64,000 nt of DNA from assembly GCA_048941015.1 (NCBI GenBank), contig JBHLNZ010000012.1:1-64000 (forward strand). The letters run 5' to 3'. Origin of the DNA: Promethearchaeota archaeon. Its GTDB lineage: Archaea > Asgardarchaeota > Lokiarchaeia > Sigyniarchaeales > SOKP01. Position 1 is the stretch's first letter, and each line of letters opens with the position of its first letter. Positions 1-64,000 of this stretch are shown in pieces. The notes under the pieces are model-generated. The model was not told the DNA's origin and did not search any database. It saw only the letters and a program-made list of their open reading frames with translations. The position numbers and the translations under genes are program-made.

Positions 1-58
1 ATTATTGATTTTTAAGTATTTATCTTCATCAAAATTAATTTAAACTTAGTAAAAAATT

Positions 59-2017
59 TTATTTTTTCTTATTATAATCTTTTAAGTTAAATGATTTGAA
101 AAATGATTTTGAATGTTTTATACTGTTTAAAATCCAAACAAATAAGTTTACCTCTTTATTAGGGTTCCAAGCGGACCAATTAGGAGATGGAGTATAGCCA
201 TGATCTATCATAAGATCAGGAAGAGGTCCTAGATTTTTATTATTCCATATAACATTTGCTGTAAGTATCGTTCTTCCTCTTGGATTTTCATCTTTTGGGA
301 TAAATATTGAAATTGGTGTTTCAAAAAATGTATTAGGATTGATATTAAATGAGTTATTAAGAAGATCAGCCTTCCATTTAATTGGTAAGTTTAATTTATA
401 TGTTATCGTTGAAGTTTTATTAAGATAATTCCGAACAACTAATTTAGTAGTTATTTTTTGACCTGGTTTCGATATAACCCTTATTGGTTTGAAAGATATC
501 CAGTTAGGATCAAAACCCATATTTGGATTTTCTTGGGCAACGATATCAGACAATAATGGTTCATAGTTTGAAACAAAGTCTTTAAATTTTTTTAATAGAT
601 CTCTGTTCACTTTAATAATTCCATAATGACTAATCGCTAAATATTGGGGATCGCAATTAAGTAAAATATCAGCACATTTCATAAAACCTACATTATCTCC
701 TATTCGACAAAAATTAAAACAATTTACATTAGTATCTCGGTCAACTAGTGATCTCTGAGTAAGGCTATCCCCTACAAAAAAGAGGCTTTTACCATCAATC
801 TCACTGAATAATCCCATATGATATTCTGTCTGACCTGGAAAATGAAAGATTTGAAATTTATATATATCCCATTTAAATATTTCTCCATCTTTGAGAACTC
901 TGTCTATTTTAATCCGTTGGTCTATCAAGCAACCCAATCTATAATGGATGGGATTCTGTAAAACATCAACAATATTCTCAAGAGCCCAAACTTTAAGATT
1001 CATCTTTTCTTGTAGTAAAGGGATACCTGCAACATGGTCATCATGGTAGTGAGTAGGGAGTAAGAAGTCAATTTTATCTATATTTAAGGAATCTAAAATC
1101 TGATAAAAATCTGATAATGGATAACCATGATAATCATCACCAGCAAAATCAATTAATATACAATTTTTATTTTGTCCTTTAATTATAAAGGGAGGGTGCG
1201 TTCCTTCATGAAAAATATGAGGAAAATGTAATTTCAAATCAATTGGTTGAATTTCTCTTTCTTTCAAGTTGTATAACTCAACATCAATTCCTGAAAATTG
1301 CGAACAAAAAGCTAGTCTCGCTTTTTGAAACTTTTGACTTAAAATTTTAATAATATTTTCAGTATTTTCGATAACATCTCCATGGGAAGGAAGTAGAAAG
1401 TCAGGATTATGCGCTAGTAATTTTTTGAATGATTTTAATGAAAGTTTAATCCCCCCTTCCCCGTTATCATTATAAATATATTCTAAATCATAATAAGTAA
1501 TTACTTTTCCCCCTGAATGAATCAAATCACCTGTAAATGCTAGCAATTTTCCATCAATCTCTAAAAGGTAAGAAATGCTTTCACTAGTATGGCCATTGGT
1601 TCTAAGAATTCTAAAAATGTATTGCCCCCAATGGAAAATATCACCATTTTGAAATTTATTATCTAAAGGGATATTGTAAGTAGATACAAAATACGTTGGT
1701 TTAAAGTAATATAAATCATAATATGATTTCATTTTCCAGAAATCTTCTGCTGCTTCAAATAACTTTCCTTCTTTTTTAGGAGCTCCAATTTTTATATTAT
1801 TTGCTATTGCTAAGTAATCTCCATAATTCTGATCACGATGATAATGGGTATGTAAAATATATTCGATCTTATTAACATTAATTTCTGATAAGTAATTTAG
1901 AATCTCTCCAGAACCAAAATCTATAAGAAGAGCTTTATCACTATTTCTAATTACGTAAGTATTAATCGCATCTTTAAATAAATAGACATTTTCTAATATT
2001 TTTTTAAACATGTTCAT
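59..2017 (-). CDS. Tandem metallo-beta-lactamase-fold hydrolase with C-terminal beta-sandwich domain
   Basis: Two MBL motif sets: THYHRDQ...GHT...GDL...SHG and THYHDDH...GQT...GDS...SHY; beta-rich C-terminal ~110 aa. Confidence 0.8.
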   Translation of the reverse strand: MNMFKKILENVYLFKDAINTYVIRNSDKALLIDFGSGEILNYLSEINVNKIEYILHTHYHRDQNYGDYLAIANNIKIGAPKKEGKLFEAAEDFWKMKSYYDLYYFKPTYFVSTYNIPLDNKFQNGDIFHWGQYIFRILRTNGHTSESISYLLEIDGKLLAFTGDLIHSGGKVITYYDLEYIYNDNGEGGIKLSLKSFKKLLAHNPDFLLPSHGDVIENTENIIKILSQKFQKARLAFCSQFSGIDVELYNLKEREIQPIDLKLHFPHIFHEGTHPPFIIKGQNKNCILIDFAGDDYHGYPLSDFYQILDSLNIDKIDFLLPTHYHDDHVAGIPLLQEKMNLKVWALENIVDVLQNPIHYRLGCLIDQRIKIDRVLKDGEIFKWDIYKFQIFHFPGQTEYHMGLFSEIDGKSLFFVGDSLTQRSLVDRDTNVNCFNFCRIGDNVGFMKCADILLNCDPQYLAISHYGIIKVNRDLLKKFKDFVSNYEPLLSDIVAQENPNMGFDPNWISFKPIRVISKPGQKITTKLVVRNYLNKTSTITYKLNLPIKWKADLLNNSFNINPNTFFETPISIFIPKDENPRGRTILTANVIWNNKNLGPLPDLMIDHGYTPSPNWSAWNPNKEVNLFVWILNSIKHSKSFFKSFNLKDYNKKK

Positions 2018-2056
2018 TATTAGTTTTTAAAAAAAAATTTCTAAAAAATTAAAAAA

Positions 2057-3451
2057 TTAAATTTTCATTTCGATTAATTTATCTTTTAAAAGCATCGATT
2101 TTTCTGGGGTTATATCATAAAATAACCAAAAGACTACCACTGCTATGGTCATGAATAGCATAGGAATTAATGCGAAATGAACTTGAATGCCTCTTATTGC
2201 ATTAATGCTCTGAATTGTTGCGTCTTCTCTAAATCCTGTAATTGTGTGTATGAATGAAAAACTCATAGCTTGTGCTATCAAAGCAGCGCGACCTACAAAA
2301 GTCTGAATTCCATTATAAATTCCTTCTTTTCTTTGACCTGAATCAACAATTGTTTCATCAATGGCACTAGCAAAATTAGGCCACATCATAACCCAAAAAC
2401 CACCTTCACCTATTCCCCAGAAGATCATAACTATGAGTAGAACTATATAGTTGTTTATGAAAAACAAAGACCCTGTAATAAGTGTTAAATAGATTGATGC
2501 ATATATTATCGTTTTACGGTCATCATTTGTTTTTTCTGCAAATTTTGACCAGATTGGCATTGAAACAACCATACCAACGAGTATACCTGCCATTATGAAC
2601 GTAATATCCTCCGAGGGAACTTCTAATACGAATTGAGCAACATAAGGAATTGACCCGATCATACACTGGACTAACGATTGATAGAAAGTAAATGCTACAA
2701 TATATGCAACGATATTCTTGTATTTTAAGCATTTTCGTAACTCTTTAAAAAATGATTCTCTTTCCATTCCTTCTTCGCACTTATCTAAATAGCAATCAAT
2801 TCGAACTTGATCCTCTCGACTTCCTGGAATTGAAAGTATTAAAGCAATCATACAAACAAATATTACGACAATAGCTTGTGTTATATAAGATTGTAAATCC
2901 TCGAAGTGATAAAATAATGGAGGAATTATCGAACCTAAAGCGGTTCCTAAGGCAGCAATAACAGTACTATAGGTTGATGCGGAGCGTCTTTCACTTCCAG
3001 AACGGAATTTATCTGGGAAAATAGCATAGAAATTAACATTGAAGACTGATGCGAATGTGTCATAAAGACATGTTGTAAAAATTAACCAAATAAAAATTAT
3101 CCATACCCCTTGATTTGGATCGACAGCTGGAGGCATGAAAATTAAAATATAGCTTAAAATCCAAGGTACACCACCAACAAAAACCCAGGGAAATCTCCTT
3201 CCCCATTTCCTAGTAAATTTAAATGGGCGGTCCGTTAAATACCCAACAAGAGGATCATTTATTGCATTGTATATAGCAAAAATAATATATCCAATCATTG
3301 TAAGATAGGACGGTAGACCAATTTCAGTTTCGTAAAAGAAAAATACTAATGATCCAAATGCAATATTAAAGAACTCATTAATAAATTTACCAGCACCATA
3401 TGAAGCCATGTTCAATCTAGAATGTTTTATTTCAAGATTTTCTTTCTCCAT
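2057..3451 (-). CDS. MFS transporter, glycoside-pentoside-hexuronide (MelB-like) family
   Basis: About 12 hydrophobic segments; NAINDPLVGYLTDR...RWGRRFPW and GQRKEGIY GPH-family motifs. Confidence 0.9.
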   Translation of the reverse strand: MEKENLEIKHSRLNMASYGAGKFINEFFNIAFGSLVFFFYETEIGLPSYLTMIGYIIFAIYNAINDPLVGYLTDRPFKFTRKWGRRFPWVFVGGVPWILSYILIFMPPAVDPNQGVWIIFIWLIFTTCLYDTFASVFNVNFYAIFPDKFRSGSERRSASTYSTVIAALGTALGSIIPPLFYHFEDLQSYITQAIVVIFVCMIALILSIPGSREDQVRIDCYLDKCEEGMERESFFKELRKCLKYKNIVAYIVAFTFYQSLVQCMIGSIPYVAQFVLEVPSEDITFIMAGILVGMVVSMPIWSKFAEKTNDDRKTIIYASIYLTLITGSLFFINNYIVLLIVMIFWGIGEGGFWVMMWPNFASAIDETIVDSGQRKEGIYNGIQTFVGRAALIAQAMSFSFIHTITGFREDATIQSINAIRGIQVHFALIPMLFMTIAVVVFWLFYDITPEKSMLLKDKLIEMKI

Positions 3452-3585
3452 AATTTTCTCCTTTTAATTTTCTTTTAATCAGAAATTATTTTTAAATAGA
3501 TGAAATTATGAGTTAAAACAATATAAATATTTATTTTATTTAGATGGTGAAAACTTGCATACAAAGTTTAGATTTTGATTAAAAT

Positions 3586-4506
3586 TTAAGACTCTCTTAT
3601 TTTTTGAGAGTAATATTCTACAATTAAATTAATAATAAGCTCTGCTAGTTCTTTGATTATTAAGACTTTACCCCCATTTAATCTACGTAAAGTGTTAAGA
3701 CATTTCCAATGTCCTCCTATATCAATTTCCTTAGTTCCCAAAAATTTTTCATATTTTCCACCATGGATTAAAAACCCTCCTAACCCTCCCAGAGGAGGCC
3801 ATTTCATAATTGCTGCGTAAAAATCCTTTTCTAATTCTTTATTCATTAACTCAAGTTTTTCGTTGTCTAGAACATCTAATGCCGCTGCTAATGAATGCTC
3901 AAAATGACCGGCATGATCGATACTTGTAACAATTTTAATAAGGTTTCGTCTGATTTTCTTTTGGTCTTCACCTTCAGCAGTGAGTTTAATTGAAAGGTTT
4001 TCTATTTCTCGTAATGCTTTATCAGCAATTTGATCAGCAAAACCTTCAGTAGTTGATATAAATAATTGTTCAAGGTTTAATTCAGACTGAATTTTCTCGG
4101 TATAATCAACAATCGGATTATTTCCTCCATGACCAGAATATATAAATACTTTTGATGCAGCTAATCCCATTTCTTGATAATTACTGATGTGAAATTTTAA
4201 AAAGGCTATCAATTTTTCCACGATCTCATTTACTGGAATAGTTTTTGGAGACCAATCTTTTGCAATGGGACCAACATTATCAGTTGACCAAGGAATATGA
4301 GCAACATATCTACCTCCAGTTTTACGAGAGATAAGTACTGCTACATGCTGGGAATGAATATCATCTATATTCCTGGGCAATGCATAACCATGACCTTCTT
4401 CAGGATTTCCAATTGAAAAAATCAACCATTCTCCTTCTTTTTTACCATAAGGACCCCAATCATCCATTTTGCCTTCTAAAGAGATTCCATTATTTTCATT
4501 TTCCAT
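3586..4506 (-). CDS. Creatininase-family amidohydrolase, ArfB-like (FAPy deformylase of archaeal riboflavin/F420 synthesis)
   Basis: EGHGYALPRNID, SGHGGN and HAGHFEHS metal-binding motifs. Confidence 0.7.
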   Translation of the reverse strand: MENENNGISLEGKMDDWGPYGKKEGEWLIFSIGNPEEGHGYALPRNIDDIHSQHVAVLISRKTGGRYVAHIPWSTDNVGPIAKDWSPKTIPVNEIVEKLIAFLKFHISNYQEMGLAASKVFIYSGHGGNNPIVDYTEKIQSELNLEQLFISTTEGFADQIADKALREIENLSIKLTAEGEDQKKIRRNLIKIVTSIDHAGHFEHSLAAALDVLDNEKLELMNKELEKDFYAAIMKWPPLGGLGGFLIHGGKYEKFLGTKEIDIGGHWKCLNTLRRLNGGKVLIIKELAELIINLIVEYYSQKIRES

Positions 4507-4665
4507 ATTATCAATTTATCTAGGTTTTTTAAAATACCTTACTTTTACCATCTGAATCTTATTTTAGAATTATAAAAATTTTAAAAAGCTATTAAAGATG
4601 TTCAAACTTATAAAAACTATAAAAAAAACTTATTTTTTATTTAATACTCTTGTAGGTATCAAATA

Positions 4666-5901
4666 ATGCCCGGTCCAGGAATGGAATTAATCGGAAAAGA
4701 AGAAAAGGAAGCAATTTTAGAAGTTATAGAATCAGGTTATCTCTATCGATATGGAGATCTGAATGATCCTAGATTTAAAGCGAAAGTTTGGAATTTAGAA
4801 CAAGAATTTGCAAAATATACAAAATCCAAATATGCATTGGCAGTTAATTCTGGAACTTCAGCACTGCTTACAGCATTGTGGGCTTTAAAAATAGGTCCTG
4901 GAGATGAAGTTATCGTTCCTGGCTATACTTTTATAGCAAGTATAACATCAATTATTTTTGCTAGAGCAATTCCCATTTTAACTGAAATTGATGATACATT
5001 AACATTGGACCCCAAAGATGTAGAAAAGAAAATAACCTCACGTACAAAAGCTATAATGTTAGTTCATATGCTCGGAAATCCTGGTCATTTAAATGATATA
5101 GTAAAAATTGCTCAGGATAATGATTTAATTTTAATTGAAGATTGTGCACAAGCTTTTGGAGCGACTTATAAGGGAAAATCTGTAGGTACCTTTGGAGAAA
5201 TAGGAGCGTTCAGTTTAAATGTGTATAAAACAATAACAGCTGGCGATGGAGGTATGGTTATAACTGATGATGATGAATTATATAAACGTGCTTTCGCAAT
5301 TCATGACCAAGGACACTTACCTTTGCGTCAAGGAGTTGAACAAGGAAAAAGAACAGTATTGGGTTTAAATTTTAGAATGAATGAAATTACAGCAGCAGTA
5401 GCAGGTGCTCAACTTAAAAAAGTAAATCTTATTAGAAAGAAACTTAAAGAAAATAAGAAACTCTTTTTGAATATTTTAAAAGATACCATAGGAATTAATT
5501 TTAGAAAAATATTAGATAAGGATGGAGATGTTGGGACCTTATTGACATTTTTTATGCCCACAATTCAAAGTGCTGAAAAATTGGTAGTCAAATTAGGGAC
5601 TAAAACAGTGGCAAAGTCTGGTTGGCATGTTTATAATAATATGGAACACTTTTTAGGACAAATGACGGTCACAGATGAGGGGTGCCCTTTCAAGTGTCCC
5701 TATTACAAAGGTAATGCAATTAAATATCAAAAAGGAATGCTTCCTCAAACAGACGATCTACTAAGTAGAGCAATTAATATTAGTATCGGTGTTACAGATC
5801 CAGGATTGGGTTCAGGATATGGTATTAACATTATGAGTACTGAAGAAGAAATTGAAGAAAAAGCACATTATCTTTCAAATCTAATAAAAAATTGTATATA
5901 A
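4666..5901 (+). CDS. DegT/DnrJ/EryC1/StrS family PLP-dependent aminotransferase
   Basis: NSGTSAL, GPGDEVIVPGYTF, IEDCAQAFG, FSLNVYKTITAGDGG (PLP Lys), GLNFRM. Confidence 0.92.
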   Translation: MPGPGMELIGKEEKEAILEVIESGYLYRYGDLNDPRFKAKVWNLEQEFAKYTKSKYALAVNSGTSALLTALWALKIGPGDEVIVPGYTFIASITSIIFARAIPILTEIDDTLTLDPKDVEKKITSRTKAIMLVHMLGNPGHLNDIVKIAQDNDLILIEDCAQAFGATYKGKSVGTFGEIGAFSLNVYKTITAGDGGMVITDDDELYKRAFAIHDQGHLPLRQGVEQGKRTVLGLNFRMNEITAAVAGAQLKKVNLIRKKLKENKKLFLNILKDTIGINFRKILDKDGDVGTLLTFFMPTIQSAEKLVVKLGTKTVAKSGWHVYNNMEHFLGQMTVTDEGCPFKCPYYKGNAIKYQKGMLPQTDDLLSRAINISIGVTDPGLGSGYGINIMSTEEEIEEKAHYLSNLIKNCI

Positions 5902-6040
5902 ATTAGAAAGGGTTCCTTTTATAAAAGTACATTAAAGTTCTTAAGAGATAATATTAAATAATTTCAAAATTTTTTTTTAGCCATAAAATTTTTTAGAATT
6001 ATATAATTAAAAAGTATAAATTCTTGGAATTAAATTCATA

Positions 6041-7123
6041 ATGAAGCAACTTTCGACAAGAAAATATTTAACATGGCTGCTTTTTTCAATCTTATTAGTT
6101 AGTTCTTTCTTTATCGGCCTTTTCACTCCTTTGAGCAACCTTTTGACAAGTATATTATTAATAACTTTATTTTTAGCTATTGTTGTCTTCCAAAGTCTTG
6201 TTATTCTTTTTCTTTTGACTAAAAAATTAAAAAATCGTAAGAGAATTAGCTTTTTACTTATGCATAGTCTGAATATAGTTTTTTCTTTTGTTATAGGTTA
6301 TTTTATTCCTTCTATGGAATCATTCAGTAGATATAATTTCGGATTAGTTATGATTCCATTATTGATAATATTAAGTTATGTATTAATAGATAAAAATCAA
6401 AAAGATCTAATTTTCCCCCAAGAGTATATAGAGAAAAAATTAATGCTAAAGGACGAAAAAAGCACTTATTCTCGTCCCGTTATAGAATTTGATAATAAAA
6501 AGTTTATCTTTTCAACGAGTTCACTAATTATTTTAGGAATAGGCACTCCAATAATAGCTTTTTTAACATATTTCTTTTTCGATTTACAATTTAATTATTG
6601 GTTACATGAAATTGTGGTCAAACAAACCGTATTTTTTCTTAATTTATTTTTTAAAATGGGTGCTAGCGCAACCTATAATCCAGTGGGTAAATATTTTTGG
6701 AGCTTTAACATTCCAGGAAAGTCTAGTATATTTTTTGAAACATTTTGTACTGGAATCCAAGCAATAAATGTTTTTGTAGGAATAATTGTTTGTATACCTC
6801 ATTCTGAAGATAAAAGAACTAGTTATGATATTCTATGGAGGAAAGCAAAAGCTCTAATTGTTTCTTCATTCATTTTTTATATAGTAAACATTATTCGCAT
6901 GTTGATTCAAATCTATTTGTATTATGTCGGATATCCTTGGGAAAGTATTCATGTTTCTATTAGTGCTGCAAGCTCTTTTATTGCGGCAATTATAATTTTA
7001 TTGCTTCATAGGTGGATTCCAGAATTTATTATTTCAATCATTTATTCAGGAACTTTAATTAAAAACAAAATTAAATCCTTTAAACAAAAAAAAAATAAAG
7101 AAACTATAAGATTAGATTTATAA
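6041..7123 (+). CDS. Archaeosortase/exosortase-family intramembrane transpeptidase with extra N-terminal TM block
   Basis: Multi-TM protein with Cys-Arg-His triad in the expected order: ETFCTG, VNIIRM, WESIH. Confidence 0.8.
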   Translation: MKQLSTRKYLTWLLFSILLVSSFFIGLFTPLSNLLTSILLITLFLAIVVFQSLVILFLLTKKLKNRKRISFLLMHSLNIVFSFVIGYFIPSMESFSRYNFGLVMIPLLIILSYVLIDKNQKDLIFPQEYIEKKLMLKDEKSTYSRPVIEFDNKKFIFSTSSLIILGIGTPIIAFLTYFFFDLQFNYWLHEIVVKQTVFFLNLFFKMGASATYNPVGKYFWSFNIPGKSSIFFETFCTGIQAINVFVGIIVCIPHSEDKRTSYDILWRKAKALIVSSFIFYIVNIIRMLIQIYLYYVGYPWESIHVSISAASSFIAAIIILLLHRWIPEFIISIIYSGTLIKNKIKSFKQKKNKETIRLDL

Positions 7124-7140
7124 ATTAAAAGATAAGAAAG

Positions 7141-8055
7141 GTGTTTTATATTAAGTTAGAATATGAAAAAGAACAAAAAGTTGTTCATGTTGCAAACGTA
7201 AAATTAGGTGGTCAACCTGGTGAAAATCCACCTGTTATGATTGGGACTGTTTTTTATGCTAATCATGCAGCATTATTAGATGAGAAAACAGGAAAAATAG
7301 ACAAGAAACTTTTGGAACAAGAATTAAATGATTTCATAGAAGTTGTTGAAGATACAGGAATGCAAGGAATCATTGATATAGTAGGAGGGTATCCTGAGGC
7401 ATTATTAAAAGAATGTGAATATATCGCTCAGATTATAGATTATCCCTTTTTGGTTGATGGTTTAAATGATAATATAAGGATTCCAGCTATAGAGGGATTA
7501 AAAGAAATTGGTTTGTTAGAACGAGCAATATTAAATAGTATTGATGAAGCCACTTCTGATGATAATCTTAATAAGTTTAAGGAAATTGGTGTAAAAAATG
7601 CAGTTCTTTTAACTTTTGGCTCAAGATATATATTCCCTCATCAAAAATTAGAATTTCTTGAGAAAGAACTTATACCAAAAGCGAAAAAAGCTAATATAGA
7701 AAATTATATAATAGATACAGCTGTTTTAGATTTACCTTCTATTGGTATTAATGTTGAAACCGTTAGATTAATAAAAGAAAACTTAGGATTACCTGCAGGT
7801 TTTGCGCCAGCAAATGCAATATATGGATGGAATTTTATTAAAAAATATGGTGATATTGCTAGATGTGGAGCTATAGCTGCTCAGATGGCATATTGTATTA
7901 ATGCTGGAAGTGATTTTATATTATTTGGTCCTATAAAATTCGCAAAATGCGTAATTCCCGCAATTTCTTTAATCTCAGCAATAAATTCATACTACAGAAA
8001 ACGAATTTTAAGAAAAAAAATATCAGAGACAACTCCATTAAATAAGATTTTTTAA
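7141..8055 (+). CDS. mtrH: MtrH/MtgA-family pterin-binding methyltransferase
   Basis: N-terminal EQKV...GGQPGENPPVMIGTVFY, LNSI, DTAV, APANA, DFILFGPI; GTG start. Confidence 0.8.
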   Translation: MFYIKLEYEKEQKVVHVANVKLGGQPGENPPVMIGTVFYANHAALLDEKTGKIDKKLLEQELNDFIEVVEDTGMQGIIDIVGGYPEALLKECEYIAQIIDYPFLVDGLNDNIRIPAIEGLKEIGLLERAILNSIDEATSDDNLNKFKEIGVKNAVLLTFGSRYIFPHQKLEFLEKELIPKAKKANIENYIIDTAVLDLPSIGINVETVRLIKENLGLPAGFAPANAIYGWNFIKKYGDIARCGAIAAQMAYCINAGSDFILFGPIKFAKCVIPAISLISAINSYYRKRILRKKISETTPLNKIF

Positions 8056-9557
8056 GAAATGTATCTTAAAAGCAAATCTTGAGTAAGATTTAAAAAACCA
8101 GGGAGTTTTAAATTAACATTTTCTTTATTTTTCTCATTTTGCATTAAAAATAAAACAAACATCTCGAACTCAGCAACATTTATTCGTTTAAATAGAACAA
8201 CGGAATCGGAGACCTTGAATATCGCTTCATTTTGAGGAATTGACTTATATCTTGAAAATATTTTAAATAATATCGTAAATTGTGGCGCTGTAAGTTCAAA
8301 AACATTTAAAATTTCATTGGGATCAGGAAGTTTTGTTATTTCAATTGATTTAGGAGAAAAGTATTCAGCTAAGACTAACCCTTCATTACTTAATAATAGA
8401 GATAAGTAAATTTTTGTTTCTTTTGAAAAATTTCTAAGGTTATGTTTTATTAAGTCTCTATTAGGACTTAATTTTGAAATTCCCGCGCTAAAAGCACGTA
8501 AGATAGTGAATATATCGAAGATACTCGTTGCATATATCTCTTTTTTTGCTAGAGGGTCTTGATTCGTTAATAAATCCTTAATTAATTTAACATTAGCCTT
8601 AATTTCTGGTAAATTAGATATGTCTGGATCGTTTTTAGACAATATGTAAACGATAGGAGTATTTTGGTTAAAGTTCTTTAATACTTTTTTAATTTTATTA
8701 TGATATTCGATACTTTCTTCAAATCGTTTTGGATTTTTTATGTCAATAAAATAAAAAATTAAATCAGCTTCATAAAGATATATCTCAGCTTTATTGAGAT
8801 AACTTTCCCTGAATTTTAATTGGCCACCTAAATCCCAGAGGAAGATTGTTGCCCCTAATGCTTCAATTGAGCTAACTTTGGCTCCTAATGTTGGTTTTAA
8901 TCCAATTAATTTTGAGAATTTTCTGTCAACGGATAATAAAAATGAAGTTTTTCCTGAATCGTCTAATCCAGCAAAAATGATTTTCATTTTTCGATGAGTT
9001 GTAAATGGTGTTGAAGGATTCTTTTCAATATCAATCAATTCTTTTAAAAAATCTTCAAAATAAGGTTGTACTTCTGATTGTGGTTTAAATTCCTTTATTA
9101 AAATTGGATCTAATTTATTAAAGAATTCCAATATTAAGCCTTTTAATCTTTCCATATTGTTATATAAGAAACTTCTCTTATTTTCATCAATGAGAATTGA
9201 GAAAGCACTAGCTAGTGGTAAATCTTCTTCATCTTTTTTAATAAAATGAAAATAAGTTAAAGATGTCGAATTAAAATCAGGATAAGGGATAATGCCAAAA
9301 TATTGGAAATTTTCTACATCAACATTTTTTAATATAGATCCATCTCCAATTAGAAGACTTAGATTTTTTATTGAAATTTGAGTATAATCCCTTTGTGTTA
9401 ATTCAAGTATATCTGAAGTGTCATTTGTTCTGCTTTTATCATCTGATTCTAGCTTACTAACATATTCTGGAAAGCAGTAAATTGGTTGAGGTCCTAATTT
9501 ATCATAAGCACTGAAGACTAATCCATTTATTACTGAAGATTTAATTAATTCTTCCAT
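8052..9557 (-). CDS. Rag/Arf-like small GTPase with N-terminal longin/uDENN-like and C-terminal roadblock-like domains
   Basis: G1 GLDDSGKTS, G2 PTLG, G3 WDLGGQ, G4 SKND, G5 TSIFD; N-terminal VFSAYDKLGPQPIYCFP; paralog of 20215..21627. Confidence 0.85.
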   Translation of the reverse strand: MEELIKSSVINGLVFSAYDKLGPQPIYCFPEYVSKLESDDKSRTNDTSDILELTQRDYTQISIKNLSLLIGDGSILKNVDVENFQYFGIIPYPDFNSTSLTYFHFIKKDEEDLPLASAFSILIDENKRSFLYNNMERLKGLILEFFNKLDPILIKEFKPQSEVQPYFEDFLKELIDIEKNPSTPFTTHRKMKIIFAGLDDSGKTSFLLSVDRKFSKLIGLKPTLGAKVSSIEALGATIFLWDLGGQLKFRESYLNKAEIYLYEADLIFYFIDIKNPKRFEESIEYHNKIKKVLKNFNQNTPIVYILSKNDPDISNLPEIKANVKLIKDLLTNQDPLAKKEIYATSIFDIFTILRAFSAGISKLSPNRDLIKHNLRNFSKETKIYLSLLLSNEGLVLAEYFSPKSIEITKLPDPNEILNVFELTAPQFTILFKIFSRYKSIPQNEAIFKVSDSVVLFKRINVAEFEMFVLFLMQNEKNKENVNLKLPGFLNLTQDLLLRYIS

Positions 9558-9651
9558 TATCTAAAGCTATAAGAATTTAATTTTTTTTAACTTTAATGAT
9601 AATGCACTAGAGGAAAATTAATTATTAATAATTTTATTCTAGAAACATCAG

Positions 9652-10620
9652 ATGTTAGAAAAAATTGCAGATAGTATCAGAAATAATCATAATATTATTG
9701 AAAAGAAAGACATTGATCCTATAGTCCAATATATTGATAAAAACTCATTCAAATCTAATAAAATATTCTCCGACATTGGAGAAGATTCCGCATCAATAAA
9801 AAATAAAGAAAAATATATTTTGATAACAACTGACAGAATTAGGACAGACTTTATTGAAAACTTTCCTTATGGCGCAGGTTTTAGTTCAATACTAGTGGGA
9901 GTTGATGACATTTATTGCTGCGGGGGAACGCCTATTGCAGCAAGTATAATAATCTCATATAAAAATGAAATTACTGGATATAAAATAATTGATGGCATAT
10001 GTGAAGGATCTAAAAAATTTCAAATCCCTGTCATTCGAGGACATACAAACCCAAAAAGTAAGTGTTACGAATTAAGTTCTACAATAATAGGTGAAATAGA
10101 CAAAGAAAATTATATCTCAGCAAAAGGAGCTAAAGCCGGAGATGATATAATATTAGTAGTTGATTTTGAAGGTAAGGTAGGTAAAGCAAATAAATTATAT
10201 TGGGATACTGTAACATTTAAAGATTCTGAAGAGATTATAAGGAAACGTAAATCTATGAATATACTAGCAGAACAACATTCAATAAATGCATCGAAAGATA
10301 TTTCAAACGGAGGTATTTTTGGAACCATTTTACAACTCATAAGATTTTCTAAATTACAAATTAGTGCTGATATAAATATTAATAAAATAAAAATTCCACC
10401 AAAATTACTCGAAAATGGGTATGATTTAACTACTTATATTAAAATGTATCTAACAACTTCTTATATATTGACAGCACCACCAGAAAAATTTCAGCAAATA
10501 TCTGATATCTTTGAAAAATTTAGACTTAAAGCAGAAGTTATTGGAAAAATTATTAAGGAAGAGCCACAATTATTAAAAATAAATAATGGAAAAGATTCTC
10601 TAATTGTTATAAAACTTTAA
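9652..10620 (+). CDS. AIR synthase (PurM/ThiL) superfamily protein, methanogenesis-marker-2/sll0787-like
   Basis: GEDSA, DDIYCCGGTP, GHT, AKAGD, KDISNGG motifs. Confidence 0.75.
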   Translation: MLEKIADSIRNNHNIIEKKDIDPIVQYIDKNSFKSNKIFSDIGEDSASIKNKEKYILITTDRIRTDFIENFPYGAGFSSILVGVDDIYCCGGTPIAASIIISYKNEITGYKIIDGICEGSKKFQIPVIRGHTNPKSKCYELSSTIIGEIDKENYISAKGAKAGDDIILVVDFEGKVGKANKLYWDTVTFKDSEEIIRKRKSMNILAEQHSINASKDISNGGIFGTILQLIRFSKLQISADININKIKIPPKLLENGYDLTTYIKMYLTTSYILTAPPEKFQQISDIFEKFRLKAEVIGKIIKEEPQLLKINNGKDSLIVIKL

Positions 10621-10638
10621 AATAATTTTGATAATCTA

Positions 10639-11352
10639 ATGATAAACTTTAATAGAAAATCTAGAAAGATTCTTTTTTCTTTTATTTTAATATGCCAAGT
10701 TATTTTCGGTATTTCTCTTAATTTGGTTTTTCAGTATAATCACTTTCTCTCTGAAAACATTGAGATAGATCATTTAAAATTATCGCAAACGAATGGAAAT
10801 TCTTCTATTGAAACATTTCTTCCAAGATTAGCATGGCTTGAAGTCCAAGTAAAATTAAATATCTCTTCTAACGAATCAGGACAGATTTTTTGTTATTTAA
10901 ATGAATTCCCAGATAATTCAAGATTTTATGGTGTGAATCAAAGTGTAGATTTAATCGGAAGTAATGTCTCTCAAACAATACATTTAATAGCACGACCTAG
11001 TTTTCTTACCTTCCCAGGGATTTATAGATTTGAGTTGAATATTACAGGAATTCAGACATATAATGAAAATTTTGAAGTTATTTTTGTTTTAGGTTATTCT
11101 ATTTTAACAATTATATCAATCTCATTTTTTATATGCCTTATTATTATTTTGATTAAACATAGAAAAACAGTAAAATCTAAATCTACATCTCAAGTTGTAG
11201 GAGCAACTGAAACAATAGAATCTACTTCAGTTATTAAGGGGAAGATTAAATGTCCTGAGTGTCGCAAATCAATCGATGAGGGCCTTACTTTTTGTCCTGA
11301 ATGTGGTGCTAGAATACCTGAATTTTTACGCTACAATCCTCCGGGAATGTAA
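10639..11352 (+). CDS. Membrane protein with extracellular beta domain and C-terminal zinc ribbon
   Basis: N-terminal TM/signal, second TM followed by basic residues, CPEC...CPECG. Confidence 0.75.
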   Translation: MINFNRKSRKILFSFILICQVIFGISLNLVFQYNHFLSENIEIDHLKLSQTNGNSSIETFLPRLAWLEVQVKLNISSNESGQIFCYLNEFPDNSRFYGVNQSVDLIGSNVSQTIHLIARPSFLTFPGIYRFELNITGIQTYNENFEVIFVLGYSILTIISISFFICLIIILIKHRKTVKSKSTSQVVGATETIESTSVIKGKIKCPECRKSIDEGLTFCPECGARIPEFLRYNPPGM

Positions 11353-11372
11353 AATTTTATATGTTTATATAA

Positions 11373-11882
11373 ATGAATTTTATCATTATTATGATAAAAT
11401 TAGAAGTAAAATTACCTGATAGACCAGGAAGCTTAATAGAACTTATTAGACCAATCTCTGAAAATGGAGGAAATATCTATGGAGTACTCCATTACCATGA
11501 TAAAAAAGTTAACGATTTAATTCCTGTAAGTATCACCTTTGAATTAAATCAAGAAATTTTTGAATTAGGTTTAGCAAATATCAAAAGGGAACTTAATGAA
11601 AAAAACATTCAAATTGAAAGCATCGATATAGATACTGAAAAGAGGAATCTTATCATCATTATAACTGGACATGTTTTTGATACTGATGTATTAGATACTA
11701 TTAAAAGATTAGCTGCTAAAAATATTATCGTATCAGAATTACATGCGAAATTTACAGAAATAAATAAGAGTAGTAATGTCAAATTAAAAATTGACTTTCC
11801 TGAATCTATTTCAAAAAATGATTTAATTACTGAACTAGAAAAGATTTGTGATGAAAAAGGATTATTCTTAATATCTTCTTGA
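11373..11882 (+). CDS. Double ACT-domain protein, putative allosteric regulator of homoserine dehydrogenase
   Basis: LPDRPGSL ACT motif, IIITGHVFDTD second ACT; directly upstream of hom. Confidence 0.8.
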   Translation: MNFIIIMIKLEVKLPDRPGSLIELIRPISENGGNIYGVLHYHDKKVNDLIPVSITFELNQEIFELGLANIKRELNEKNIQIESIDIDTEKRNLIIIITGHVFDTDVLDTIKRLAAKNIIVSELHAKFTEINKSSNVKLKIDFPESISKNDLITELEKICDEKGLFLISS

Positions 11883-12031
11883 TCGATTTAATTATTAAAG
11901 AAAATTGGATTCCTATCTTTTATTATAAATTTATTCAATCTTTTTAGGAAATATTGTAAATTCATAAAAAATATAAGTTTTCAATGAATATTTAATCCAA
12001 AATTTAACAATGTCATAATTACATAGATAAA

Positions 12032-13039
12032 ATGGAGACTAAAATATGTTTAATCGGTTATGGAAACGTTGGCAAAAGCTTTATCAAATTACTGTTAGAA
12101 AAGCAGCAATTTTTTAGAGAACAATTAAATTTAGGAATAAAAGTAATTGCAATATTCGAATATAATGGTGCTTTAATTAATGAGAGTGGCATAAATCTGA
12201 TTAAAATAATAGATAATACAAATAATTTTAGCGAATTATCTTATTGGAAGAAAAATCTTACATTTAAAGAAGTAATTCCAAATTTAGATGTTGATATTAT
12301 AGTTGAAACTACACCTACTAACTTAGAAATTGGAGAGCCAGGGCTCTCTCATATTATAGCCGCATTAAATTATAGGAAAGATGTTATTACGTCAAATAAA
12401 GGGCCTTTTTATTTAGCCTATAAAAAAATAATGAATTTAGCTCAAGAAAAAGGGTGTCATGTTGGATTTGAAGCAACAGTAGCAAGTTGTGTCCCAATTA
12501 TATCAATTAGTAAAAGTTTGATTGGAAATTATATCTCTAGTATTAAAGCTATTTTAAATGGTACCTCAAACTATATACTTAGTAGAATGACAGCAGAAGG
12601 TATTGATTTCTCATCTGCTTTGAAAGAGGCTCAGGAATTGGGATATGCGGAAGCAAAACCCAGTTTAGATATTGACGGATATGATGCCGCTGGAAAGCTA
12701 GTTATTTTAGCAAATCATTTATTAGGATGGTCTAAAAGTATTAAAGATGTAAAGATAAAAGGCATTTCTAAAATTACGCCTCATGCTATTGAATTAGCAA
12801 AGTCGGAAGGTCTAGTGATCAAACCACTTGCAGTGGCTGAAAATAATAGGTTAATAGTTGAACCACGTTTAATTGAAAAAGATTCTCCTCTAAATATCAA
12901 CGGTACCTTGAATGTAATTGAACTAAATACGGAATATGCAGGACCTATTATATTAACTGGGAGAGGAGCTGGAGGTCTCGAGGCAGCATCTGCTCTTATA
13001 AACGATCTTCTTAACATAATTAAGCTAAAATCTTCTTAA
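12032..13039 (+). CDS. hom: Homoserine dehydrogenase
   Basis: GYGNVG, VITSNKGP, FEATV, LNGTSNYIL, AQELGYAE, DIDGYDAAGK, GRGAGG. Confidence 0.95.
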   Translation: METKICLIGYGNVGKSFIKLLLEKQQFFREQLNLGIKVIAIFEYNGALINESGINLIKIIDNTNNFSELSYWKKNLTFKEVIPNLDVDIIVETTPTNLEIGEPGLSHIIAALNYRKDVITSNKGPFYLAYKKIMNLAQEKGCHVGFEATVASCVPIISISKSLIGNYISSIKAILNGTSNYILSRMTAEGIDFSSALKEAQELGYAEAKPSLDIDGYDAAGKLVILANHLLGWSKSIKDVKIKGISKITPHAIELAKSEGLVIKPLAVAENNRLIVEPRLIEKDSPLNINGTLNVIELNTEYAGPIILTGRGAGGLEAASALINDLLNIIKLKSS

Positions 13040-13137
13040 GAGTAAATTGGATTGAATTAATAATTGAGTTATAATTAAGAACTTCAAATATTATAGAATT
13101 AATGACTAAAATTAATTAAAAATATGGTGTAAATGAA

Positions 13138-13674
13138 ATGTATTTTAATTATAAAACTTCTTATAAAGCTACTATTTCAATTATAGGTGCTAGTGAAATT
13201 GATAAAAAAACAGAAATCTTAACAATGGAACTAGGTAGGTTATTAGCAAAAAATGGTTATGCTATAGCTTGTGGTGGATTAACAGGGGTAATGGAAGCCG
13301 TTTGTAAAGGTGTAAAAAAAGAAGGTGGATTAACGATTGGAATTATCCCTTTTAAAGAAAAAAATGCAGCAAATAGATATGTTGACATAGTAATTCCTGT
13401 TCCTTTTTCTCAAGCTAGAAATATTGTTGTAGTTTTAAGTGGAGATGCTTGTGTTGCTATTGCTGGAAAAGCAGGGACCTTGTCAGAAATATGTTTTGCT
13501 TGGATTTATGGAAAACCATTAATTGCATTATCTAGTGTTGAAGGATGGTCATCCAAATTAGCTAACCAAAGATTAGATGATCGAAGATCTGATATGATTT
13601 ATGGAGTAAATACTCCACAGATGGTGATTGAAAAATTAAATGAATTATTTAAAGGTATAGGTAAAGATGAGTAA
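13138..13674 (+). CDS. LOG-family (TIGR00725-like) nucleotide-binding protein
   Basis: CGGLTGVMEA, ARN, GKAGTLSE motifs. Confidence 0.85.
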   Translation: MYFNYKTSYKATISIIGASEIDKKTEILTMELGRLLAKNGYAIACGGLTGVMEAVCKGVKKEGGLTIGIIPFKEKNAANRYVDIVIPVPFSQARNIVVVLSGDACVAIAGKAGTLSEICFAWIYGKPLIALSSVEGWSSKLANQRLDDRRSDMIYGVNTPQMVIEKLNELFKGIGKDE

Positions 13675-15034
13675 TCAAAATATTCTATTCCATTCAACAA
13701 ACTATAATACTCCTGAAGTTAACCTTAAAACAGCTATTTTTAGAGGTCAAGCATTAGATTCAGGTTTATATATGTTAAATAAAATTCCAATCATAAAAAA
13801 AGAGATAATTTATTCCTTTAAGGATCTCCAGTTTAAAGATATTGCTTTAAATATATTAAAGCCTATTATTGATAAATCAATTCCTATAGATATTCTTAAA
13901 ATTATTATTAAAAAAGCTTTAAATTTTGACGTTCCAATAGAACGAATTAATAAAAACGATTCCCTATGTTATTTAGATGGAGGACCAACATGTAGTTTTA
14001 AAGATTTTGGAGCAAGAACATTAGCAAAAATTATGGAATATTTTCTTACGAAAGAAAAGAAAAAGATCATTATCCTTACTGCTACTTCAGGAGATACGGG
14101 TGGTGCAGTTGCTCAAGCATTTTATGAAATGAATAATATTAGCGTAGTGATCTTATATCCAAAAGATGAAGTTAGTGAATTACAAAGAAAGCAAATGACT
14201 ACTTTGGGAAAAAATATTATTGCTATTGGGATTAATGGAAAATTTGATGACTGCCAAAGAATGGTTAAACAAGCTTTTGCTGATACTGATCTAGATTATC
14301 TAAATTTAACTTCTGCAAATTCAATTAATTTTGGAAGGTTATTACCACAAGCTATTTATTATTTCTGGTGTTATTCCCGCATTATAGAAAATCAAAATGA
14401 ATCAATAATTTTTTCTGTTCCTTCAGGAAATTTCGGAAATTTAGTAGGAGGCTTAATGGCATTCAAAATGGGATTACCGGTAGTAAAATTTATAGCCGCT
14501 GTAAATGAAAATGATGAGTTCCCAAGATTTTTAGCTACAGGAAAATATGAGAAAGTAGAACCTTCACGAAATTGTATCTCAAATGCGATGAATGTTGGGC
14601 ATCCTTCGAATCTAGCAAGACTTTTCGATATATATAATGGTCATATTGATGAGAATGGAAATTTAATCAAAGAGCCTAATATCAAATTAATGAAACAAAC
14701 TATTATCTCTTATTCTATCAGTGAAGAATTAACCAAAAAAACTATTATTGAATTTTATAAAAATTATCAAAAAATTATTGAACCACATGGAGCTGTAGGA
14801 TGGGCTGCATTAAATCAATATCGAGTTCAGTTTCCAGAACAAAATGCTATTAAAGCAGTGTGTTTTGAAACTGCTAATCCCGCAAAATTTCCGAAAGAAA
14901 TAATTTCATTAATTAATGTTGTACCGAAAAAACCTAACTCATTAAAGTTAATTGAAAAGAGGAAGGAATATCCATATTCATCCGAAATTTCTAATTATCA
15001 AGACTTTAAGTACTTTTTACAAAAGAATTTTTAA
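13667..15034 (+). CDS. thrC: Threonine synthase
   Basis: GPTCSFKDFG (PLP Lys), ATSGDTG, FDDCQ, SANSINFGR, VPSGNFGN, HPSN; overlaps upstream gene by 8 nt. Confidence 0.95.
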   Translation: MSNQNILFHSTNYNTPEVNLKTAIFRGQALDSGLYMLNKIPIIKKEIIYSFKDLQFKDIALNILKPIIDKSIPIDILKIIIKKALNFDVPIERINKNDSLCYLDGGPTCSFKDFGARTLAKIMEYFLTKEKKKIIILTATSGDTGGAVAQAFYEMNNISVVILYPKDEVSELQRKQMTTLGKNIIAIGINGKFDDCQRMVKQAFADTDLDYLNLTSANSINFGRLLPQAIYYFWCYSRIIENQNESIIFSVPSGNFGNLVGGLMAFKMGLPVVKFIAAVNENDEFPRFLATGKYEKVEPSRNCISNAMNVGHPSNLARLFDIYNGHIDENGNLIKEPNIKLMKQTIISYSISEELTKKTIIEFYKNYQKIIEPHGAVGWAALNQYRVQFPEQNAIKAVCFETANPAKFPKEIISLINVVPKKPNSLKLIEKRKEYPYSSEISNYQDFKYFLQKNF

Positions 15035-15095
15035 AGAATACTATCATTTTTAAACTTACAAAAGAATATATTTGTTAATCATTTACATTATTACT

Positions 15096-15101
15096 AGGTG
15101 A
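15096..15101 (+). promoter_or_regulatory. Shine-Dalgarno-like site (AGGTGA) for TTG start of GTPase
   Basis: AGGTGA 7 nt upstream of TTG at 15109. Confidence 0.55.
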
Positions 15102-15108
15102 ATTTATT

Positions 15109-16080
15109 TTGGAAATTCAATTTTTATCTAAAGCTAAGGAAATAAAAGAGAAGAAAGAAATCGAGCCATCAAAAATCTTGTTCACGGGTCTTGACACAGC
15201 TGGTAAAACTACTATAATTTTAGCTTTACAAAGAGAATTCTCTAAAATTGCTTTATTAAAGCCAACTAGAGGGGCACAAAGAAGAATCTTTGAATTCTTA
15301 GGGAGGGAAATAGCAGAATGGGATCTTGGAGGGCAAATATCGTACCGTATTGCTTATTTGAAGAATCCAGGAAAATATTTTGACGGTACCGAAATCGCTA
15401 TATATGTAATTGATATTCAAAATAAAGCGAGAATTCCTGAAGCAATTAGTTATTTTAAAGATGTAATTATACAATTTAGGAAGCTAGAAATTGCCCCTCC
15501 AATATACGTATTTCTTCATAAATATGATCCTGCCCTTATTCGTAATGCTTTAAATGAGCTAAAAGCCCTTGAAATAGATATAAAAGAAAAATTAAAAAAT
15601 ACAGTTGATTATAAGAATATCTTTTTCTACACTACCTCTGTTTATGACCTAAATTCAATTATTAAAGCTATGTCTGAGATATTGCTCAATCTTTACCCTA
15701 AATCTGAATTAATTTCAAAAACTATCAACGAATTTGCCCAAAAGGTAGATTCAGAAGGAGTGGTATTGATTGATGATAATTCACTTATCATAGGATCCTA
15801 TTATAAAAATGAGGAATCTAAAAACCTCCTTTCGGCATCAACACCATATTTCTTGACTCTTAATGATAGTTTCCAATTTACACAAGTACTACCAGGCAGA
15901 CAGCAAGAAGAAAATAGAATGGTAGTCCAAAGATTTGGAAGAAATTTTATTTTTAAACAAATAAGTTTAAGACCGGGAAGTCCACCTTACTATATATTAA
16001 TGCTTAAGGAGGATCCAACGGTAAATCGAGAGGATTTTGATTCTTTTGCTAATTTATTGCAGGAGATATTATATAAATAA
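15109..16080 (+). CDS. Rag-like small GTPase with C-terminal roadblock-like domain
   Basis: G1 GLDTAGKTT, PTRG, WDLGGQ, Rag-type G4 HKYD, G5 TSVYD; C-terminal alpha/beta domain with VVLIDDNSLIIG. Confidence 0.85.
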   Translation: MEIQFLSKAKEIKEKKEIEPSKILFTGLDTAGKTTIILALQREFSKIALLKPTRGAQRRIFEFLGREIAEWDLGGQISYRIAYLKNPGKYFDGTEIAIYVIDIQNKARIPEAISYFKDVIIQFRKLEIAPPIYVFLHKYDPALIRNALNELKALEIDIKEKLKNTVDYKNIFFYTTSVYDLNSIIKAMSEILLNLYPKSELISKTINEFAQKVDSEGVVLIDDNSLIIGSYYKNEESKNLLSASTPYFLTLNDSFQFTQVLPGRQQEENRMVVQRFGRNFIFKQISLRPGSPPYYILMLKEDPTVNREDFDSFANLLQEILYK

Positions 16081-16236
16081 TCAAACTAATATTATTTCTA
16101 ATATAGAGAAGCCTTTCTATATTAATTTTTTAAAAAAAAGTAATTTTAATATCGATTTATATTATTTAATAAAAAATTACATTAATAAAATTAAATTTTT
16201 ATTATTATAACACACAAAGACAATTTTAATTTAATA

Positions 16237-17211
16237 ATGATAATATGTAGTAATTGCGGAGCAACAAATAACGAAGCAGAAACCCATATTTGTAGAAAAT
16301 GCGGTGCATTACTTCCAATATCAAGTAAACCTCCTCGAATCAGATTAACTACCCCAAAGAAATCCACTGGGAAATCTAAACCAAAAAAAGTTATTCTTCA
16401 AGAGGAAGAAACCATTTCAAATAAATTGAATTTACAAGAAATCCCTAAAGGAGTCATTCAAACGGATAATGAACTTAAATCTGAACCATTAAATGATGCT
16501 AATTTCAAACTAGATCAAAAAGATATAGATAATGAATATGACGAGTATAAAGAAGAAAAGGAGATTTTACAAGAAATTGCACCTAAACCATTTAGAGGAT
16601 CTATTATTTCTTCTAAATCGGTAAATCAATCATCAATAAAGCAATCGAAGAAAGCAGAATTAACAACAAAAGACAGTTCAGTTGAAATTTCGCTACTTAA
16701 ACAAAAACAGTTAGAAGAGGATATGTCAAAGGTCTTAAAATTTCTATCAAATAAAATAACCGTTAAAAAATTACCATCAGAAGAGAAAAAGGAAATCAAA
16801 AAAAAGACAGAGCCTACTATATCTCCTGCGAGTTTAAGTGAAATTCTAAAAGAACTCCTTAAACTTGACTTACATATTGAAGCATCAGCAATTATAAAAA
16901 ATGATGGTACAATTCTCGCATCAGCAATTTCTTCTCGTATTTCAGATTCTTTATTTGCAACAATCGGTCAGAACCTCTTAATGATTGGAAAAGATATAAT
17001 TGAAGGGTTAACTGCTGGTAAATTAATGAATATTTCAGTAAGAGGGACTAATGGTGTATTAGATTTAGCTCCCATTGATATAGAATCAACATTAGGAAAA
17101 GATATGCTTTTAATAATTCTATCTAATCCACGCGTTAAAAGTGGGATAATCAATTTTGCTGCAAATATTGTTAGAAAACAAGTTAAAGAATATTTAGGAA
17201 TTTCAAAATAA
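16237..17211 (+). CDS. Zinc ribbon + low-complexity linker + roadblock/LAMTOR2-like domain protein
   Basis: CSNC...CRKC at N-terminus, K/E/S-rich linker, C-terminal IEASAIIKNDGTILAS...ISVRGTNG roadblock pattern. Confidence 0.8.
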   Translation: MIICSNCGATNNEAETHICRKCGALLPISSKPPRIRLTTPKKSTGKSKPKKVILQEEETISNKLNLQEIPKGVIQTDNELKSEPLNDANFKLDQKDIDNEYDEYKEEKEILQEIAPKPFRGSIISSKSVNQSSIKQSKKAELTTKDSSVEISLLKQKQLEEDMSKVLKFLSNKITVKKLPSEEKKEIKKKTEPTISPASLSEILKELLKLDLHIEASAIIKNDGTILASAISSRISDSLFATIGQNLLMIGKDIIEGLTAGKLMNISVRGTNGVLDLAPIDIESTLGKDMLLIILSNPRVKSGIINFAANIVRKQVKEYLGISK

Positions 17212-17216
17212 ATTAA

Positions 17217-18017
17217 CTATAATAACTTCTTTTGGATTACTATTTTATTTATTTCAAGTATGTTGAAATAAGGCAAATTTGTTTTTAATTCCTGTAGAAA
17301 TGAATTAAAATAATAAATTCCAACTAGAGGGATACTATTTTCACTTATACGTATTGAATTATCTTCCAAAGTCACCATTATAGGTATTAATTTGAAAGGC
17401 AATTTATGCCTTATAGAATTATAATTCCCTAAAAGTTCCCTAATTAGACAGGAAAAGATATAAATGTTCTTTTGTAATGCTAAGGCTCGCTGCAATTGCA
17501 AATATGCTGCTCTATTGATTGCACTATAAGAATCTTTACGCTTCCATTGTTTTGCATCTATAATCAGTAGATGGGAATCAAGTATACCAATAACATCAAT
17601 TTCATATCTTTTTTGTAGTGTTTTTAGTTTAAAATCAGTTTTATCGGTAAATCTAAAATTATTAATTGCTTTATAACCATTCATTATTAAAATCTGCTTA
17701 ATAAGAACTTCAAATCCATTAAAATCTAATAAATTTGAGAGTTTTTGAATATCTAAATCAAGAAATTTGAAAGATTCTATTATAAATAAGATCTTATCAA
17801 CTACAATGTAATTGATATAATTGCCTTTTCTAATAGTTATTGATTCAAACTGATCTAAAAAATCTTTTAATTCATGCTTATTAATTTGCTTTATAGAAGT
17901 GATTTCAGGGATCTCAAGCCAAATTTCAGTTAATTTTTCATCTTTTTGAGTTAGAACAGTATAAATTTCAGAAAAAAATTGATTTAAGAATGAAGATGAA
18001 AATATTTTTATCATCAA
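17217..18017 (-). CDS. PD-(D/E)xK nuclease-fold protein (Mrr/NERD-like)
   Basis: FEVLI...YEIDVIG...LIIDAKQW catalytic pattern. Confidence 0.7.
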   Translation of the reverse strand: MMIKIFSSSFLNQFFSEIYTVLTQKDEKLTEIWLEIPEITSIKQINKHELKDFLDQFESITIRKGNYINYIVVDKILFIIESFKFLDLDIQKLSNLLDFNGFEVLIKQILIMNGYKAINNFRFTDKTDFKLKTLQKRYEIDVIGILDSHLLIIDAKQWKRKDSYSAINRAAYLQLQRALALQKNIYIFSCLIRELLGNYNSIRHKLPFKLIPIMVTLEDNSIRISENSIPLVGIYYFNSFLQELKTNLPYFNILEINKIVIQKKLL

Positions 18018-18206
18018 TTAATATTAAATTCTTTCTTAAAATAAGAAGAACAGACTAATGAAATATTGATTAAGTTTTATTAAAACCAGATCTTATCTTA
18101 TTTTAATTTGAAGTTTAATCTGTTAATAACATTTTTTATTAGAGGGATAAAACTTTAAAATAATGTTATTGAACAAGATTAAACATTTTAAAAAATTGTT
18201 ATAAAA

Positions 18207-20012
18207 ATGGATTTATTACCGAAAGTTTTCCGTACTGAAGGGGATATGGCTGACTTTGATCCTACAAAAATTTTTAATAGTATCGTCAGCGAAACTGGTA
18301 TGAATGAAGAAGATGCTAAACATATAACAGAACTAGTTGTAAGAAGAATTATTAGTTCAGGAATAAAATTTCTTTCAGGACCTCATATTAGAGAAATTGT
18401 TTGTTCTATCCTTTCTGAAAACCATTTTGAACAAGAAAGAAAGATATACACTCGAATTGGAATGCCAGTAATGGATTATGAAGCCATTTTAGAAAAAGAA
18501 TCTGAAAGCATTACTGAAATCTTAATTAATCCTGAAAAAGTACACCATATTGCTGCTAATCAATTGGCTGAAGAATACACACTTCTAAGAATTTTAAATG
18601 ACGAAGAATCTAAAGCACACTTATATGGAGATCTATATATTCATCAATTAAAGTATTTTGATTCAAGACCTTACCAATTATGTTGGGATCCTCGAATTAT
18701 ATTAAAATATGGTTTACCTCCATTAAAAAAGTGGAAATTAACAATTAAATCTGGACCAGCATTGAATTTAAATGAAGCTGTCATTCAATTATCCAATTGG
18801 TTAGGAATAATGCAAACTGAATTATGTGGTAATCAAAATCTAGATTTTTTAAATATTTTTTTATCTCCATATGCAAAAGGGCTTTCTAAAGAAGAGATAA
18901 AACAAGCAATTAAGCTTTTTATTCATCAATTAAATCATTTTGCCATGATGTCAAGTAAGAATGTATTAAAGAGCTCAATTTATTGTATTCCATCGTTATT
19001 AAGAGATATAGGTTCAATTCCCGCAGTTTCTTTTAATGGAAATTATAAAGGTGTCTACAATGATTATAGTGAAGAAGGTGTGAAAATTTTTAGAGCTTTG
19101 TCAGAAATATTTATCGAAGGAGACTATCATAAAAATAAATTTTTATACCCAACCCACAGAGTAATTTTTAATGAAGAATTATTGGAGAATTCCCTTTCTC
19201 ATTATGAAGTATTATTCAATGCAATTAGATTTAATCATATTCCGTATTTTGTAAATTCAAACTCTGATTGGTTTAAGAGAGATATTAGTAGAATTACTAA
19301 TAGCTCATATATAAATAATGGTATTTTACAAAAAGTTTCCTTAAATCTTCCAAGATATGCATATATGGCAAAAAATGAAGATATGTTTATGGAAATTTTA
19401 CGTAATAAATTAAAACTCTGTTTTGGAATTTTAAATAAGAAATATGAAATAATTAAGAAGAGATTAGAAACAAAACATTTACCTTTTTTAAGTGGTCAAA
19501 TTGAGGGAGAATCTTTATTTCCAATGGAAAAACAAGAATTATGTATTGGTTTTGTTGGATTAAATGAAACTGTGAAAAAGTTAGTAAATTTTGAATTACA
19601 TGAATCACCTGAGGCGATAAATTATGGCAAAAAAATCGTATTAACAATAAAGGAATTATGTGAAAAAGAAAGTCTGAATTCTGGTAAAGTTTATAATCTA
19701 ATTGAAGAAACTTCAGATAAAGCGTTGCAAAGATTTATTCGTTTAGATTTAATTCATTTTCCAAAAGTAGCAAGTTCAATTTTAACTGGAGGAAAAGATC
19801 AATATACTAATTCTGCTCATTTTTCAGAAAATAGTGACCTAAATCTTAAGGATCATTTAGTAAAACAAGGTGAATTTCAATCTATAATTCAAAATGGAGT
19901 ATTAGATATCATTTCAATGCGAAAATACAACTTAGAAACAAAAAATCTTAAAAATATATTAAAATTTGTTATACAAAAGAGTAAATTATCCTGTCTAAAA
20001 TTTATACCATAA
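18207..20012 (+). CDS. Class III ribonucleotide reductase (NrdD)-like protein with ATP cone, lacking catalytic elements
   Basis: ATP cone (KVFRTEGDMADFDPTKI...IREIV), HLYGDLYIH, SLNLPR, IGFVGLNE, YTNSAH; no finger-loop Cys, no C-terminal CxxC or RxxGY. Confidence 0.8.
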   Translation: MDLLPKVFRTEGDMADFDPTKIFNSIVSETGMNEEDAKHITELVVRRIISSGIKFLSGPHIREIVCSILSENHFEQERKIYTRIGMPVMDYEAILEKESESITEILINPEKVHHIAANQLAEEYTLLRILNDEESKAHLYGDLYIHQLKYFDSRPYQLCWDPRIILKYGLPPLKKWKLTIKSGPALNLNEAVIQLSNWLGIMQTELCGNQNLDFLNIFLSPYAKGLSKEEIKQAIKLFIHQLNHFAMMSSKNVLKSSIYCIPSLLRDIGSIPAVSFNGNYKGVYNDYSEEGVKIFRALSEIFIEGDYHKNKFLYPTHRVIFNEELLENSLSHYEVLFNAIRFNHIPYFVNSNSDWFKRDISRITNSSYINNGILQKVSLNLPRYAYMAKNEDMFMEILRNKLKLCFGILNKKYEIIKKRLETKHLPFLSGQIEGESLFPMEKQELCIGFVGLNETVKKLVNFELHESPEAINYGKKIVLTIKELCEKESLNSGKVYNLIEETSDKALQRFIRLDLIHFPKVASSILTGGKDQYTNSAHFSENSDLNLKDHLVKQGEFQSIIQNGVLDIISMRKYNLETKNLKNILKFVIQKSKLSCLKFIP

Positions 20013-20214
20013 TTTTTAGAGAAAGAAGAAAAGCTTAGTTAAAAAGATTTAATAATAAATTCTATCTTGATATATTAGAATATTATAATATTTTAAATCA
20101 ATTTTAATAGTATTAAAAGTTAAAAAAATCAATATCTTTTTAGTCAATAAGTAGGTTTCTTTCATTCTACTTATTTTAAGTATTTAAGATTAATCTAGGA
20201 ATTCTAGCAAAGTT

Positions 20215-21627
20215 ATGGCTGAACAAAAAATAGGTATATTAAAATCTCTAGTCTTTAGTTTGTTTGATGAAGATGGTCCTACCCCAAAAATATATTGGCC
20301 AGATGATATGGATGAATCTGCTCGTTTATTAATAGCTATGAAAACGATTAGCCTTTTAATGGGGGATGCTATATATCAAAATGGGAAAAAAAATGAAGGA
20401 ATTAATTATTTTGGAATACTTCCCTTTCCCGACTTAAAATTAAATGGATTAACCTACTTCTTTTTGATATCAGACTCAAAAGCGCGTGGCCATGCGAAAG
20501 CTGCGACGATAACTGCTTTGATTGATGAAGATAAAAAGCTCTTTTTTTATGAAAATATGAAATATTTACGAGTAATCATAGACAGAGCAGCTTCAAAAGT
20601 ACAAGAAGCAGAAAACTTTAAAGATTATGAAATGATTATGGACGATTTAAGAGAAGAACTTTTCGATTTCACAAAAGATATCAAAGATCCATTTTCTATC
20701 AAACATCAGTTAAAAATATTATTCGTTGGTTTAGATCAAGCGGGAAAGACAAGCTTTTTGCATGGCGTAAAGAAAAAATATTCTGAAATAATAAAAACGT
20801 TACCAACTCGAGGGATTGCACGAACAGAAGAGAAATTATTTGAAGAACAAAATTCTCAGATCTCAATTTGGGATTTAGGAGGCCAAAAGCAATATCGAGA
20901 TAGATTTCTTGAACAGAGTAAGGTTTATCTTTACAATGTGGATTTATTATTCTTTTTTATAGATATTCAAGATTCAGAAAGAATAAAAGATGCATTGGAA
21001 TTATTTAATAAAATTTTAAACTCATTAAAAGAAATGGATGAGTTTCCTCCGATAGTATTATGTTTAAATAAATACGATCCTGATTTGAAGGATTCAAAAA
21101 TAGTCAATAAAAGTCTTAAATATGCTAAAAAAGAAATTGAAAAGAATGATGAAGGGTTTTTTATTAAAATCTTCCAAACTTCTGTTTTTGACCATTGGTC
21201 CTTGATTTCAGCCTATTCATATGGTCTTTCGGAATTAAGTCCTAATCGAGAACTTTTTGAAAATCAATTAAAACTTTTTGCTGAAGCTACAAACTCAGAT
21301 GCTATGCTTTTACTTAACGAAAATGGAATAATATTATCAAATTTTTCTACTTCGGAAATATCAGGCAAAATGTTTGAAATCTCAGCTCCTCATTTTCAAA
21401 CTTTGTATAAAACTTTTAAGGAGTTCAAGTTATTACAAAAAGATTTTATAGTTTCTTCAGGAATTAGTGATGAGTCAAAAAAAATAATTTTCAAGAAGAT
21501 TAGTGTTGATAAATACAATCTTTATTTACTTCTTTTTGTTGAAAAATTCTTAGGAATAGAACAAATTGAGAAATATATACCTAAATTTATCAAAAATCTT
21601 AAAGAATTAATCCAGACTTATATTTAA
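20215..21627 (+). CDS. Rag/Arf-like small GTPase with N-terminal longin/uDENN-like and C-terminal roadblock-like domains
   Basis: G1 GLDQAGKTS, PTRG, WDLGGQ, NKYD, TSVFDHWSLISAYS; N-terminal LVFSLFDEDGPTPKIYWP; paralog of 8052..9557. Confidence 0.85.
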   Translation: MAEQKIGILKSLVFSLFDEDGPTPKIYWPDDMDESARLLIAMKTISLLMGDAIYQNGKKNEGINYFGILPFPDLKLNGLTYFFLISDSKARGHAKAATITALIDEDKKLFFYENMKYLRVIIDRAASKVQEAENFKDYEMIMDDLREELFDFTKDIKDPFSIKHQLKILFVGLDQAGKTSFLHGVKKKYSEIIKTLPTRGIARTEEKLFEEQNSQISIWDLGGQKQYRDRFLEQSKVYLYNVDLLFFFIDIQDSERIKDALELFNKILNSLKEMDEFPPIVLCLNKYDPDLKDSKIVNKSLKYAKKEIEKNDEGFFIKIFQTSVFDHWSLISAYSYGLSELSPNRELFENQLKLFAEATNSDAMLLLNENGIILSNFSTSEISGKMFEISAPHFQTLYKTFKEFKLLQKDFIVSSGISDESKKIIFKKISVDKYNLYLLLFVEKFLGIEQIEKYIPKFIKNLKELIQTYI

Positions 21628-21643
21628 AAAAATATAAAAAAAA

Positions 21644-22918
21644 TTAATATGAATAATCCAATTTATTTCTTCTTCTTCTTTTTGTAACCATTATGAGCGA
21701 TATGAATGCGATAATTAAAATTGCTGCTACTATGATAATAATGATAAGCCCCAAAAGATCTATAGATAAATAATCGGTATCAAGAACTGTTGCTTTAAAC
21801 TGAAAATCATAATCATAATTACCTGCTCCTAGTGCATAAACACTTGGAAAAGCAAATTCACTAACATTTAAATTAGGAGGATAAAAAAACCAAGAACCTA
21901 CATTGAAGTTAAAGTGTAAAAAGTCTATTTTATTGAAATAATCACCAGTAACAGAATACGCTGTTGGATCACAGGCTATCCAACCAATATTAGGGACATA
22001 ATATTCAACCCACGCATGGCCTAATATAGTAGGTACTTTTCCATATCCCCAGGTATAAGTATATATATCTCCTACTTTTGGTTTAAATAAATATTCATCT
22101 GATAAAAGTAAACCAGTAACCTTACGTGCAGGAATATCTTGGATTCTTAATAATGTTATCATTAAACTTGAAAATTCAGAACAGTCTCCTGATTTATTCC
22201 CGTAGGCTGCTGAAGCTCCAATTTCATCTAAAAGACTATAATTATAAGTTAAATAATTACTTACCCAATCACAGATTTTCTGTGCTTTCTCAATAGGGTT
22301 ATCTGTTGGATTCACAATACTATTAGATGCAGCAATAAGATTAGGATCAGTGCGATTATAGAAAGGATCTGAGTTGTTACAATATAATTCAAAAATTTTA
22401 TCAGAATAATCATAAATTCCTATATCTGTATCTTGAATATTGCTAAATTCTATTTCATTTAACTTTACTGAGTATTTCTGGCTCAGCTTTACACTTTGGA
22501 GGGGTGCTAAAGTCGCATTATAAGAATCATAAGTATTATTAAACTTATCATTATAACCTAAAATAAGTTCACTAGGATTATATCCCGTTATATTATCATA
22601 TAAGATAGAACTTTCCTGGTAAGGAGGGCAGTATGCTGTTAAATTGGAACTTGGTCCACGATAATTTAATCGTGGTACTTTGAAATACCATATTGCTCCA
22701 CCTGTGAGTTGTGTTGCTGAAAAGTTAATTTCAACTTGATAAGTCACACTTTTTTTAATTTCATAGTGTGAAACGCCAGAATCATTATTTAATGCTAAAG
22801 AAAAGGAATTATTGGTATCAAAATAAGTTATAAAGCTAAAAAAAAAACATGTGACCAATGGAAAGATAAATAAGCTGAGTAAGAAAGTTACTATTATTTT
22901 CTTCATTGATTTATACAA
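21644..22918 (-). CDS. Membrane-anchored transglutaminase-like (cysteine protease fold) protein
   Basis: Triad GDCSEF / HAWVE / DPT; N-terminal signal, C-terminal TM followed by KRRRR. Confidence 0.88.
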   Translation of the reverse strand: MYKSMKKIIVTFLLSLFIFPLVTCFFFSFITYFDTNNSFSLALNNDSGVSHYEIKKSVTYQVEINFSATQLTGGAIWYFKVPRLNYRGPSSNLTAYCPPYQESSILYDNITGYNPSELILGYNDKFNNTYDSYNATLAPLQSVKLSQKYSVKLNEIEFSNIQDTDIGIYDYSDKIFELYCNNSDPFYNRTDPNLIAASNSIVNPTDNPIEKAQKICDWVSNYLTYNYSLLDEIGASAAYGNKSGDCSEFSSLMITLLRIQDIPARKVTGLLLSDEYLFKPKVGDIYTYTWGYGKVPTILGHAWVEYYVPNIGWIACDPTAYSVTGDYFNKIDFLHFNFNVGSWFFYPPNLNVSEFAFPSVYALGAGNYDYDFQFKATVLDTDYLSIDLLGLIIIIIVAAILIIAFISLIMVTKRRRRNKLDYSY

Positions 22919-23054
22919 AACCTTAAAATTTGTTATAATAACAATAAAGTTTTCTATTTTTATTTTTAATGATTGTTAAAATTAAATGTGAACATTCTTA
23001 AGAAAGAATTTTTATTATTTTGGTAATAAAAATCATACTCCTTTAAGATAAGTT

Positions 23055-23696
23055 TTGATATATAGGATTTATTTAATTGATGGGGATAACGGTATTTCCA
23101 TCTTAGAATCAACATTTAAAGATTTTAAAAAAGATAAGATTTCTGATGATTTAATACCAGGGTTTTTCCAAGAAATAAATAGGATAATCGATAATATCCA
23201 AGAAATGATGGCTAAAGGTGAAAAAGGGACTGAAATGGTTCGTTTGTTAGAATCAGAAAAATCTACGATCGTTATTTTTTATCATCCTTTATCACGAATC
23301 TTATTTTGTTCAATTTCAGATGCGGATGATAATACAGATAAACTTATCGAAGTGATAAAAAAAATAGCAATAAGATTTTGGAAAAAGCATCAATCAGATA
23401 TAAAATTATTCAGAACTACTACTGAAAAAAGTAGGTTCCAAACAATAATTGCTGATATTGAAAATCTTACTAATGGTGGTAAAATAGCTGAGATTTTTCC
23501 GAAAATATTATTAATAAAAAATGTTTTAGAGAAAATTTTATCAATGGGAATGATTTCTAAGTTTGAATTTGAAGTTGCTCAAAAATGTACAGGAGAAAAT
23601 TCTCCGTTAATGATTTCTAGGTTTTTTAATAAAACATTAACTGAAATCAATGAAGTCTTAAAAAAATTAGAACAACTGGATATTATTCGAATATAA
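23055..23696 (+). CDS. Longin-like domain protein with probable C-terminal winged helix
   Basis: IYLIDGDNGISI...LIPGFFQEI longin-like pattern; C-terminal EINEVLKKLEQLDII; TTG start. Confidence 0.6.
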   Translation: MIYRIYLIDGDNGISILESTFKDFKKDKISDDLIPGFFQEINRIIDNIQEMMAKGEKGTEMVRLLESEKSTIVIFYHPLSRILFCSISDADDNTDKLIEVIKKIAIRFWKKHQSDIKLFRTTTEKSRFQTIIADIENLTNGGKIAEIFPKILLIKNVLEKILSMGMISKFEFEVAQKCTGENSPLMISRFFNKTLTEINEVLKKLEQLDIIRI

Positions 23697-23824
23697 ACCT
23701 ATTAAATTTCTTTTTTTTAAAATCTATCGCAATTTATTCTTTCTGATCATCAATTTAAATAGAAAAAAATAAAAACTTTCAAAAGTTATCTACATTACAT
23801 TAAGATATTTTTAAAAGTGCGTGG

Positions 23825-24433
23825 ATGATGGAGAAGAATAATCAAATTATTGCTATTGTAAGATCGCCTTCAAAGGATCATCATCAGCTGAAGGGAAGTG
23901 GTTTTTCTTTATCAGAAATAAAAAAAGCGGGGAAATCAATCGAAGAGATTAAAAAGTTAAAGATAAAAATAGATTATTTTAGAAAATCTATTCATAATGA
24001 TAACGTAGAAAAATTGAAAAATTTGAAAAAATTACCTGGGAAAGAAAAACCTAAAAAACCTTTCGTTCAAAAAGAGAAAAAAAGGACAGAATTTAAACCA
24101 AAATCTACAAAAGTTAAAAAAACTACTCCTAAGAAAGCTAAACCAACCCCTAAAAAGATTATCAAAAAAGCAAAAATTATTCCTAAAGAAAAACCGTTAG
24201 AACAACAATTAGAAGTAATTAAAAAGCCAAAAGAGAAAGTTAAGGGGATTCCTCTAACAGAATTAACGGGATTAGGACCTACAACATCTGATAAGTTTAT
24301 TGAATTAGGAGTTAATTCCATTGAAGATCTATTACAGGAGGACGCCACAGAATTAGCAACATTAATAAAAGGTGTTTCTGAAGAGAGAATTATTAAATGG
24401 ATCGAAGAAGCAAAAGAAATCCTAAATAAATAA
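23825..24433 (+). CDS. rpl13e: Ribosomal protein L13e-like domain fused via Lys-rich linker to helix-hairpin-helix domain
   Basis: GSGFSLSEIKKAG...KIDYFRKSIHNDNVEKLK (L13e pattern); C-terminal LTELTGLGPTTSDKF...IKGVSEERI HhH. Confidence 0.7.
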   Translation: MMEKNNQIIAIVRSPSKDHHQLKGSGFSLSEIKKAGKSIEEIKKLKIKIDYFRKSIHNDNVEKLKNLKKLPGKEKPKKPFVQKEKKRTEFKPKSTKVKKTTPKKAKPTPKKIIKKAKIIPKEKPLEQQLEVIKKPKEKVKGIPLTELTGLGPTTSDKFIELGVNSIEDLLQEDATELATLIKGVSEERIIKWIEEAKEILNK

Positions 24434-24535
24434 TTCATTTTGTTTTATAAAAATAAAAATTTTAATTTTATAATTTTATTAAAAGAGTAAGTCTTATACT
24501 TTTTTTGAAAGAATTTTTCAGATACCGGTGTTTAT

Positions 24536-25033
24536 ATGGAATACAATTATTATGTTTACAATAAACCAGAATGTAATATTGCTATTAATAAAATGCCAAT
24601 CTGGTTTAAAGAAGTTGAATATAATGGAGATAACAATGAAGGTGAGATAAAGCTTTATTCGCAAAATGATTATGATGAAATTTGGGGCGCAAATGCTAAG
24701 ATTGAAATCTTTTGGGAAAAGAAGGAAAGAAATAACTTCTATTATGCAAAAGAAGTTGAAAATTCGATTCAAACTTATAATGCCATCGGTTTGGTTGTTA
24801 CTTCAAAAGAAAATTCTTGGTTATTATCACATGAATTTACTTATTGGTATGGAAGAAGGACTAAAATGATTAGAAAACGCTTCTATCCAGAAAAAAGTAT
24901 CCATGGTATTTTTTACTGTGATATAACAGAAAGATTAATAAATATTCATACCGCAATAATAGACAAATTTTATGAAAATTTTAAGCCATTTATCATTAAT
25001 GCTTATAAAAATATTGTTTGTCATCCTATTTAA
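24536..25033 (+). CDS. Hypothetical protein
   Basis: 165-aa ORF with normal composition filling the gap between genes. Confidence 0.7.
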   Translation: MEYNYYVYNKPECNIAINKMPIWFKEVEYNGDNNEGEIKLYSQNDYDEIWGANAKIEIFWEKKERNNFYYAKEVENSIQTYNAIGLVVTSKENSWLLSHEFTYWYGRRTKMIRKRFYPEKSIHGIFYCDITERLINIHTAIIDKFYENFKPFIINAYKNIVCHPI

Positions 25034-25056
25034 CAAGAATGTTATAAATAGTAATA

Positions 25057-25872
25057 TTACTCTTTCTTCGCTATAATAAAATAGTTATCCTTTTTATTTG
25101 GCCCTCCTAGTTTTTTGATTTCTTCCACTCGATAATCCTTAAATAACTTTTTTACTTCCTTTTTAGAAAAAAAGTGATAAAATCGAAGATACGTTTCTTG
25201 ATCTTTTGATATTTTCCAGGGTACATATTTATCACCAAATTCATTTAGTCCTAATTCTATTTGTTTTTTACGATAAGTACTATTAATAATTCGTTTAATC
25301 CAATCAACAATAAAATAGACTTTATAATTCTTCTGATACTTTCTCCATACTGAAATCAGTATATACCCATCAAATTTTAATATTTTAGAAATTTGATTAA
25401 GTAAATTTTCTCTTTTCTCTTTACTTTTAATATGATGGACTGTAGCGATTGAAAAAACATTATTAATCGTTTTAGGTCTAATCGGTAGAAACAGGATATC
25501 ACTTAATAATAATTGTATGGAATTTTTTTCATATTTTGAAAATTCATTTGAATTTTTTAACTTTTGATGAGCAATCTTTAAAAATTGAATCGAATTATCT
25601 ACACCAATTAATTTTGTATTATTAGAATGCAGTAATTTAAAATTTCTGCCATTTGCGCATCCAAGATCTATATTATATCCCATAAATTGAAACTTTTTAT
25701 CATTTACAAGCTTTAAAAAATTCTCCAATGATGTCCATGGCTTTTTTCGCTTTTGATGAAAATCTTCCGCAAGACTATTATAATAAATATCATTCATTTT
25801 TCTAACTATTTCAAAGTCTATTCTTAAATAAAATTTAAATTTCAAAAAAAACCTTGGATTGATAAAATACAA
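25057..25872 (-). CDS. Class I SAM-dependent methyltransferase, Trm9/ALKBH8-like; true start probably 25797
   Basis: YNSLAEDFHQKRKKPW, DLGCANGRN, SIATVHHI, ISVW, RFYHFF. Confidence 0.8.
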   Translation of the reverse strand: MYFINPRFFLKFKFYLRIDFEIVRKMNDIYYNSLAEDFHQKRKKPWTSLENFLKLVNDKKFQFMGYNIDLGCANGRNFKLLHSNNTKLIGVDNSIQFLKIAHQKLKNSNEFSKYEKNSIQLLLSDILFLPIRPKTINNVFSIATVHHIKSKEKRENLLNQISKILKFDGYILISVWRKYQKNYKVYFIVDWIKRIINSTYRKKQIELGLNEFGDKYVPWKISKDQETYLRFYHFFSKKEVKKLFKDYRVEEIKKLGGPNKKDNYFIIAKKE

Positions 25873-25921
25873 AAAAATAAAAGTTCTCTAAATTAATAGA
25901 TAAAATAATAATCTTTAAAGG

Positions 25922-27508
25922 TTGGTGTTAAGAGGAATGGCAGACATATTCGAAATTTTAGATAATTTCTGTCAATCTTTTAAAAATGAAATTCTTAAAT
26001 TTTTTAGAAATTCATATTCTTATTTTAAAGATTTATACTCGTATAGAAATATTAATTTAAAAATTAAATTTAAGTCTGAGAATGATCCTACCATTAGAGA
26101 TACTATAAAATTATTAATATCCTCAACTAATTCTGGTTTAAATACAATTGGTATTTTGAATGAAGATTTAACACCAGAAAATGAATTATTTACTAAAATC
26201 TTTAAAAGTAAAGAAGAACAATTTAGTGATTTCCAAGATTTCTTCGATAAGGGATTAAAACCATATATTGATAAATATCTATTTCAAATTATTATGGAAT
26301 ACATAACTGGAATTGATTCCTCAAAATTAACTAATTTAGATCTTTTTGATTTATTACCTCGTAAATTTATGAGTAAATTAGAGGATTTTAAAAATAAACA
26401 TGAAAATTCATTCATAAATAAGGAAAAATTAAATTTGCTCATTAAAAAGGTTGATTACTATTTCAATATTTCAGATCTGAATATAAATAAGGAAAAAGCT
26501 CATGAATTAGATGCAGTAGATAGTAAAGAAGCAGAAGATAATATTATAAAACAATTGCAAGAGGCTCGACAAAAAAATATAGATGTTCTTAAAGCTAAGA
26601 CAATTCAAGTATCAAAATCAATGTATGGTTCCTTTTTAGATTATTTTGGTAATGCTCCAAAATTATCTCAAGGAATGATTGAAATGATAAAGATTAATAG
26701 ATTTAATTTATTAAATTCTGGATTAAATCATTTAGATTATTTTGATTTAGAAAATTTATTTTATTATTTAAGTAACTTAAAAATGCTTAGCTTGGATTCT
26801 CCACTAAAGCTGAAAGAATTTGAAGCTATTCTACAAAATTTTATCAGTGGGAAAATATTCAGTTCTGGGAAATACCACAAACCTAATCCTGTAAGCAATT
26901 TCTATGGATTATGTATATTAATTGAATTAGGAATAATAAATGATACAGAATTAGTTGATCTCTTAGATATTGAAATGTATTTAGAAAAAGAATTAAAGAA
27001 TTATATCCCCGAGAATATTTATCTGAACTTTTTTTCGATAATATCATTATATCTTTTAGAAAAGAATGGAAGGATTATTAAAGACAAAAAAAGTTTGATA
27101 AATCCACTTTTAAACTTAGATTTGATTAATTCAGAGGATTATCGCGTACCATTAGATCTTTTTTGCTATTTGTGTTTACTAAATCTAATTGATAGAGATA
27201 TAAATTTTAAGGATTTAAAAAAAAAAATTATAACTGAACTAGGAAAAAGTATGACAAAAAATGGTTCTATTAATGAAAACATTACAGATTCTGCGAAATC
27301 ATTATTAATAATTCATTTATTGAAATCAGAAGAACAAGAACCAAGATTCGTTGACAATCTCTTGAGATATATTACGAATACAATAAATTTCTTTAGTGAT
27401 AATGAGCTTGATAAAGAATTCAATTGGGATAATGATAAACTTGCATTTAAGGTAGAATTAAGAATGCTTTATTGGACTTTAATCGCTTTAGCCCAATGTT
27501 TTTCCTAA
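25922..27508 (+). CDS. Hypothetical helical protein; C-terminal half may be prenyltransferase-like alpha/alpha repeats
   Basis: 528-aa ORF; repeated helical segments (NLFYYLSNLKML, SNFYGLCILIELG, NGSINENITDSAKSLLII). Confidence 0.55.
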   Translation: MVLRGMADIFEILDNFCQSFKNEILKFFRNSYSYFKDLYSYRNINLKIKFKSENDPTIRDTIKLLISSTNSGLNTIGILNEDLTPENELFTKIFKSKEEQFSDFQDFFDKGLKPYIDKYLFQIIMEYITGIDSSKLTNLDLFDLLPRKFMSKLEDFKNKHENSFINKEKLNLLIKKVDYYFNISDLNINKEKAHELDAVDSKEAEDNIIKQLQEARQKNIDVLKAKTIQVSKSMYGSFLDYFGNAPKLSQGMIEMIKINRFNLLNSGLNHLDYFDLENLFYYLSNLKMLSLDSPLKLKEFEAILQNFISGKIFSSGKYHKPNPVSNFYGLCILIELGIINDTELVDLLDIEMYLEKELKNYIPENIYLNFFSIISLYLLEKNGRIIKDKKSLINPLLNLDLINSEDYRVPLDLFCYLCLLNLIDRDINFKDLKKKIITELGKSMTKNGSINENITDSAKSLLIIHLLKSEEQEPRFVDNLLRYITNTINFFSDNELDKEFNWDNDKLAFKVELRMLYWTLIALAQCFS

Positions 27509-27522
27509 ATTGCCGTAAGGAG

Positions 27523-28128
27523 TTAATTTTTAGAAGAAAGATTTAAAATCATAAGAATTAAGTTTTTTACAGTAGGATCTATCCTTCCATCTTTAACTAG
27601 TTTATTCCAATTACTTATGAAAATCTCATTTTCTTTTAAATTTGCTAACACATTATCACCTAAATTTTTCCAGTAATCTAAATCAATTTCTGGTGCTTCA
27701 TGGCTAATTCCTTGACAAAAAGCTTTAGCTTTCTCAGTATAAAAAATTTCAATTCCCTCATTTTCAGTCATTCGAAAAGTAAAAGGAAAAGTTCTACAAA
27801 AAGCAGGTCTTAAAGGGTATATACTGCATCTTTTTTTCTCTTTCTTATAAAAAAAACACGTTCCATCTTGATTTTTAAGGAGACCTACAAAAGCTAAACC
27901 TTTTTTAGTTTCAATTGGTGATATAACTAATTTTTTAAGGTCTTTTTTAGTAAAACCTTTTTCAAAAATATAAAAACCTATACATTGAATTATCTCTGCT
28001 AAGGTTAATTTTAAACCATCTTTTAGTCGAATTATGTCGTGATAAGTAAGATTTATGAATGTAGTTTGATCAGTACAGCAATTTCCACAATGAATACATT
28101 GAAATTTAAGAGATTTTGAATTTATCAT
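27523..28128 (-). CDS. YkgJ-family cysteine-cluster (Fe-S/Zn) protein
   Basis: FQCIHCGNCC, CFFY...RCSIYPLRPAFCRTFPF, CQG. Confidence 0.88.
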   Translation of the reverse strand: MINSKSLKFQCIHCGNCCTDQTTFINLTYHDIIRLKDGLKLTLAEIIQCIGFYIFEKGFTKKDLKKLVISPIETKKGLAFVGLLKNQDGTCFFYKKEKKRCSIYPLRPAFCRTFPFTFRMTENEGIEIFYTEKAKAFCQGISHEAPEIDLDYWKNLGDNVLANLKENEIFISNWNKLVKDGRIDPTVKNLILMILNLSSKN

Positions 28129-28166
28129 TTGATATTAAAAAAAAAAGATAGAATAAAAATAAAAAT

Positions 28167-31100
28167 TTATTTTTTGGCAGAAATTATTAACTTCCTTTCA
28201 ATTAAATTTTCTAAAGCATCAATAACTTTGTCTTTATTTTGCTCATGGATAGCCTCTAAGAGATAATCTAAATAAAACGAATTTTTTGTTTTAACCATTG
28301 AATAAATCACATTTAAGACTCTTGTTTCCATTGATGTCAATTCCATTTCTTTTCTCATTTGGGCTATATACTCAGGAGAATTTAATTCAAAAGGTTCTTT
28401 ATAGAAAAGCTCTATGTAATTCTCAAGTATGGGGGGAATTAAAGTCTCAAACATATCTAAAGACCCATCCCAATTCTCGATTTGTCTGGATAATTGTAAA
28501 GTTAATCCCATTGAAAAGTTAGCGATTATTTCCTTTAATCTATCTGATGCCTTTTCTTTTAATACAAGTACTATTCGAATGTCTCCTTGATCACAAATTA
28601 AACAATCAAAATACTTGAAGTCTAATTCTAAAATTTTTTCAACTACTGTAATTTCATCAGAATCTTCGGTTATTTGACCTTTCCCTGCAATTTCTTCACC
28701 TATCGTAGTAATTGCTTGAATAAATCCTGAAAAGAGTTCTTTCTTTTGTTTTTCTAATATTGAATAACTTTTTGAGTATAAAGGAATTCCACTTAGTTTA
28801 TGAATTACGACGATAGCCTGTATATTCTTAAGATCCTTAAATCTTTGCGTTCTTGATAACAGTTTTGCTTCTTTTTTCTTTCTCCTCGGAATTATTACAT
28901 AGGATCTTATACTTAAACTCCCTAAAACACTTATTAATATTGCGAGTCCTATTAAAACGATCCATAGTATAAAATTTGGTAATTGTTTTGCTGAAATAAC
29001 TGCAATAAAAGAAGTTTGTTTCGCTTTATACAAAACATTGTCGGACGAAATAATCAACGAGACTTTATAGCTACCTTGGACATTATCGGGTATATAAAGA
29101 TCAACTTCATAAATTCCATTACCAAGATATTCAAAATTACCTAGTCCAAATTTCCATGAATAACTTATAGTAGCGTTTTCAATAATATTAGCAGAAACTG
29201 ATTCCGTTAAATTAATTCGAATAGTCAAAATATCTCCAGAATAACTTTCTATTGTATCTTGAAAATCAATTGTCAAGGCATTCATATCAATTTGATTTAC
29301 CAATATCAGAAAATGAAAAGTTGATGATGTGTAATTTGGATGATTAAACTGCACATATACAATGTTAACACCTAAATCAAAATAAGATGGGTCGCAAAAG
29401 ATAGATGTGTTATACCAAAAGTTAGCGTTTTCGTTGAAATCTTGACTATGACTTCCTATTACGAAAGTAGCACTTCCACCCTCAAGAAAGATTTTTTCAG
29501 AATTAGCTAAAGCTTTTAAGGAAAGGGAAAACTCGTCATAATAAGTTACTTGAGTTAAATTATTTGGTAAGATTTGGTTTGAGTTAACATATAAAGACAA
29601 ATTTACAGTTTCAGCGACAATAAAGAATTGGAACGAAAAATACGCTTCAGTATAATTTTCTTGCTTGAATCTAATAGACATAGTATTGATACCTAAATCA
29701 AAATAAGCTCCATCTATTACAATCGAAGTCGTAAACCAAGAAGGATTTGAAATTTCTTCATAAAGATTAAAAGTAAAGTATTCACCTATTAATGTTATAT
29801 TTCCTCCCGAAAGATAGATTCCTTCTCCCATTGCATATGCTTGAGCTGCAATAGTTATATTTTCCTTAAACATAACTTCAATTAATGCATTTTCTAGGAT
29901 TGGGGCACTATTAATTGAAGCGTTTACTTGTACTGATTGTTCCTTTACCAACAATTGAAATGAAAAGTAAGTTGTAGTATAGTTCTGCTTTTCGAACTTA
30001 ATTGAAACAGTATTAACGCCTGAACTAAAGTTTGAGGAACTTAGAATAAATGATAAATTGTACCAATTATCTCCATATTCGATGAAATTATTTAAATAAT
30101 TTTCACTAATCCAATAAATATCAGCATTATCAATAAAATCCAACTCCATATCTCCATATGCTTTCACAGAAATAGTTAAATTTTGTTTAAACATGACTTC
30201 TTTTAATTGGTTTTCCGAGATCTGTTCGGAATTTAAATACACTGAAAGATTTACTGGTTGCTCATATACTAACAATTGAAAGTAAAATGACTCAGTTTGA
30301 TATTTTTCCATTTCAAAACGCAGCGTTACTAAATTCAAACTTGGTGAATATATTGATGGATTTATTTCAATTGATGCATTATACCAATAATCGGCATATT
30401 CATTTAAAGTTTGTTGATAAGAATTGCTTATCCATGTAAAATTTCCCCCTGTTAAAAAATTATTATCGATTATTGCTCTTGATTTAACTGATACATTAAG
30501 CTTCTCCATATATGTAACTTCAACAATCGAGTTTTGAGTAATTTCTACATTATCAATATAAGTTGATATAATAACACTCTGCTCTATAATCTCAAATTGA
30601 TAAATGTGTGTTTGCGGTTCGAATGCTGGAGCACTAAAATTGAAATCGAGCTGAAATATACCTAACTCATTAATGAAAGAAGTGTTAAATTCAATATCGT
30701 AATATCCCCCTAAAGAATTTGTAATATGATATAGATCAGGATTTGTAATATTAACTGCTATATTTGCTCCATCGATTCCTTCTCCATCAAATAGAGAGTA
30801 GTATCTAAATTTTATTGTACTATTTGCGTGTAATTCTATGTCATAATCGGATTGGATTCGTTGTAAACTAGTTTCCTCTCCTATATTAATTTTAAGCGTT
30901 AAATTGTAATCTAAAAATCCAACCTTACTAGATTCAATTAAAATCTCATAAAATCCATTTGATCCTAAGTCTGAAGTATCTAAGATTGCCTCGTATATTC
31001 CTAAAGCGGCTTCTTCAAATAATAGGGTTCCAGAAGTCCAATTATAGGAGATTATTGCGTTTGAAATAGAATTATTATTCTCAGAGTCTATTAATTTGAT

Positions 31101-33278
31101 TCGTACTGGAATAATGTCTCCAACGAATGCATCAGCGATTAAGTCGAAAATTGCATCGTTAGGTTTAAGAAGTGAAAATGAACTTTCATGTACAACGAGA
31201 AAGCTTGAGTTCAAACCGCCTAAAGAGGTACCATTAGACCAGAATAGTGTATAATCGTATTGACCACCAGTTGTATTCAACGCATCGAAATATAACTCAG
31301 AAAAAAACACCGTTCCATTTAATAAGGGCGCTTTTTCTTCAGTAAACCACATTAATCCATCAGGATCATATACAGTAAAATTCACGGATGTGGAATCAAG
31401 ATTAGCAGGTATCTCATTGCTATAATTAACTTGAGTTTTGATTACGGTTGATTCTCCTGTATTAAATGTTGTACCGGTCCATACTCCTTGCTTTAATAAT
31501 TTTGTGTTTTCTAAATTCAAATAGTTTGGAGAGGTTGCTATGAAACTCCACCATCCTGGATATAATGCATAAGTACTATTAATTTTCAAGAAATCATCTC
31601 CATAATTGCCTCCTTCAAATTCAACATCAAATAAAGTGGGGTCTAATACAGATTTAAAATCCCAATTAATTGGCTTTTCAATAATGACATTAAAATCACT
31701 ATACTGAGAAGGCATATATAGATTGTGGAAAAATTCCCAAATAATAGTACCATTCTTAAGAATATTATAACGTAAACCCTGCTCATTTTGTTGATTAATC
31801 ATTGTTTTAGCATTGTGATATCCTACTAATGTTGTATTTAAATCTAAGGTGAGAGAGGGGGATATTGTTGATAGATTTAAAATTATAGGATTGCTTTCCC
31901 ATAAACTGTTCAAACTTATGTGAGATTCCCCCCATAAATTTCCTTCAATTGGATTTTCTGAATTAATTTTTAACATAATATCGCTTTGACTTGAATTTGC
32001 TATTGAGTTCAGAACTAAGGATACATTATCAAACCATATAAAATTTAGTAATCCATCGGGAGAATTAGTATAAGTCCAACCGATATCAATCTTAAATCCT
32101 ATTGAGATGTTAAAAGTTTGGTATTGTACGTCTGAATCAAAAATATCAGAAGTATTGTCCCATAAATCCATGGTTATTTTTCCTGATTTATGCCAACTCC
32201 TTTTTCCTTGATCATATATTTCTCCCATTCCTTTCGAATATATTTTTTGATTATTTATAGCAACATATATATAATTATCATTAGTCTCTAATCCAAATTC
32301 ACAATAATAATCAAAGCTAACATAAGCTTCTGTTATTGCTTTTCTTGGAACCGTGAAGTTTTGATATATTTCTGAAAAGGCATTATCTTCATATGAAAAT
32401 TCGTTGTAATCAATATAGTCTGCATAAGTAGCTACATAAGCAGCTGTTGTATTCTCAATCTCTCCAATACCATAATAATTTTTACCTGTAGTCCCTATTT
32501 GGTCATAATTAAATCCCCAGTTAGAATTAATTTCTAAATTAGAAGACTCATTAATAAATTCATAATAATCAATATAATAACCATAATACTGAATTATATT
32601 ATCTGATTCATAGTCAAATTTAATCCAGTTTCCTGGAATCCATGGAGTATAAACATCATAGCCACTACTATCATTAACATAATATACTTCATTAAGAGCA
32701 TCATATACATACATATAGTCGTAATCTGGTTCAAATGAAAAATTGACAAAATGAGCTCTCATATATAAAGCGCTTGGTTCATTTATGTAATCTTCAGGAC
32801 TAGATGGATTAGGGTTATTATTTTGTGAATAATTATGAGGTGTCTCCAAAGGAATAGGTAGATATTTCCTAAAAATATTCGGTAATTGAAATCCTGAATT
32901 ATTGACCCAATTTCGGGTATCTTTTATATTTGAGATAGAGGAATTAATCATCGATACTTTCCAATCATGAACATCATCGAGATAATATGTTAAGTTTACT
33001 TGATCCTGATTAGTGACTTCAATATCATCACTTAGTTTATGCAAATTTCCGTAATCAGTAATATTCAATGAATCTTCAAGTCCTTCAAATAAAGGTGAAT
33101 CGCTATCAGAGATTTTAAGATTTCTAAGTTCACTGTATTTATTTTGTTGCTTATATAGATTTAAAGAATTATTAAAAATGCTAGTGCTTAATAAGATACC
33201 TATTAAAATGGTAGAAAAAATCGTTAGTCTAATTAGTATTTTACTTTTTAAAATTTTCTTCTGTAAAAAAATAACCAT
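28167..33278 (-). CDS. Large cell-surface receptor-like protein: CUB-like and Ig-like repeats, TM helix, cytoplasmic longin-like + winged-helix tail
   Basis: N-terminal signal/TM; HFVNFSFEPDYDY...YESDNIIQYYGY CUB-like; ~105-aa beta repeats; TM followed by RRKKK; tail IQAIVVIHKLSGIPLYSK...LFSGFIQAI. Confidence 0.8.
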   Translation of the reverse strand: MVIFLQKKILKSKILIRLTIFSTILIGILLSTSIFNNSLNLYKQQNKYSELRNLKISDSDSPLFEGLEDSLNITDYGNLHKLSDDIEVTNQDQVNLTYYLDDVHDWKVSMINSSISNIKDTRNWVNNSGFQLPNIFRKYLPIPLETPHNYSQNNNPNPSSPEDYINEPSALYMRAHFVNFSFEPDYDYMYVYDALNEVYYVNDSSGYDVYTPWIPGNWIKFDYESDNIIQYYGYYIDYYEFINESSNLEINSNWGFNYDQIGTTGKNYYGIGEIENTTAAYVATYADYIDYNEFSYEDNAFSEIYQNFTVPRKAITEAYVSFDYYCEFGLETNDNYIYVAINNQKIYSKGMGEIYDQGKRSWHKSGKITMDLWDNTSDIFDSDVQYQTFNISIGFKIDIGWTYTNSPDGLLNFIWFDNVSLVLNSIANSSQSDIMLKINSENPIEGNLWGESHISLNSLWESNPIILNLSTISPSLTLDLNTTLVGYHNAKTMINQQNEQGLRYNILKNGTIIWEFFHNLYMPSQYSDFNVIIEKPINWDFKSVLDPTLFDVEFEGGNYGDDFLKINSTYALYPGWWSFIATSPNYLNLENTKLLKQGVWTGTTFNTGESTVIKTQVNYSNEIPANLDSTSVNFTVYDPDGLMWFTEEKAPLLNGTVFFSELYFDALNTTGGQYDYTLFWSNGTSLGGLNSSFLVVHESSFSLLKPNDAIFDLIADAFVGDIIPVRIKLIDSENNNSISNAIISYNWTSGTLLFEEAALGIYEAILDTSDLGSNGFYEILIESSKVGFLDYNLTLKINIGEETSLQRIQSDYDIELHANSTIKFRYYSLFDGEGIDGANIAVNITNPDLYHITNSLGGYYDIEFNTSFINELGIFQLDFNFSAPAFEPQTHIYQFEIIEQSVIISTYIDNVEITQNSIVEVTYMEKLNVSVKSRAIIDNNFLTGGNFTWISNSYQQTLNEYADYWYNASIEINPSIYSPSLNLVTLRFEMEKYQTESFYFQLLVYEQPVNLSVYLNSEQISENQLKEVMFKQNLTISVKAYGDMELDFIDNADIYWISENYLNNFIEYGDNWYNLSFILSSSNFSSGVNTVSIKFEKQNYTTTYFSFQLLVKEQSVQVNASINSAPILENALIEVMFKENITIAAQAYAMGEGIYLSGGNITLIGEYFTFNLYEEISNPSWFTTSIVIDGAYFDLGINTMSIRFKQENYTEAYFSFQFFIVAETVNLSLYVNSNQILPNNLTQVTYYDEFSLSLKALANSEKIFLEGGSATFVIGSHSQDFNENANFWYNTSIFCDPSYFDLGVNIVYVQFNHPNYTSSTFHFLILVNQIDMNALTIDFQDTIESYSGDILTIRINLTESVSANIIENATISYSWKFGLGNFEYLGNGIYEVDLYIPDNVQGSYKVSLIISSDNVLYKAKQTSFIAVISAKQLPNFILWIVLIGLAILISVLGSLSIRSYVIIPRRKKKEAKLLSRTQRFKDLKNIQAIVVIHKLSGIPLYSKSYSILEKQKKELFSGFIQAITTIGEEIAGKGQITEDSDEITVVEKILELDFKYFDCLICDQGDIRIVLVLKEKASDRLKEIIANFSMGLTLQLSRQIENWDGSLDMFETLIPPILENYIELFYKEPFELNSPEYIAQMRKEMELTSMETRVLNVIYSMVKTKNSFYLDYLLEAIHEQNKDKVIDALENLIERKLIISAKK
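29300..30600 (-). repeat. About four tandem ~105-aa Ig-like repeats within the surface protein (approximate bounds)
   Basis: Recurring FQxxxxEQxVxxxxxxN...EVxxxxxxxxSxKA...WYNxS...GxNxxxxxFxxxNY; repeat is visible at protein level only. Confidence 0.7.
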
Positions 33279-33456
33279 AATAAACCCCTGTTACTAAGAC
33301 GTAAATGGTTATAAAGTCAATAAAAGTAAGATTTAATAAATTTAAGCATTCAGATACCTACTAATTCGATTATTGAATAATCATTTTTTATTAATACTAT
33401 TGTTTCTCTTCTTTAAATGGAATACAAAGAAGAATGTCGAATTCTAAAAGTAAGAG

Positions 33457-33774
33457 TTAATTTGGTATTTGATTGGCAAATTCCGTTTTTAAAATAGAAA
33501 GATAAGAAGCTTTATCTTTTTCATTCAATATATTAGTGCTAATACCTCTATTATTGAAGAGATCTGGTGGAACATGCCCAAAAAGAGATATTATTAAAAT
33601 TAATGCATTTTTTACGAATTCTTTATTCTTTGTTCTCTTTAATACTTTCATTAATTCAATAAATGACTTATTTTTCCATATTTCTATAGCATCTTGATCT
33701 ACATTATTACTTTGAAAGAACTCAACTATTTTCAAATAATATTCAAGTTCCATATCTTCACTTTTTTGTGGCAT
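33457..33774 (-). CDS. Hypothetical protein
   Basis: 105-aa ORF, helical composition. Confidence 0.6.
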   Translation of the reverse strand: MPQKSEDMELEYYLKIVEFFQSNNVDQDAIEIWKNKSFIELMKVLKRTKNKEFVKNALILIISLFGHVPPDLFNNRGISTNILNEKDKASYLSILKTEFANQIPN

Positions 33775-33998
33775 ATTATTTTTTAAGCCTTTAATACTAT
33801 ATAGATAACCCTTCTAATAATTTTTAAATGATTTGAGAGACTTACTTTTCTGTTATAATAATCCGTACATAGATTTTATGTATACAAATTTCTTAAAAAC
33901 GTATTAAAACTCAATATTCAATTTTAGAATTTTTATTTTGTTTTATTATCCATTATAGTATTTGGATATCACAAATTTAAAAATTAGTAAAATATAAT

Positions 33999-34997
33999 CT
34001 ATGAACGTTCCAATTCTGGCGGAATGTAAGCATAGGTACTAAAAAAGCGTTTTTTTATATCTTGAATGGTGTATTTTTGTGTTTGAGCACCATCTGTTTC
34101 TACTACAAATGAACCAATAATAGATCCAAGACGACAAGAATCTAATAATGTCATATTTAAAATTAATCCAGATAGAATACCTGCTCTATATCCATCTCCT
34201 GCACCTGTAGTATCTTTCACTTGATTAGGGTTTGCTATAGGTATTATAATATTATAGATATGCCCTGAATCATCTTTATAAATTAGTTCAGATCCCTCTG
34301 ATCCTTTAGTAATAATAACAGCATGCAAATATTGCAAGAGTTCTTTTGTAGTAAGATTGGTTTTATCCTGAACTTGATTAATTTCATAACTATTACCGAT
34401 TAATATTTGAGATTTCTTAATAATCTCCATTAACATCATTTTCGTAAAGAGAGGGGATACTTGTCCAGGATCGAAAATCATGGGAATTTTTAATTCATAT
34501 AATTGGTCAGCAAAATTACCCATTGCATCTATGCTCTGAGTAGAATTGATAGCATAAATATAATTCTCTGGATCTTTAATCTTTTGTCTAAGATCTATAT
34601 CTTTACAGTGATCTAAAGCTCCTCCATGAAAGATTATCATTTGATTCGCCTTCACATCGTTAACAATATAACAGGCAGCAGTAAATAAATCTTCATGAAC
34701 ATCAACCCCAATATCAATATTTTCAAATTTAGATATATGATCCTTATAACCCAACGTCTCGAAATCTTTTCCAACAGAACCAAACACCGATACCTTTGCA
34801 AGATTAAGTAAACCTAAATTATAAACAATATTACCGGCAGTTCCACCAAAATATTGAAAGCGACTATTTGCTGTAACTGTACTTTGATATTCCTGTTTTT
34901 GATGATCTATAGAGACCGCATTAATGAAATTTTCTTCAAATGTCATAATATAATCAAATGCTAGGGAACCTAATACTAGAATTTTGTTTTTTTTCAT
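33999..34997 (-). CDS. PfkB-family kinase, nucleoside/adenosine kinase-like
   Basis: GSLAFD, FGGTAGN, FDPGQ, ITKGSEGS, DTTGAGDGYRAG. Confidence 0.9.
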   Translation of the reverse strand: MKKNKILVLGSLAFDYIMTFEENFINAVSIDHQKQEYQSTVTANSRFQYFGGTAGNIVYNLGLLNLAKVSVFGSVGKDFETLGYKDHISKFENIDIGVDVHEDLFTAACYIVNDVKANQMIIFHGGALDHCKDIDLRQKIKDPENYIYAINSTQSIDAMGNFADQLYELKIPMIFDPGQVSPLFTKMMLMEIIKKSQILIGNSYEINQVQDKTNLTTKELLQYLHAVIITKGSEGSELIYKDDSGHIYNIIIPIANPNQVKDTTGAGDGYRAGILSGLILNMTLLDSCRLGSIIGSFVVETDGAQTQKYTIQDIKKRFFSTYAYIPPELERS

Positions 34998-35122
34998 AAA
35001 ATTTAACCTTAGTTCTACGCTATTAAAATTGGTCTAATAATTTTCTTGAATGTTTTATTAATTAAATCACTTATCAAATTAAATAGTTTTTCTTATAAAT
35101 AATCGATTATAATAAAAGTATC

Positions 35123-35752
35123 ATGAATGATTTGATTAAAACGGTTGATAACTTAAAAAATGATCAAGTTTCAATAATGATTAACTCACGACTTCAAGAA
35201 TTTGAAAGAATTCGAAACCAAGATATAAGACAAATTTTTAAAGAACTTTGTTTTTGTATTATGACAGCTAATTGTGGAGCTGAAAAGTGTATTGAAATTC
35301 ATGAGAAAATTGGAGATGAATTTCTTACCTTAACAGAAGTAGAATTAAAAGAAAAATTTAAAGAATATGGTTATCGCTTTCCAAATGTGAGATCTAAGTT
35401 CATCATTGAAGCAAGAGAGACTAAGCAGGAAATAGAACACAAAATCAAATCTCAAGAGATTCATGATAAAGAATTAAGAAATTGGCTTGTCAAAAATATT
35501 AAAGGACTCGGGTTAAAGGAAGCAAGCCATTTCTTACGAAATATTGGCTTTAAAAATTGTGCTATTATAGATTTCCATATTGTTGATATACTTGTTAAAC
35601 ACGGTTTGGTTGATAAACCAAAAACTATGACAAAAAATAAATATTTAGATATCGAAAATGTTTTAAATAATTTAGGAAAGTCTTTAGACCTAAATATGGC
35701 TGAATTAGATTTATATTTATGGTATTTAGAGACAGGAAAAGTTTTAAAATAA
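35123..35752 (+). CDS. ogg: 8-oxoguanine N-glycosylase/DNA lyase (OGG2 type)
   Basis: ELCFCIMTAN, YRFPN, KGLGLKEASHFLRNIG, AIIDFHI, C-terminal LDLYLWYLETGKVLK. Confidence 0.93.
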   Translation: MNDLIKTVDNLKNDQVSIMINSRLQEFERIRNQDIRQIFKELCFCIMTANCGAEKCIEIHEKIGDEFLTLTEVELKEKFKEYGYRFPNVRSKFIIEARETKQEIEHKIKSQEIHDKELRNWLVKNIKGLGLKEASHFLRNIGFKNCAIIDFHIVDILVKHGLVDKPKTMTKNKYLDIENVLNNLGKSLDLNMAELDLYLWYLETGKVLK

Positions 35753-35777
35753 GATTTAACCCTTTAAATTGAGAAAA

Positions 35778-36056
35778 TTAAATCTTTTTTGATAAACTAT
35801 CTAAAGAAATATCTAAATCGACTTCGGAACGTTTTAATTTCTCAATAAAATGTTTAGCCCCTGCTTCATTTATCATCAATTCAATAAAATTTTCATATAA
35901 GGCTTCGATATTGTCTTGTGCTATTTGAAAATATATACTATCCGGGGGGATTATTATTTTTGATAATTCATATAATCCTTGAATGCATTCTTTCATGTTT
36001 TCAAAATTTATTAATGCTTTTTTCTCGGATTCAAAAATGTTTTCGTTTTGGTTCAT
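35778..36056 (-). CDS. Small helical hypothetical protein, paralog of 51652..51924
   Basis: Shares KExxxGLxExxKI...IYFQxxxDNIxxLxxNxxELM with 51652..51924. Confidence 0.75.
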   Translation of the reverse strand: MNQNENIFESEKKALINFENMKECIQGLYELSKIIIPPDSIYFQIAQDNIEALYENFIELMINEAGAKHFIEKLKRSEVDLDISLDSLSKKI

Positions 36057-36259
36057 TACTCTTTACCTGTTTAAATAGGAAAAAAATTTGAAACTTAAAA
36101 ATTGCAATGTTTTTTTTTATTTTTGTGCTTATGTATCTCTCAAGTAAATAAAAATCAATATTCAAATCAATAAAATAGGTTTTAATAATATTTTAATCGT
36201 GAAATATATCTTTCACGTAATTATAACCTTTTAGCAAAAATTAATAATAAGTAAGGAAT

Positions 36260-36568
36260 CTAATCAATACCAACTAAAACTTTGAATTCTAAATCTTCTT
36301 TACCATCATCCACGGTAACTATATGGTAATCTAAACAAAATTTATCTCTTAATTTTGGAACTAATTGCGAAGCGATAAATTTTTTTCGAATATCTGCATG
36401 TCTGCCGTTCCATAACCATACTGTTTTATTTCCTGAGTCAATGAATAAAAATATTGAGTTTGGCTTTAGTATTTTATATAAGGGTTCATCTTCTATTTCA
36501 ATTCTCTCGAATTCTTCTAATTCATCATTTATTTCAAAAACTTGGTAACTTTTTTCTAATTCTGTAAT
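36260..36568 (-). CDS. Single-domain gelsolin-like protein (not in ORF track; probable ATT start)
   Basis: Manual translation, 102 aa: ITELEKSYQVFEINDELEEFERIEIEDEPLYKILKPNSIFLFIDSGNKTVWLWNGRHADIRKKFIASQLVPKLRDKFCLDYHIVTVDDGKEDLEFKVLVGID*; gelsolin pattern IFLFID...VWLWNG...A...K...TVDDGKE...F; GAGAGGA 6 nt upstream of ATT. Confidence 0.8.
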   Translation of the reverse strand: MTELEKSYQVFEINDELEEFERIEIEDEPLYKILKPNSIFLFIDSGNKTVWLWNGRHADIRKKFIASQLVPKLRDKFCLDYHIVTVDDGKEDLEFKVLVGID

Positions 36569-36725
36569 ACGAAATCCTCTCTAGGATCAGATTAATTTTA
36601 AATATTGGATTCATTGATGAAGAAGTAAATTGCTTTTTTAAGTCTTTTTGAAAATCCCGATAACTTGTCGTGTTTTGCAAAAGTTAAGAATAAAAATCAA
36701 TTGACTAATTTTGAAGAAAATAAAT

Positions 36726-37715
36726 TCAAATAATTAAGTATATCTTTTCTCTATAAAGAATATAAGCGATAATAAAGTTAAACAATACCATAATTATCCC
36801 AATCAAAAATATTAATATAAAATTAATATCAATATGAAAAAGTAAGTAAGGAATATACTTAACAAAGGCTAGGATAATATATAATAAGAGAGTATTTTTA
36901 CCCATTATACTTAAAAAATTTTCTTTTTCAAATATTTTAGATTTCATTTTAAAACCTTCAAACAGGTTGAAAATTATATAGAAAAGTATTGAAGATATTC
37001 CCACAGAAATAAGAATAAATGGGATAGTTATTAAATCCCTATTAAAACCCCAAATCGGTAAAAAAATTAAAGAAAAAATAATTAGTAAATTTCCACCTAA
37101 TAAAATGAATAATTTTTTGGTGTTCGTATATTTTTCAATAATAACACCCGATAAAATTAGAATACTTGTCCAGGCTATAGAACCAAGAATACCACCATGA
37201 GCTGGATCGGCAATTGTGGATTCAAAATGAGGTAGTAAAAACATTTGATGGAAAAGCATCATAGAAATGGAAACTATCAACTTTATAATCCATTTCAATC
37301 TAAGAAATAATAAATAAATTAGACTTATACTACCAAGCATTTGAAGTGTTCCCCATCTTAAGGAAATCCCATCTAATCCTATTTGAATAGTAATAAGTAA
37401 GCCAATTATGATGAGGACTAGGGATCTTCTAATAAAATGAAGATAAGTTTTTAAATATCCTTTTTTAATTAAACGCCGTTCAAAAGAAATTTTATAATTT
37501 AAAGCAAGAGCAAAAACAAAGAGGGGAGCAATAATATCCACATAATTTAATCCAAATCCTATGGTTCCTCTATTCCAACTTGGAGATTGATCAAAATAAG
37601 CAGTACAACTGATGAATATTGTTAGTGTAATAGCAAGTCCTTTGAACACGTCAATACTTATATTCCTTTTAGTTGACAAGCTTCTAAATTTATCATTTTG
37701 TTCTAATTTATTCAT
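36726..37715 (-). CDS. HGSNAT-like (heparan-alpha-glucosaminide N-acetyltransferase family) membrane acyltransferase
   Basis: RNISIDVFKGL, YVDIIAPLFVF, WGTLQ; many TMs. Confidence 0.75.
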   Translation of the reverse strand: MNKLEQNDKFRSLSTKRNISIDVFKGLAITLTIFISCTAYFDQSPSWNRGTIGFGLNYVDIIAPLFVFALALNYKISFERRLIKKGYLKTYLHFIRRSLVLIIIGLLITIQIGLDGISLRWGTLQMLGSISLIYLLFLRLKWIIKLIVSISMMLFHQMFLLPHFESTIADPAHGGILGSIAWTSILILSGVIIEKYTNTKKLFILLGGNLLIIFSLIFLPIWGFNRDLITIPFILISVGISSILFYIIFNLFEGFKMKSKIFEKENFLSIMGKNTLLLYIILAFVKYIPYLLFHIDINFILIFLIGIIMVLFNFIIAYILYREKIYLII

Positions 37716-37731
37716 TTCAATAAATCAAATT

Positions 37732-38724
37732 TTAGATTACAATATACATTTCAACTTTATTCATAAGAAATGCCAATATCCAGATAGCGATAATTGAGAG
37801 AACTCCAGCAATGAAAATTATTAAAAATTGCACGTCTGTTGGAATTATCATGTAAATGATATAAATAATTAAGAAATCAATAAGAAATAACATAAAAGCA
37901 TTTTTTCCTATTATACTCAAAAAATTATCTTGATTAAAAAATTTTAATTTGGTATTCCAATTTTCAAAAAGATAATAAAGTAAATAATATATAACTGAAG
38001 CAATTCCAATACTCACAAATATATATGAAATCGAGATATATGGTCTACTAATTTTCCAAAAAAAGTTTGTTATAATCCCTAAAGCAGTAAGTAAAATCCC
38101 TCCATATAAAAAAGATTCTTTAATTTTTCCATTTATTAAACCCCTTGATATTAATGAAGAGAGAAGCATCATCGATGTCCATGAGAGAATACCGAAAAAT
38201 CCACCTTCAATTCCATTATAAATAACTAAACTAAAATTGGAGTAGAGGATTAATTGGTGTATTACCATCATACAAATTGCTACTAATAACCTTATATATG
38301 GTTTTAATTCTACTAAAAGCAATAATATTAATCCAGAAGTCCCTAATATTTGAAATGTTCCCCAACGAAAAATTATCATTCCTGAAACATAATCTAAGGT
38401 AATTGCATATCCAAGAATTATAAAGATTAAATATCTACGAATAAATCTTATATATGCATTTTTTCTTCCTGCTGACTTTACCCGTCTATTAAAGGAGATT
38501 TCAAAATTTAATGCCAGCATAAAAATAAAAAAAGGAGCAACTAAATCTACATAAGTTAAGCCATAAGGATCTGCGTGTTTACTCCAGGCAGGAACGTTAT
38601 CATATAATGCAAGAGCATTCACAAATACCATTAGCACTACAGATAATCCTTTAAATACATCAATACTTAGATATCTTTTTCTTTCACTTTTTAAATTTCT
38701 TAGAAGGTCATTCATGTTTAACAT
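37732..38724 (-). CDS. HGSNAT-like membrane acyltransferase, tandem paralog
   Basis: RYLSIDVFKGLSVVLMVFVN, WSKHA (His), GLTYVDLVAPFFIF. Confidence 0.8.
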   Translation of the reverse strand: MLNMNDLLRNLKSERKRYLSIDVFKGLSVVLMVFVNALALYDNVPAWSKHADPYGLTYVDLVAPFFIFMLALNFEISFNRRVKSAGRKNAYIRFIRRYLIFIILGYAITLDYVSGMIIFRWGTFQILGTSGLILLLLVELKPYIRLLVAICMMVIHQLILYSNFSLVIYNGIEGGFFGILSWTSMMLLSSLISRGLINGKIKESFLYGGILLTALGIITNFFWKISRPYISISYIFVSIGIASVIYYLLYYLFENWNTKLKFFNQDNFLSIIGKNAFMLFLIDFLIIYIIYMIIPTDVQFLIIFIAGVLSIIAIWILAFLMNKVEMYIVI

Positions 38725-38892
38725 TAAATAGTATTTATATTTTAAAAATAAGAATATAGCTATAAAAATTCAATATGTAATTTATAATTTCAATATTCAA
38801 TATTTTCATTAAAAAAAATTATATAAATTTGAAAAAGAAATAGATCTAATATCGAACTTTATATTAGAAATAACAATACAAGAGAAAAAAAA

Positions 38893-41070
38893 ATGTCAAA
38901 AACAGAAAATTTAAGAAATATTCGTGCTGTAGCTCTTGATACAGGTGGTACTATGACCGATTCTTTTATAGTAGATGATAAAGGTTCTTTTTCTATTGGT
39001 AAAGCTCAGACTACCCCCAATAATGAATCAGATGGAATATTAAACTCTATTCATGATTCATTAGTTCAATGGAACACAAATTTGGATCAATCAGGTAAAA
39101 CTGTGGAAGCATTAGTTTATTCTGGCACTGCTATGCTAAATAGATTATTAGAGAGAGAAGGTAATAGTAATATTGGAGTCATTGTAAATGCTGGATTCGA
39201 AGATCTTCATAGATTAGGTAGGGCACTACAAGGTTGGATATGGCTAGATTACGGTGGACGATTACATGCGAGAGAACACGAACATCCTGAACCTTTAATC
39301 CCAATGAAACAAATTAAAGGAGTGCGGGGAAGGATTAACTTTTGGGGAGATGAATTAATTCCATTATATGTAGAAGATGTAAAAACAGCTGTTAAAGAAT
39401 TACTTGATATGGGAGTACAGAGTATCTGTGTGTGCCTATTATGCTCTTATATGAATGACAGCCATGAAGTTCAAATAAAGGCAATTGCAGAAGAAATAAT
39501 GGAGGAAAGAGGTCAAAAAGTTCCAATTATATTGTCTAGTGAGCATAATCCTGTAAGAGGAGAAACACCAAGATTAAATGCTATTATTATTGAACAATAT
39601 GCTGCAGAACCTTCAAGAGAGCAATTAATCAAGATAGCCGAAAGAATAAAACAAAAAGGAGTGCCTGCTCCTTTAAGAATTTTAACTTCTTACGGAGGTA
39701 CAATATCACCTTATCACAAATCTCTTATTCCAACAATGGTTTCTGGGCCAATAGGCGGGATGATTGGTACGAAATTCATATCTGAACAATATGGAATAAA
39801 AAATTTAGTTTCAAGTGACGTAGGAGGAACTTCTTTTGATGTAGGTTTACTTATGGAAAGATATGTACCAACAAAATGGGAAAGTTCACTTGGAAGATTT
39901 ATTTTGAATATCCCGATGATTGCTTTGGATTCTATTGGTGCAGGAACAGGAATGTATGTCAGATATAATGAGATTTCTGGAAGATTAGAGTTTGGACCTG
40001 AAAGTGCTGGTTATAAAATTGGTGTTTGTAATGAACAATCTGGAGTGGAAACAGTCACTATGACTGATTGTAGCTTAATTTTAGGATACCTAAATCCAGA
40101 ATATTTTCTTGGTGGAAAAATTCCATTAAATAAAAAAAGAGCTCTCAAGTATATTGAAGAGCAACTTTCTGAACCATTTAAAGCGGATCCCTACAGTACA
40201 GCAAGAGGAGCTTTAGACTTAATAGAGATCAATATGAATAATCATCTTAACGGAATGATACAGGGTTTAGGTTTTAGACCGGAAAACTATACATTGATAT
40301 CTTTTGGAGGAGGAGGACCACTTCATGTAGCCGGATATTCCAGAGGATTAAATTTTGAGAATATTCTACTACCTGAATGGGCAGCTGCTTTTTCTGCATT
40401 TGGTTGTGCATGTGCTGATCATTCATATCGTCATGAAAAATCTGTTGATCTAGTTTTACCTCCTGATGGGAGCATGAATGGTTTTGTATCATCATTATTG
40501 AATTCTACATGGTTGGATTTAAAAATGAATATAATTAAAGAATTTGAAGCTGAGGGGAGAGATCCAAGTGAAATGATCTTCAAACCTTCCTTAAGAATAC
40601 AATACCTCGGAATGATGGATGATCTTGAAGTTCAATCTTCCACTGATGAGCTTTCCATTATATTTTTTGAAGAGTTTCAACGTTATGATTCAAAAGAATT
40701 AACACAAATTACTAAAAATTATGATGAATTATTCGAAGAGATCTATCGTAGAGGTACTAAAAGCCCAGAACTTGGCTATCATATTACAAAAGCTATAGGT
40801 ACTGGAATTGTACCTGTTCCTAAACCCAAGCTTCCTGAACACAAGCAATCTGATAAAAAACCAGATGGAGAAGCTTTTAAAGGAGAAAGAGAAATATTTT
40901 GGGGCAAAGGATGGCATAAGGCAACACTCTGGGAAATGAATTTACTGAAAAGTGGAAATTTAATAGAAGGACCAGCGGTAATTGAAGCTCCAGCAACTAC
41001 CATATTGTTACCACCTGGATATAGAGTTAAATTAGATAAACATAGAATTTTTCATATGGAGGTTAGGTAA
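38893..41070 (+). CDS. acxA: Acetone carboxylase beta subunit (hydantoinase A/oxoprolinase family)
   Basis: DTGGTMTD, GKAQTTP, YSGTAMLNR, SGPIGG, DVGGTSFD, GPESAG, FGGGGPLH, WAAAFSAFG. Confidence 0.88.
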   Translation: MSKTENLRNIRAVALDTGGTMTDSFIVDDKGSFSIGKAQTTPNNESDGILNSIHDSLVQWNTNLDQSGKTVEALVYSGTAMLNRLLEREGNSNIGVIVNAGFEDLHRLGRALQGWIWLDYGGRLHAREHEHPEPLIPMKQIKGVRGRINFWGDELIPLYVEDVKTAVKELLDMGVQSICVCLLCSYMNDSHEVQIKAIAEEIMEERGQKVPIILSSEHNPVRGETPRLNAIIIEQYAAEPSREQLIKIAERIKQKGVPAPLRILTSYGGTISPYHKSLIPTMVSGPIGGMIGTKFISEQYGIKNLVSSDVGGTSFDVGLLMERYVPTKWESSLGRFILNIPMIALDSIGAGTGMYVRYNEISGRLEFGPESAGYKIGVCNEQSGVETVTMTDCSLILGYLNPEYFLGGKIPLNKKRALKYIEEQLSEPFKADPYSTARGALDLIEINMNNHLNGMIQGLGFRPENYTLISFGGGGPLHVAGYSRGLNFENILLPEWAAAFSAFGCACADHSYRHEKSVDLVLPPDGSMNGFVSSLLNSTWLDLKMNIIKEFEAEGRDPSEMIFKPSLRIQYLGMMDDLEVQSSTDELSIIFFEEFQRYDSKELTQITKNYDELFEEIYRRGTKSPELGYHITKAIGTGIVPVPKPKLPEHKQSDKKPDGEAFKGEREIFWGKGWHKATLWEMNLLKSGNLIEGPAVIEAPATTILLPPGYRVKLDKHRIFHMEVR
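41058..41063 (+). promoter_or_regulatory. Shine-Dalgarno GGAGGT for acxB, embedded in the 3' end of acxA
   Basis: GGAGGT 7 nt upstream of ATG 41071; stop TAA abuts the start. Confidence 0.7.
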
Positions 41071-43284
41071 ATGTCAAATAAGTTAATAGGATGGGATCAA
41101 AAATCCTTAATAGACATGTTAGAAGAAAGTGAACAATTATTTAATAATACAGGGTGTTATCATGGAATAGAACATCTTAGTTTAAAAGAAAAAGATCCTT
41201 TTAGATTTGAAAAAGCTTATGCTAGTTTGAGAGGAGCACTTGTATCTGCTAGAGAAACTGCACTACATGTAGCAGCATCTCCGATAGTTAAAGAAATTGG
41301 AGAGCTTTGTTTTGCTCTTTATACTCCTGAAGGTGATTCGATTGTAGTTTCAACAGGCATTCTAGTTCATGTTCATACTATGAGTGAAGCTGTGAAATTT
41401 ATGATTCGTCAAAATTATGAGGATGATCCTGGAATAAACCCGGGAGATATTTTCTTAAATAACGATCCAGCTTGTGGAAATGTTCATACAACTGATGTTC
41501 AGACATTAATACCGCTCTTCTGGAAAGATGAATTAATTGGTTGGGCAGGTGGTGTTACTCATCAAATAGATACGGGAGGTATTACTCCTGGACACGATTT
41601 AGTTCCAGCTATGCAGCGTTTTGATGATGGTGTTTATTACACATGCCGTAAAATCGGATCAAATAACAGAATATGGAAAGATCATTTAATAAGCGCAAGA
41701 AGATCTGTTAGAACGCCTCTTTATTGGGAATTAGATGAAAAATGTAGATTAGCAGGGAATTTGATGATACGAGATGCTGTTATGAATTTTATAGAACACG
41801 AAGGAATAGATTTCTACAAAAGATTCATGAGAGAAGCAATAGAAGAGGGACGAAGGATTTTTCAAGAAAGAGTAAAGGAAAGGTTGATTCCGGGCAGATA
41901 TCGAGCTGCAGCTTTCATGGATATGCCTCAAAAGGAAGAAGCATGGCAACCAAGAGCAAGATTGAATAAGATTTCAAATCAACCATTAGAAATTTTAATA
42001 AGAAACGACGGGAAAATGGCTTTATCTTTTGATGGAGCTAGTGGTCCAGGTCCAAACTGTATGAATGCCGAGAAAGGAGCAATGGAGGGAGGTCAATGGG
42101 TTTTATTAACACAAATATTAATATATGCGGATAAGGTTAATGATGGGGCCTATTTTGCTGTAGAGAAAAATTATCCTGAAGGCACATGGTGTAATCCAGG
42201 AGATATATATCTTTCTTATCAAGCTCCTTGGGGAAATCTGATTCCTGCATATACGGGGATGATGAAATGTATCTCTTATGGCTTATTTTCTCGGGGTTAT
42301 AGAGAAGAAGTTGTGGCAGGATATCCTTTCACAGGAGATGCAATCCAAGGAGGGGGAATATTTACTGAGGGTCCACTTTCTGGAACTCGTTGGTCATTAT
42401 CTACATTTGAAATTAGTGGACAAGGATTTGGAGCTAGTGCTGTAAGAGATGGTTTAAATTGGGGTTATGCTATGTGGAATCCCGAATCAGATCTTGGTGA
42501 TGTAGAAACTTGGGAATTATTTCAAGGAGGAGTTCCTTATCTCTCAAGAAGGGTTAAGCCGAATTTACCAGGTCATGGGAAGTTTAGAGGGGGAGCTAAT
42601 TATGAAGGCGTTGCATTAGTTGCATATTCTAAAGATGTCGACTTTTTCGGAGCTAGAGAAGGGTTAGTATTTCACGGAGCTGGAGGAATGCATGGAGGAT
42701 ATCCTAATGCGACATGTTATAGATTATATGCAAAAAACACAAATTTAGAAGAAATCATTAGAAATAGAAAAGATTATCCACTTGGAGATCCTGATCCTAG
42801 CAATGGTGAATTTGAACGCTTAATTAAGGGTGATATAACCAGAAAACCCTATTGCAGTATATATCCGATTACTCTTGAAAATTATGATATTGTTTATTAC
42901 TTTTTAAGTGGTGGTCCGGGATATGGTGATCCACTAGAACGTGATATAGAACAAGTAAAGCATGATCTTGATGATGGTTTTTATACAGAAGATATTGTTA
43001 ATAATGCATATGGGGTTGTAGCTAAATATAACAATAAGGATAAAGAATGGGAAATTGACGTAGAAGCTACAAATAAAAAGAGAGCTGTAATGAAACAAGA
43101 AAGAAAGGATAAATCTATGACATTTGTAGAATTTTGGGATAAAGAGAGGAAAAAATTAAGTGAAGATAAGTTAAGCGAGCCAGTAAAGCTTATGTATTCA
43201 GAGAGTTTGAAATTTTCAAAAGATTGGAAAAAGGAGTTCAAAGAATTCTGGAAATTACCAGATGATTTTGAAATGGAGGTGTAA
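41071..43284 (+). CDS. acxB: Acetone carboxylase alpha subunit (hydantoinase B family)
   Basis: ASPIVKEIGELCF, STGILVHVHTM, NDP..GNVHTTD, GVTH, WNPESDLGDVETWE, GHGKFRGG, GYGDPLER. Confidence 0.9.
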   Translation: MSNKLIGWDQKSLIDMLEESEQLFNNTGCYHGIEHLSLKEKDPFRFEKAYASLRGALVSARETALHVAASPIVKEIGELCFALYTPEGDSIVVSTGILVHVHTMSEAVKFMIRQNYEDDPGINPGDIFLNNDPACGNVHTTDVQTLIPLFWKDELIGWAGGVTHQIDTGGITPGHDLVPAMQRFDDGVYYTCRKIGSNNRIWKDHLISARRSVRTPLYWELDEKCRLAGNLMIRDAVMNFIEHEGIDFYKRFMREAIEEGRRIFQERVKERLIPGRYRAAAFMDMPQKEEAWQPRARLNKISNQPLEILIRNDGKMALSFDGASGPGPNCMNAEKGAMEGGQWVLLTQILIYADKVNDGAYFAVEKNYPEGTWCNPGDIYLSYQAPWGNLIPAYTGMMKCISYGLFSRGYREEVVAGYPFTGDAIQGGGIFTEGPLSGTRWSLSTFEISGQGFGASAVRDGLNWGYAMWNPESDLGDVETWELFQGGVPYLSRRVKPNLPGHGKFRGGANYEGVALVAYSKDVDFFGAREGLVFHGAGGMHGGYPNATCYRLYAKNTNLEEIIRNRKDYPLGDPDPSNGEFERLIKGDITRKPYCSIYPITLENYDIVYYFLSGGPGYGDPLERDIEQVKHDLDDGFYTEDIVNNAYGVVAKYNNKDKEWEIDVEATNKKRAVMKQERKDKSMTFVEFWDKERKKLSEDKLSEPVKLMYSESLKFSKDWKKEFKEFWKLPDDFEMEV
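43275..43281 (+). promoter_or_regulatory. Shine-Dalgarno GGAGGTG for acxC, embedded in the 3' end of acxB
   Basis: GGAGGTG 6 nt upstream of ATG 43288. Confidence 0.7.
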
Positions 43285-43287
43285 GAA

Positions 43288-43782
43288 ATGGTTAAGTATG
43301 ATGAAAAAACATTAGAAAGGATGATTGATGGAAAATTACCATGGGATGAACTTAAACCAATAATTAGCGGGAGAAAAGATCAAGATAGATTCGATAAGAT
43401 TCTTAGTATTTTACAAAGCCGTGTTCCCTGGAGTGAGAAAATTATTTTACCATTACATGAACACCTTTATATTGTGGCTAAAGATGGGCAGAGAATTGTA
43501 AAATGCGATTGTGGCTATGAATTTGGAGATTATAAAATCAATTGGAAAACAAAATGTAGAGTTAGAGTAAGAGATACCCTTGAAGAAATAGAAGAATTAT
43601 ATCCAAAAGATATGGGTAGTGACCCTGATTGGGAAGAATTAAGAGAATATTTCTGCCCTGGGTGCTTTACGCTTTTGGATGTTGAAGCAGTACCCCCTGG
43701 ATATCCAACAATTTTCAATTTCTTGCCAGATATTGATGCTTTTTATGAGAATTGGTTAGAAAGAAAGGCTCCCGATAAATAA
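43288..43782 (+). CDS. acxC: Acetone carboxylase gamma subunit
   Basis: KDQDRF, KCDCGYEFGDYKINWK, REYFCPGC, EAVPPGYP, FLPDIDAFY. Confidence 0.92.
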   Translation: MVKYDEKTLERMIDGKLPWDELKPIISGRKDQDRFDKILSILQSRVPWSEKIILPLHEHLYIVAKDGQRIVKCDCGYEFGDYKINWKTKCRVRVRDTLEEIEELYPKDMGSDPDWEELREYFCPGCFTLLDVEAVPPGYPTIFNFLPDIDAFYENWLERKAPDK

Positions 43783-43784
43783 AA

Positions 43785-43806
43785 TTTTTTTTTTCTATTT
43801 TTTTTT
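43785..43806 (+). terminator. Oligo-T archaeal-type terminator after acxABC
   Basis: Runs of 10 T and 9 T directly after the acxC stop. Confidence 0.55.
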
Positions 43807-43812
43807 AGTCAT

Positions 43813-45081
43813 TTAAACGTATGAACCAAGCAAACTAGCCTTTTTTGGAAACAGAGTCTCAATTAGAGCTTTAGAAGATAGATCAATAATTGCATCCTTT
43901 ATAATATAACTAATCTCATCAAATTTATTATCACCTAAAAGGATCTTAAATATTACCGAACCAGGAACTCTTAAATCTGTCTCACTAAGATCTGGATATC
44001 CTTTTTTAATATTAATTTCATTGATTTCTCCATGTTTGATATCTAACTCAATCGTTTCTCTATAGTTGCTAATTCTAACAATTTTAGTTATGCCCTTAAA
44101 AATTGAATTTTTTAATCTTTCTTCTAAAAGTGGTTTTATTGAATTAAAAAATATATTTAAATTAGGGATCTTTAATTGCCAACCATAGGTTGGTAGTGCT
44201 TTTCCTTCTAATGATTGTATATATTTGTATAGCGAGCAAAATTCGCTGATGCTTAAAGTTATTATATCATCTGAAGAGAATTTTCCATATTCTTTAATAA
44301 ATTGAAGTAATTTAATCATGTGCTTCTTTTCTAAATTTGGGCATATTATTTCATAATTTTGTCCATCATAACTTAAACCCAAAGAAAAATAATTTTTTCT
44401 TTTTCCATCTTCTTCAATTATATAAGTTGAGCGAACTTCTACGTCAAAATGATCATTTATATATTTAAAAGTAAAACATTTCGGATCAAATTTATTGAAA
44501 ATATAGAAATTTTTATGGAATTCATTGTATTTTAACTCAATAAAGGTTAAATCATCTGTATTAGCTTTTCTGATATTTATTCTTTTTAATTCTGTTGTTG
44601 GAATATTGGATATGGGTAGTTTAATTCTTTCATCTAATGAAGAAATATATTCATAGCCTAAGGTCCTATAATAATAGGGAATACCTCTTATGGCTGAAAG
44701 ATTATATCCCTTTTGAAGCATAAGATCTTCATATAATTGATTTAGTTCCCTAATAAGCCCTATTCCGCGATATTCTTCTAATGTGCCAACAAATTCCATT
44801 TCACAAGCAGGTAAATTCCAATTTTCAATTTGCCAGTCTATTGGTGTTAAACATATAGAGGAAACCATCTTGTTTTTATTTTTATCCTTGATATATAGCC
44901 AAAAAATATCCTCTTTTTTAGGATGTTCATAAAAAATCCTATGAATAAAAGATTTTAATATTTCCTCCTTATGAACTGTCAGATTCAAATTTATAATGGC
45001 TTTTAATTCTTTATCCGTATCTTCAGCTATATGTATACTAAATTGATCATCAATATTACGATTATAACCTTTTTCCAACAT
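43813..45081 (-). CDS. GNAT acetyltransferase, Eis-like, with C-terminal SCP2-like domain
   Basis: EFVGTLEEYRGIGL, GIPYYYRTLGYEY. Confidence 0.8.
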   Translation of the reverse strand: MLEKGYNRNIDDQFSIHIAEDTDKELKAIINLNLTVHKEEILKSFIHRIFYEHPKKEDIFWLYIKDKNKNKMVSSICLTPIDWQIENWNLPACEMEFVGTLEEYRGIGLIRELNQLYEDLMLQKGYNLSAIRGIPYYYRTLGYEYISSLDERIKLPISNIPTTELKRINIRKANTDDLTFIELKYNEFHKNFYIFNKFDPKCFTFKYINDHFDVEVRSTYIIEEDGKRKNYFSLGLSYDGQNYEIICPNLEKKHMIKLLQFIKEYGKFSSDDIITLSISEFCSLYKYIQSLEGKALPTYGWQLKIPNLNIFFNSIKPLLEERLKNSIFKGITKIVRISNYRETIELDIKHGEINEINIKKGYPDLSETDLRVPGSVIFKILLGDNKFDEISYIIKDAIIDLSSKALIETLFPKKASLLGSYV

Positions 45082-45213
45082 TACATTTATTCAAATATTA
45101 ATAGCGATTTCAATATTACTATTAATTACTTTAGCTACTTAGATTTTATAAGAGTAAGATTTTTTACTAAAAAAAATGGTAAGAAATTATTAACGTAATG
45201 AAGGTGATATTAT

Positions 45214-45432
45214 ATGACAAATTTAAAGAAATGGGAAGATAATGAACATTGGGTTGAAGTTGACTTAGATTTATGCGTTGGTGCGGCAGATTGCGTTGAT
45301 GTTTGTCCAGTTGAAGTTTATGAACTTGTCGATGGTAAAGTTGTAGCGGATAATATTGGAGAATGTACCGATTGTATGGCATGTCAAGATATTTGCCCTA
45401 CTAATGCGATTTTAAGACATTCTGCATGGTAG
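45214..45432 (+). CDS. Dicluster ferredoxin
   Basis: CVGAADCVDVCP and CTDCMACQDICP; SD AGGTGAT at 45202-45208. Confidence 0.9.
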   Translation: MTNLKKWEDNEHWVEVDLDLCVGAADCVDVCPVEVYELVDGKVVADNIGECTDCMACQDICPTNAILRHSAW

Positions 45433-45436
45433 AAAT

Positions 45437-46987
45437 CTATTTATAGAATCTTGACGATGAATCAATAAGAGCATTGATTGATTCATTAGAAATATAATAT
45501 TCATTATTTAGGTACACTTGATAAATATAATCAAATCTATAAGCACTAGAAGCATAAAAAAACTGAGCATAAAAAATTAAATGATAGCTTGTAGAAAATC
45601 GAATATCATTTTTTATATAATCGAAATATTCATCATTTAAAATAAGGAATGTTATATTTAAACTAAAAATATAATCCGCATCTTCAGGATTATTGAAAAT
45701 GTGCAAATTTTGTAAACTTTCTGGGTAAATATCGATAGTATTTATATCTGCATAAAAAGGGATAGCACCTGTATCCCACACAGCAAGGCTAGAATTTTGT
45801 AAAGAATTTTCATTTATCCATTTTCCCAAAGTAATATTGCAATCTTTAATTCCACTTCCATAATAATTTATAAAAGGATAGAACGTAAAAATAACTAAAA
45901 AATTTGAAATACTAATTAAACCAATTGAAAAAATTTTGATTATTTTGAGAAGATCTTTATCGTTTCTAATTTTCTCATTGAAAAATTCAATAAAATTTAC
46001 AGATCTAGGAAGTAATAAATACATTAAAGGAATCAATGGAATAGCAAATCTAAAACCTGGCATCCAACTAGTAATCAACATTAAAATGATAGACAATGCG
46101 AAAATTAAAATAATTAAATATAATCGTATTTGATCCCGAAAGATGAGATCCCTATTTTTAAAAGCATTTATAAGAATTAAAATCAAAATAGGAGTAAAAA
46201 AAAGAAATAGAGGTATATAAAATAACACTCGTTCAAAAAGAACTGTGAAGTTCACTATTCCTTGCTTCGCTATAAATGTATGGGGTAATAAACTATTATA
46301 ATACAACATTCGCCAAATAAAATAAGGTAAATAAATCAATAAAAATATTCCAAGAAAGATTAAACTATCAGTAATTTCTTTGATTAAATTCTTATCTTTA
46401 GATTTTAAATTAATAATAATGAAATACAACCAGGTTATAGCGAATATAACAGCACCCTCATGTCGTGTAATGCTTAATAAGCCAAAAAAAATGGCAGATA
46501 TTGCTATTTGGAAACTATTTCTAACTTTTATGCCTTTAATAAAGAAATAAATAGAAATTAATAATAAAAAACAAAATAAAGAAGTTTCTAAGCCTCCAAT
46601 AGACCATAATGCTATATTAGGTGTTAAAACATAAAAAATTATGATATAATTACCAAAATTTTCGTTATTATTTAGTAGATGGGCTAGTTTATATAAAATG
46701 GGGATAGTAAGATGACAAAATACCATTCCCGAAATTTTTGAAAAAAGTATAGGGTCAATATTAAAGAAAAAGCTAATTGAGATCCAAAGCACCCAAGAAA
46801 AATTGGAATACCCCTCTACTGGAATCTCATTAACATTAAAAACAATTTGATTACTCTCATACAGATTTTTTGCATATCTAAATGTAATAAAAGCATCATC
46901 TATTGTGAAATTCCAAAACAATAATTGAAACAAAAAGAGAATTAAATGAGCTATAAGTTGAAAATATTTACTTTTTTTCACTAGCAT
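45437..46987 (-). CDS. GT-C fold membrane glycosyltransferase (AftB/PMT-like)
   Basis: IDDAFITFRYAKN, VEGYSN, GGLET, TRHEG; more than 10 TMs. Confidence 0.75.
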   Translation of the reverse strand: MLVKKSKYFQLIAHLILFLFQLLFWNFTIDDAFITFRYAKNLYESNQIVFNVNEIPVEGYSNFSWVLWISISFFFNIDPILFSKISGMVFCHLTIPILYKLAHLLNNNENFGNYIIIFYVLTPNIALWSIGGLETSLFCFLLLISIYFFIKGIKVRNSFQIAISAIFFGLLSITRHEGAVIFAITWLYFIIINLKSKDKNLIKEITDSLIFLGIFLLIYLPYFIWRMLYYNSLLPHTFIAKQGIVNFTVLFERVLFYIPLFLFFTPILILILINAFKNRDLIFRDQIRLYLIILIFALSIILMLITSWMPGFRFAIPLIPLMYLLLPRSVNFIEFFNEKIRNDKDLLKIIKIFSIGLISISNFLVIFTFYPFINYYGSGIKDCNITLGKWINENSLQNSSLAVWDTGAIPFYADINTIDIYPESLQNLHIFNNPEDADYIFSLNITFLILNDEYFDYIKNDIRFSTSYHLIFYAQFFYASSAYRFDYIYQVYLNNEYYISNESINALIDSSSRFYK

Positions 46988-47019
46988 TGATCATCTTTTA
47001 TCTTAGAAAAAATAAAAAA

Positions 47020-48453
47020 TTAGCGTGGTTTTTCAAATGTTAAATACCAATCTTTTAAGGGGCCAATTGCTTTAAAATTTTCCAAAAGAAGCTGATCTTT
47101 TGCATCTTTCTTGATTTTATTGAATAAATCATTACAAATATCGGGATTAAATTCCGCAATATTATTATTCCAGTCTGGGTCCTTTTTCAAATCATACAAT
47201 TTTCTAATTTTGTTATCATTAGTAGAAATTAAGGCATAGCTATCATCTTTATATAATGTACATATACTAAAACCGCAAGTTACATAATTTCGGTTTTCAA
47301 TTTCATTATTAGACTCCTCCAAAATCCTTGAAAGATCAATTCCTTCAATTATTTCTGGTTTATCCTTATTAAGGTAGCCCAGTATGGTCGGTAAGATATC
47401 ATGATTATAAACATATGGATTCTTTATTTTTTTTGGGCTACTCGTATTACTAGGTGGTTTAATAATTAAGGGAATATCCACTAATTCAGGATGCATAAAC
47501 ATTGGAATCTTTCCAGTAGCCCCATGTTCTCCGATACTATGACCATGATCACTAGTTAGAATGATCAGGGAATCATCATAAATTTCTAAATTTTTTAATT
47601 CTTCGATAAAATAACCGAACCAATTATCACATAGTGATACTTCTCCAGCATAACAATTTCTCATATAATTTAATTCTTCATCGGAAAGATAATCCAAATT
47701 TTCACTGTAAGAAGGTGTAATTATCTTTTTTCCATCATAATTTTTATCTATATAAAAATCGAGATAATTTTGAGGCGGATCCCATGGTTCATGAGGGTCG
47801 AATTCATCTATAAAACAAAAAGTATTATTCAATTTTTTAGTATCTTTAATGAATTCTATAGCCTTCTTGAACGTTTGAGCAGGAAAGTAATCTTCCTCTC
47901 CACCTCTTTCTTGAATGTTAGGAAAATAATTTTTTAGAATTCTTTTTTGAGTTAATTTTGCGATGAGATCTTTTTTAACTATATGATCTTCAATAATTTT
48001 ACTAAATTTTTTCGTTCCTTCTCTGAATCGTGCTCGATATTTATCAGTTTCATGGCCTCTTATCCAATTCCATTGATCAAACCCTAAATGGAAATTCATA
48101 TTAGGTTTAAATTGATGGTAAGTACTACTAATGAAAGCTGATAGATATCCAAATGATTTCAAATATTCTGAGAGGTGTCTATGATAAGGAGGGATCGGAT
48201 CCCAACCTGGAGTTAATACTTCATCATCAGTTCGAAGTTCTGGTAATTCATGGTTAAAAGGAAACGTTCGTATTCCGGTATGAATTGATCTTCGAAATGG
48301 AATTGTAGGTAATGATTCGGGATATGCCTTCTCAAATACAATTGAATCTTTCGCAAATTTATCGAAATGTGGCGTTTTTATCCAATTATTCCCATATGTT
48401 TTGCCTGTGTGATCTTTCCTTAGTGAATCAAAAATTATCAAGAAAATTTTCAT
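47020..48453 (-). CDS. Sulfatase/alkaline-phosphatase superfamily hydrolase
   Basis: FDSLRKD, PTIPFRRSIHTG, DPHEPWDPP, YAGEV, TSDHG, HDILPT. Confidence 0.85.
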   Translation of the reverse strand: MKIFLIIFDSLRKDHTGKTYGNNWIKTPHFDKFAKDSIVFEKAYPESLPTIPFRRSIHTGIRTFPFNHELPELRTDDEVLTPGWDPIPPYHRHLSEYLKSFGYLSAFISSTYHQFKPNMNFHLGFDQWNWIRGHETDKYRARFREGTKKFSKIIEDHIVKKDLIAKLTQKRILKNYFPNIQERGGEEDYFPAQTFKKAIEFIKDTKKLNNTFCFIDEFDPHEPWDPPQNYLDFYIDKNYDGKKIITPSYSENLDYLSDEELNYMRNCYAGEVSLCDNWFGYFIEELKNLEIYDDSLIILTSDHGHSIGEHGATGKIPMFMHPELVDIPLIIKPPSNTSSPKKIKNPYVYNHDILPTILGYLNKDKPEIIEGIDLSRILEESNNEIENRNYVTCGFSICTLYKDDSYALISTNDNKIRKLYDLKKDPDWNNNIAEFNPDICNDLFNKIKKDAKDQLLLENFKAIGPLKDWYLTFEKPR

Positions 48454-48495
48454 AGGTTTAGCAAATTAAAAATATTTTATAAAATTTCTTAAGTA

Positions 48496-49950
48496 TTGAT
48501 GAAGGAAAATATTGACGTAAATTTCGCTATGAAAAACCTAAAGAAAGCCCGTAAAATTGCTGAAAGATGTCCATTAAGGCCTAAATATCATTTTTTAGCT
48601 CCCGCTTATTGGATGAACGACCCTCATGGACTTATCTATTATAAAGGTGAATATCATATATTTTATCAGCACAATCCTTATGGAGTAGAATGGGGGACCC
48701 TACACTGGGGGCATGCAAAGAGTAAAGATTTAGTCTTTTGGGAACATTTACCACTAGCATTAGTACCATCCAAAAGAAAGAATGAGGAAAATTGTTATTC
48801 TGGAAGCTGCATAGTAAATAATGGAATTCCTACAATTATTTACACGAGTATAGGTTCTGACAAACCACAAACTACGGGAGCAGAACAATGGCTTGCTATT
48901 AGTACTGATGATATGATTTCTTGGCAAAAATCTGAAAAAAATCCAATAATGACTTTAGAACTTCATAAATCTAAGGATCTAGATATTAGAGAATGGCGAG
49001 ATCCATACGTTTGGAAAGAAAAAGATAACTATTATGCTGTTTTGGCAGGATATATATATAAACCTCATCAATCTGTCATTTTACTTTATTCATCAACCAA
49101 TCTAATCGATTGGAAATTTATAAAAATCTTAACTAAAGGGCATTTTAAAAAAAGGATAAAATGGGAATGTCCAAATTTTTTCTCAATTAAAAGTAAACAT
49201 ATCCTAATTGTTTCTTCTTTTAGAAATCAAATTTACACGAAGGAAGTCCATGCTATTGATAGACATGTTTTCTACACATTGGGGACATATAAAAATACTC
49301 AATTTGAACACGATGAATGGAGAATTTTAGACCAAGGATCCTTATTTTATGCTCCAAGCACTATGATTGATTCAAGAGGTAGAGTAATTATGTGGGGCTG
49401 GTTAAGCGCTAGAGGCACAAAAGGATGGAATGGATGCTTAACATTACCACGAATTCTAACATTGCGATTTGATAATAAATTAGGGTTCAAACCAGCACCC
49501 GAACTTGAGAGTTTACGAAAAAATCATTATTCATTTGATCAATTGGCAACTCATGATTCGCTAAATGATTCATTGAAAGCTATTAAATCAAATTGTTTAG
49601 AATTATTAGTAAGATTTAAACTTACTAATAAAGATTTAATTGGAATCAAATTCAATGAAATAGATGAATCTCAATCCATTATTTATTCTCAAAAGTCTAA
49701 TCAAATAAAAATTGGGAAAGAAGAATTTAATTTCTTTTTGTCTAACGATGAAAAGTTTTTAGAATTACATATATTCATTGATAATTCAATTATAGAAGTA
49801 TTTATAAATAAACGTGAATGCTTTTCTGGTCAATTATACTCTCAGCCTAATAATTCATTATCTCTTAGCATAATCTCAGAAGATAATAATAATATCAATA
49901 ATCTAGATATATGGGAATTAAAAAACATCTGGGAAAAAAAAAATAATTAG
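48496..49950 (+). CDS. GH32 beta-fructofuranosidase/sucrose hydrolase
   Basis: WMNDPHG, YQHNP, WGHAKS, YSGS, RDP, WECP catalytic motifs. Confidence 0.92.
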   Translation: MMKENIDVNFAMKNLKKARKIAERCPLRPKYHFLAPAYWMNDPHGLIYYKGEYHIFYQHNPYGVEWGTLHWGHAKSKDLVFWEHLPLALVPSKRKNEENCYSGSCIVNNGIPTIIYTSIGSDKPQTTGAEQWLAISTDDMISWQKSEKNPIMTLELHKSKDLDIREWRDPYVWKEKDNYYAVLAGYIYKPHQSVILLYSSTNLIDWKFIKILTKGHFKKRIKWECPNFFSIKSKHILIVSSFRNQIYTKEVHAIDRHVFYTLGTYKNTQFEHDEWRILDQGSLFYAPSTMIDSRGRVIMWGWLSARGTKGWNGCLTLPRILTLRFDNKLGFKPAPELESLRKNHYSFDQLATHDSLNDSLKAIKSNCLELLVRFKLTNKDLIGIKFNEIDESQSIIYSQKSNQIKIGKEEFNFFLSNDEKFLELHIFIDNSIIEVFINKRECFSGQLYSQPNNSLSLSIISEDNNNINNLDIWELKNIWEKKNN

Positions 49951-49955
49951 TTATC

Positions 49956-51509
49956 TTAAGCTTTATATCGAGCGTTTCCATCCATTATCTTTCGATCCAG
50001 AATCATATCGTTCACTTGCATTCCTGCAAGTAAGCATCCAAAAACACCATGAACGAATTTAGGTTGAAATAAACCCTCAATAGGAGTCCTCATTTTCAAT
50101 CGAGTCCTACCAAAATTATTTGTGTATGGCGCCATATCAAATACTGCTCCTGATGGCGATCCTGAAAATCTCGCATAGGTTGCAGGAGTTGAAATATCTA
50201 ATACATTAATATGTTTTCTCAGGTTGGGAATTAAATATTTCTCAACTTTATCGATAAAAAAATCAGCCCAATATTGCTTTCTCTTTTTATATTCTTCTGG
50301 ATTATTTTTTCTCAGATCTTGCCAATCTGCTAGAGCAATTGGTGTAATCCTTACAGTGATGTTTGGTTTTCCACCCGTTGTTAAAGAAGGACATACTACT
50401 CCTATATGGAACCTTTTTTCATTAAATCCGATTTCTCCTTTTTCATAAAAATCAAAAAGACGGTCATAAGTATCTTCTCCAGTTGTTATTACATTGTATC
50501 CACAATCCAATCCTAAAGAAGCTAAATCAAGTTCATCGTCTAATCCAATACTTAAATTTATCGATGAACAAGACATTTTGACTTCTTCTACCTTTTTTGC
50601 ATACTTTTTATCTAATTCTCGAATTATATCTAAACCTACCATACTAAGCATCGCTAATTTTGGATCTACGGTTGTAACCACATAATCTGAATAAATTTCA
50701 GTATCATCTTCTAATTTTACTCCCTTAACCTTCCCATCTTCAACTAAAATCTTCTTAACCCTTGTATTGAGTAATAATTCTCCACCCAGATTCTTATATC
50801 TCTCTTCAATTTTCCTGGGAAACTCAATAAAGCCTTTGGTCGGACGAAATGCTCCATCCAACAATGAATTCATGGCTGAAATTGGAACTATCGCAGACAC
50901 TTTTTCAGCTGGTAACGCACTAAATTCTGCGAATGTGTTAAATATATCAATAACATCTGGTTCTGTTATATCAAATTTATCAAAATATTTCTTAAACGTT
51001 TTAGAAGCGTTTCCTACAATTTTAGGACATTTTATAAGAGTTTTGAATATTTCACCGAGAGTAGGTTCAACTTTTAAATTATATAGCTCTAAATACATTG
51101 CTCTGGAATAATCTAAAAATTTTTCAATTTGAATCGCATTTTCGGGATACTTTTCCATTAAAACTTCTTTAAAAGAGTCGACACCAGACGGTAATTCGAG
51201 CACTCTAACACTATCTGTTTTAGTATCGACAGTAAAAATTCGCATATAATATCCCTTAAACTTTTTAAGCTCAATACTTATCCCTAGGTAATCTAAAATC
51301 TCAGATAAGTTCGGAATCATTTGACAGGTATCAAATAAATAACCTTCACGCTCATATGAAGTAACATACCCACCTGTTTTAGGTTCTTTCTCTATTACTA
51401 ACACAGGCTCCTTACTTACATCATGATTTATAGCCCATGTAAGTGCTGTGCTTAATCCAGTTATTCCGCCTCCCACCACAATTAAACCATATTTATTTTT
51501 TTGGTTCAT
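49956..51509 (-). CDS. FAD-dependent oxidoreductase, phytoene desaturase/retinol saturase family
   Basis: VVGGGITGL, EKEPKTGGY...REGYLFD, STPATYARF. Confidence 0.8.
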   Translation of the reverse strand: MNQKNKYGLIVVGGGITGLSTALTWAINHDVSKEPVLVIEKEPKTGGYVTSYEREGYLFDTCQMIPNLSEILDYLGISIELKKFKGYYMRIFTVDTKTDSVRVLELPSGVDSFKEVLMEKYPENAIQIEKFLDYSRAMYLELYNLKVEPTLGEIFKTLIKCPKIVGNASKTFKKYFDKFDITEPDVIDIFNTFAEFSALPAEKVSAIVPISAMNSLLDGAFRPTKGFIEFPRKIEERYKNLGGELLLNTRVKKILVEDGKVKGVKLEDDTEIYSDYVVTTVDPKLAMLSMVGLDIIRELDKKYAKKVEEVKMSCSSINLSIGLDDELDLASLGLDCGYNVITTGEDTYDRLFDFYEKGEIGFNEKRFHIGVVCPSLTTGGKPNITVRITPIALADWQDLRKNNPEEYKKRKQYWADFFIDKVEKYLIPNLRKHINVLDISTPATYARFSGSPSGAVFDMAPYTNNFGRTRLKMRTPIEGLFQPKFVHGVFGCLLAGMQVNDMILDRKIMDGNARYKA

Positions 51510-51651
51510 AATATCACCTTAATTTAATATAAAAACAATGTATAAATATATAAAATTTTAAAACTCAGCTTGAATATTTATACAAAAATGAAAAATTATT
51601 TGAGTTCTAAATATTTATATAATAGATTTATTGAAAAAGAAAAAGAATAAA

Positions 51652-51924
51652 TTATTCTAAAATAGTTTGTTTAACATCGAGCTCATCGGCTCTAATTTCT
51701 CTTAACTTTATCCTTACTTGGCGAGGACTATACGTATGTTTCATAAGTTCAAGAATATTGTTATGTAAATTCGTGATGTTATCCATACCTAATTGAAAAT
51801 AAATATTTCTGTCCAAAAAGTTAATCTTAAAAATTTCCTCTAAACCACTTAGAGATTCTTTAATTTTCATATAATAATTATCAAATACATTATCAAAATT
51901 TTTTTTATTTTCCTTTTCAAGCAT
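51652..51924 (-). CDS. Small helical hypothetical protein, paralog of 35778..36056
   Basis: Shared motif IYFQxxxDNIxxLxxNxxELM. Confidence 0.75.
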   Translation of the reverse strand: MLEKENKKNFDNVFDNYYMKIKESLSGLEEIFKINFLDRNIYFQLGMDNITNLHNNILELMKHTYSPRQVRIKLREIRADELDVKQTILE

Positions 51925-52320
51925 TTTTTTTCAATCACGCTTTTTTTTATCTTTTCTATGATCAAAATAGAAGAACTAGTTTATAAATATGATCATATAT
52001 ATGAATGAATACCAAAAAAGTGGGAATGATCCCAAAATCCGGATGACGGAAAGAGTATATGCAATGTTGGGAGATGTAAGAAAACAATCATAAATAGTAT
52101 CATTTTTAGCATAAAAATAATAAATTATTATAGAGATTCATATTTTTATAACGAAAAACAAATATTCATTATTAATTTTAAACTATTAAATAAAATTATT
52201 CAAAAAAAGATCAAAATTGATCACATAATTTGAGTTTTGAAGGTTTATAAATACTAATTAAAGAATATGTTTGATTTTATTAAGTTATAGAGAGATCTAT
52301 AAAGTAATACATTAAAAAGT

Positions 52321-53598
52321 CTATCTAGACCGTCCAAATAGCATTCTGAAAATTAAAACAGTAATGGAAGTATAGATAAACATTATAAAAATACTTACAA
52401 TTATAAACAGAATTGATAGTCCAATTATAACATAATTTTTAGTTTTATCTACGGAATCTAGCTTTTTTAATCTAATCTTATTACTAGCTTGATAAATCGT
52501 AATTATACCAATTAAGATTGAAATAAGGCTATTGAGGTATACAACACTTTTTAAATATGATAGCCCATACCTCCAAACCTCAATCCCGTCTCTATTAATT
52601 TCATAAACAACGCCTCCAATTCCATTTCCAATTAAGATATTACCATTTTCTAATAGGTCTGCTTCGTATGGATTAATAAGATCTCCATGAAATTTCCAAA
52701 CAATTTCTTTTGTATTTCTATCGATTTCAATAATTCTATTATGTAAGGAATCTGTTATCAGTAAATTTCCATTAGGTAATTCATCAGCATCCCGTGGCCA
52801 ATCTAAATTACCCTGATAACTCCATACTAATTCTTTTGTTGTGTAATTTATTTCTAAAATTCTGTGATTTTCGGAATCCGCGATGATAATATTTCCATTG
52901 CTTAAGTAATCAGGATTATGCTGGTGATTCAATAAAGAATAATTACCATAGTCTCCATAATACCAAATAATATTACTTGGATCATTTGAAGGGCCAGCTA
53001 TTTCAGCAGTATAATTAATTTCAACGATCAGATCAAAATTGCGAATAGAAACTAAACAAGCGTTCCAAGATCCGTAATTTTTAAACTCAACATCATTAAG
53101 ATGAGTCCAATCGAATGGTAAAGGGTTGTTATAATAATGATTGGAATCCCAATTCGAATTCACCTCTGACCAGTTAATAAGTTCCGGTTTCCATTCCCAT
53201 ATTATACTTTTATTAGGATAATTGATTTCAATTACTCTATCATAACCAGTATCAGCAATTAAGAGATTGCTATTAGGTAGTTCTAAAACTTCATGTGGTT
53301 GAGCTACTCCTATTAACTCCCATATCTTTTTTCCTTTTTGGTCTATTTCAAAAATTTTATGATCAGGGCTATTTTCAGGCACTGGAATTTGATTTTTTAT
53401 TCGATTTGGATAATTAATTACTTCAGAAAAGCTAAAAGAACAGATTAATGTGTTTCCATTACTTTTTCGATCAACATCCAAGTAAGTTGGCATCATGTTT
53501 GTATTTCTAAAAGTAAGATATAAAATTAAATTAGAAGTAAAAATTAAAATAGTAAAAACTAAAAACAGTTTAAATTTAATTGTAAAACGTCTAAACAT
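52321..53598 (-). CDS. Membrane-anchored aryl-sulfate sulfotransferase (ASST)-like beta-propeller
   Basis: DWTHLNDV, HQHNPD, WPRDADELPNGN, repeated NGNxLIxD blades; N- and C-terminal TMs. Confidence 0.75.
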   Translation of the reverse strand: MFRRFTIKFKLFLVFTILIFTSNLILYLTFRNTNMMPTYLDVDRKSNGNTLICSFSFSEVINYPNRIKNQIPVPENSPDHKIFEIDQKGKKIWELIGVAQPHEVLELPNSNLLIADTGYDRVIEINYPNKSIIWEWKPELINWSEVNSNWDSNHYYNNPLPFDWTHLNDVEFKNYGSWNACLVSIRNFDLIVEINYTAEIAGPSNDPSNIIWYYGDYGNYSLLNHQHNPDYLSNGNIIIADSENHRILEINYTTKELVWSYQGNLDWPRDADELPNGNLLITDSLHNRIIEIDRNTKEIVWKFHGDLINPYEADLLENGNILIGNGIGGVVYEINRDGIEVWRYGLSYLKSVVYLNSLISILIGIITIYQASNKIRLKKLDSVDKTKNYVIIGLSILFIIVSIFIMFIYTSITVLIFRMLFGRSR

Positions 53599-53815
53599 AT
53601 AAAAAGCTAAATTTGTTATTGATATAAAAAAATTTGTATTAATAACATCAAATTGACAACCAAGTATGCCTATTATTAATTTTTAAAGGTTCGTTAAAGA
53701 GTTATTATTTAAACAACATTTAACTTTAAATAGATGAAGTCACATTAGTTGAACAACAAATAGATTCTATATAAAAAAATTTAATAAAAAAATCAAGCAA
53801 ATTGAGGGAATATAT

Positions 53816-54034
53816 ATGTTATTTACTACTATTCCAGGTTTAGGAGGATTATTTGCCGGATTATGGCTAATGATCTTGATCCCAGTTATTATATACTACG
53901 TTGTCGCTATTTTATTATGTGTCTGGGTATACAAGGATGCTAAAAAGAGAGATATGAATGCAGCTGTATGGCTTGTTATTGTTATCTTAACTGGTTGTAT
54001 TGGTTGTATTATATACTTAGTGGTCAGGGATTAG
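53816..54034 (+). CDS. Small membrane protein (PLDc N-terminal-like)
   Basis: WVYKDAKKRDMNAAVWLVIV...IIYLVVR; SD-like GAGGGA upstream. Confidence 0.7.
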   Translation: MLFTTIPGLGGLFAGLWLMILIPVIIYYVVAILLCVWVYKDAKKRDMNAAVWLVIVILTGCIGCIIYLVVRD

Positions 54035-54154
54035 ATAATAATTAGCGAATTAATCAAAAACCTAAAAACTTTTTTTTTTAATATTAATATTAAATTTTAA
54101 AAAATTAGTATAACATTAGTTTAAATAAGGATAACCTGATACAATATTGACATT

Positions 54155-54736
54155 ATGACTTTAATTAAGAAATTAAGAACAAAGATTGCAAGAGCAAGGC
54201 TATTTTTTTCTGATGTAAAACCAATTTTATTGTCTCATCATCCTAATTGTGAGCATTTTTCTGGTCATGTATATCATATAAAAAATTATAAGTTATGTAT
54301 TGGATGCTTTACCTTTTATCCAGTGTTGATTCTAACCTATGTTTTGATTATAATTTTTCTCGAATTAAGCATCACAATTTTACTCTGGTTATTTTATTTG
54401 TCTTTTTTATTCTTTCTTCCTTTAATTTTAAACATATTAGGACTTACTAAATATAAATTCTTGAAAATTTTTTCTAAAGTTGCAATTGGAATAGGAACTG
54501 GTTTTCAAGTTGCTTTTATAATAAATTTTCCTTATTTTCATATCATCATGAAAATCTTTTTTTTACTTGATATTAATATAGTTGTTGGTGTAATAGCGTA
54601 TATTAGAGGAAATCATATTAAGAAAGATTGTTTAGAATGTGAATATAAAGGAGATTGGAATTCCTGTCCAGGTATGAAGCCAATAACAGAAAAACTTTAT
54701 GAACATGGTTTTAAGAAAAAAAGAAATAATGTATAA
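54155..54736 (+). CDS. Membrane protein with Cys/His metal-binding motifs
   Basis: SHHPNC..H..H, LCIGC, four TMs, CLEC...CPG. Confidence 0.65.
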   Translation: MTLIKKLRTKIARARLFFSDVKPILLSHHPNCEHFSGHVYHIKNYKLCIGCFTFYPVLILTYVLIIIFLELSITILLWLFYLSFLFFLPLILNILGLTKYKFLKIFSKVAIGIGTGFQVAFIINFPYFHIIMKIFFLLDINIVVGVIAYIRGNHIKKDCLECEYKGDWNSCPGMKPITEKLYEHGFKKKRNNV

Positions 54737-54818
54737 ATTAGAAGAAAGTATATTAATTCATTAAAAATATTATATAATTAGGAATTCATTATATATGGAA
54801 AAATAGGATTAAATTAAA

Positions 54819-55508
54819 ATGTCGGAGCAATTTATTGTATTAAAAGGGCGAGTTAAAGAATTTACTAGGTCAGAATCAGGAAACTTAGCTTTTATGCTTG
54901 AGGATAAGAATGGTGATATGAGATATTGCTTTTCACCAACCAAAAAACCATATATTAACATATCAGATGAACTAATTATTATTGGTTCTCTCATATCTGG
55001 CGCAAAAGTAAGAATGAATTATATTATAAATAAAACAAGAGATTCTGAAGAAAATTTAATCGAATCAAAAACAGAGTGGACTTATTATGTCTCTGTAATC
55101 TTTGCTGTAATCGCAACAGCGGGATTAGTAATTTCTATACTATTTTTATCAGGGATAATTCCCAGTGGAGGCGGTTCAATCTGGGGATCTATAGGATCAA
55201 TATTTTCAATGGTAATATCACTTGTTATGACAATATTATTAGTACCTGTCGCGATAATATTATGGAGTCTTACAATTGCCTTTGCGAAAAAGAAAAAAAC
55301 TGGTTCAGAATTAGAGAATCAAGTATTAAAGATAAAACAAGAAATTTATGGAGTTCAAAAACCAGTTCAAACAAATTTATCATCTAATCAAATTAATAAC
55401 AAAATTGAAGAAGAAAAATCTGTTGTAAGAGGGAAATTTTGTTCTCATTGTGGTGAAAAATTACCCCCAGAAGCAAAATTCTGTCCTAAATGTGGTTCAA
55501 AATGGTAA
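54819..55508 (+). CDS. Membrane protein with two TMs and C-terminal zinc ribbon
   Basis: Beta-rich N-terminus, 2 TMs, FCSHCG...FCPKCG. Confidence 0.7.
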   Translation: MSEQFIVLKGRVKEFTRSESGNLAFMLEDKNGDMRYCFSPTKKPYINISDELIIIGSLISGAKVRMNYIINKTRDSEENLIESKTEWTYYVSVIFAVIATAGLVISILFLSGIIPSGGGSIWGSIGSIFSMVISLVMTILLVPVAIILWSLTIAFAKKKKTGSELENQVLKIKQEIYGVQKPVQTNLSSNQINNKIEEEKSVVRGKFCSHCGEKLPPEAKFCPKCGSKW

Positions 55509-55538
55509 TGTGAAAAACACTATTAAAAATTTTTATTT

Positions 55539-56603
55539 TTATTTAAATAAAAGATCCCAATTTATATTTTCTTCCATTAATTTTAAGACTAAGTTTACTT
55601 CTTCTTCTTGAATTCCGGGTTTAATTCTCTCCATATTCCTAATTGTGGTATAAGTATCACTTGGACTAAGAATTATTGGTACTTTTTTCTCATTAGCAGC
55701 ATAAATAACAGTGGCATCAGGTTGTATGAAGCCTGTTAAAACTAAACCACATACATCTTCATTTAATGCTGCTAAGATAACATCAGTTCGGTCTCCACCT
55801 GTAATAACGACAGCTTTTCTTACTGATCTCAAATATTTCAATGCAGCTTGCACATTCATTGCTGCTATTATATAAGTCTCAACTATAGAACTTAATCCTT
55901 CCGCAGCTATCTCATTTATTAATTCTCCCCCTATTGCTTCTTTTATTTCTGATACTCTAGGAGAAAGTAATAGAAGTCGTTTTTCTAGCATCCCAATTAT
56001 AGGGATTTTATATCTTTCAATATGATTTTTTCTTAATTCTTCTATACGAGCCATATAATCGTGATCAACTTTATTAAAAATCACTCCCTTAATTTTAATC
56101 TCCCTAAAATCAAAATATTTCTTTGTAAAAAAAAGGGTATCTATACATTTATCAGAAGATTCAGTTTGAATAAAAACTAATTCATTAATACCCAACGTCT
56201 GGGCTACTGATACGTCATCCAATCCTACTCGTATATACTTTTTAATACTTGGTGCTCCTTCTACAATTATATATTCGTATTTCTCACTCAATTCATCAAA
56301 AGCATTTTTAATTATCTTTAAATTTTCATCTTTCTTAGAAGCATCAATTAAATCAACATAATAGCAATCTGGAATTGAAATGGGGCTGATAATATCATAT
56401 GGGAGATCAGTTTTAAAGACTGTAGATTGGATAAATCCTACATCTCTATCTGCTTTGTTTGAAAAAGCACCTTTAGGAACTCCTATTGGTTTAAAATATG
56501 CGACTTTCTTCCCTTCTTTCTGGAGTTTTAACATCATTCCAATAGAAAGTAAACTTTTTCCTACTCTTTCACTCAATGAACATAAATAAATTGCTTTTAC
56601 CAT
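55539..56603 (-). CDS. Phosphotransacetylase N-terminal-like (BioD-like P-loop + DRTGG) protein
   Basis: VGKS, YFKPIG, IIVEG, ITGGDRTD, DTYTT; no PTA catalytic domain. Confidence 0.85.
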   Translation of the reverse strand: MVKAIYLCSLSERVGKSLLSIGMMLKLQKEGKKVAYFKPIGVPKGAFSNKADRDVGFIQSTVFKTDLPYDIISPISIPDCYYVDLIDASKKDENLKIIKNAFDELSEKYEYIIVEGAPSIKKYIRVGLDDVSVAQTLGINELVFIQTESSDKCIDTLFFTKKYFDFREIKIKGVIFNKVDHDYMARIEELRKNHIERYKIPIIGMLEKRLLLLSPRVSEIKEAIGGELINEIAAEGLSSIVETYIIAAMNVQAALKYLRSVRKAVVITGGDRTDVILAALNEDVCGLVLTGFIQPDATVIYAANEKKVPIILSPSDTYTTIRNMERIKPGIQEEEVNLVLKLMEENINWDLLFK

Positions 56604-56673
56604 CTTATTTTCCTTTTTTTAATTTTCAATTATAATTTAATATTCTATTCATTTTTTATTTTTTCTTAACTTC

Positions 56674-58842
56674 TTATTCTCTCGAAATAGTAATTTTAAT
56701 ATCTACAGCTGAATAACCTTCAATAAAGCTTAATAGAGGATTAATATCTAATTCCATAATTTCTGGAAAATCATTAACTAATTGTGAAAGTTTTAATAAA
56801 ACATCAATAATTGATTCTATGTCTGAAGGACTTTCTCCTCTTACTCCTTGAAGAAGATTAAATATTTTGGTACTTTGAAGCATCCTTCTTGCATCATCCT
56901 TAGAAAATTTATAAGATAAAGCAAATGATACATCTTTTAGGAAATTAGCATATATTCCTCCTGATCCAATCATTAAAAGTGGTCCAAATTGAGGATCTCT
57001 TGACATACCAAGAATCAATTCATTTACTTTCTTCTCTTTTGAAAAATCAATCATTTCTTGTACTTCTACACCATATATGATTGCTGTATGAGGACCAAAT
57101 TTTTTTGTATTATCAATTATTTGAATATATGCCTCAAATGCTTGTTCAGGAGTTTCTATATTTAAAAGAATGCCTCCTACATCTGTTTTATGAATAATCT
57201 GAGGTGATGAGATTTTCATTACTGCTTTACCAATTTCTTTCTGAAATTCCATAGCTTCGCGTGGTGTTTTCGCTAATCTTGATTTTGGTGATTTAATACC
57301 ATAACATTCGAAAACTTCACTTGTTTCGTAACTAAGTAAGACAGTTCTTCCATCATCTCGAGCTATTTTGAATATTTCTCGGACTCTTTCTTTATTTACT
57401 TTAAATCTAGGAATTTCAATTTTTTCTAAAGATTCTGATTTTGAGAATTCACTATATTTAACTAAAGATTTGAGAGCCTCTGCTGCCCTTTCTGGAAAGG
57501 GATAACACGGAATTTGATGATCCTTGAGAAATTTAGTTGCTTCTTTTATAGAAATCCCTCCTATTAATGAGCAAATGATTGGTTTATTATGTAAGAATTG
57601 AGAAGATATATCATATATTATTTTAACTACATCATTTGGATGAGTTTGTGCCTGGGGACTCATTATTACAAGTGCCCCATTAGTAGTAACTTCATTATTA
57701 TTTTTTAAAGAGCTGGATTTATTATTTATTCTAAAAATCGTTTTTATTGTAAATTCAAATCTTTCTGGTGAAGCATCACCAACTATATCTACGGGATTGA
57801 AAATAGCTGCTTCTGGAGGTAATTTATCTCTTAGTGAATGAAGTATATCTTCTGAAAATTGAGTCAATTTAAGTTTTTCACTTTCGAATGCATCTGTCGC
57901 CACAATACCTGGTCCACCTGCATTTGTTATAATCGCAAAGGAATTTTCTTTAGGTATTGGTTGATACAGAAATATTTCACCATAATCAAATAGATCTGAT
58001 ATTGTTTTGGCCCTCAAAACTCCACACTTATTAAATGCTAATTCATAAGCAATATCAGCTCCTGCTAAAGCTCCAGTATGACTTGAAGCAGCTCTTGCTC
58101 CTGCATCGCTAACTCCTGCTTTTAAGATGATGATTGGTTTTTTTTTAGCAGCATCTGGAACAATCTTTAAGAAGTTTTCTCCATTTTCTATACTTTCAAG
58201 ATAGCATAAAATTACTTTAGTTTCCTCATCTTTAGAAAGATAATCAATAAAATCAACCTCATCAAGATCTGCTTTATTTCCTAAACTTATATTACATGAA
58301 AATCCAAAAGCTTGTTCCATAGAATAATCCATCATTCCCGTTAACATAGCACCAGATTGCGATATCATCGCAATATGTCCTTTTTTTGGTGTATTTGCCG
58401 CAAAAGAACCATTATAATTTGTACCAATAAATCCTAGACAATTTGGGCCAATAATTCTCATTTTATATTTCTTAGCGATTTTTACAAGTTCTTCTTCTCG
58501 CTTAACACCTTCTCCACCTACTTCTTTAAAACCTGCAGAAATTATTACTACTCCTTTTACTCCCTTTTGTCCACACTCCTCAACAACAGCATTCACAATT
58601 TTTCCAGGAATAACGAAAATTGCGATTTCTACTTGATGTGGTACTTTTAAAATACTAGAATATGTTTTAAAACCTAATATTGTTTCTGTTGTAGGATTAA
58701 TTGGAAAAATATTTCCTTTATATTGAGAATCGATAATATTTTTTAATACATTATAACCTACCTTACCTGGTGTAGCACTGGCACCTATAACTGCGATACT
58801 TTTAGGTTTAAAAAAGTAAGAAATATCGGAATTAGTTGTCAT
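56674..58842 (-). CDS. acdAB: ADP-forming acetate/acyl-CoA ligase, fused alpha-beta
   Basis: PKSIAVIGAS, GPNCLG, SQSGA, SHTGALAG (phospho-His), NAGG, NPVD, HKTDVGG, DPQFGP, ELDINP. Confidence 0.9.
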   Translation of the reverse strand: MTTNSDISYFFKPKSIAVIGASATPGKVGYNVLKNIIDSQYKGNIFPINPTTETILGFKTYSSILKVPHQVEIAIFVIPGKIVNAVVEECGQKGVKGVVIISAGFKEVGGEGVKREEELVKIAKKYKMRIIGPNCLGFIGTNYNGSFAANTPKKGHIAMISQSGAMLTGMMDYSMEQAFGFSCNISLGNKADLDEVDFIDYLSKDEETKVILCYLESIENGENFLKIVPDAAKKKPIIILKAGVSDAGARAASSHTGALAGADIAYELAFNKCGVLRAKTISDLFDYGEIFLYQPIPKENSFAIITNAGGPGIVATDAFESEKLKLTQFSEDILHSLRDKLPPEAAIFNPVDIVGDASPERFEFTIKTIFRINNKSSSLKNNNEVTTNGALVIMSPQAQTHPNDVVKIIYDISSQFLHNKPIICSLIGGISIKEATKFLKDHQIPCYPFPERAAEALKSLVKYSEFSKSESLEKIEIPRFKVNKERVREIFKIARDDGRTVLLSYETSEVFECYGIKSPKSRLAKTPREAMEFQKEIGKAVMKISSPQIIHKTDVGGILLNIETPEQAFEAYIQIIDNTKKFGPHTAIIYGVEVQEMIDFSKEKKVNELILGMSRDPQFGPLLMIGSGGIYANFLKDVSFALSYKFSKDDARRMLQSTKIFNLLQGVRGESPSDIESIIDVLLKLSQLVNDFPEIMELDINPLLSFIEGYSAVDIKITISRE

Positions 58843-59004
58843 TATTGTATCAATGAATTTATCGTTTTAATGAATTAGATAATAAAATTAATTATCACTA
58901 TTAATTTTAAAAGTTTTAGAATATAAATGGTAAATCCAAAAATTATTTAATTTTAAAAATTGTAATAAAAAAGAATAATATAGATTAAAAATTAGGTAAA
59001 TATC

Positions 59005-59481
59005 ATGACAAATATTATAATGAAAACTTCTAAAGGAAATATTAATATAAGGTTATTCGATAATGAAGCTCCTATGACAGTAGAAAGTTTTCTATTTCTA
59101 GCTAAACAAGGTTTTTATAATGGTTTAAAATTTCATAGGGTAATCGAAGATTTTATGATACAAGGAGGATGTCCCACAGGAACAGGTTTCCATGGTCCAA
59201 GACAAAAAGGGATTACTTCTTTTCCATTTAAAGGAAAGCAAGTTTCTTATCCTTTCTCTGATGAGTTTCAAAGTGGAAGAACGTTTAATAAACCTGGTAT
59301 TTTAGCTATGGCTAATGCTGGACCTAATACAAATGGATCTCAGTTTTTTATTACTCATGTTCCTACTCCTCATCTAAATAATAATCATACTATATTTGGA
59401 GAAGTTATATCAAATAACGACCAAAATGTGGTTGACTCTATTCAAAAAGGAGATCTAATTATTGAAATAGATTTAAGTTAA
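59005..59481 (+). CDS. Cyclophilin-type peptidyl-prolyl cis-trans isomerase
   Basis: FHRVIEDFMIQGG, LAMANAGPNTNGSQFFIT, HTIFGEV. Confidence 0.95.
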   Translation: MTNIIMKTSKGNINIRLFDNEAPMTVESFLFLAKQGFYNGLKFHRVIEDFMIQGGCPTGTGFHGPRQKGITSFPFKGKQVSYPFSDEFQSGRTFNKPGILAMANAGPNTNGSQFFITHVPTPHLNNNHTIFGEVISNNDQNVVDSIQKGDLIIEIDLS

Positions 59482-59541
59482 AAAAATAGAATTTTTTTTA
59501 TTTTTCTATTTAGTTATTATTGAATATTGTGCTATAGTTAA

Positions 59542-59727
59542 TTAGTAATCATCATCATCGTCATCATCGTCCCAGTCGTCATCATTATCATAATCATCCC
59601 ATTCTCCATCATTTTCCTCATCTTCATCATTCCAATCATCTTCGTCAATGTCATCATCATCGTCCCAATCATCATCATCATCATAGTCATCATCCTTTTC
59701 CATATCTGCAAATTCTATATCTTTCAT
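59542..59727 (-). CDS. Very acidic Asp/Trp-repeat small protein (61 aa; start reassigned from 59763 to ATG 59727)
   Basis: GGAGGT SD directly upstream of ATG 59727; mixed GAT/GAC codons keep Asp; isolated between intergenic regions. Confidence 0.65.
   Translation of the reverse strand: MKDIEFADMEKDDDYDDDDDWDDDDDIDEDDWNDEDEENDGEWDDYDNDDDWDDDDDDDDY
59548..59694. repeat. Low-complexity (TCA/TCG)n trinucleotide tract encoding poly-Asp on the minus strand
   Basis: tcatcatcatcgtcatcatcg runs. Confidence 0.8.
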
Positions 59728-59984
59728 ATTATTACCTCCCGACTTTTTACAGAATCTTATCAATATGTTATGTATTTATTCTAATGCAATTAATATAAAC
59801 CATATTTTTAAAGCTTTCTATTTATTGTTTTAATTAATATTGATTGATAATTAAGGGAAATTATAAACGCATTATAAAAACTTATTATTGAACCTCTTAA
59901 TTATAAATTTATAGTAAATTATAACTAGGAAAGATATTTTAGTAAAAACTTTTATAAGATTAATATATACTGAATGATATAATT

Positions 59985-61445
59985 ATGAGCAAAGATCTTA
60001 AAGATTTAATTGAATCTACAAATTCTGCAAACCGTGCGCATTCTGACTTAGAAACAATTATTAAATATTTAAAAGAGGAAGTTCAAAAACTTAATTTCAC
60101 TATTAATGAGCAAAAGAGAATTATCCAAAATCAAAAATTAAAACTTTCTAATTTTGAATCGTCAACTATCCCTGATGATGTCGAGGTTTTAAAGGAATTA
60201 ATAGTCAATCAAAAAGAAGAGCTAATTAAAAAAGATAAAGATATAGAGATTTTAACCCAAACAATTGAAGATATTACAGTTGAGTTAGAAAAGGCAAAGA
60301 ATTTCGATGAAGAAGATGAAGAAATAGTTTACTCTAACAAAGTTATAGTACAATTAACTGAAGAAAAAGAAATATATCACGCTGAAATTGAGAAATTAGA
60401 AGCTAGAATAAATGATTTAGAAGAAACAGTACAATTGTACGAAAATGGAGATTACAAAAAGATTGAACAGAAGCTTGTGGATACTAAGAAATTAATTTTT
60501 CAATTAACAGAAGAAAATGGTTTAAATCGTGTTCAAATTGAATCATTAAAAAAAGAAATTGAAGATCTACAATCCTCTCTCCATGAGTCTGAGTTAAATA
60601 AAAATCAATATATGCATGAATTAGAAAATAACAATCAAATAATTGATGGTTTAAAAGATAAACTTAGTGAATATAAAGAAAAAATCGAATATCTTCAAAA
60701 TAAATTAGAAGATATGAAAAAAATACGGGAATCTTTTCTAGAATCATCTGAAGAATATAAGAAGTTATTAGAGTTTGAAGCAGAAAACAATGAGTTAAAA
60801 AATATCATCAGCACAAACCTCAATATAATTGAAAATTTGAAAAATGAGAACCTTGAACTTAATAATAATCTAACAGATGCATTCCAAATTATAAATTCAA
60901 ATAAAGATGATTACGATAAAACACTTATAGAAAATGAAGAAAAATTAGCAGAATTAAATAAAAAATATCAAAAAATTCAAAATGCAAATAAAAAGTTAAG
61001 CGATTTAATAGTTGAATTAAAAGTAAAAGGAGATTCTATTACTGCTCAAGTTGCTCCATCATATTCATCGCAACCCATCTCTAAAGAAAGTCAATTAAAT
61101 TATATCCCACCTTCTCTTTTCCATAAAATGTTTGAATTACTTGATACTGAAAATAAAAAACAAATTATAGACCAGCTTATTGAAGATCTAAACGAAAATA
61201 ATATTAGGGATAAGAGAATATATGCGCTTAAAATTCTCAGCTCTATTGATGACCCTAGAATTTTTGAAGAATTTAAAAAATTGATAAAGGATAAGGATTG
61301 GATAATTAAATTATACATTATTAAAGCATTAAATAAGTTTAAAAACACTGAGGTAAAAAATATTCTGAAAGAACTCCAAAAAGATGGAGATATTGACGTA
61401 CGAGAAGCAGCAACAAACTTATTGTGTAAATTTGAGAAGCTCTAG
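59985..61445 (+). CDS. Long coiled-coil protein with C-terminal HEAT/PBS-like repeats
   Basis: About 340 aa of E/K/L heptads; C-terminal RIYALKIL, DKDWIIKLYIIKAL, DGDIDVREAA. Confidence 0.75.
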   Translation: MSKDLKDLIESTNSANRAHSDLETIIKYLKEEVQKLNFTINEQKRIIQNQKLKLSNFESSTIPDDVEVLKELIVNQKEELIKKDKDIEILTQTIEDITVELEKAKNFDEEDEEIVYSNKVIVQLTEEKEIYHAEIEKLEARINDLEETVQLYENGDYKKIEQKLVDTKKLIFQLTEENGLNRVQIESLKKEIEDLQSSLHESELNKNQYMHELENNNQIIDGLKDKLSEYKEKIEYLQNKLEDMKKIRESFLESSEEYKKLLEFEAENNELKNIISTNLNIIENLKNENLELNNNLTDAFQIINSNKDDYDKTLIENEEKLAELNKKYQKIQNANKKLSDLIVELKVKGDSITAQVAPSYSSQPISKESQLNYIPPSLFHKMFELLDTENKKQIIDQLIEDLNENNIRDKRIYALKILSSIDDPRIFEEFKKLIKDKDWIIKLYIIKALNKFKNTEVKNILKELQKDGDIDVREAATNLLCKFEKL

Positions 61446-61658
61446 ATTATCAAAGAGATTTTGAATTTTATTTTTAAATATATTCTTTAAAAAAAAAGAC
61501 AGATTTATAATAACCGGTTAATATATCATCCTAATAAACATTATAAATATTTTCATACAAAGTTATTTACAATAACAAGGGTTAAAGAATTTATAAATCT
61601 GTACTATTGAGGTAAGTACAAATCATATTCTTGTTTTTAATACAGTTGAGGTTAACTA

Positions 61659-61919
61659 ATGGCAAGAGAATTAACCCCAAATAGATGGAATTGGTCCCAA
61701 AAAGACGGTCATTGGGTCTATATAGAATTATCTCCAAATGGGCAAAAAAATTACTATTATCAATTAGAACCACCTGAACAATTTAGATATTTAACAATGA
61801 AAATTAAAAAACTTAATGATAAATTGATATCTTGCCCTACACTTGAAGAAAATGAGAGAATTTTTAACCAAATGATGAAAATTTCAAAAAAATTGCAGTG
61901 CATGGGAAGAGTTGATTAG
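61659..61919 (+). CDS. Hypothetical protein
   Basis: 86 aa; SD GAGGT upstream of ATG. Confidence 0.65.
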   Translation: MARELTPNRWNWSQKDGHWVYIELSPNGQKNYYYQLEPPEQFRYLTMKIKKLNDKLISCPTLEENERIFNQMMKISKKLQCMGRVD

Positions 61920-61932
61920 AATAATCTCTAAT

Positions 61933-62679
61933 TTAAATATTATACTCCTTAACTTTTACTCGCGAGAATTTATCTGCTAAAAATAATGGTTCTGTTTGTC
62001 TATTTTTTATACTTATTCTCAAAGCTATATTTAGAGCAGTTTCCAAAGTGATTCTATATCCAATGCTTATAAAAACCGGTTTTGTTCTGTTAACTAAACA
62101 AATTGAATAACCCAAGATTTCGTTATTTTCTACTCTTCTATTTGGTTTAAATTTCCAGATTGGTTCTTTTAAGCCTTTTTCTTTTTTAATAGATTTCCAA
62201 TCCGAATAACCAAAAAATGGATTCTTAGCGATTCCAATAGATGGGATTTGTAATGCTAAGCCAATTTGAACCGCTTCACCAAATCTTCTAGGATGATTAA
62301 TTCCATGACCATCACAAATTATTAATTCTGGTTTTAAATGGGCATTTTTTATAGCTAATGAAATCAATCTACTTTCACGAAATCCTAAATATCCTGCTTT
62401 ATAAGGAAAATTTACTTTTGCATGTGCAATTGATGTCTCAATAATCTTGTTTTCTTCTAAATTCCAAAAAACTGCGCAAGATACTCCATATTCTAAATCG
62501 TCTTTTAAATAATATGAAACATCAACGCCAGCTAAAATAGAAATTTCTCGTGGTGACTCTATTACTTTACTTTTTCTCTCTTCTTCTTTTAAGAACTTTC
62601 TATATTTTATTTGTAGTTTCTCTGCTTCATCAAGAGAAATATTATCTTGTAATAACTCTGTATAATCAATTCCGTCCAT
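61933..62679 (-). CDS. nfi: Endonuclease V
   Basis: AGVDVSY, FPYKAGYLGFRE, CDGHGINHPRRFG, SIGIAK, PVFISIG, EPLFLAD. Confidence 0.92.
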   Translation of the reverse strand: MDGIDYTELLQDNISLDEAEKLQIKYRKFLKEEERKSKVIESPREISILAGVDVSYYLKDDLEYGVSCAVFWNLEENKIIETSIAHAKVNFPYKAGYLGFRESRLISLAIKNAHLKPELIICDGHGINHPRRFGEAVQIGLALQIPSIGIAKNPFFGYSDWKSIKKEKGLKEPIWKFKPNRRVENNEILGYSICLVNRTKPVFISIGYRITLETALNIALRISIKNRQTEPLFLADKFSRVKVKEYNI

Positions 62680-62828
62680 TTTAAGTATTATTTCATCTTA
62701 ATAATTTTTAATTAATATCTCATAAAAAATTCGAATAATCACTTATCAAAATAAAATTATCTATGGATTAAAATTACAAAATTCAAACTAAATATTTATT
62801 TATTTTCAAGTTTTAACTTTATCAGATT

Positions 62829-63632
62829 ATGAAAATTGCTGTAGCAGGAAAAGGAGGAGTTGGAAAAACATTAATAGCTGGAACATTAGCTAGACTTTTT
62901 GCAAATGATGGCTTTAAAGTGTTAGCTATTGATAATGACTCTGCAATGAATTTAAGTTATACCCTTGGTATAAGTAATGACACTAAATCCAAAATTGTAC
63001 CTATTTCAGAAATGAAAAATTTAATTGAAGAAAGAACTGTTGTTAAAGGGGCTGGTCCAGGTGTCTATAATATTAATCCAGAAGTTTCAGATATTCCTGA
63101 TAGATTTAAAGTTTTGGGTCCTGATGGTTTACAATTACTGGTTCTTGGAGGAATTGAAGAACCAGCGACCGGATGTTTATGTCCCGAGAATGCTTTAATA
63201 AGAACTTTATTGTATAACTTATTTCTAAAAAGAGACGAGATAATTATTGTCGATTTTGAAGCTGGTTTAGAACATTTAGGCAGAGGTACGGCTAAAGGAA
63301 TAGACGTTATGCTAGTTATTACAGAACCCTCTCAAAAATCTTTAGATTTATGCTCTAAAATAATAGAGCTATCAAAAAAATTAGGAATTATTAATATATA
63401 TTTAATTGCCAATAAAATAATCGATGATTCTCAAATAGCGGTTATAAATAACCGGATAGTAGATTGGAAAGTTCCATTATATCATTCAGTTCCATTTGAT
63501 CCGGAAATTGGAAAAGCAGATTTGAATGGAACGGCTCCTTTGGATTATAATTCCAACTCTGAAGCTATCAAATCAATTCAAAAACTCTACAAAAAATTAA
63601 AAACTCTCAAAAAGGAAGTTTTTGATTTATAA
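62829..63632 (+). CDS. cooC: CooC/AcsF nickel-insertion ATPase for CODH/ACS
   Basis: GKGGVGKT, GCLCPEN CxC motif, DFEAGLEHLGRG. Confidence 0.9.
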   Translation: MKIAVAGKGGVGKTLIAGTLARLFANDGFKVLAIDNDSAMNLSYTLGISNDTKSKIVPISEMKNLIEERTVVKGAGPGVYNINPEVSDIPDRFKVLGPDGLQLLVLGGIEEPATGCLCPENALIRTLLYNLFLKRDEIIIVDFEAGLEHLGRGTAKGIDVMLVITEPSQKSLDLCSKIIELSKKLGIINIYLIANKIIDDSQIAVINNRIVDWKVPLYHSVPFDPEIGKADLNGTAPLDYNSNSEAIKSIQKLYKKLKTLKKEVFDL

Positions 63633-63759
63633 GTATTATTTTCTGTAAATTTATTTTCTATATATTCTATATATTAGAGTTTTTAATACTTAATTATTAT
63701 ATAGTACTATTGGAGGAATAAAAATTTACAAATATATAGATATAAAAAAGAGGATGTGA

Positions 63760-63945
63760 ATGATGAAAAAAAAAGAAAATTTATTGGTTTTAGGTATGTT
63801 TTCTTTAATTATAGCAATTATTCTTGGTAGATTCGGAGATGCTAACTTAATACTCGATTTACTAATATTTTTATTTGTCGGGATAGCAATTTTTGCTAAT
63901 GCGAGGTATATAGTCTTAGTATCTTTGGAGAAAAACAAGAAATAG
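63760..63945 (+). CDS. Small two-TM membrane protein
   Basis: Two hydrophobic helices, basic ends; GAGGA upstream. Confidence 0.5.
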   Translation: MMKKKENLLVLGMFSLIIAIILGRFGDANLILDLLIFLFVGIAIFANARYIVLVSLEKNKK

Positions 63946-64000
63946 TATTAAATTTTTAAAAATTAATTAGTAAAGAAATTAACTATCTTCCTTATTATAA

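Follow-up and report, generated by a model that had tools for sequence, protein, structure and literature searches.

The window analysed here, a stretch of 64,000 nucleotides from a Promethearchaeota archaeon, carries three genes for Rag/Gtr1-like GTPases among genes for roadblock and longin proteins. Open reading frames are present at the positions of all six proteins (A, B, C, D, E and G) that a preliminary description had singled out, and the domain calls made there hold for all six in Pfam, AlphaFold2 (AF2), Foldseek, hhalign and profile searches. The features of the region are the following:

6041..7123, plus strand: multi-pass membrane protein of 360 aa, called from its hydrophobic segments; conserved left edge of the block, adjoining A
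8052..9557, minus strand: A, longin - Rag/Gtr1-like GTPase - roadblock fusion of 501 aa (Gtr1_RagA match; homology to D)
9652..10620, plus strand: AIR-synthase-related (PurM-like) protein, divergent from A (Pfam AIRS and AIRS_C)
13138..13674, plus strand: SLOG cluster-4 (LOG-like) protein, between the AIRS-like gene and B (Pfam LDcluster4, 1.2e-40)
15109..16080, plus strand: B, Rag/Gtr1-like GTPase of 323 aa with a C-terminal roadblock domain (Gtr1_RagA; 8yl2_A match)
16237..17211, plus strand: C, Zn ribbon - K/E/S-rich linker - roadblock/LC7 protein of 324 aa (Zn-ribbon Pfam matches; C-terminal profile), 156 nt downstream of B
17217..18017, minus strand: hyp266, conserved protein of 266 aa with no assigned family, between C and D
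20215..21627, plus strand: D, longin - Rag/Gtr1-like GTPase - roadblock fusion of 470 aa (Gtr1_RagA; AF2 topology; Foldseek)
21644..22918, minus strand: transglutaminase-like membrane protein (Transglut_core 1.3e-21) with a transmembrane (TM) segment at both ends (4-34 and 378-415) and the domain outside; convergent with D, divergent from E
23055..23696, plus strand: E, soluble protein of 213 aa with a longin (residues 2-122) and a winged helix (155-207) (AF2 model, Foldseek)
28167..33278, minus strand: G, single-pass surface protein of 1703 aa with an E-like longin and winged-helix tail, residues 1464-1703 (TM segments; hhalign)

Pfam searches returned no match for the 6041..7123 membrane protein or for hyp266. 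Genes for a homoserine dehydrogenase, a threonine synthase, an NrdD-like protein and a methyltransferase are interleaved in the block. Because of these unrelated genes and of the presence of genes on both strands, the block is not one operon.

The three GTPases match the Pfam model Gtr1_RagA with 70.1 (A), 89.8 (B) and 87.7 bits (D), all above the curated cut-off of 22 bits; the Arf model also matches them, with lower scores. Their nucleotide-binding motifs (GLDxxGKT, DLGGQ and SKND/HKYD/NKYD) are intact. A and D share 32% identity over their full length and are mutual closest paralogs, setting aside a D-like copy (D') on contig C33, while B belongs to another subfamily. The AF2 model of D (pLDDT 72.9) is composed of a longin (bb-a-bbb-aa, residues 9-154), a GTPase domain (165-340) and a roadblock domain (a-bb-a-bbb-a, 345-469). 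Its best Foldseek matches are the Lokiarchaeal RagA-like GTPase 8yl2 (1.5e-20) and RagA, RagC and Gtr1, in alignments of about 305-319 columns, followed further down by the solved Lokiarchaeal longin 8yqg_B (3.1e-8, TMt 0.72) and MglB (5.9e-7). A roadblock domain C-terminal to the G domain is indicated in D by the model, in B by the match to 8yl2_A, and in A solely via its homology to D. B matches 8yl2_A ('LokiRagO') along its full length (phmmer E 7.2e-93, residues 8-320) and is, judging from its sequence, a close relative of this solved Lokiarchaeal RagA-like GTPase, a homotetramer according to its PDB title; the designations 'LokiRagO' and 'LokiRagM' (8zla/9m28) are those of the PDB titles. 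The component families are already in print. In the text available of the two sources concerned, the longin-GTPase-roadblock architecture is listed for MK-D1 (Tran et al. 2024, PMC10933270) and Rag-family GTPases fused to longin are noted (Liu et al. 2020, preprint, 10.1101/2020.10.19.343400). A and D share the build of these Asgard RagGtr-type GTPases; the difference is that here three of them share a conserved neighbourhood with genes for a roadblock and a longin protein.

C starts with a Zn ribbon recognized by Pfam, and a profile of its C-terminal 125 residues retrieves the Roadblock/LC7 chains 7f8m_A (1.3e-6), 7yh1_D (2.2e-5) and 9jue_D (5.8e-3), once the top rows of that search ('Cake' designed proteins with 0 matched stretches) are disregarded as repeat artefacts. 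C itself reaches 16.8 bits (E 0.0058) and two of its orthologs 20.8 bits with Pfam Robl_LC7, below the cut-off of 23 bits; in phmmer searches, C matches Robl proteins of its own genome. Roadblock dimers constitute the platform on which Rag GTPases dock. C resembles the roadblock proteins of the MglA-MglB and Ragulator (LAMTOR) systems in its roadblock/LC7 end and in the location of its gene directly after that of a GTPase, as mglB lies beside mglA. It differs from them in its Zn ribbon and low-complexity linker of about 170 residues, and in that B already has a roadblock domain of its own.

The model of E (pLDDT 85.7) has an N-terminal domain that groups with longins (Foldseek, VIA-align), and both E and the tail of G show a longin fold without the roadblock-type N-terminal helix. 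The E family is narrow and has no Pfam model: the 120 homologs listed among the 430 found are all unnamed or 'hypothetical', and only 67 representatives, mostly of about 200-245 aa or shorter fragments, occur among 1.84 billion proteins. Two distant members exceed the Pfam cut-off for Clat_adaptor_s. NPRL2 and NPRL3, in which a longin is combined with a winged-helix-type domain at the C terminus, were considered as relatives, as were the 'NPRL2-like' families that Liu et al. describe in Asgard archaea. E was not assigned to NPRL2/NPRL3: neither E nor any of 19 aligned relatives matches Pfam NPR2 or NPR3, and HTH_NPRL3 matches are confined to three distant multi-wHTH proteins that are similar to the winged helix of E alone. 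In G, two TM helices (about 12-36 and 1431-1463) are followed by the 240-residue tail, whose family aligns with that of E at a probability of 94.2% (hhalign, E 1.2e-7, 130 columns) and which ends in a DnaD_N-type winged helix (E 0.0012).

In the 3.59-Mb genome, 3 of the 14 strong Gtr1_RagA matches fall within 12.3 kb (P 0.0086 under random placement), while counting over all 35 small-GTPase matches gives P 0.14. Moreover, a span of 19.8 kb holds 6 of the 66 'toolkit' genes, as compared to 0.46 expected per 25.2 kb (P 0.001), a test that is tilted toward significance because the longin-like part of the set was defined with the window's own proteins. The block is the genome's densest cluster of such genes (P about 0.001-0.009); the gene density, which the preliminary description wanted judged against the genome-wide average, is non-random.

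Linkage, for which that description suggested a synteny check, is conserved for all six genes but G: every genus sampled in the family keeps A, B, C, D and E together, as does part of a second family. The genes for D and E adjoin each other, or have only the transglutaminase-like gene between them, in 12/12 same-genus loci, in all 11 loci from nine further genera of this family, and in 4 of the 5 second-family loci long enough for both; the sixth (G141) is a 4.3-kb contig with E alone. Wherever a same-family locus reaches both B and C, the two lie next to each other, as they also do in the second-family genome G030. The order B-C-hyp266-(NrdD-like)-D-(transglutaminase-like)-E is preserved in 11/12 same-genus loci, the twelfth having lost B to a contig end, and in 10 of the 11 loci of the nine other genera, the eleventh being a 4.5-kb contig with D and E only. 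Contig C33 carries a repeat of hyp266, an NrdD fragment, D' and E'; it probably stems from a co-binned relative or from a segmental duplication and is not counted as independent evidence. In the second family, G038 and G036 carry A, AIRS, SLOG, B, hyp266, D, the transglutaminase-like gene and E in this order, between different flanks. The A(-)/AIRS(+) pair is kept across the family and in G038, G036 and G032; a homolog of the 6041..7123 membrane protein adjoins A in the same-genus genomes and in the same three second-family genomes; and the AIRS-SLOG-...-B order is kept in both families. hyp266 occupies the same position in every same-family locus that extends to it, and likewise in G038, G036, G040 and G032.

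The linkage does not extend to G. It is present at this place in 11/12 same-genus loci, with the contig of the twelfth ending before its position, and in only 2/8 loci of other genera and none of the second family; within the genus, G measures between 1177 and 1837 aa. Nine membrane proteins with a G-type tail are encoded in this genome, and two of them have a small-GTPase gene within 10 kb, no more than chance would give (null mean 1.36, P 0.40). G itself is a variable insertion or accessory gene, a loose neighbour of the block and not a fixed part of it, and the receptor role that had been proposed for it is not supported. The conserved surface-exposed neighbour of D and E is the transglutaminase-like membrane protein, whose gene adjoins D and/or E in three families, although it is missing between the two in 5/11 loci of other genera and in G013. 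In the third family it is the only neighbour that E retains, and a JAB-domain protein or a phosphorylase occupies the place of D.

The arrangement also varies inside the block, which splits into two parts, A/AIRS-like/SLOG/B(/C) and hyp266/D/transglutaminase-like/E. C is absent beside B in G038, G036 and G032, so that the mglB-like adjacency is lost there. In G032, a complete genome of genus g2, 80 kb separate the A/B part from the D part. E was not found in 3/3 genomes of this genus (87-93% complete), where A and D are present. In G030, the genes B, C and D directly follow one another on the same strand, separated by 120 and 54 nt. As a background control, gene retention was counted around E and around two random anchors only: G038 retains 12/27 genes around E versus 3/19 and 7/23 around the anchors, and G030 retains 11/27 versus 5/19 and 8/23. 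Strong selective synteny is not supported: the excess over the two control anchors is modest, and the background at such divergence is not negligible.

The reading we favor, with a probability of roughly 55%, is that RagGtr-type GTPase genes of Asgard archaea and the genes for their candidate regulators form a conserved neighbourhood in the interval 6041-28128, organized in two modules that are often, though not always, side by side. The first module would comprise A, the AIR-synthase-like protein, the SLOG protein, the LokiRagO-type B and the Zn-ribbon roadblock protein C, and the second hyp266, D, the transglutaminase-like membrane protein and E, with the giant G left outside the fixed set. 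By analogy to Rag/Gtr dimers and LokiRagO, the GTPases would oligomerise via their roadblock domains. C may act as an MglB/LAMTOR-like roadblock partner of B, and E could be a longin adaptor or output protein linked to D and to the transglutaminase-like surface protein.

It is also conceivable, if somewhat unlikely, that only gene order has been inherited here, in a stretch that is still unscrambled, with A and D stemming from an old local duplication and the proteins serving separate processes. Genes for a methyltransferase, a CxxCxxCC protein and an L13e/HhH protein, like the AIRS-like and SLOG genes, are equally conserved in the block, and in the second family the two random anchors, too, retain 16-35% of their neighbours. 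The mutual closeness of A and D, the separation of the modules in G032 and the dispensability of E there point in the same direction. However, retention around E exceeds that of both controls in both G038 and G030, and B, C and D are directly consecutive on one strand in G030, where the genes between them are missing. Moreover, the A/B/D trio is not a simple tandem array, since B falls outside the subfamily of A and D, and nowhere else in the genome are such genes clustered as densely as in this block.

Within the neighbourhood of GTPases and candidate regulators favored above, the longins fused to A and D deserve particular attention. A GP motif is invariant in 21/21 A and D sequences (G21-P22 in D, where strand 2 of the model begins at residue 21, i.e., at the motif), and an ARG triplet in the b4-b5 loop (A90-R91-G92) is present in 13/13 D orthologs versus 0/8 A-type sequences. 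Both occur in 119 of 120 D relatives among the matches listed, 512 having been found. FLCN presumably harbors a similar 'DS.ARG' stretch around Arg164. According to one source (PMC12290439), a GP just ahead of strand 2 occurs specifically in the GAP longins FLCN, NPRL2, SMCR8 and C9orf72, where it neighbours the Arg finger. The N-terminal domain of D scores 20.4 bits with Pfam Folliculin (E 5e-4), below the cut-off of 23.3, and A gives no match to this model. From these residues, D appears to carry a fused longin with the GP and conserved Arg typical of folliculin/SMCR8/NPRL2-type GAP longins, the Arg being a candidate finger. What is new here is this combination in the fused longin of D, together with a GP without the Arg in A, and likewise the finding that the transglutaminase-like protein rather than G accompanies D and E at the surface. 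In the favored reading, the longin of D would be a built-in GAP element, for which the Arg-less longin of A may be the partner.

Arg-bearing and Arg-less longins, as in D and A, also make up the GAP complexes FLCN-FNIP (RagC/D), GATOR1 NPRL2-NPRL3 (RagA/B) and SMCR8-C9orf72 (Arf), and a Rag-like GTPase is a shared type of client. In contrast to these complexes, the longins of A and D are fused to the GTPase itself and come without a DENN or NPRL C-terminal module, and the GAP activity of D, with its Folliculin match below the cut-off, is putative. A bolder proposal, unlikely as it stands, is that A and D are self-contained Rag-type switches with their own folliculin/SMCR8-type GAP longin, in which D (GP and Arg) would pair with A (GP, no Arg) like SMCR8-C9orf72 or FLCN-FNIP, dimerising via the roadblock domains, and which would be wired to C, E and the surface transglutaminase-like enzyme instead of the lysosome.

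A prokaryotic set of comparable composition is the Streptomyces conservon CvnA-D, which reportedly consists of a sensor kinase-like protein, a roadblock protein, a DUF742 protein and a small GTPase. The likeness lies in a prokaryotic set of a roadblock-superfamily protein, a winged-helix protein and a small GTPase, to which two distant E relatives add weak DUF742 matches (E 7.7e-4 and 2.6e-4; below the cut-off). The block differs from the conservon in that the Pfam scan finds no kinase-like sensor gene and in that its GTPases are of the Rag type.

E might alternatively be a transcription factor, in which a longin-type sensor controls a TrmB/HTH_24-type winged helix and regulates the divergent transglutaminase-like gene independently of the GTPases. 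This pair, with its shared intergenic region of 136 nt, is the most widely kept one (three families), weak TrmB and HTH_24 matches occur in 8/19 and 7/19 E-family members, respectively, and the weak leads of the protein atlas are TrmB and HTH_47. Nevertheless, we consider such a role decidedly unlikely: every winged-helix match is below the Pfam cut-off, E is kept in the loci that have no transglutaminase-like gene between D and E, and membrane-anchored proteins have the same longin and winged-helix module as their cytoplasmic tail, a poor fit with DNA binding. Finally, the original proposal of one surface-to-GTPase circuit of all six proteins, in which G would be a receptor with the Rag-like GTPases docked on its tail, and scaffolding and regulation would fall to the roadblock and longin proteins, has become very improbable, given that the homology of the G tail to the E longin, its winged-helix-like end, the distance of only 6.5 kb between G and D and the presence of G here in the same-genus loci are set against its patchy occurrence and variable length, the chance-level association of tail-bearing proteins with GTPase genes, the split of the two sub-blocks in G032 and the lack of E in the genus g2 genomes.

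The conserved neighbourhood of RagGtr-type GTPase genes thus brings together three Rag-type switch genes with likely longin and roadblock regulators, and provides matched pairs for bench testing. Should A and D indeed be switches with their own GAP longin, their fusion would be a 'Rosetta stone', and Rag GTPases would have been paired with longin GAPs before eukaryotes arose.

The window covers the opening 64 kb of contig C1, in an assembly that amounts to 3.59 Mb in 144 contigs at ~28% G+C. Open reading frames are present at all six coordinates that the preliminary description had proposed, and they are referred to here by the following letters:

The six open reading frames in the window
8052-9557, minus strand: A, a longin-GTPase-roadblock fusion
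15109-16080: B, a GTPase-roadblock protein
16237-17211: C, a Zn ribbon-linker-roadblock protein
20215-21627: D, a longin-GTPase-roadblock fusion
23055-23696: E, a soluble longin with a winged helix
28167-33278, minus strand: G, a giant surface protein with an E-like longin tail

The matches of these proteins to Pfam families, to profiles and to known structures (AlphaFold2 and Foldseek) confirm the six domain assignments made there. The Pfam family Gtr1_RagA, with a cut-off of 22 bits, scores 70.1, 89.8 and 87.7 bits in A, B and D, respectively, and the P-loop, DxxGQ and NKxD-type motifs are retained in all three. Identity between A and D is 32% over the full length, and between B and D 34% over a stretch running through the G domain into the beginning of the C-terminal domain. 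The AlphaFold2 model of D, built from 23 orthologs and paralogs (pLDDT 72.9), displays a longin topology in residues 9-154, a G domain with a poorly predicted switch region in residues 165-340 and a roadblock topology in residues 345-469. Its best Foldseek match is the crystal structure 8yl2 (1.5e-20), deposited as 'homo tetrameric RagA-like small GTPase from Asgard Lokiarchaeota (LokiRagO)', followed by RagA/RagC, Gtr1/Gtr2 and 'LokiRagM' and, lower down, by the Lokiarchaeal longin domain 8yqg_B (3.1e-8) and MglB (5.9e-7). B is related by sequence to 8yl2_A over its full length (E 7.2e-93). LokiRagO and LokiRagM are known here from their PDB titles, no paper on them having been found by the literature search. 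The longin-GTPase-roadblock build has already been published for the cultured Lokiarchaeon MK-D1, according to the available text of Tran et al. (2024, PMC10933270), and longin-Rag fusions are noted in that of the preprint of Liu et al. (2020, 10.1101/2020.10.19.343400). In addition, six same-genus genomes (loci L059, L060, L061, L063, L064 and L068) carry, downstream of the Ogg gene, an extra D-like GTPase gene of ~349 aa that is without counterpart in the window.

In the longin domains of A and D, a Gly-Pro pair at the start of strand 2 (G21-P22) is invariant in the 21 A and D sequences, and an Ala-Arg-Gly tripeptide in the strand 4-5 loop of D is present in 13/13 orthologs and kept in 119 of the 120 D relatives listed, of 512 found. 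None of eight A-type proteins has an Arg in this loop. According to a 2025 paper in Traffic (PMC12290439), such a GP motif is specific to the GAP longins FLCN, NPRL2, SMCR8 and C9orf72, in which it adjoins the catalytic Arg; the paper also reports it from some longins of Asgard archaea and poses the question of which GTPases these serve. Because a GP-motif longin is here joined to a Rag-type GTPase, the A and D fusions provide a candidate answer, suggesting that the GTPases served are of the Rag type. The sequence also suggests that the Arg of D is a candidate counterpart of the catalytic Arg finger, and the combination of a GP-plus-Arg protein (D) with a GP-only protein (A) recalls SMCR8-C9orf72, an analogy under which A and D would form a putative pair with GAP activity. 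Pfam Folliculin stays below its cut-off on D, and folliculin was reached neither by a phmmer search of the PDB with the N-terminal domain of D nor by a profile search of it, the best match being 8yqg_A, 'Longin domain' (E 0.036). In the literature searched, no paper was found that reads the longin fused in the D family by its GP and Arg.

Regarding the remaining members, C consists of an N-terminal Zn ribbon (Pfam), a linker of ~170 residues rich in K/E/S and a C-terminal domain on which Pfam Robl_LC7 stays below cut-off and whose profile matches solved Roadblock/LC7 chains (1.3e-6 and 2.2e-5). E is without a Pfam family. Its close relatives number 430, of which all 120 among the matches listed are unnamed or 'hypothetical', and just 67 representatives occur among 1.84 billion proteins; the protein atlas places E in unnamed clusters only. 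Its profile yields weak VAMP7-longin rows alone against PDB sequences (E 0.6-1.1), and two distant members of the family score above the Pfam cut-off for the clathrin-adaptor small chain, a longin. G is a single-pass surface protein of 1703 aa with a cytoplasmic tail of 240 residues, and the family of this tail aligns to the E family in profile comparison (94.2%, E 1.2e-7), a relation visible only at that level, direct BLASTP of the tail against E giving no match (E 0.36). The same tail is borne by at least eight other membrane proteins of the genome. Moreover, two soluble proteins of ~460 aa (L074, C50:81336-82754; L075, C58:117521-118894) carry the same tail-type longin domain, flanked by an N-terminus rich in Cys and a helical region on the C-terminal side.

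The claim that these genes are clustered holds for the strong Rag matches, 3 of the genome's 14 strong Gtr1_RagA matches lying within 12.3 kb (P 0.0086), with P rising to 0.14 when all 35 small-GTPase matches are included. It also holds for the wider toolkit, six genes of which lie within 19.8 kb against 0.46 expected per 25.2 kb; this P of 0.001 is flattering, because the set of 66 genes (GTPase, roadblock, E-like or tail-like) was partly defined from the window's own proteins. A second, looser cluster is seen on contig C122 (~16.9-74.6 kb), with four membrane proteins bearing E-like longin tails and four small-GTPase genes within 57 kb.

Conservation of the block was followed through E, orthologs of which occur in 110/126 sampled genomes of the same family, in 7/13 of a second, in 3/3 of a third and, weakly, in 2/2 of a fourth, and in none of 6 genomes from three other families. 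Their neighbourhoods were compared against the window's 25 proteins, with ORF starts in related genomes being first-start calls. At 12 loci of the same genus the full gene order is preserved: membrane protein, MtrH, A, AIRS-like, SLOG, B, C, hyp266 (a conserved 266-aa protein), NrdD-like, D, TGase (a transglutaminase-like membrane protein), E, L13e/HhH, hyp165, methyltransferase, hyp528, CxxCxxCC and G. Eleven loci represent nine further genera of the family. Ten of them preserve B-C-hyp266-(NrdD-like)-D-(TGase)-E together with the genes downstream, and the eleventh is a short contig in which D still lies beside E; the TGase gene is missing in 5/11. In two genomes of the second family (G036 and the complete G038), A, AIRS-like, SLOG, B, hyp266, D, TGase and E stand in this order amid flanks and interspersed metabolic genes unlike those of the window, and in a third (G030) B, C and D follow directly upon one another on a single strand, separated by 120 and 54 nt. 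In the third family the divergent TGase/E pair alone remains, the place of D being held by another gene. In the GC-richer genome G033, which has long overlapping ORFs on both strands, E lies within a 540-aa ORF.

Linkage is conserved for A, B, C, D and E within the family and in part of the second one, where G038, G036 and G032 lack C next to B; G is variable. Homologs of the genes around E lie near its ortholog for 12/27 genes in G038 and 11/27 in G030, against 3/19 and 7/23 (G038) and 5/19 and 8/23 (G030) for two random anchors elsewhere in the genome, with genes taken within 16 kb; against these two controls the surplus around E is genuine, if modest. In the complete second-family genome G032 the block is split into parts 80 kb apart, one reading hyp266-D-x-TGase-methyltransferase-CxxCxxCC and the other membrane protein-A-AIRS-SLOG-...-B, and E was not found in 3/3 genomes of its genus. 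A 206-aa ORF between D and TGase in G032 was considered as E and rejected (hhalign probability just 0.3%). With the block split there and E not found in those three genomes, the comparative data do not carry the single circuit proposed earlier. The receptor role assigned to G fares no better: G is at its place in 2/8 loci of other genera, and the tail-bearing membrane proteins of the genome are no closer to GTPase genes than by chance. A further arrangement occurs on contig C33 (L080, 1-11640), where a second hyp266, an NrdD fragment, D' (68% identical to D) and E' (57% identical to E and ended by the contig edge) follow one another with two large paralogous membrane proteins between. It could be taken for a paralogous D-E pair, but the identity of D' is at the level of same-genus orthologs and the local order is unchanged, and C33 was therefore excluded from independent support; probably it either comes from a co-binned relative, bin contamination being estimated at 5.1%, or reflects a segmental duplication.

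Other genes of the window deserve mention. Genes for an ACT-domain protein, homoserine dehydrogenase and threonine synthase (11373-15034) are interspersed among the Rag-like GTPase genes, and threonine synthase is the gene immediately upstream of B both in the window and at many of the family's loci. This is noteworthy because eukaryotic Rags report amino-acid supply, and may be coincidence. The NrdD-like gene between hyp266 and D (18207-20012) has an ATP cone, and in several related genomes just a fragment of 141-171 aa is left at this position. The hyp266 protein (17217-18017), without a Pfam family, contains by eye a stretch resembling a PD-(D/E)xK nuclease motif (D...IDAKQW), and in TGase (21644-22918) GDC, GHAW and CDP, also seen by eye, would supply the Cys, His and Asp of the catalytic triad typical of this family. 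A hydantoinase A/B and acetone-carboxylase-gamma operon (38893-43782), shared with just one of the same-genus genomes examined, lies in the sole stretch of raised G+C in the window (0.35 versus ~0.28).

Altogether, we read the block as a pair of GTPase-regulator modules that in most cases stay together, rather than as one obligatory circuit. The first would comprise A, the AIRS-like gene transcribed divergently from it, SLOG and B, plus C in most genomes, and the second hyp266, D and TGase, plus E in most genomes. If these proteins behave like Rag/Gtr dimers and the solved relative of B, they would oligomerise through their roadblock domains, and C would serve B as an MglB/LAMTOR-type partner.

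The component families are already known, namely Asgard RagGtr GTPases with longin and roadblock fusions, roadblock proteins, and NPRL2-like and other longins. No description of the conserved neighbourhood was found in the literature searched, nor any of TGase as its constant surface neighbour. Small GTPases, like longin and roadblock proteins, number in the dozens in Asgard genomes. Tran et al. (2024, PMC10933270) write that genome layout seldom tells which regulator matches which GTPase. The negative results are also informative: the giant G is not a fixed partner, and one circuit is not carried by the comparative data. D unites in one chain a Rag-type GTPase and a GAP-type longin with GP and a conserved Arg, and such fusions make the question of which GTPases the GP-motif longins serve directly testable with few recombinant proteins and point mutants. 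The value of the block is as a source of matched GTPase-regulator pairs, with a short list of candidate matched sets kept across two families: B/C, D/E/TGase and A/D.

Follow-up and report, generated by a model that had tools for sequence, protein, structure and literature searches.

A radical-less NrdD paralogue encoded beside a Rag-like GTPase in an Asgard archaeon: a possible nucleotide sensor

Why would a genome keep a ribonucleotide reductase (RNR) gene whose product has lost the means for radical chemistry? This question is raised by an open reading frame in a 64,000-nucleotide stretch of DNA, hereafter called the window, from a Promethearchaeota archaeon (contig JBHLNZ010000012.1). The frame lies at positions 18207..20012 of the forward strand and encodes P0001, a radical-less NrdD paralogue of 601 aa belonging to a main clade referred to here as type A. 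An earlier inspection of the letters and translations (the sequence-only reading) had described an uninterrupted frame with an ATP-cone and NrdD barrel motifs. No interruption is present in the ORF, and database and structural comparisons confirm the description. P0001 matches the Pfam NRDD family (PF13597) with E 3e-59 over profile positions 8-503 of 562, leaving unmatched the ~60 final positions that comprise the Zn site and the glycyl-radical loop, and scores 210 bits against TIGR02487, well under the equivalog cut-off of 326. The AF2 model (pLDDT 87, pTM 0.81) retrieves NrdD structures as top Foldseek matches (8p2c, 9d3x, 4coj and 1h78, E 1e-17 to 8e-27). The family-level sequence match is thus accompanied by the NrdD alpha/beta-barrel fold, and P0001, as modelled, is an ATP-cone with an NrdD barrel. 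Relatives of P0001 bear the name "anaerobic ribonucleoside-triphosphate reductase" in public records.

Losses were counted in 109 aligned homologues of ~600 aa, using as canonical comparison five active NrdDs or P0122, the 711-aa canonical NrdD encoded by the same genome. In P0001, PYFVN (aa 346-350, nt 19242-19256) and GILQKVSLNLPR (aa 372-383, nt 19320-19355) are separated by only 21 aa devoid of Cys (19257..19319, + strand), the short interval already noticed by eye. According to the alignment to P0122 and the AF2 model, this segment stands in place of the finger loop and includes a short modelled helix (aa 354-365); the ~26-aa loop tip with the thiyl Cys ('HSQCCRKF' in P0122) is deleted, and the gap is found in 109/109 homologues. 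The protein stops at the last barrel strand, ending in LKFIP* ('LSCLKFIP*', 19986..20012, + strand). The claim that this end lacks a CxxC zinc site and an RxxGY motif stands: motif scan and alignment to P0122 detect neither the glycyl-radical RxxGY nor, in the whole protein, any CxxC (the Cys4 Zn site being missing), and the entire C-terminal 'CPSCC...CPHC...RITGYY' domain of P0122 is missing. The stop codon is directly followed by a T5 run in an AT-rich spacer (20013..20214, 202 nt, 17% GC) in which no frame continuing P0001 was found, in agreement with the sequence-only reading.

Beyond the elements listed in that reading, the NxN substrate flap, the Cys and Glu of 'RPFCQEWD' and the 'RGGQ' of loop 2 are also lost. 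The flap, whose role in NrdD has been described (PMC11226230), reads 'TENANQDMNPE' in canonical enzymes and 'KESESITEILINPEK' in P0001 (18495..18539, + strand); its first Asn occurs in 0/109 truncated proteins but in 5/5 active canonical ones. In the strand A region (18627..18689, + strand), canonical 'RPFCQEWD' is replaced by 'RPYQLCWD', with loss of the second active-site Cys (kept in 3/109 truncated proteins) and of the Glu (0/109), and only Y-I-H remains of the HxH triphosphate motif, the second His being retained in 99/109. Loop 2 (18939..18977, + strand), assigned by mapping onto residues R305 and Q309 of Prevotella copri NrdD, is degenerate ('FAMMSSKNVLKSS' for canonical 'AARGGQVPFTS'), and its Arg is found in none of the 109 proteins. 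The placement of P. copri Glu290 and Asn298 on P0001 is unreliable, the profile alignment being fragmentary at those sites. Compared with class III NrdDs that carry an ATP-cone (P. copri, 8P23/8P2C; S. thermophilus, 9D3X; P0122), P0001 shares the cone, the ten-stranded alpha/beta barrel (PF13597) and the NLPR, GLNE and YTNS motifs, but lacks the finger-loop Cys, the Zn ribbon, the glycyl-radical loop, the NxN flap and the second Cys and Glu, in addition to having a degenerate loop 2. Because of these losses, the alignments show P0001 to be an NrdD derivative that would be incapable of ribonucleotide reduction.

The most conserved part of P0001 is the ATP-cone (a beta-hairpin and four helices, aa ~5-84) together with the invariant linker RIGMP.MDYE (aa 83-92), encoded at 18219..18482 (+ strand). 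Its match to the Pfam ATP-cone family (PF03477) is weak (E 5e-4; 21 bits, under the 25.8-bit cut-off), a precomputed PF03477 match is present in several relatives, and the secondary structure of the AF2 model (E6-8, E14-16 and four helices) is consistent with cone topology. In alignment A1, made of 50 truncated and 5 canonical rows, 38 of the 74 invariant columns fall within aa 1-92. Over cone and linker P0001 and the canonical paralogue are 76% identical, as against 33-52% in the rest of the protein, and the cone is nearly identical to that of the active Asgard NrdD. Since dS between the two paralogues is ~1.1 over this region, its conservation reflects selection, and gene conversion as the source of the likeness is ruled out. 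The basic residues R78, K79 and R83 are present in 109/109 proteins, and R9 and K21 are conserved as well; of the two N-terminal basic positions of typical cones, the second holds Thr in P0001 (VFRTEG), as it does in the active paralogue. The nucleotide-binding cone residues of P. copri NrdD are K7, R8, Y83, R87 and R91 (PMC11226230). Elements of the triphosphate pocket are also retained. The NLPR strand motif (19344..19355, + strand), whose Asn aligns with the Asn of the sixth NrdD barrel strand and which matches 'LNLPR' of solved NrdDs by alignment, is found in 109/109 proteins, and the GLNE loop (19557..19568, + strand), which binds the substrate triphosphate in NrdD (PMC11226230), keeps its Gly in 109/109 and its Glu in 108/109.

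Within one Asgard family the gene occurs in about 75 of 135 genomes, distributed over 6 of 13 genera. The remaining ~45%, some of them complete genomes, lack it, and it is therefore dispensable. Intact ORFs of 591-625 aa with a common structural end point occur in more than 100 sequence clusters, and members of the clade are 44-71% identical to P0001. All truncated forms are monophyletic (support 99/98) and, as judged from this tree, the clade arose through duplication of nrdD within the family. Type B (624 aa), which keeps 'RPFCQEWD', is the sister of type A (99/98); that it arose from the canonical gene by a truncation of its own conflicts with this topology and is only marginally rejected by an AU test (p = 0.04). 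Truncated forms show dN/dS of 0.15-0.2 at dS 0.28-0.40 (0.13-0.23 for type B), whereas canonical NrdD, compared over the same pairs of genomes, has 0.08-0.12; the P0001 family evolves at 2-4 times the rate of the active enzyme. The sequence-only reading had favoured a selected non-catalytic paralogue over recent decay, a preference that these ratios and the recurrence of the same deletions in 109/109 homologues support; full-length orthologues, dN/dS near 1 or a separate NrdD-type glycyl-radical piece were not encountered. The sequence is listed for DNA from sediment and mangrove metagenomes and for no RNA data set, which is uninformative on expression.

The separate full-length nrdD and nrdG envisaged earlier are both found in the same genome. 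NrdG, which presumably serves the canonical NrdD, is encoded on a different contig, and no nrdG lies near the P0001 gene or, as had been stated, anywhere in the window. Canonical NrdD occurs in 127/135 genomes of the family, and together with NrdG in most carriers, but its co-occurrence with the truncated form says little because it is near-universal. In at least five metagenome-assembled genomes that are 79-99% complete (G138, G144, G168, G171 and G162), the truncated form is present and no match to canonical NrdD, NrdG or PF02867 (class I/II RNR) was found. Since truncated forms, unlike class III enzymes, are kept where NrdG and canonical NrdD are not found, the role of P0001 appears to be independent of an active reductase.

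The neighbourhood of the gene offers a candidate partner. A Rag-like GTPase of 470 aa (20215..21627, + strand; Pfam Gtr1_RagA, E 1e-24) is encoded downstream in the same orientation, 202 nt away, as the sequence-only reading had pointed out, and its N-terminal extension gives a weak Folliculin-type match (E 0.0016, under the cut-off). The divergent upstream neighbour (17217..18017, - strand), a 266-aa protein assigned to no Pfam family, is part of the conserved cluster. A longin/Rag-like GTPase lies immediately downstream and co-oriented in all ~20 type A loci examined, from six genera, and this adjacency persists at loci that have lost synteny on the upstream or downstream side. In the type B subclade a cone-only ORF of 166-171 aa takes this position, immediately upstream of the GTPase orthologue, and its sequence is 50-58% identical to every cone type without favouring one; in genus g3, cone-only ORFs lie away from the GTPase cluster, and four genomes (G071, G113, G135 and G147) have the GTPase orthologue without an upstream cone gene. 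Spacers to the GTPase of ~150-220 nt across loci argue against an operon, and the two genes are probably under separate promoters. The adjacency is weak evidence, because every carrier comes from a single family, across which the ~20-kb neighbourhood is broadly syntenic. A complex prediction for the GTPase (470 aa, alignment A2) and P0001 aa 1-135 (A1) scored 0.00 and carries no weight either way. RNR and ATP-cones are not mentioned in a paper on Asgard GTPases (PMC10933270).

P0001 is most likely a sensor rather than a maker of DNA precursors, because selection keeps the gene even where no working reductase is found. The best explanation, to which we give an even chance, is a non-catalytic nrdD descendant acting as a nucleotide sensor, with the GTPase module as its likeliest receiver. 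After duplication in one Asgard family, the copy lost its radical and substrate-reading elements. The cone would bind ATP or dATP, and a nucleotide might also occupy the former active-site pocket; P0001 could then report adenine-nucleotide or dNTP status through a nucleotide-dependent shift of the cone or a change of oligomeric state, in the manner of the ATP-cones of RNRs and of NrdR. The most plausible receiver of this signal may be the adjacent longin/Rag-like GTPase module, which is the weakest step. A narrower version, in which P0001 or the cone-only form is a dedicated ATP/dATP sensor acting on the adjacent longin/Rag-like GTPase-roadblock protein, we regard as doubtful.

Inactive paralogues pair with active subunits in other RNR classes. 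P0001 might similarly be a non-catalytic regulatory subunit of canonical NrdD, tuning its activity or specificity in a heterodimer (through the conserved N-terminal helices) or in a mixed oligomer (through cone-to-core contacts). The cone and linker shared with the active paralogue would suit such a role, as would the presence of canonical NrdD and NrdG in the same genome and in most carriers, and P. copri NrdD provides a precedent, with one active monomer per dimer at a time and dATP-bound tetramers held by cone-to-core contacts (PMC11226230). We nevertheless consider a subunit role rather unlikely: purifying selection acts on truncated forms in at least five genomes that yielded neither canonical NrdD nor NrdG, co-occurrence says little, the specificity signal of NrdD reaches the active site through loop 2, which has degenerated here, and the radical-less gene never adjoins nrdD or nrdG. 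Of the non-catalytic role first proposed, as a sensor or as a subunit of the real NrdD, the selected non-catalytic paralogue thus stands and the subunit idea is weakened.

It is quite improbable that P0001 has acquired a new, non-radical enzymatic activity in the retained triphosphate pocket, such as nucleotide hydrolysis or transfer. GLNE, NLPR and the second His of HxH show little or no variation despite the lost radical chemistry, and the next gene in type B is a candidate MazG-like nucleotide pyrophosphohydrolase, recognized from an EExxE...EExxD motif only; against this, no new conserved catalytic-looking residues have appeared, most invariant columns outside the cone hold Gly, Pro or Leu in structural positions, and evolution around the former active site is fast. 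Still less credible, to the point of being very improbable, is an RNR that receives its radical in trans from a separate glycyl-radical piece or another generator. Genomes with only the truncated form and no other recognizable RNR do need a source of dNTPs, and type B has kept 'RPFCQEWD', but every member is missing the Cys loop whose thiyl radical abstracts the 3'-H, type A has in addition lost the second Cys and the Glu, and searches of the RNR-less genomes detected no NrdG. No separate NrdD-type C-terminal fragment is encoded in the genome of P0001, where Gly_radical matches are confined to frames 360-988 aa long, six of which have at least 780 aa, so that none looks like a small stand-alone protein of the GrcA type. 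A decaying pseudogene, local truncation or assembly artefact, which the missing catalytic parts and the absence of the gene from ~45% of related genomes might suggest, is refuted by intact ORFs sharing one end boundary across clusters, by dN/dS and by the deep monophyly of the clade.

The preferred reading, a non-catalytic nucleotide sensor, has analogues among known systems. NrdR, the bacterial repressor of nrd genes, is a non-catalytic protein made of a Zn-ribbon and an ATP-cone that reads ATP/dATP. The analogy with P0001 is functional, that of a cone protein whose oligomeric state or binding of partners would change; the Zn ribbon of NrdR binds DNA and is not accompanied by an RNR barrel, whereas P0001 has no DNA-binding domain. 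Yeast Rnr4 is an inactive paralogue of the class I small subunit that works only as the partner of the active subunit. Like P0001 it is a duplicated RNR subunit that has lost catalytic or cofactor residues and is kept by selection, but P0001 derives from a class III large subunit and truncated forms persist without an active RNR. In the eukaryotic mTORC1 pathway, enzyme-derived ligand sensors act on Rag GTPases. They share no homology with P0001, and the likeness is one of concept, an enzyme-derived protein encoded beside a longin/Rag-like GTPase, to which P0001 is linked by gene order alone.

In the literature searched, no description of the P0001 family and no pseudoenzyme derived from a glycyl-radical enzyme was found; a Tn7 preprint notes nrdD only as an attachment site. 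In this family the ATP-cone and barrel scaffold outlives catalysis, and RNR names in public records overstate the capacity of Asgard genomes for dNTP synthesis, five of which seem to be without any working RNR. The constant Rag-like GTPase neighbour provides a testable candidate route from metabolite status to the eukaryote-like GTPase systems of Asgard archaea, and a sensor acting on this GTPase would, if real, be an archaeal counterpart of the eukaryotic Rag metabolite sensors built from a retired ribonucleotide reductase. The same NrdD lineage also contains further inactivated copies (P0104, P0109 and P0113/P0118) and a wHTH-bearing paralogue (P0123).

The ORF at 18207-20012 (+) translates without interruption into 601 aa, a length not expected by chance of an open frame at its GC content of 27%. 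The protein matches the Pfam NRDD profile (E 3e-59), covering only positions 8-503 of 562, and reaches 210 bits with TIGR02487, the equivalog model of NrdD, for which the cut-off is 326; its ATP-cone match is weak (E 5e-4, under the cut-off of the profile search). The sequence-only reading had reported a Cys-free segment of about 20 aa and a KFIP* end without CxxC or RxxGY in an intact ORF, and was accurate in each respect. The stretch between PYFVN (aa 346-350) and GILQKVSLNLPR (aa 372-383) comprises 21 residues without Cys, and the frame stops at LKFIP*, with neither motif present. The stop is followed by a T5 run and a 202-nt spacer of 17% GC, and no continuation of the NrdD frame was found downstream. 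In an AlphaFold2 model (55 sequences; pLDDT 87, pTM 0.81) the N-terminus is cone-like and the finger hairpin is replaced by a short helix; the closest structures to this model are the NrdDs 8p2c, 9d3x, 4coj and 1h78 (E 1e-17 to 8e-27). Judged by its sequence, the protein is derived from NrdD and cannot perform radical chemistry.

The separate full-length nrdD and nrdG, which had been proposed as a check, are both present in the window's genome (95% complete, 144 contigs). The canonical NrdD (P0122, contig C58) has 711 aa, covers the full Pfam profile and contains the finger loop HSQCCRKFLSG, the Zn site CPSCC...CPHC and the glycyl-radical motif RITGYY; NrdG (contig C114) scores above the cut-off. 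A residue census of 109 truncated homologues (about 600 aa) against five active canonical NrdDs revealed more losses than had been noticed at first; the functions assigned to flap, HxHD, 577-581 loop, loop 2 and basic cone residues follow the work on P. copri NrdD (PMC11226230). The finger loop, Zn site and glycyl loop, the first Asn of the NxN substrate flap, the Glu of RPFCQEWD and the Arg of loop-2 RGGQ are kept in none, and the RPFCQEWD Cys in only 3. Conversely, NLPR, the Gly of GLNE and the cone residues R78/K79/R83 are kept in all 109, the Glu of GLNE in 108 and the second His of HxH in 99. The truncated form has its fold and ancestry in common with NrdD but falls short on five catalytic features that define the enzyme, so that annotation as a ribonucleotide reductase (RNR) is not appropriate.

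Local truncation or misassembly is dismissed, since no full-length orthologue was found and over 100 clusters with lengths of 591-625 aa and 44-70% identity to the window protein emerged from a protein search. Every one stops at a shared '...LKF..' boundary, and neither a CxxC pair nor RxxGY occurs close to any of their C-termini. Restoration of activity by a separately encoded glycyl-radical domain fares little better: the window's genome contains no NrdD-type C-terminal piece, and without the thiyl loop even a radical provided in trans would not bring reduction back. The Gly_radical (PFL-type) domain is matched in seven frames of this genome, one of 360 aa and the other six of 780-988 aa (contigs C136, C112, C64, C122, C45, C123 and C58), none of which looks like a small stand-alone glycyl-radical protein; for an archaeon, so many glycyl-radical enzymes are unusual.

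Recent decay is equally at odds with the data, and the earlier proposal of a selected paralogue stands. Estimated from unsaturated pairs only (dS 0.28-0.40), dN/dS of the truncated gene is 0.15-0.2, well under 1; for the canonical gene, the same pairs of genomes give 0.08-0.12. Purifying selection on the truncated gene is thus clear, with constraint about twofold looser than on the enzyme. Half of the invariant alignment columns (38 of 74) fall within aa 1-92, the cone and linker, where the two paralogues of the window's genome are 76% identical, as against 33-52% in other regions. Synonymous divergence across the cone and linker is about 1.1 between these two paralogues, and their likeness there is therefore attributable to selection and not to gene conversion. 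At the level of sequence, selection maintains the truncated form and is strongest on the ATP-cone.

In a phylum-wide sample of 151 Asgard genomes, the window's own family (f1) was the only one with the truncated form. When all 135 f1 genomes were taken in, it was present in about 75: 18/41 in g1 (the window's genome left out), 45/54 in g2, 2/2 in g56, 1/1 each in g58 and g59, none in the seven remaining genera, and 7/10 in g6 by open-frame length, the raw tally of 8 including a 706-aa canonical NrdD in G172. In a rooted maximum-likelihood tree every truncated protein falls in a single clade (99/98), placed beside the canonical NrdDs of f1 within the branch leading from genus g4, with branches about 2-4 times longer. 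The main group, type A, is fast-evolving and holds the window protein; its sister, type B (624 aa), evolves more slowly and retains RPFCQEWD. A grouping of type B with the canonical NrdDs was only marginally rejected (AU p = 0.04). The simplest history is a single duplication and truncation within f1, followed by repeated losses.

Of the 135 f1 genomes, 127 have a canonical NrdD. In ten of them (G179, G211, G229, G201, G240, G182, G158, G255, G160 and G157) its frame extends to 1186-1228 or 1658-1687 aa and the P0122 match is split near aa 179-230; one or two inteins are probably inserted in each of these frames, near the active-site strand. Some full-length metagenome homologues of the canonical clade are also inactivated with the Zn site kept, separately in this lineage: the thiyl Cys is replaced by Tyr and the radical Gly by Asp in P0104, the loop is deleted and the second Cys replaced by Tyr in P0109, and the loop is deleted and Gly replaced by Ser in P0113 and P0118.

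The truncated form may be a subunit of NrdD where NrdD is present, as had been suggested; as its sole role this does not survive. Canonical NrdD, NrdG (E <= 1e-20) and a class I/II large subunit (PF02867) were not found in five carriers, namely the type B genomes G138, G144, G168 and G171 of g6 (99%, 98%, 79% and 82% complete) and the type A genome G162 of g56 (96%). Joint absence of nrdD and nrdG is hard to blame on one assembly gap, since the window's genome carries the two on separate contigs; in G177, NrdD was not found but has probably just been missed, as NrdG is present. Type B genes have a dN/dS of 0.13-0.23, and such selection without a reductase implies that partnering an active NrdD cannot be the protein's only role. 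By these searches the truncated form is retained without an active RNR, and de novo deoxyribonucleotide synthesis may be missing in these five Asgard genomes.

Input into GTPase signalling, at which the sequence-only reading hinted, may be reflected in gene order. All type A loci examined (about 20, six genera) have, immediately downstream and co-oriented, an orthologue of the 470-aa GTPase at 20215-21627 (+), which matches Gtr1/RagA (E 1e-24) and, weakly, a Folliculin-type N-terminal domain. The pair is intact despite three genes inserted upstream (G169, G173) and a rearranged downstream block (G185). Upstream there is usually a divergent gene (265 aa) together with a Zn-ribbon protein, and the conserved cluster in the window includes a second Rag-like GTPase (15109-16080; Gtr1_RagA E 2e-25), the Zn-ribbon protein (16237-17211) and a transglutaminase-like protein (21644-22918 (-)). 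However, all carriers belong to one family with broad synteny, gene and GTPase are separated by spacers of about 150-220 nt, the GTPase occurs without a cone gene upstream in G071, G113, G135 and G147, and about 45% of f1 genomes are without the truncated gene.

Type B genes are located elsewhere, adjoining a MazG-like ORF, and in this subclade (G144, G138) the slot upstream of the GTPase holds a 166-171-aa ORF consisting of the cone and a short tail (L100:3122-3622 (-) in G144; contig C51 in G138), an arrangement suggesting that it is the cone that would matter beside the GTPase. The same cone-only ORF-GTPase arrangement is seen on contig C33 of the window's bin (L107:8918-9433 (+)); contamination from an organism resembling the type B carriers is the probable origin of C33, because the cone-only orthologue is in 0/41 other g1 genomes and was found only in the type B g6 subclade. 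The 106-aa ORF directly 3' of type B (L052:10867-11187 (+), L053:2567-2887 (+)) is MazG-like by its EExxE...EExxD motif, a feature that makes a link to nucleotide metabolism possible.

We propose that the truncated form would bind ATP or dATP at the cone, perhaps with a triphosphate ligand held in the remnant pocket, and would pass on nucleotide status via cone movement or a change of oligomeric state, the adjacent Rag-like GTPase module being the leading candidate for the output. NrdR is an ATP-cone regulator and yeast Rnr4 an inactive RNR paralogue; by analogy, the former may offer the closest likeness in function and the latter a likeness in evolution. No description of a radical-less NrdD family was found in the literature searched.

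A third NrdD-derived paralogue, P0123 (659 aa), is encoded on contig C109 of the window's genome (L003:1468-3444 (-)) and combines a wHTH domain (DUF7347, E 3e-12), an ATP-cone and a degenerate NrdD barrel ending before the radical domain. Paralogues of this type occur in 24 of 25 sampled f1 genomes and are suggested by their domains to be candidate NrdR-like regulators. In other Asgard families (f13, f15, f19, f21, f2 and f9; also L112-L117), frames of 753-780 aa match the HTH and cone N-terminus of P0123, and an NrdD-like query matched frames at the same places, suggesting that an RNR and a DNA-binding domain are fused there.
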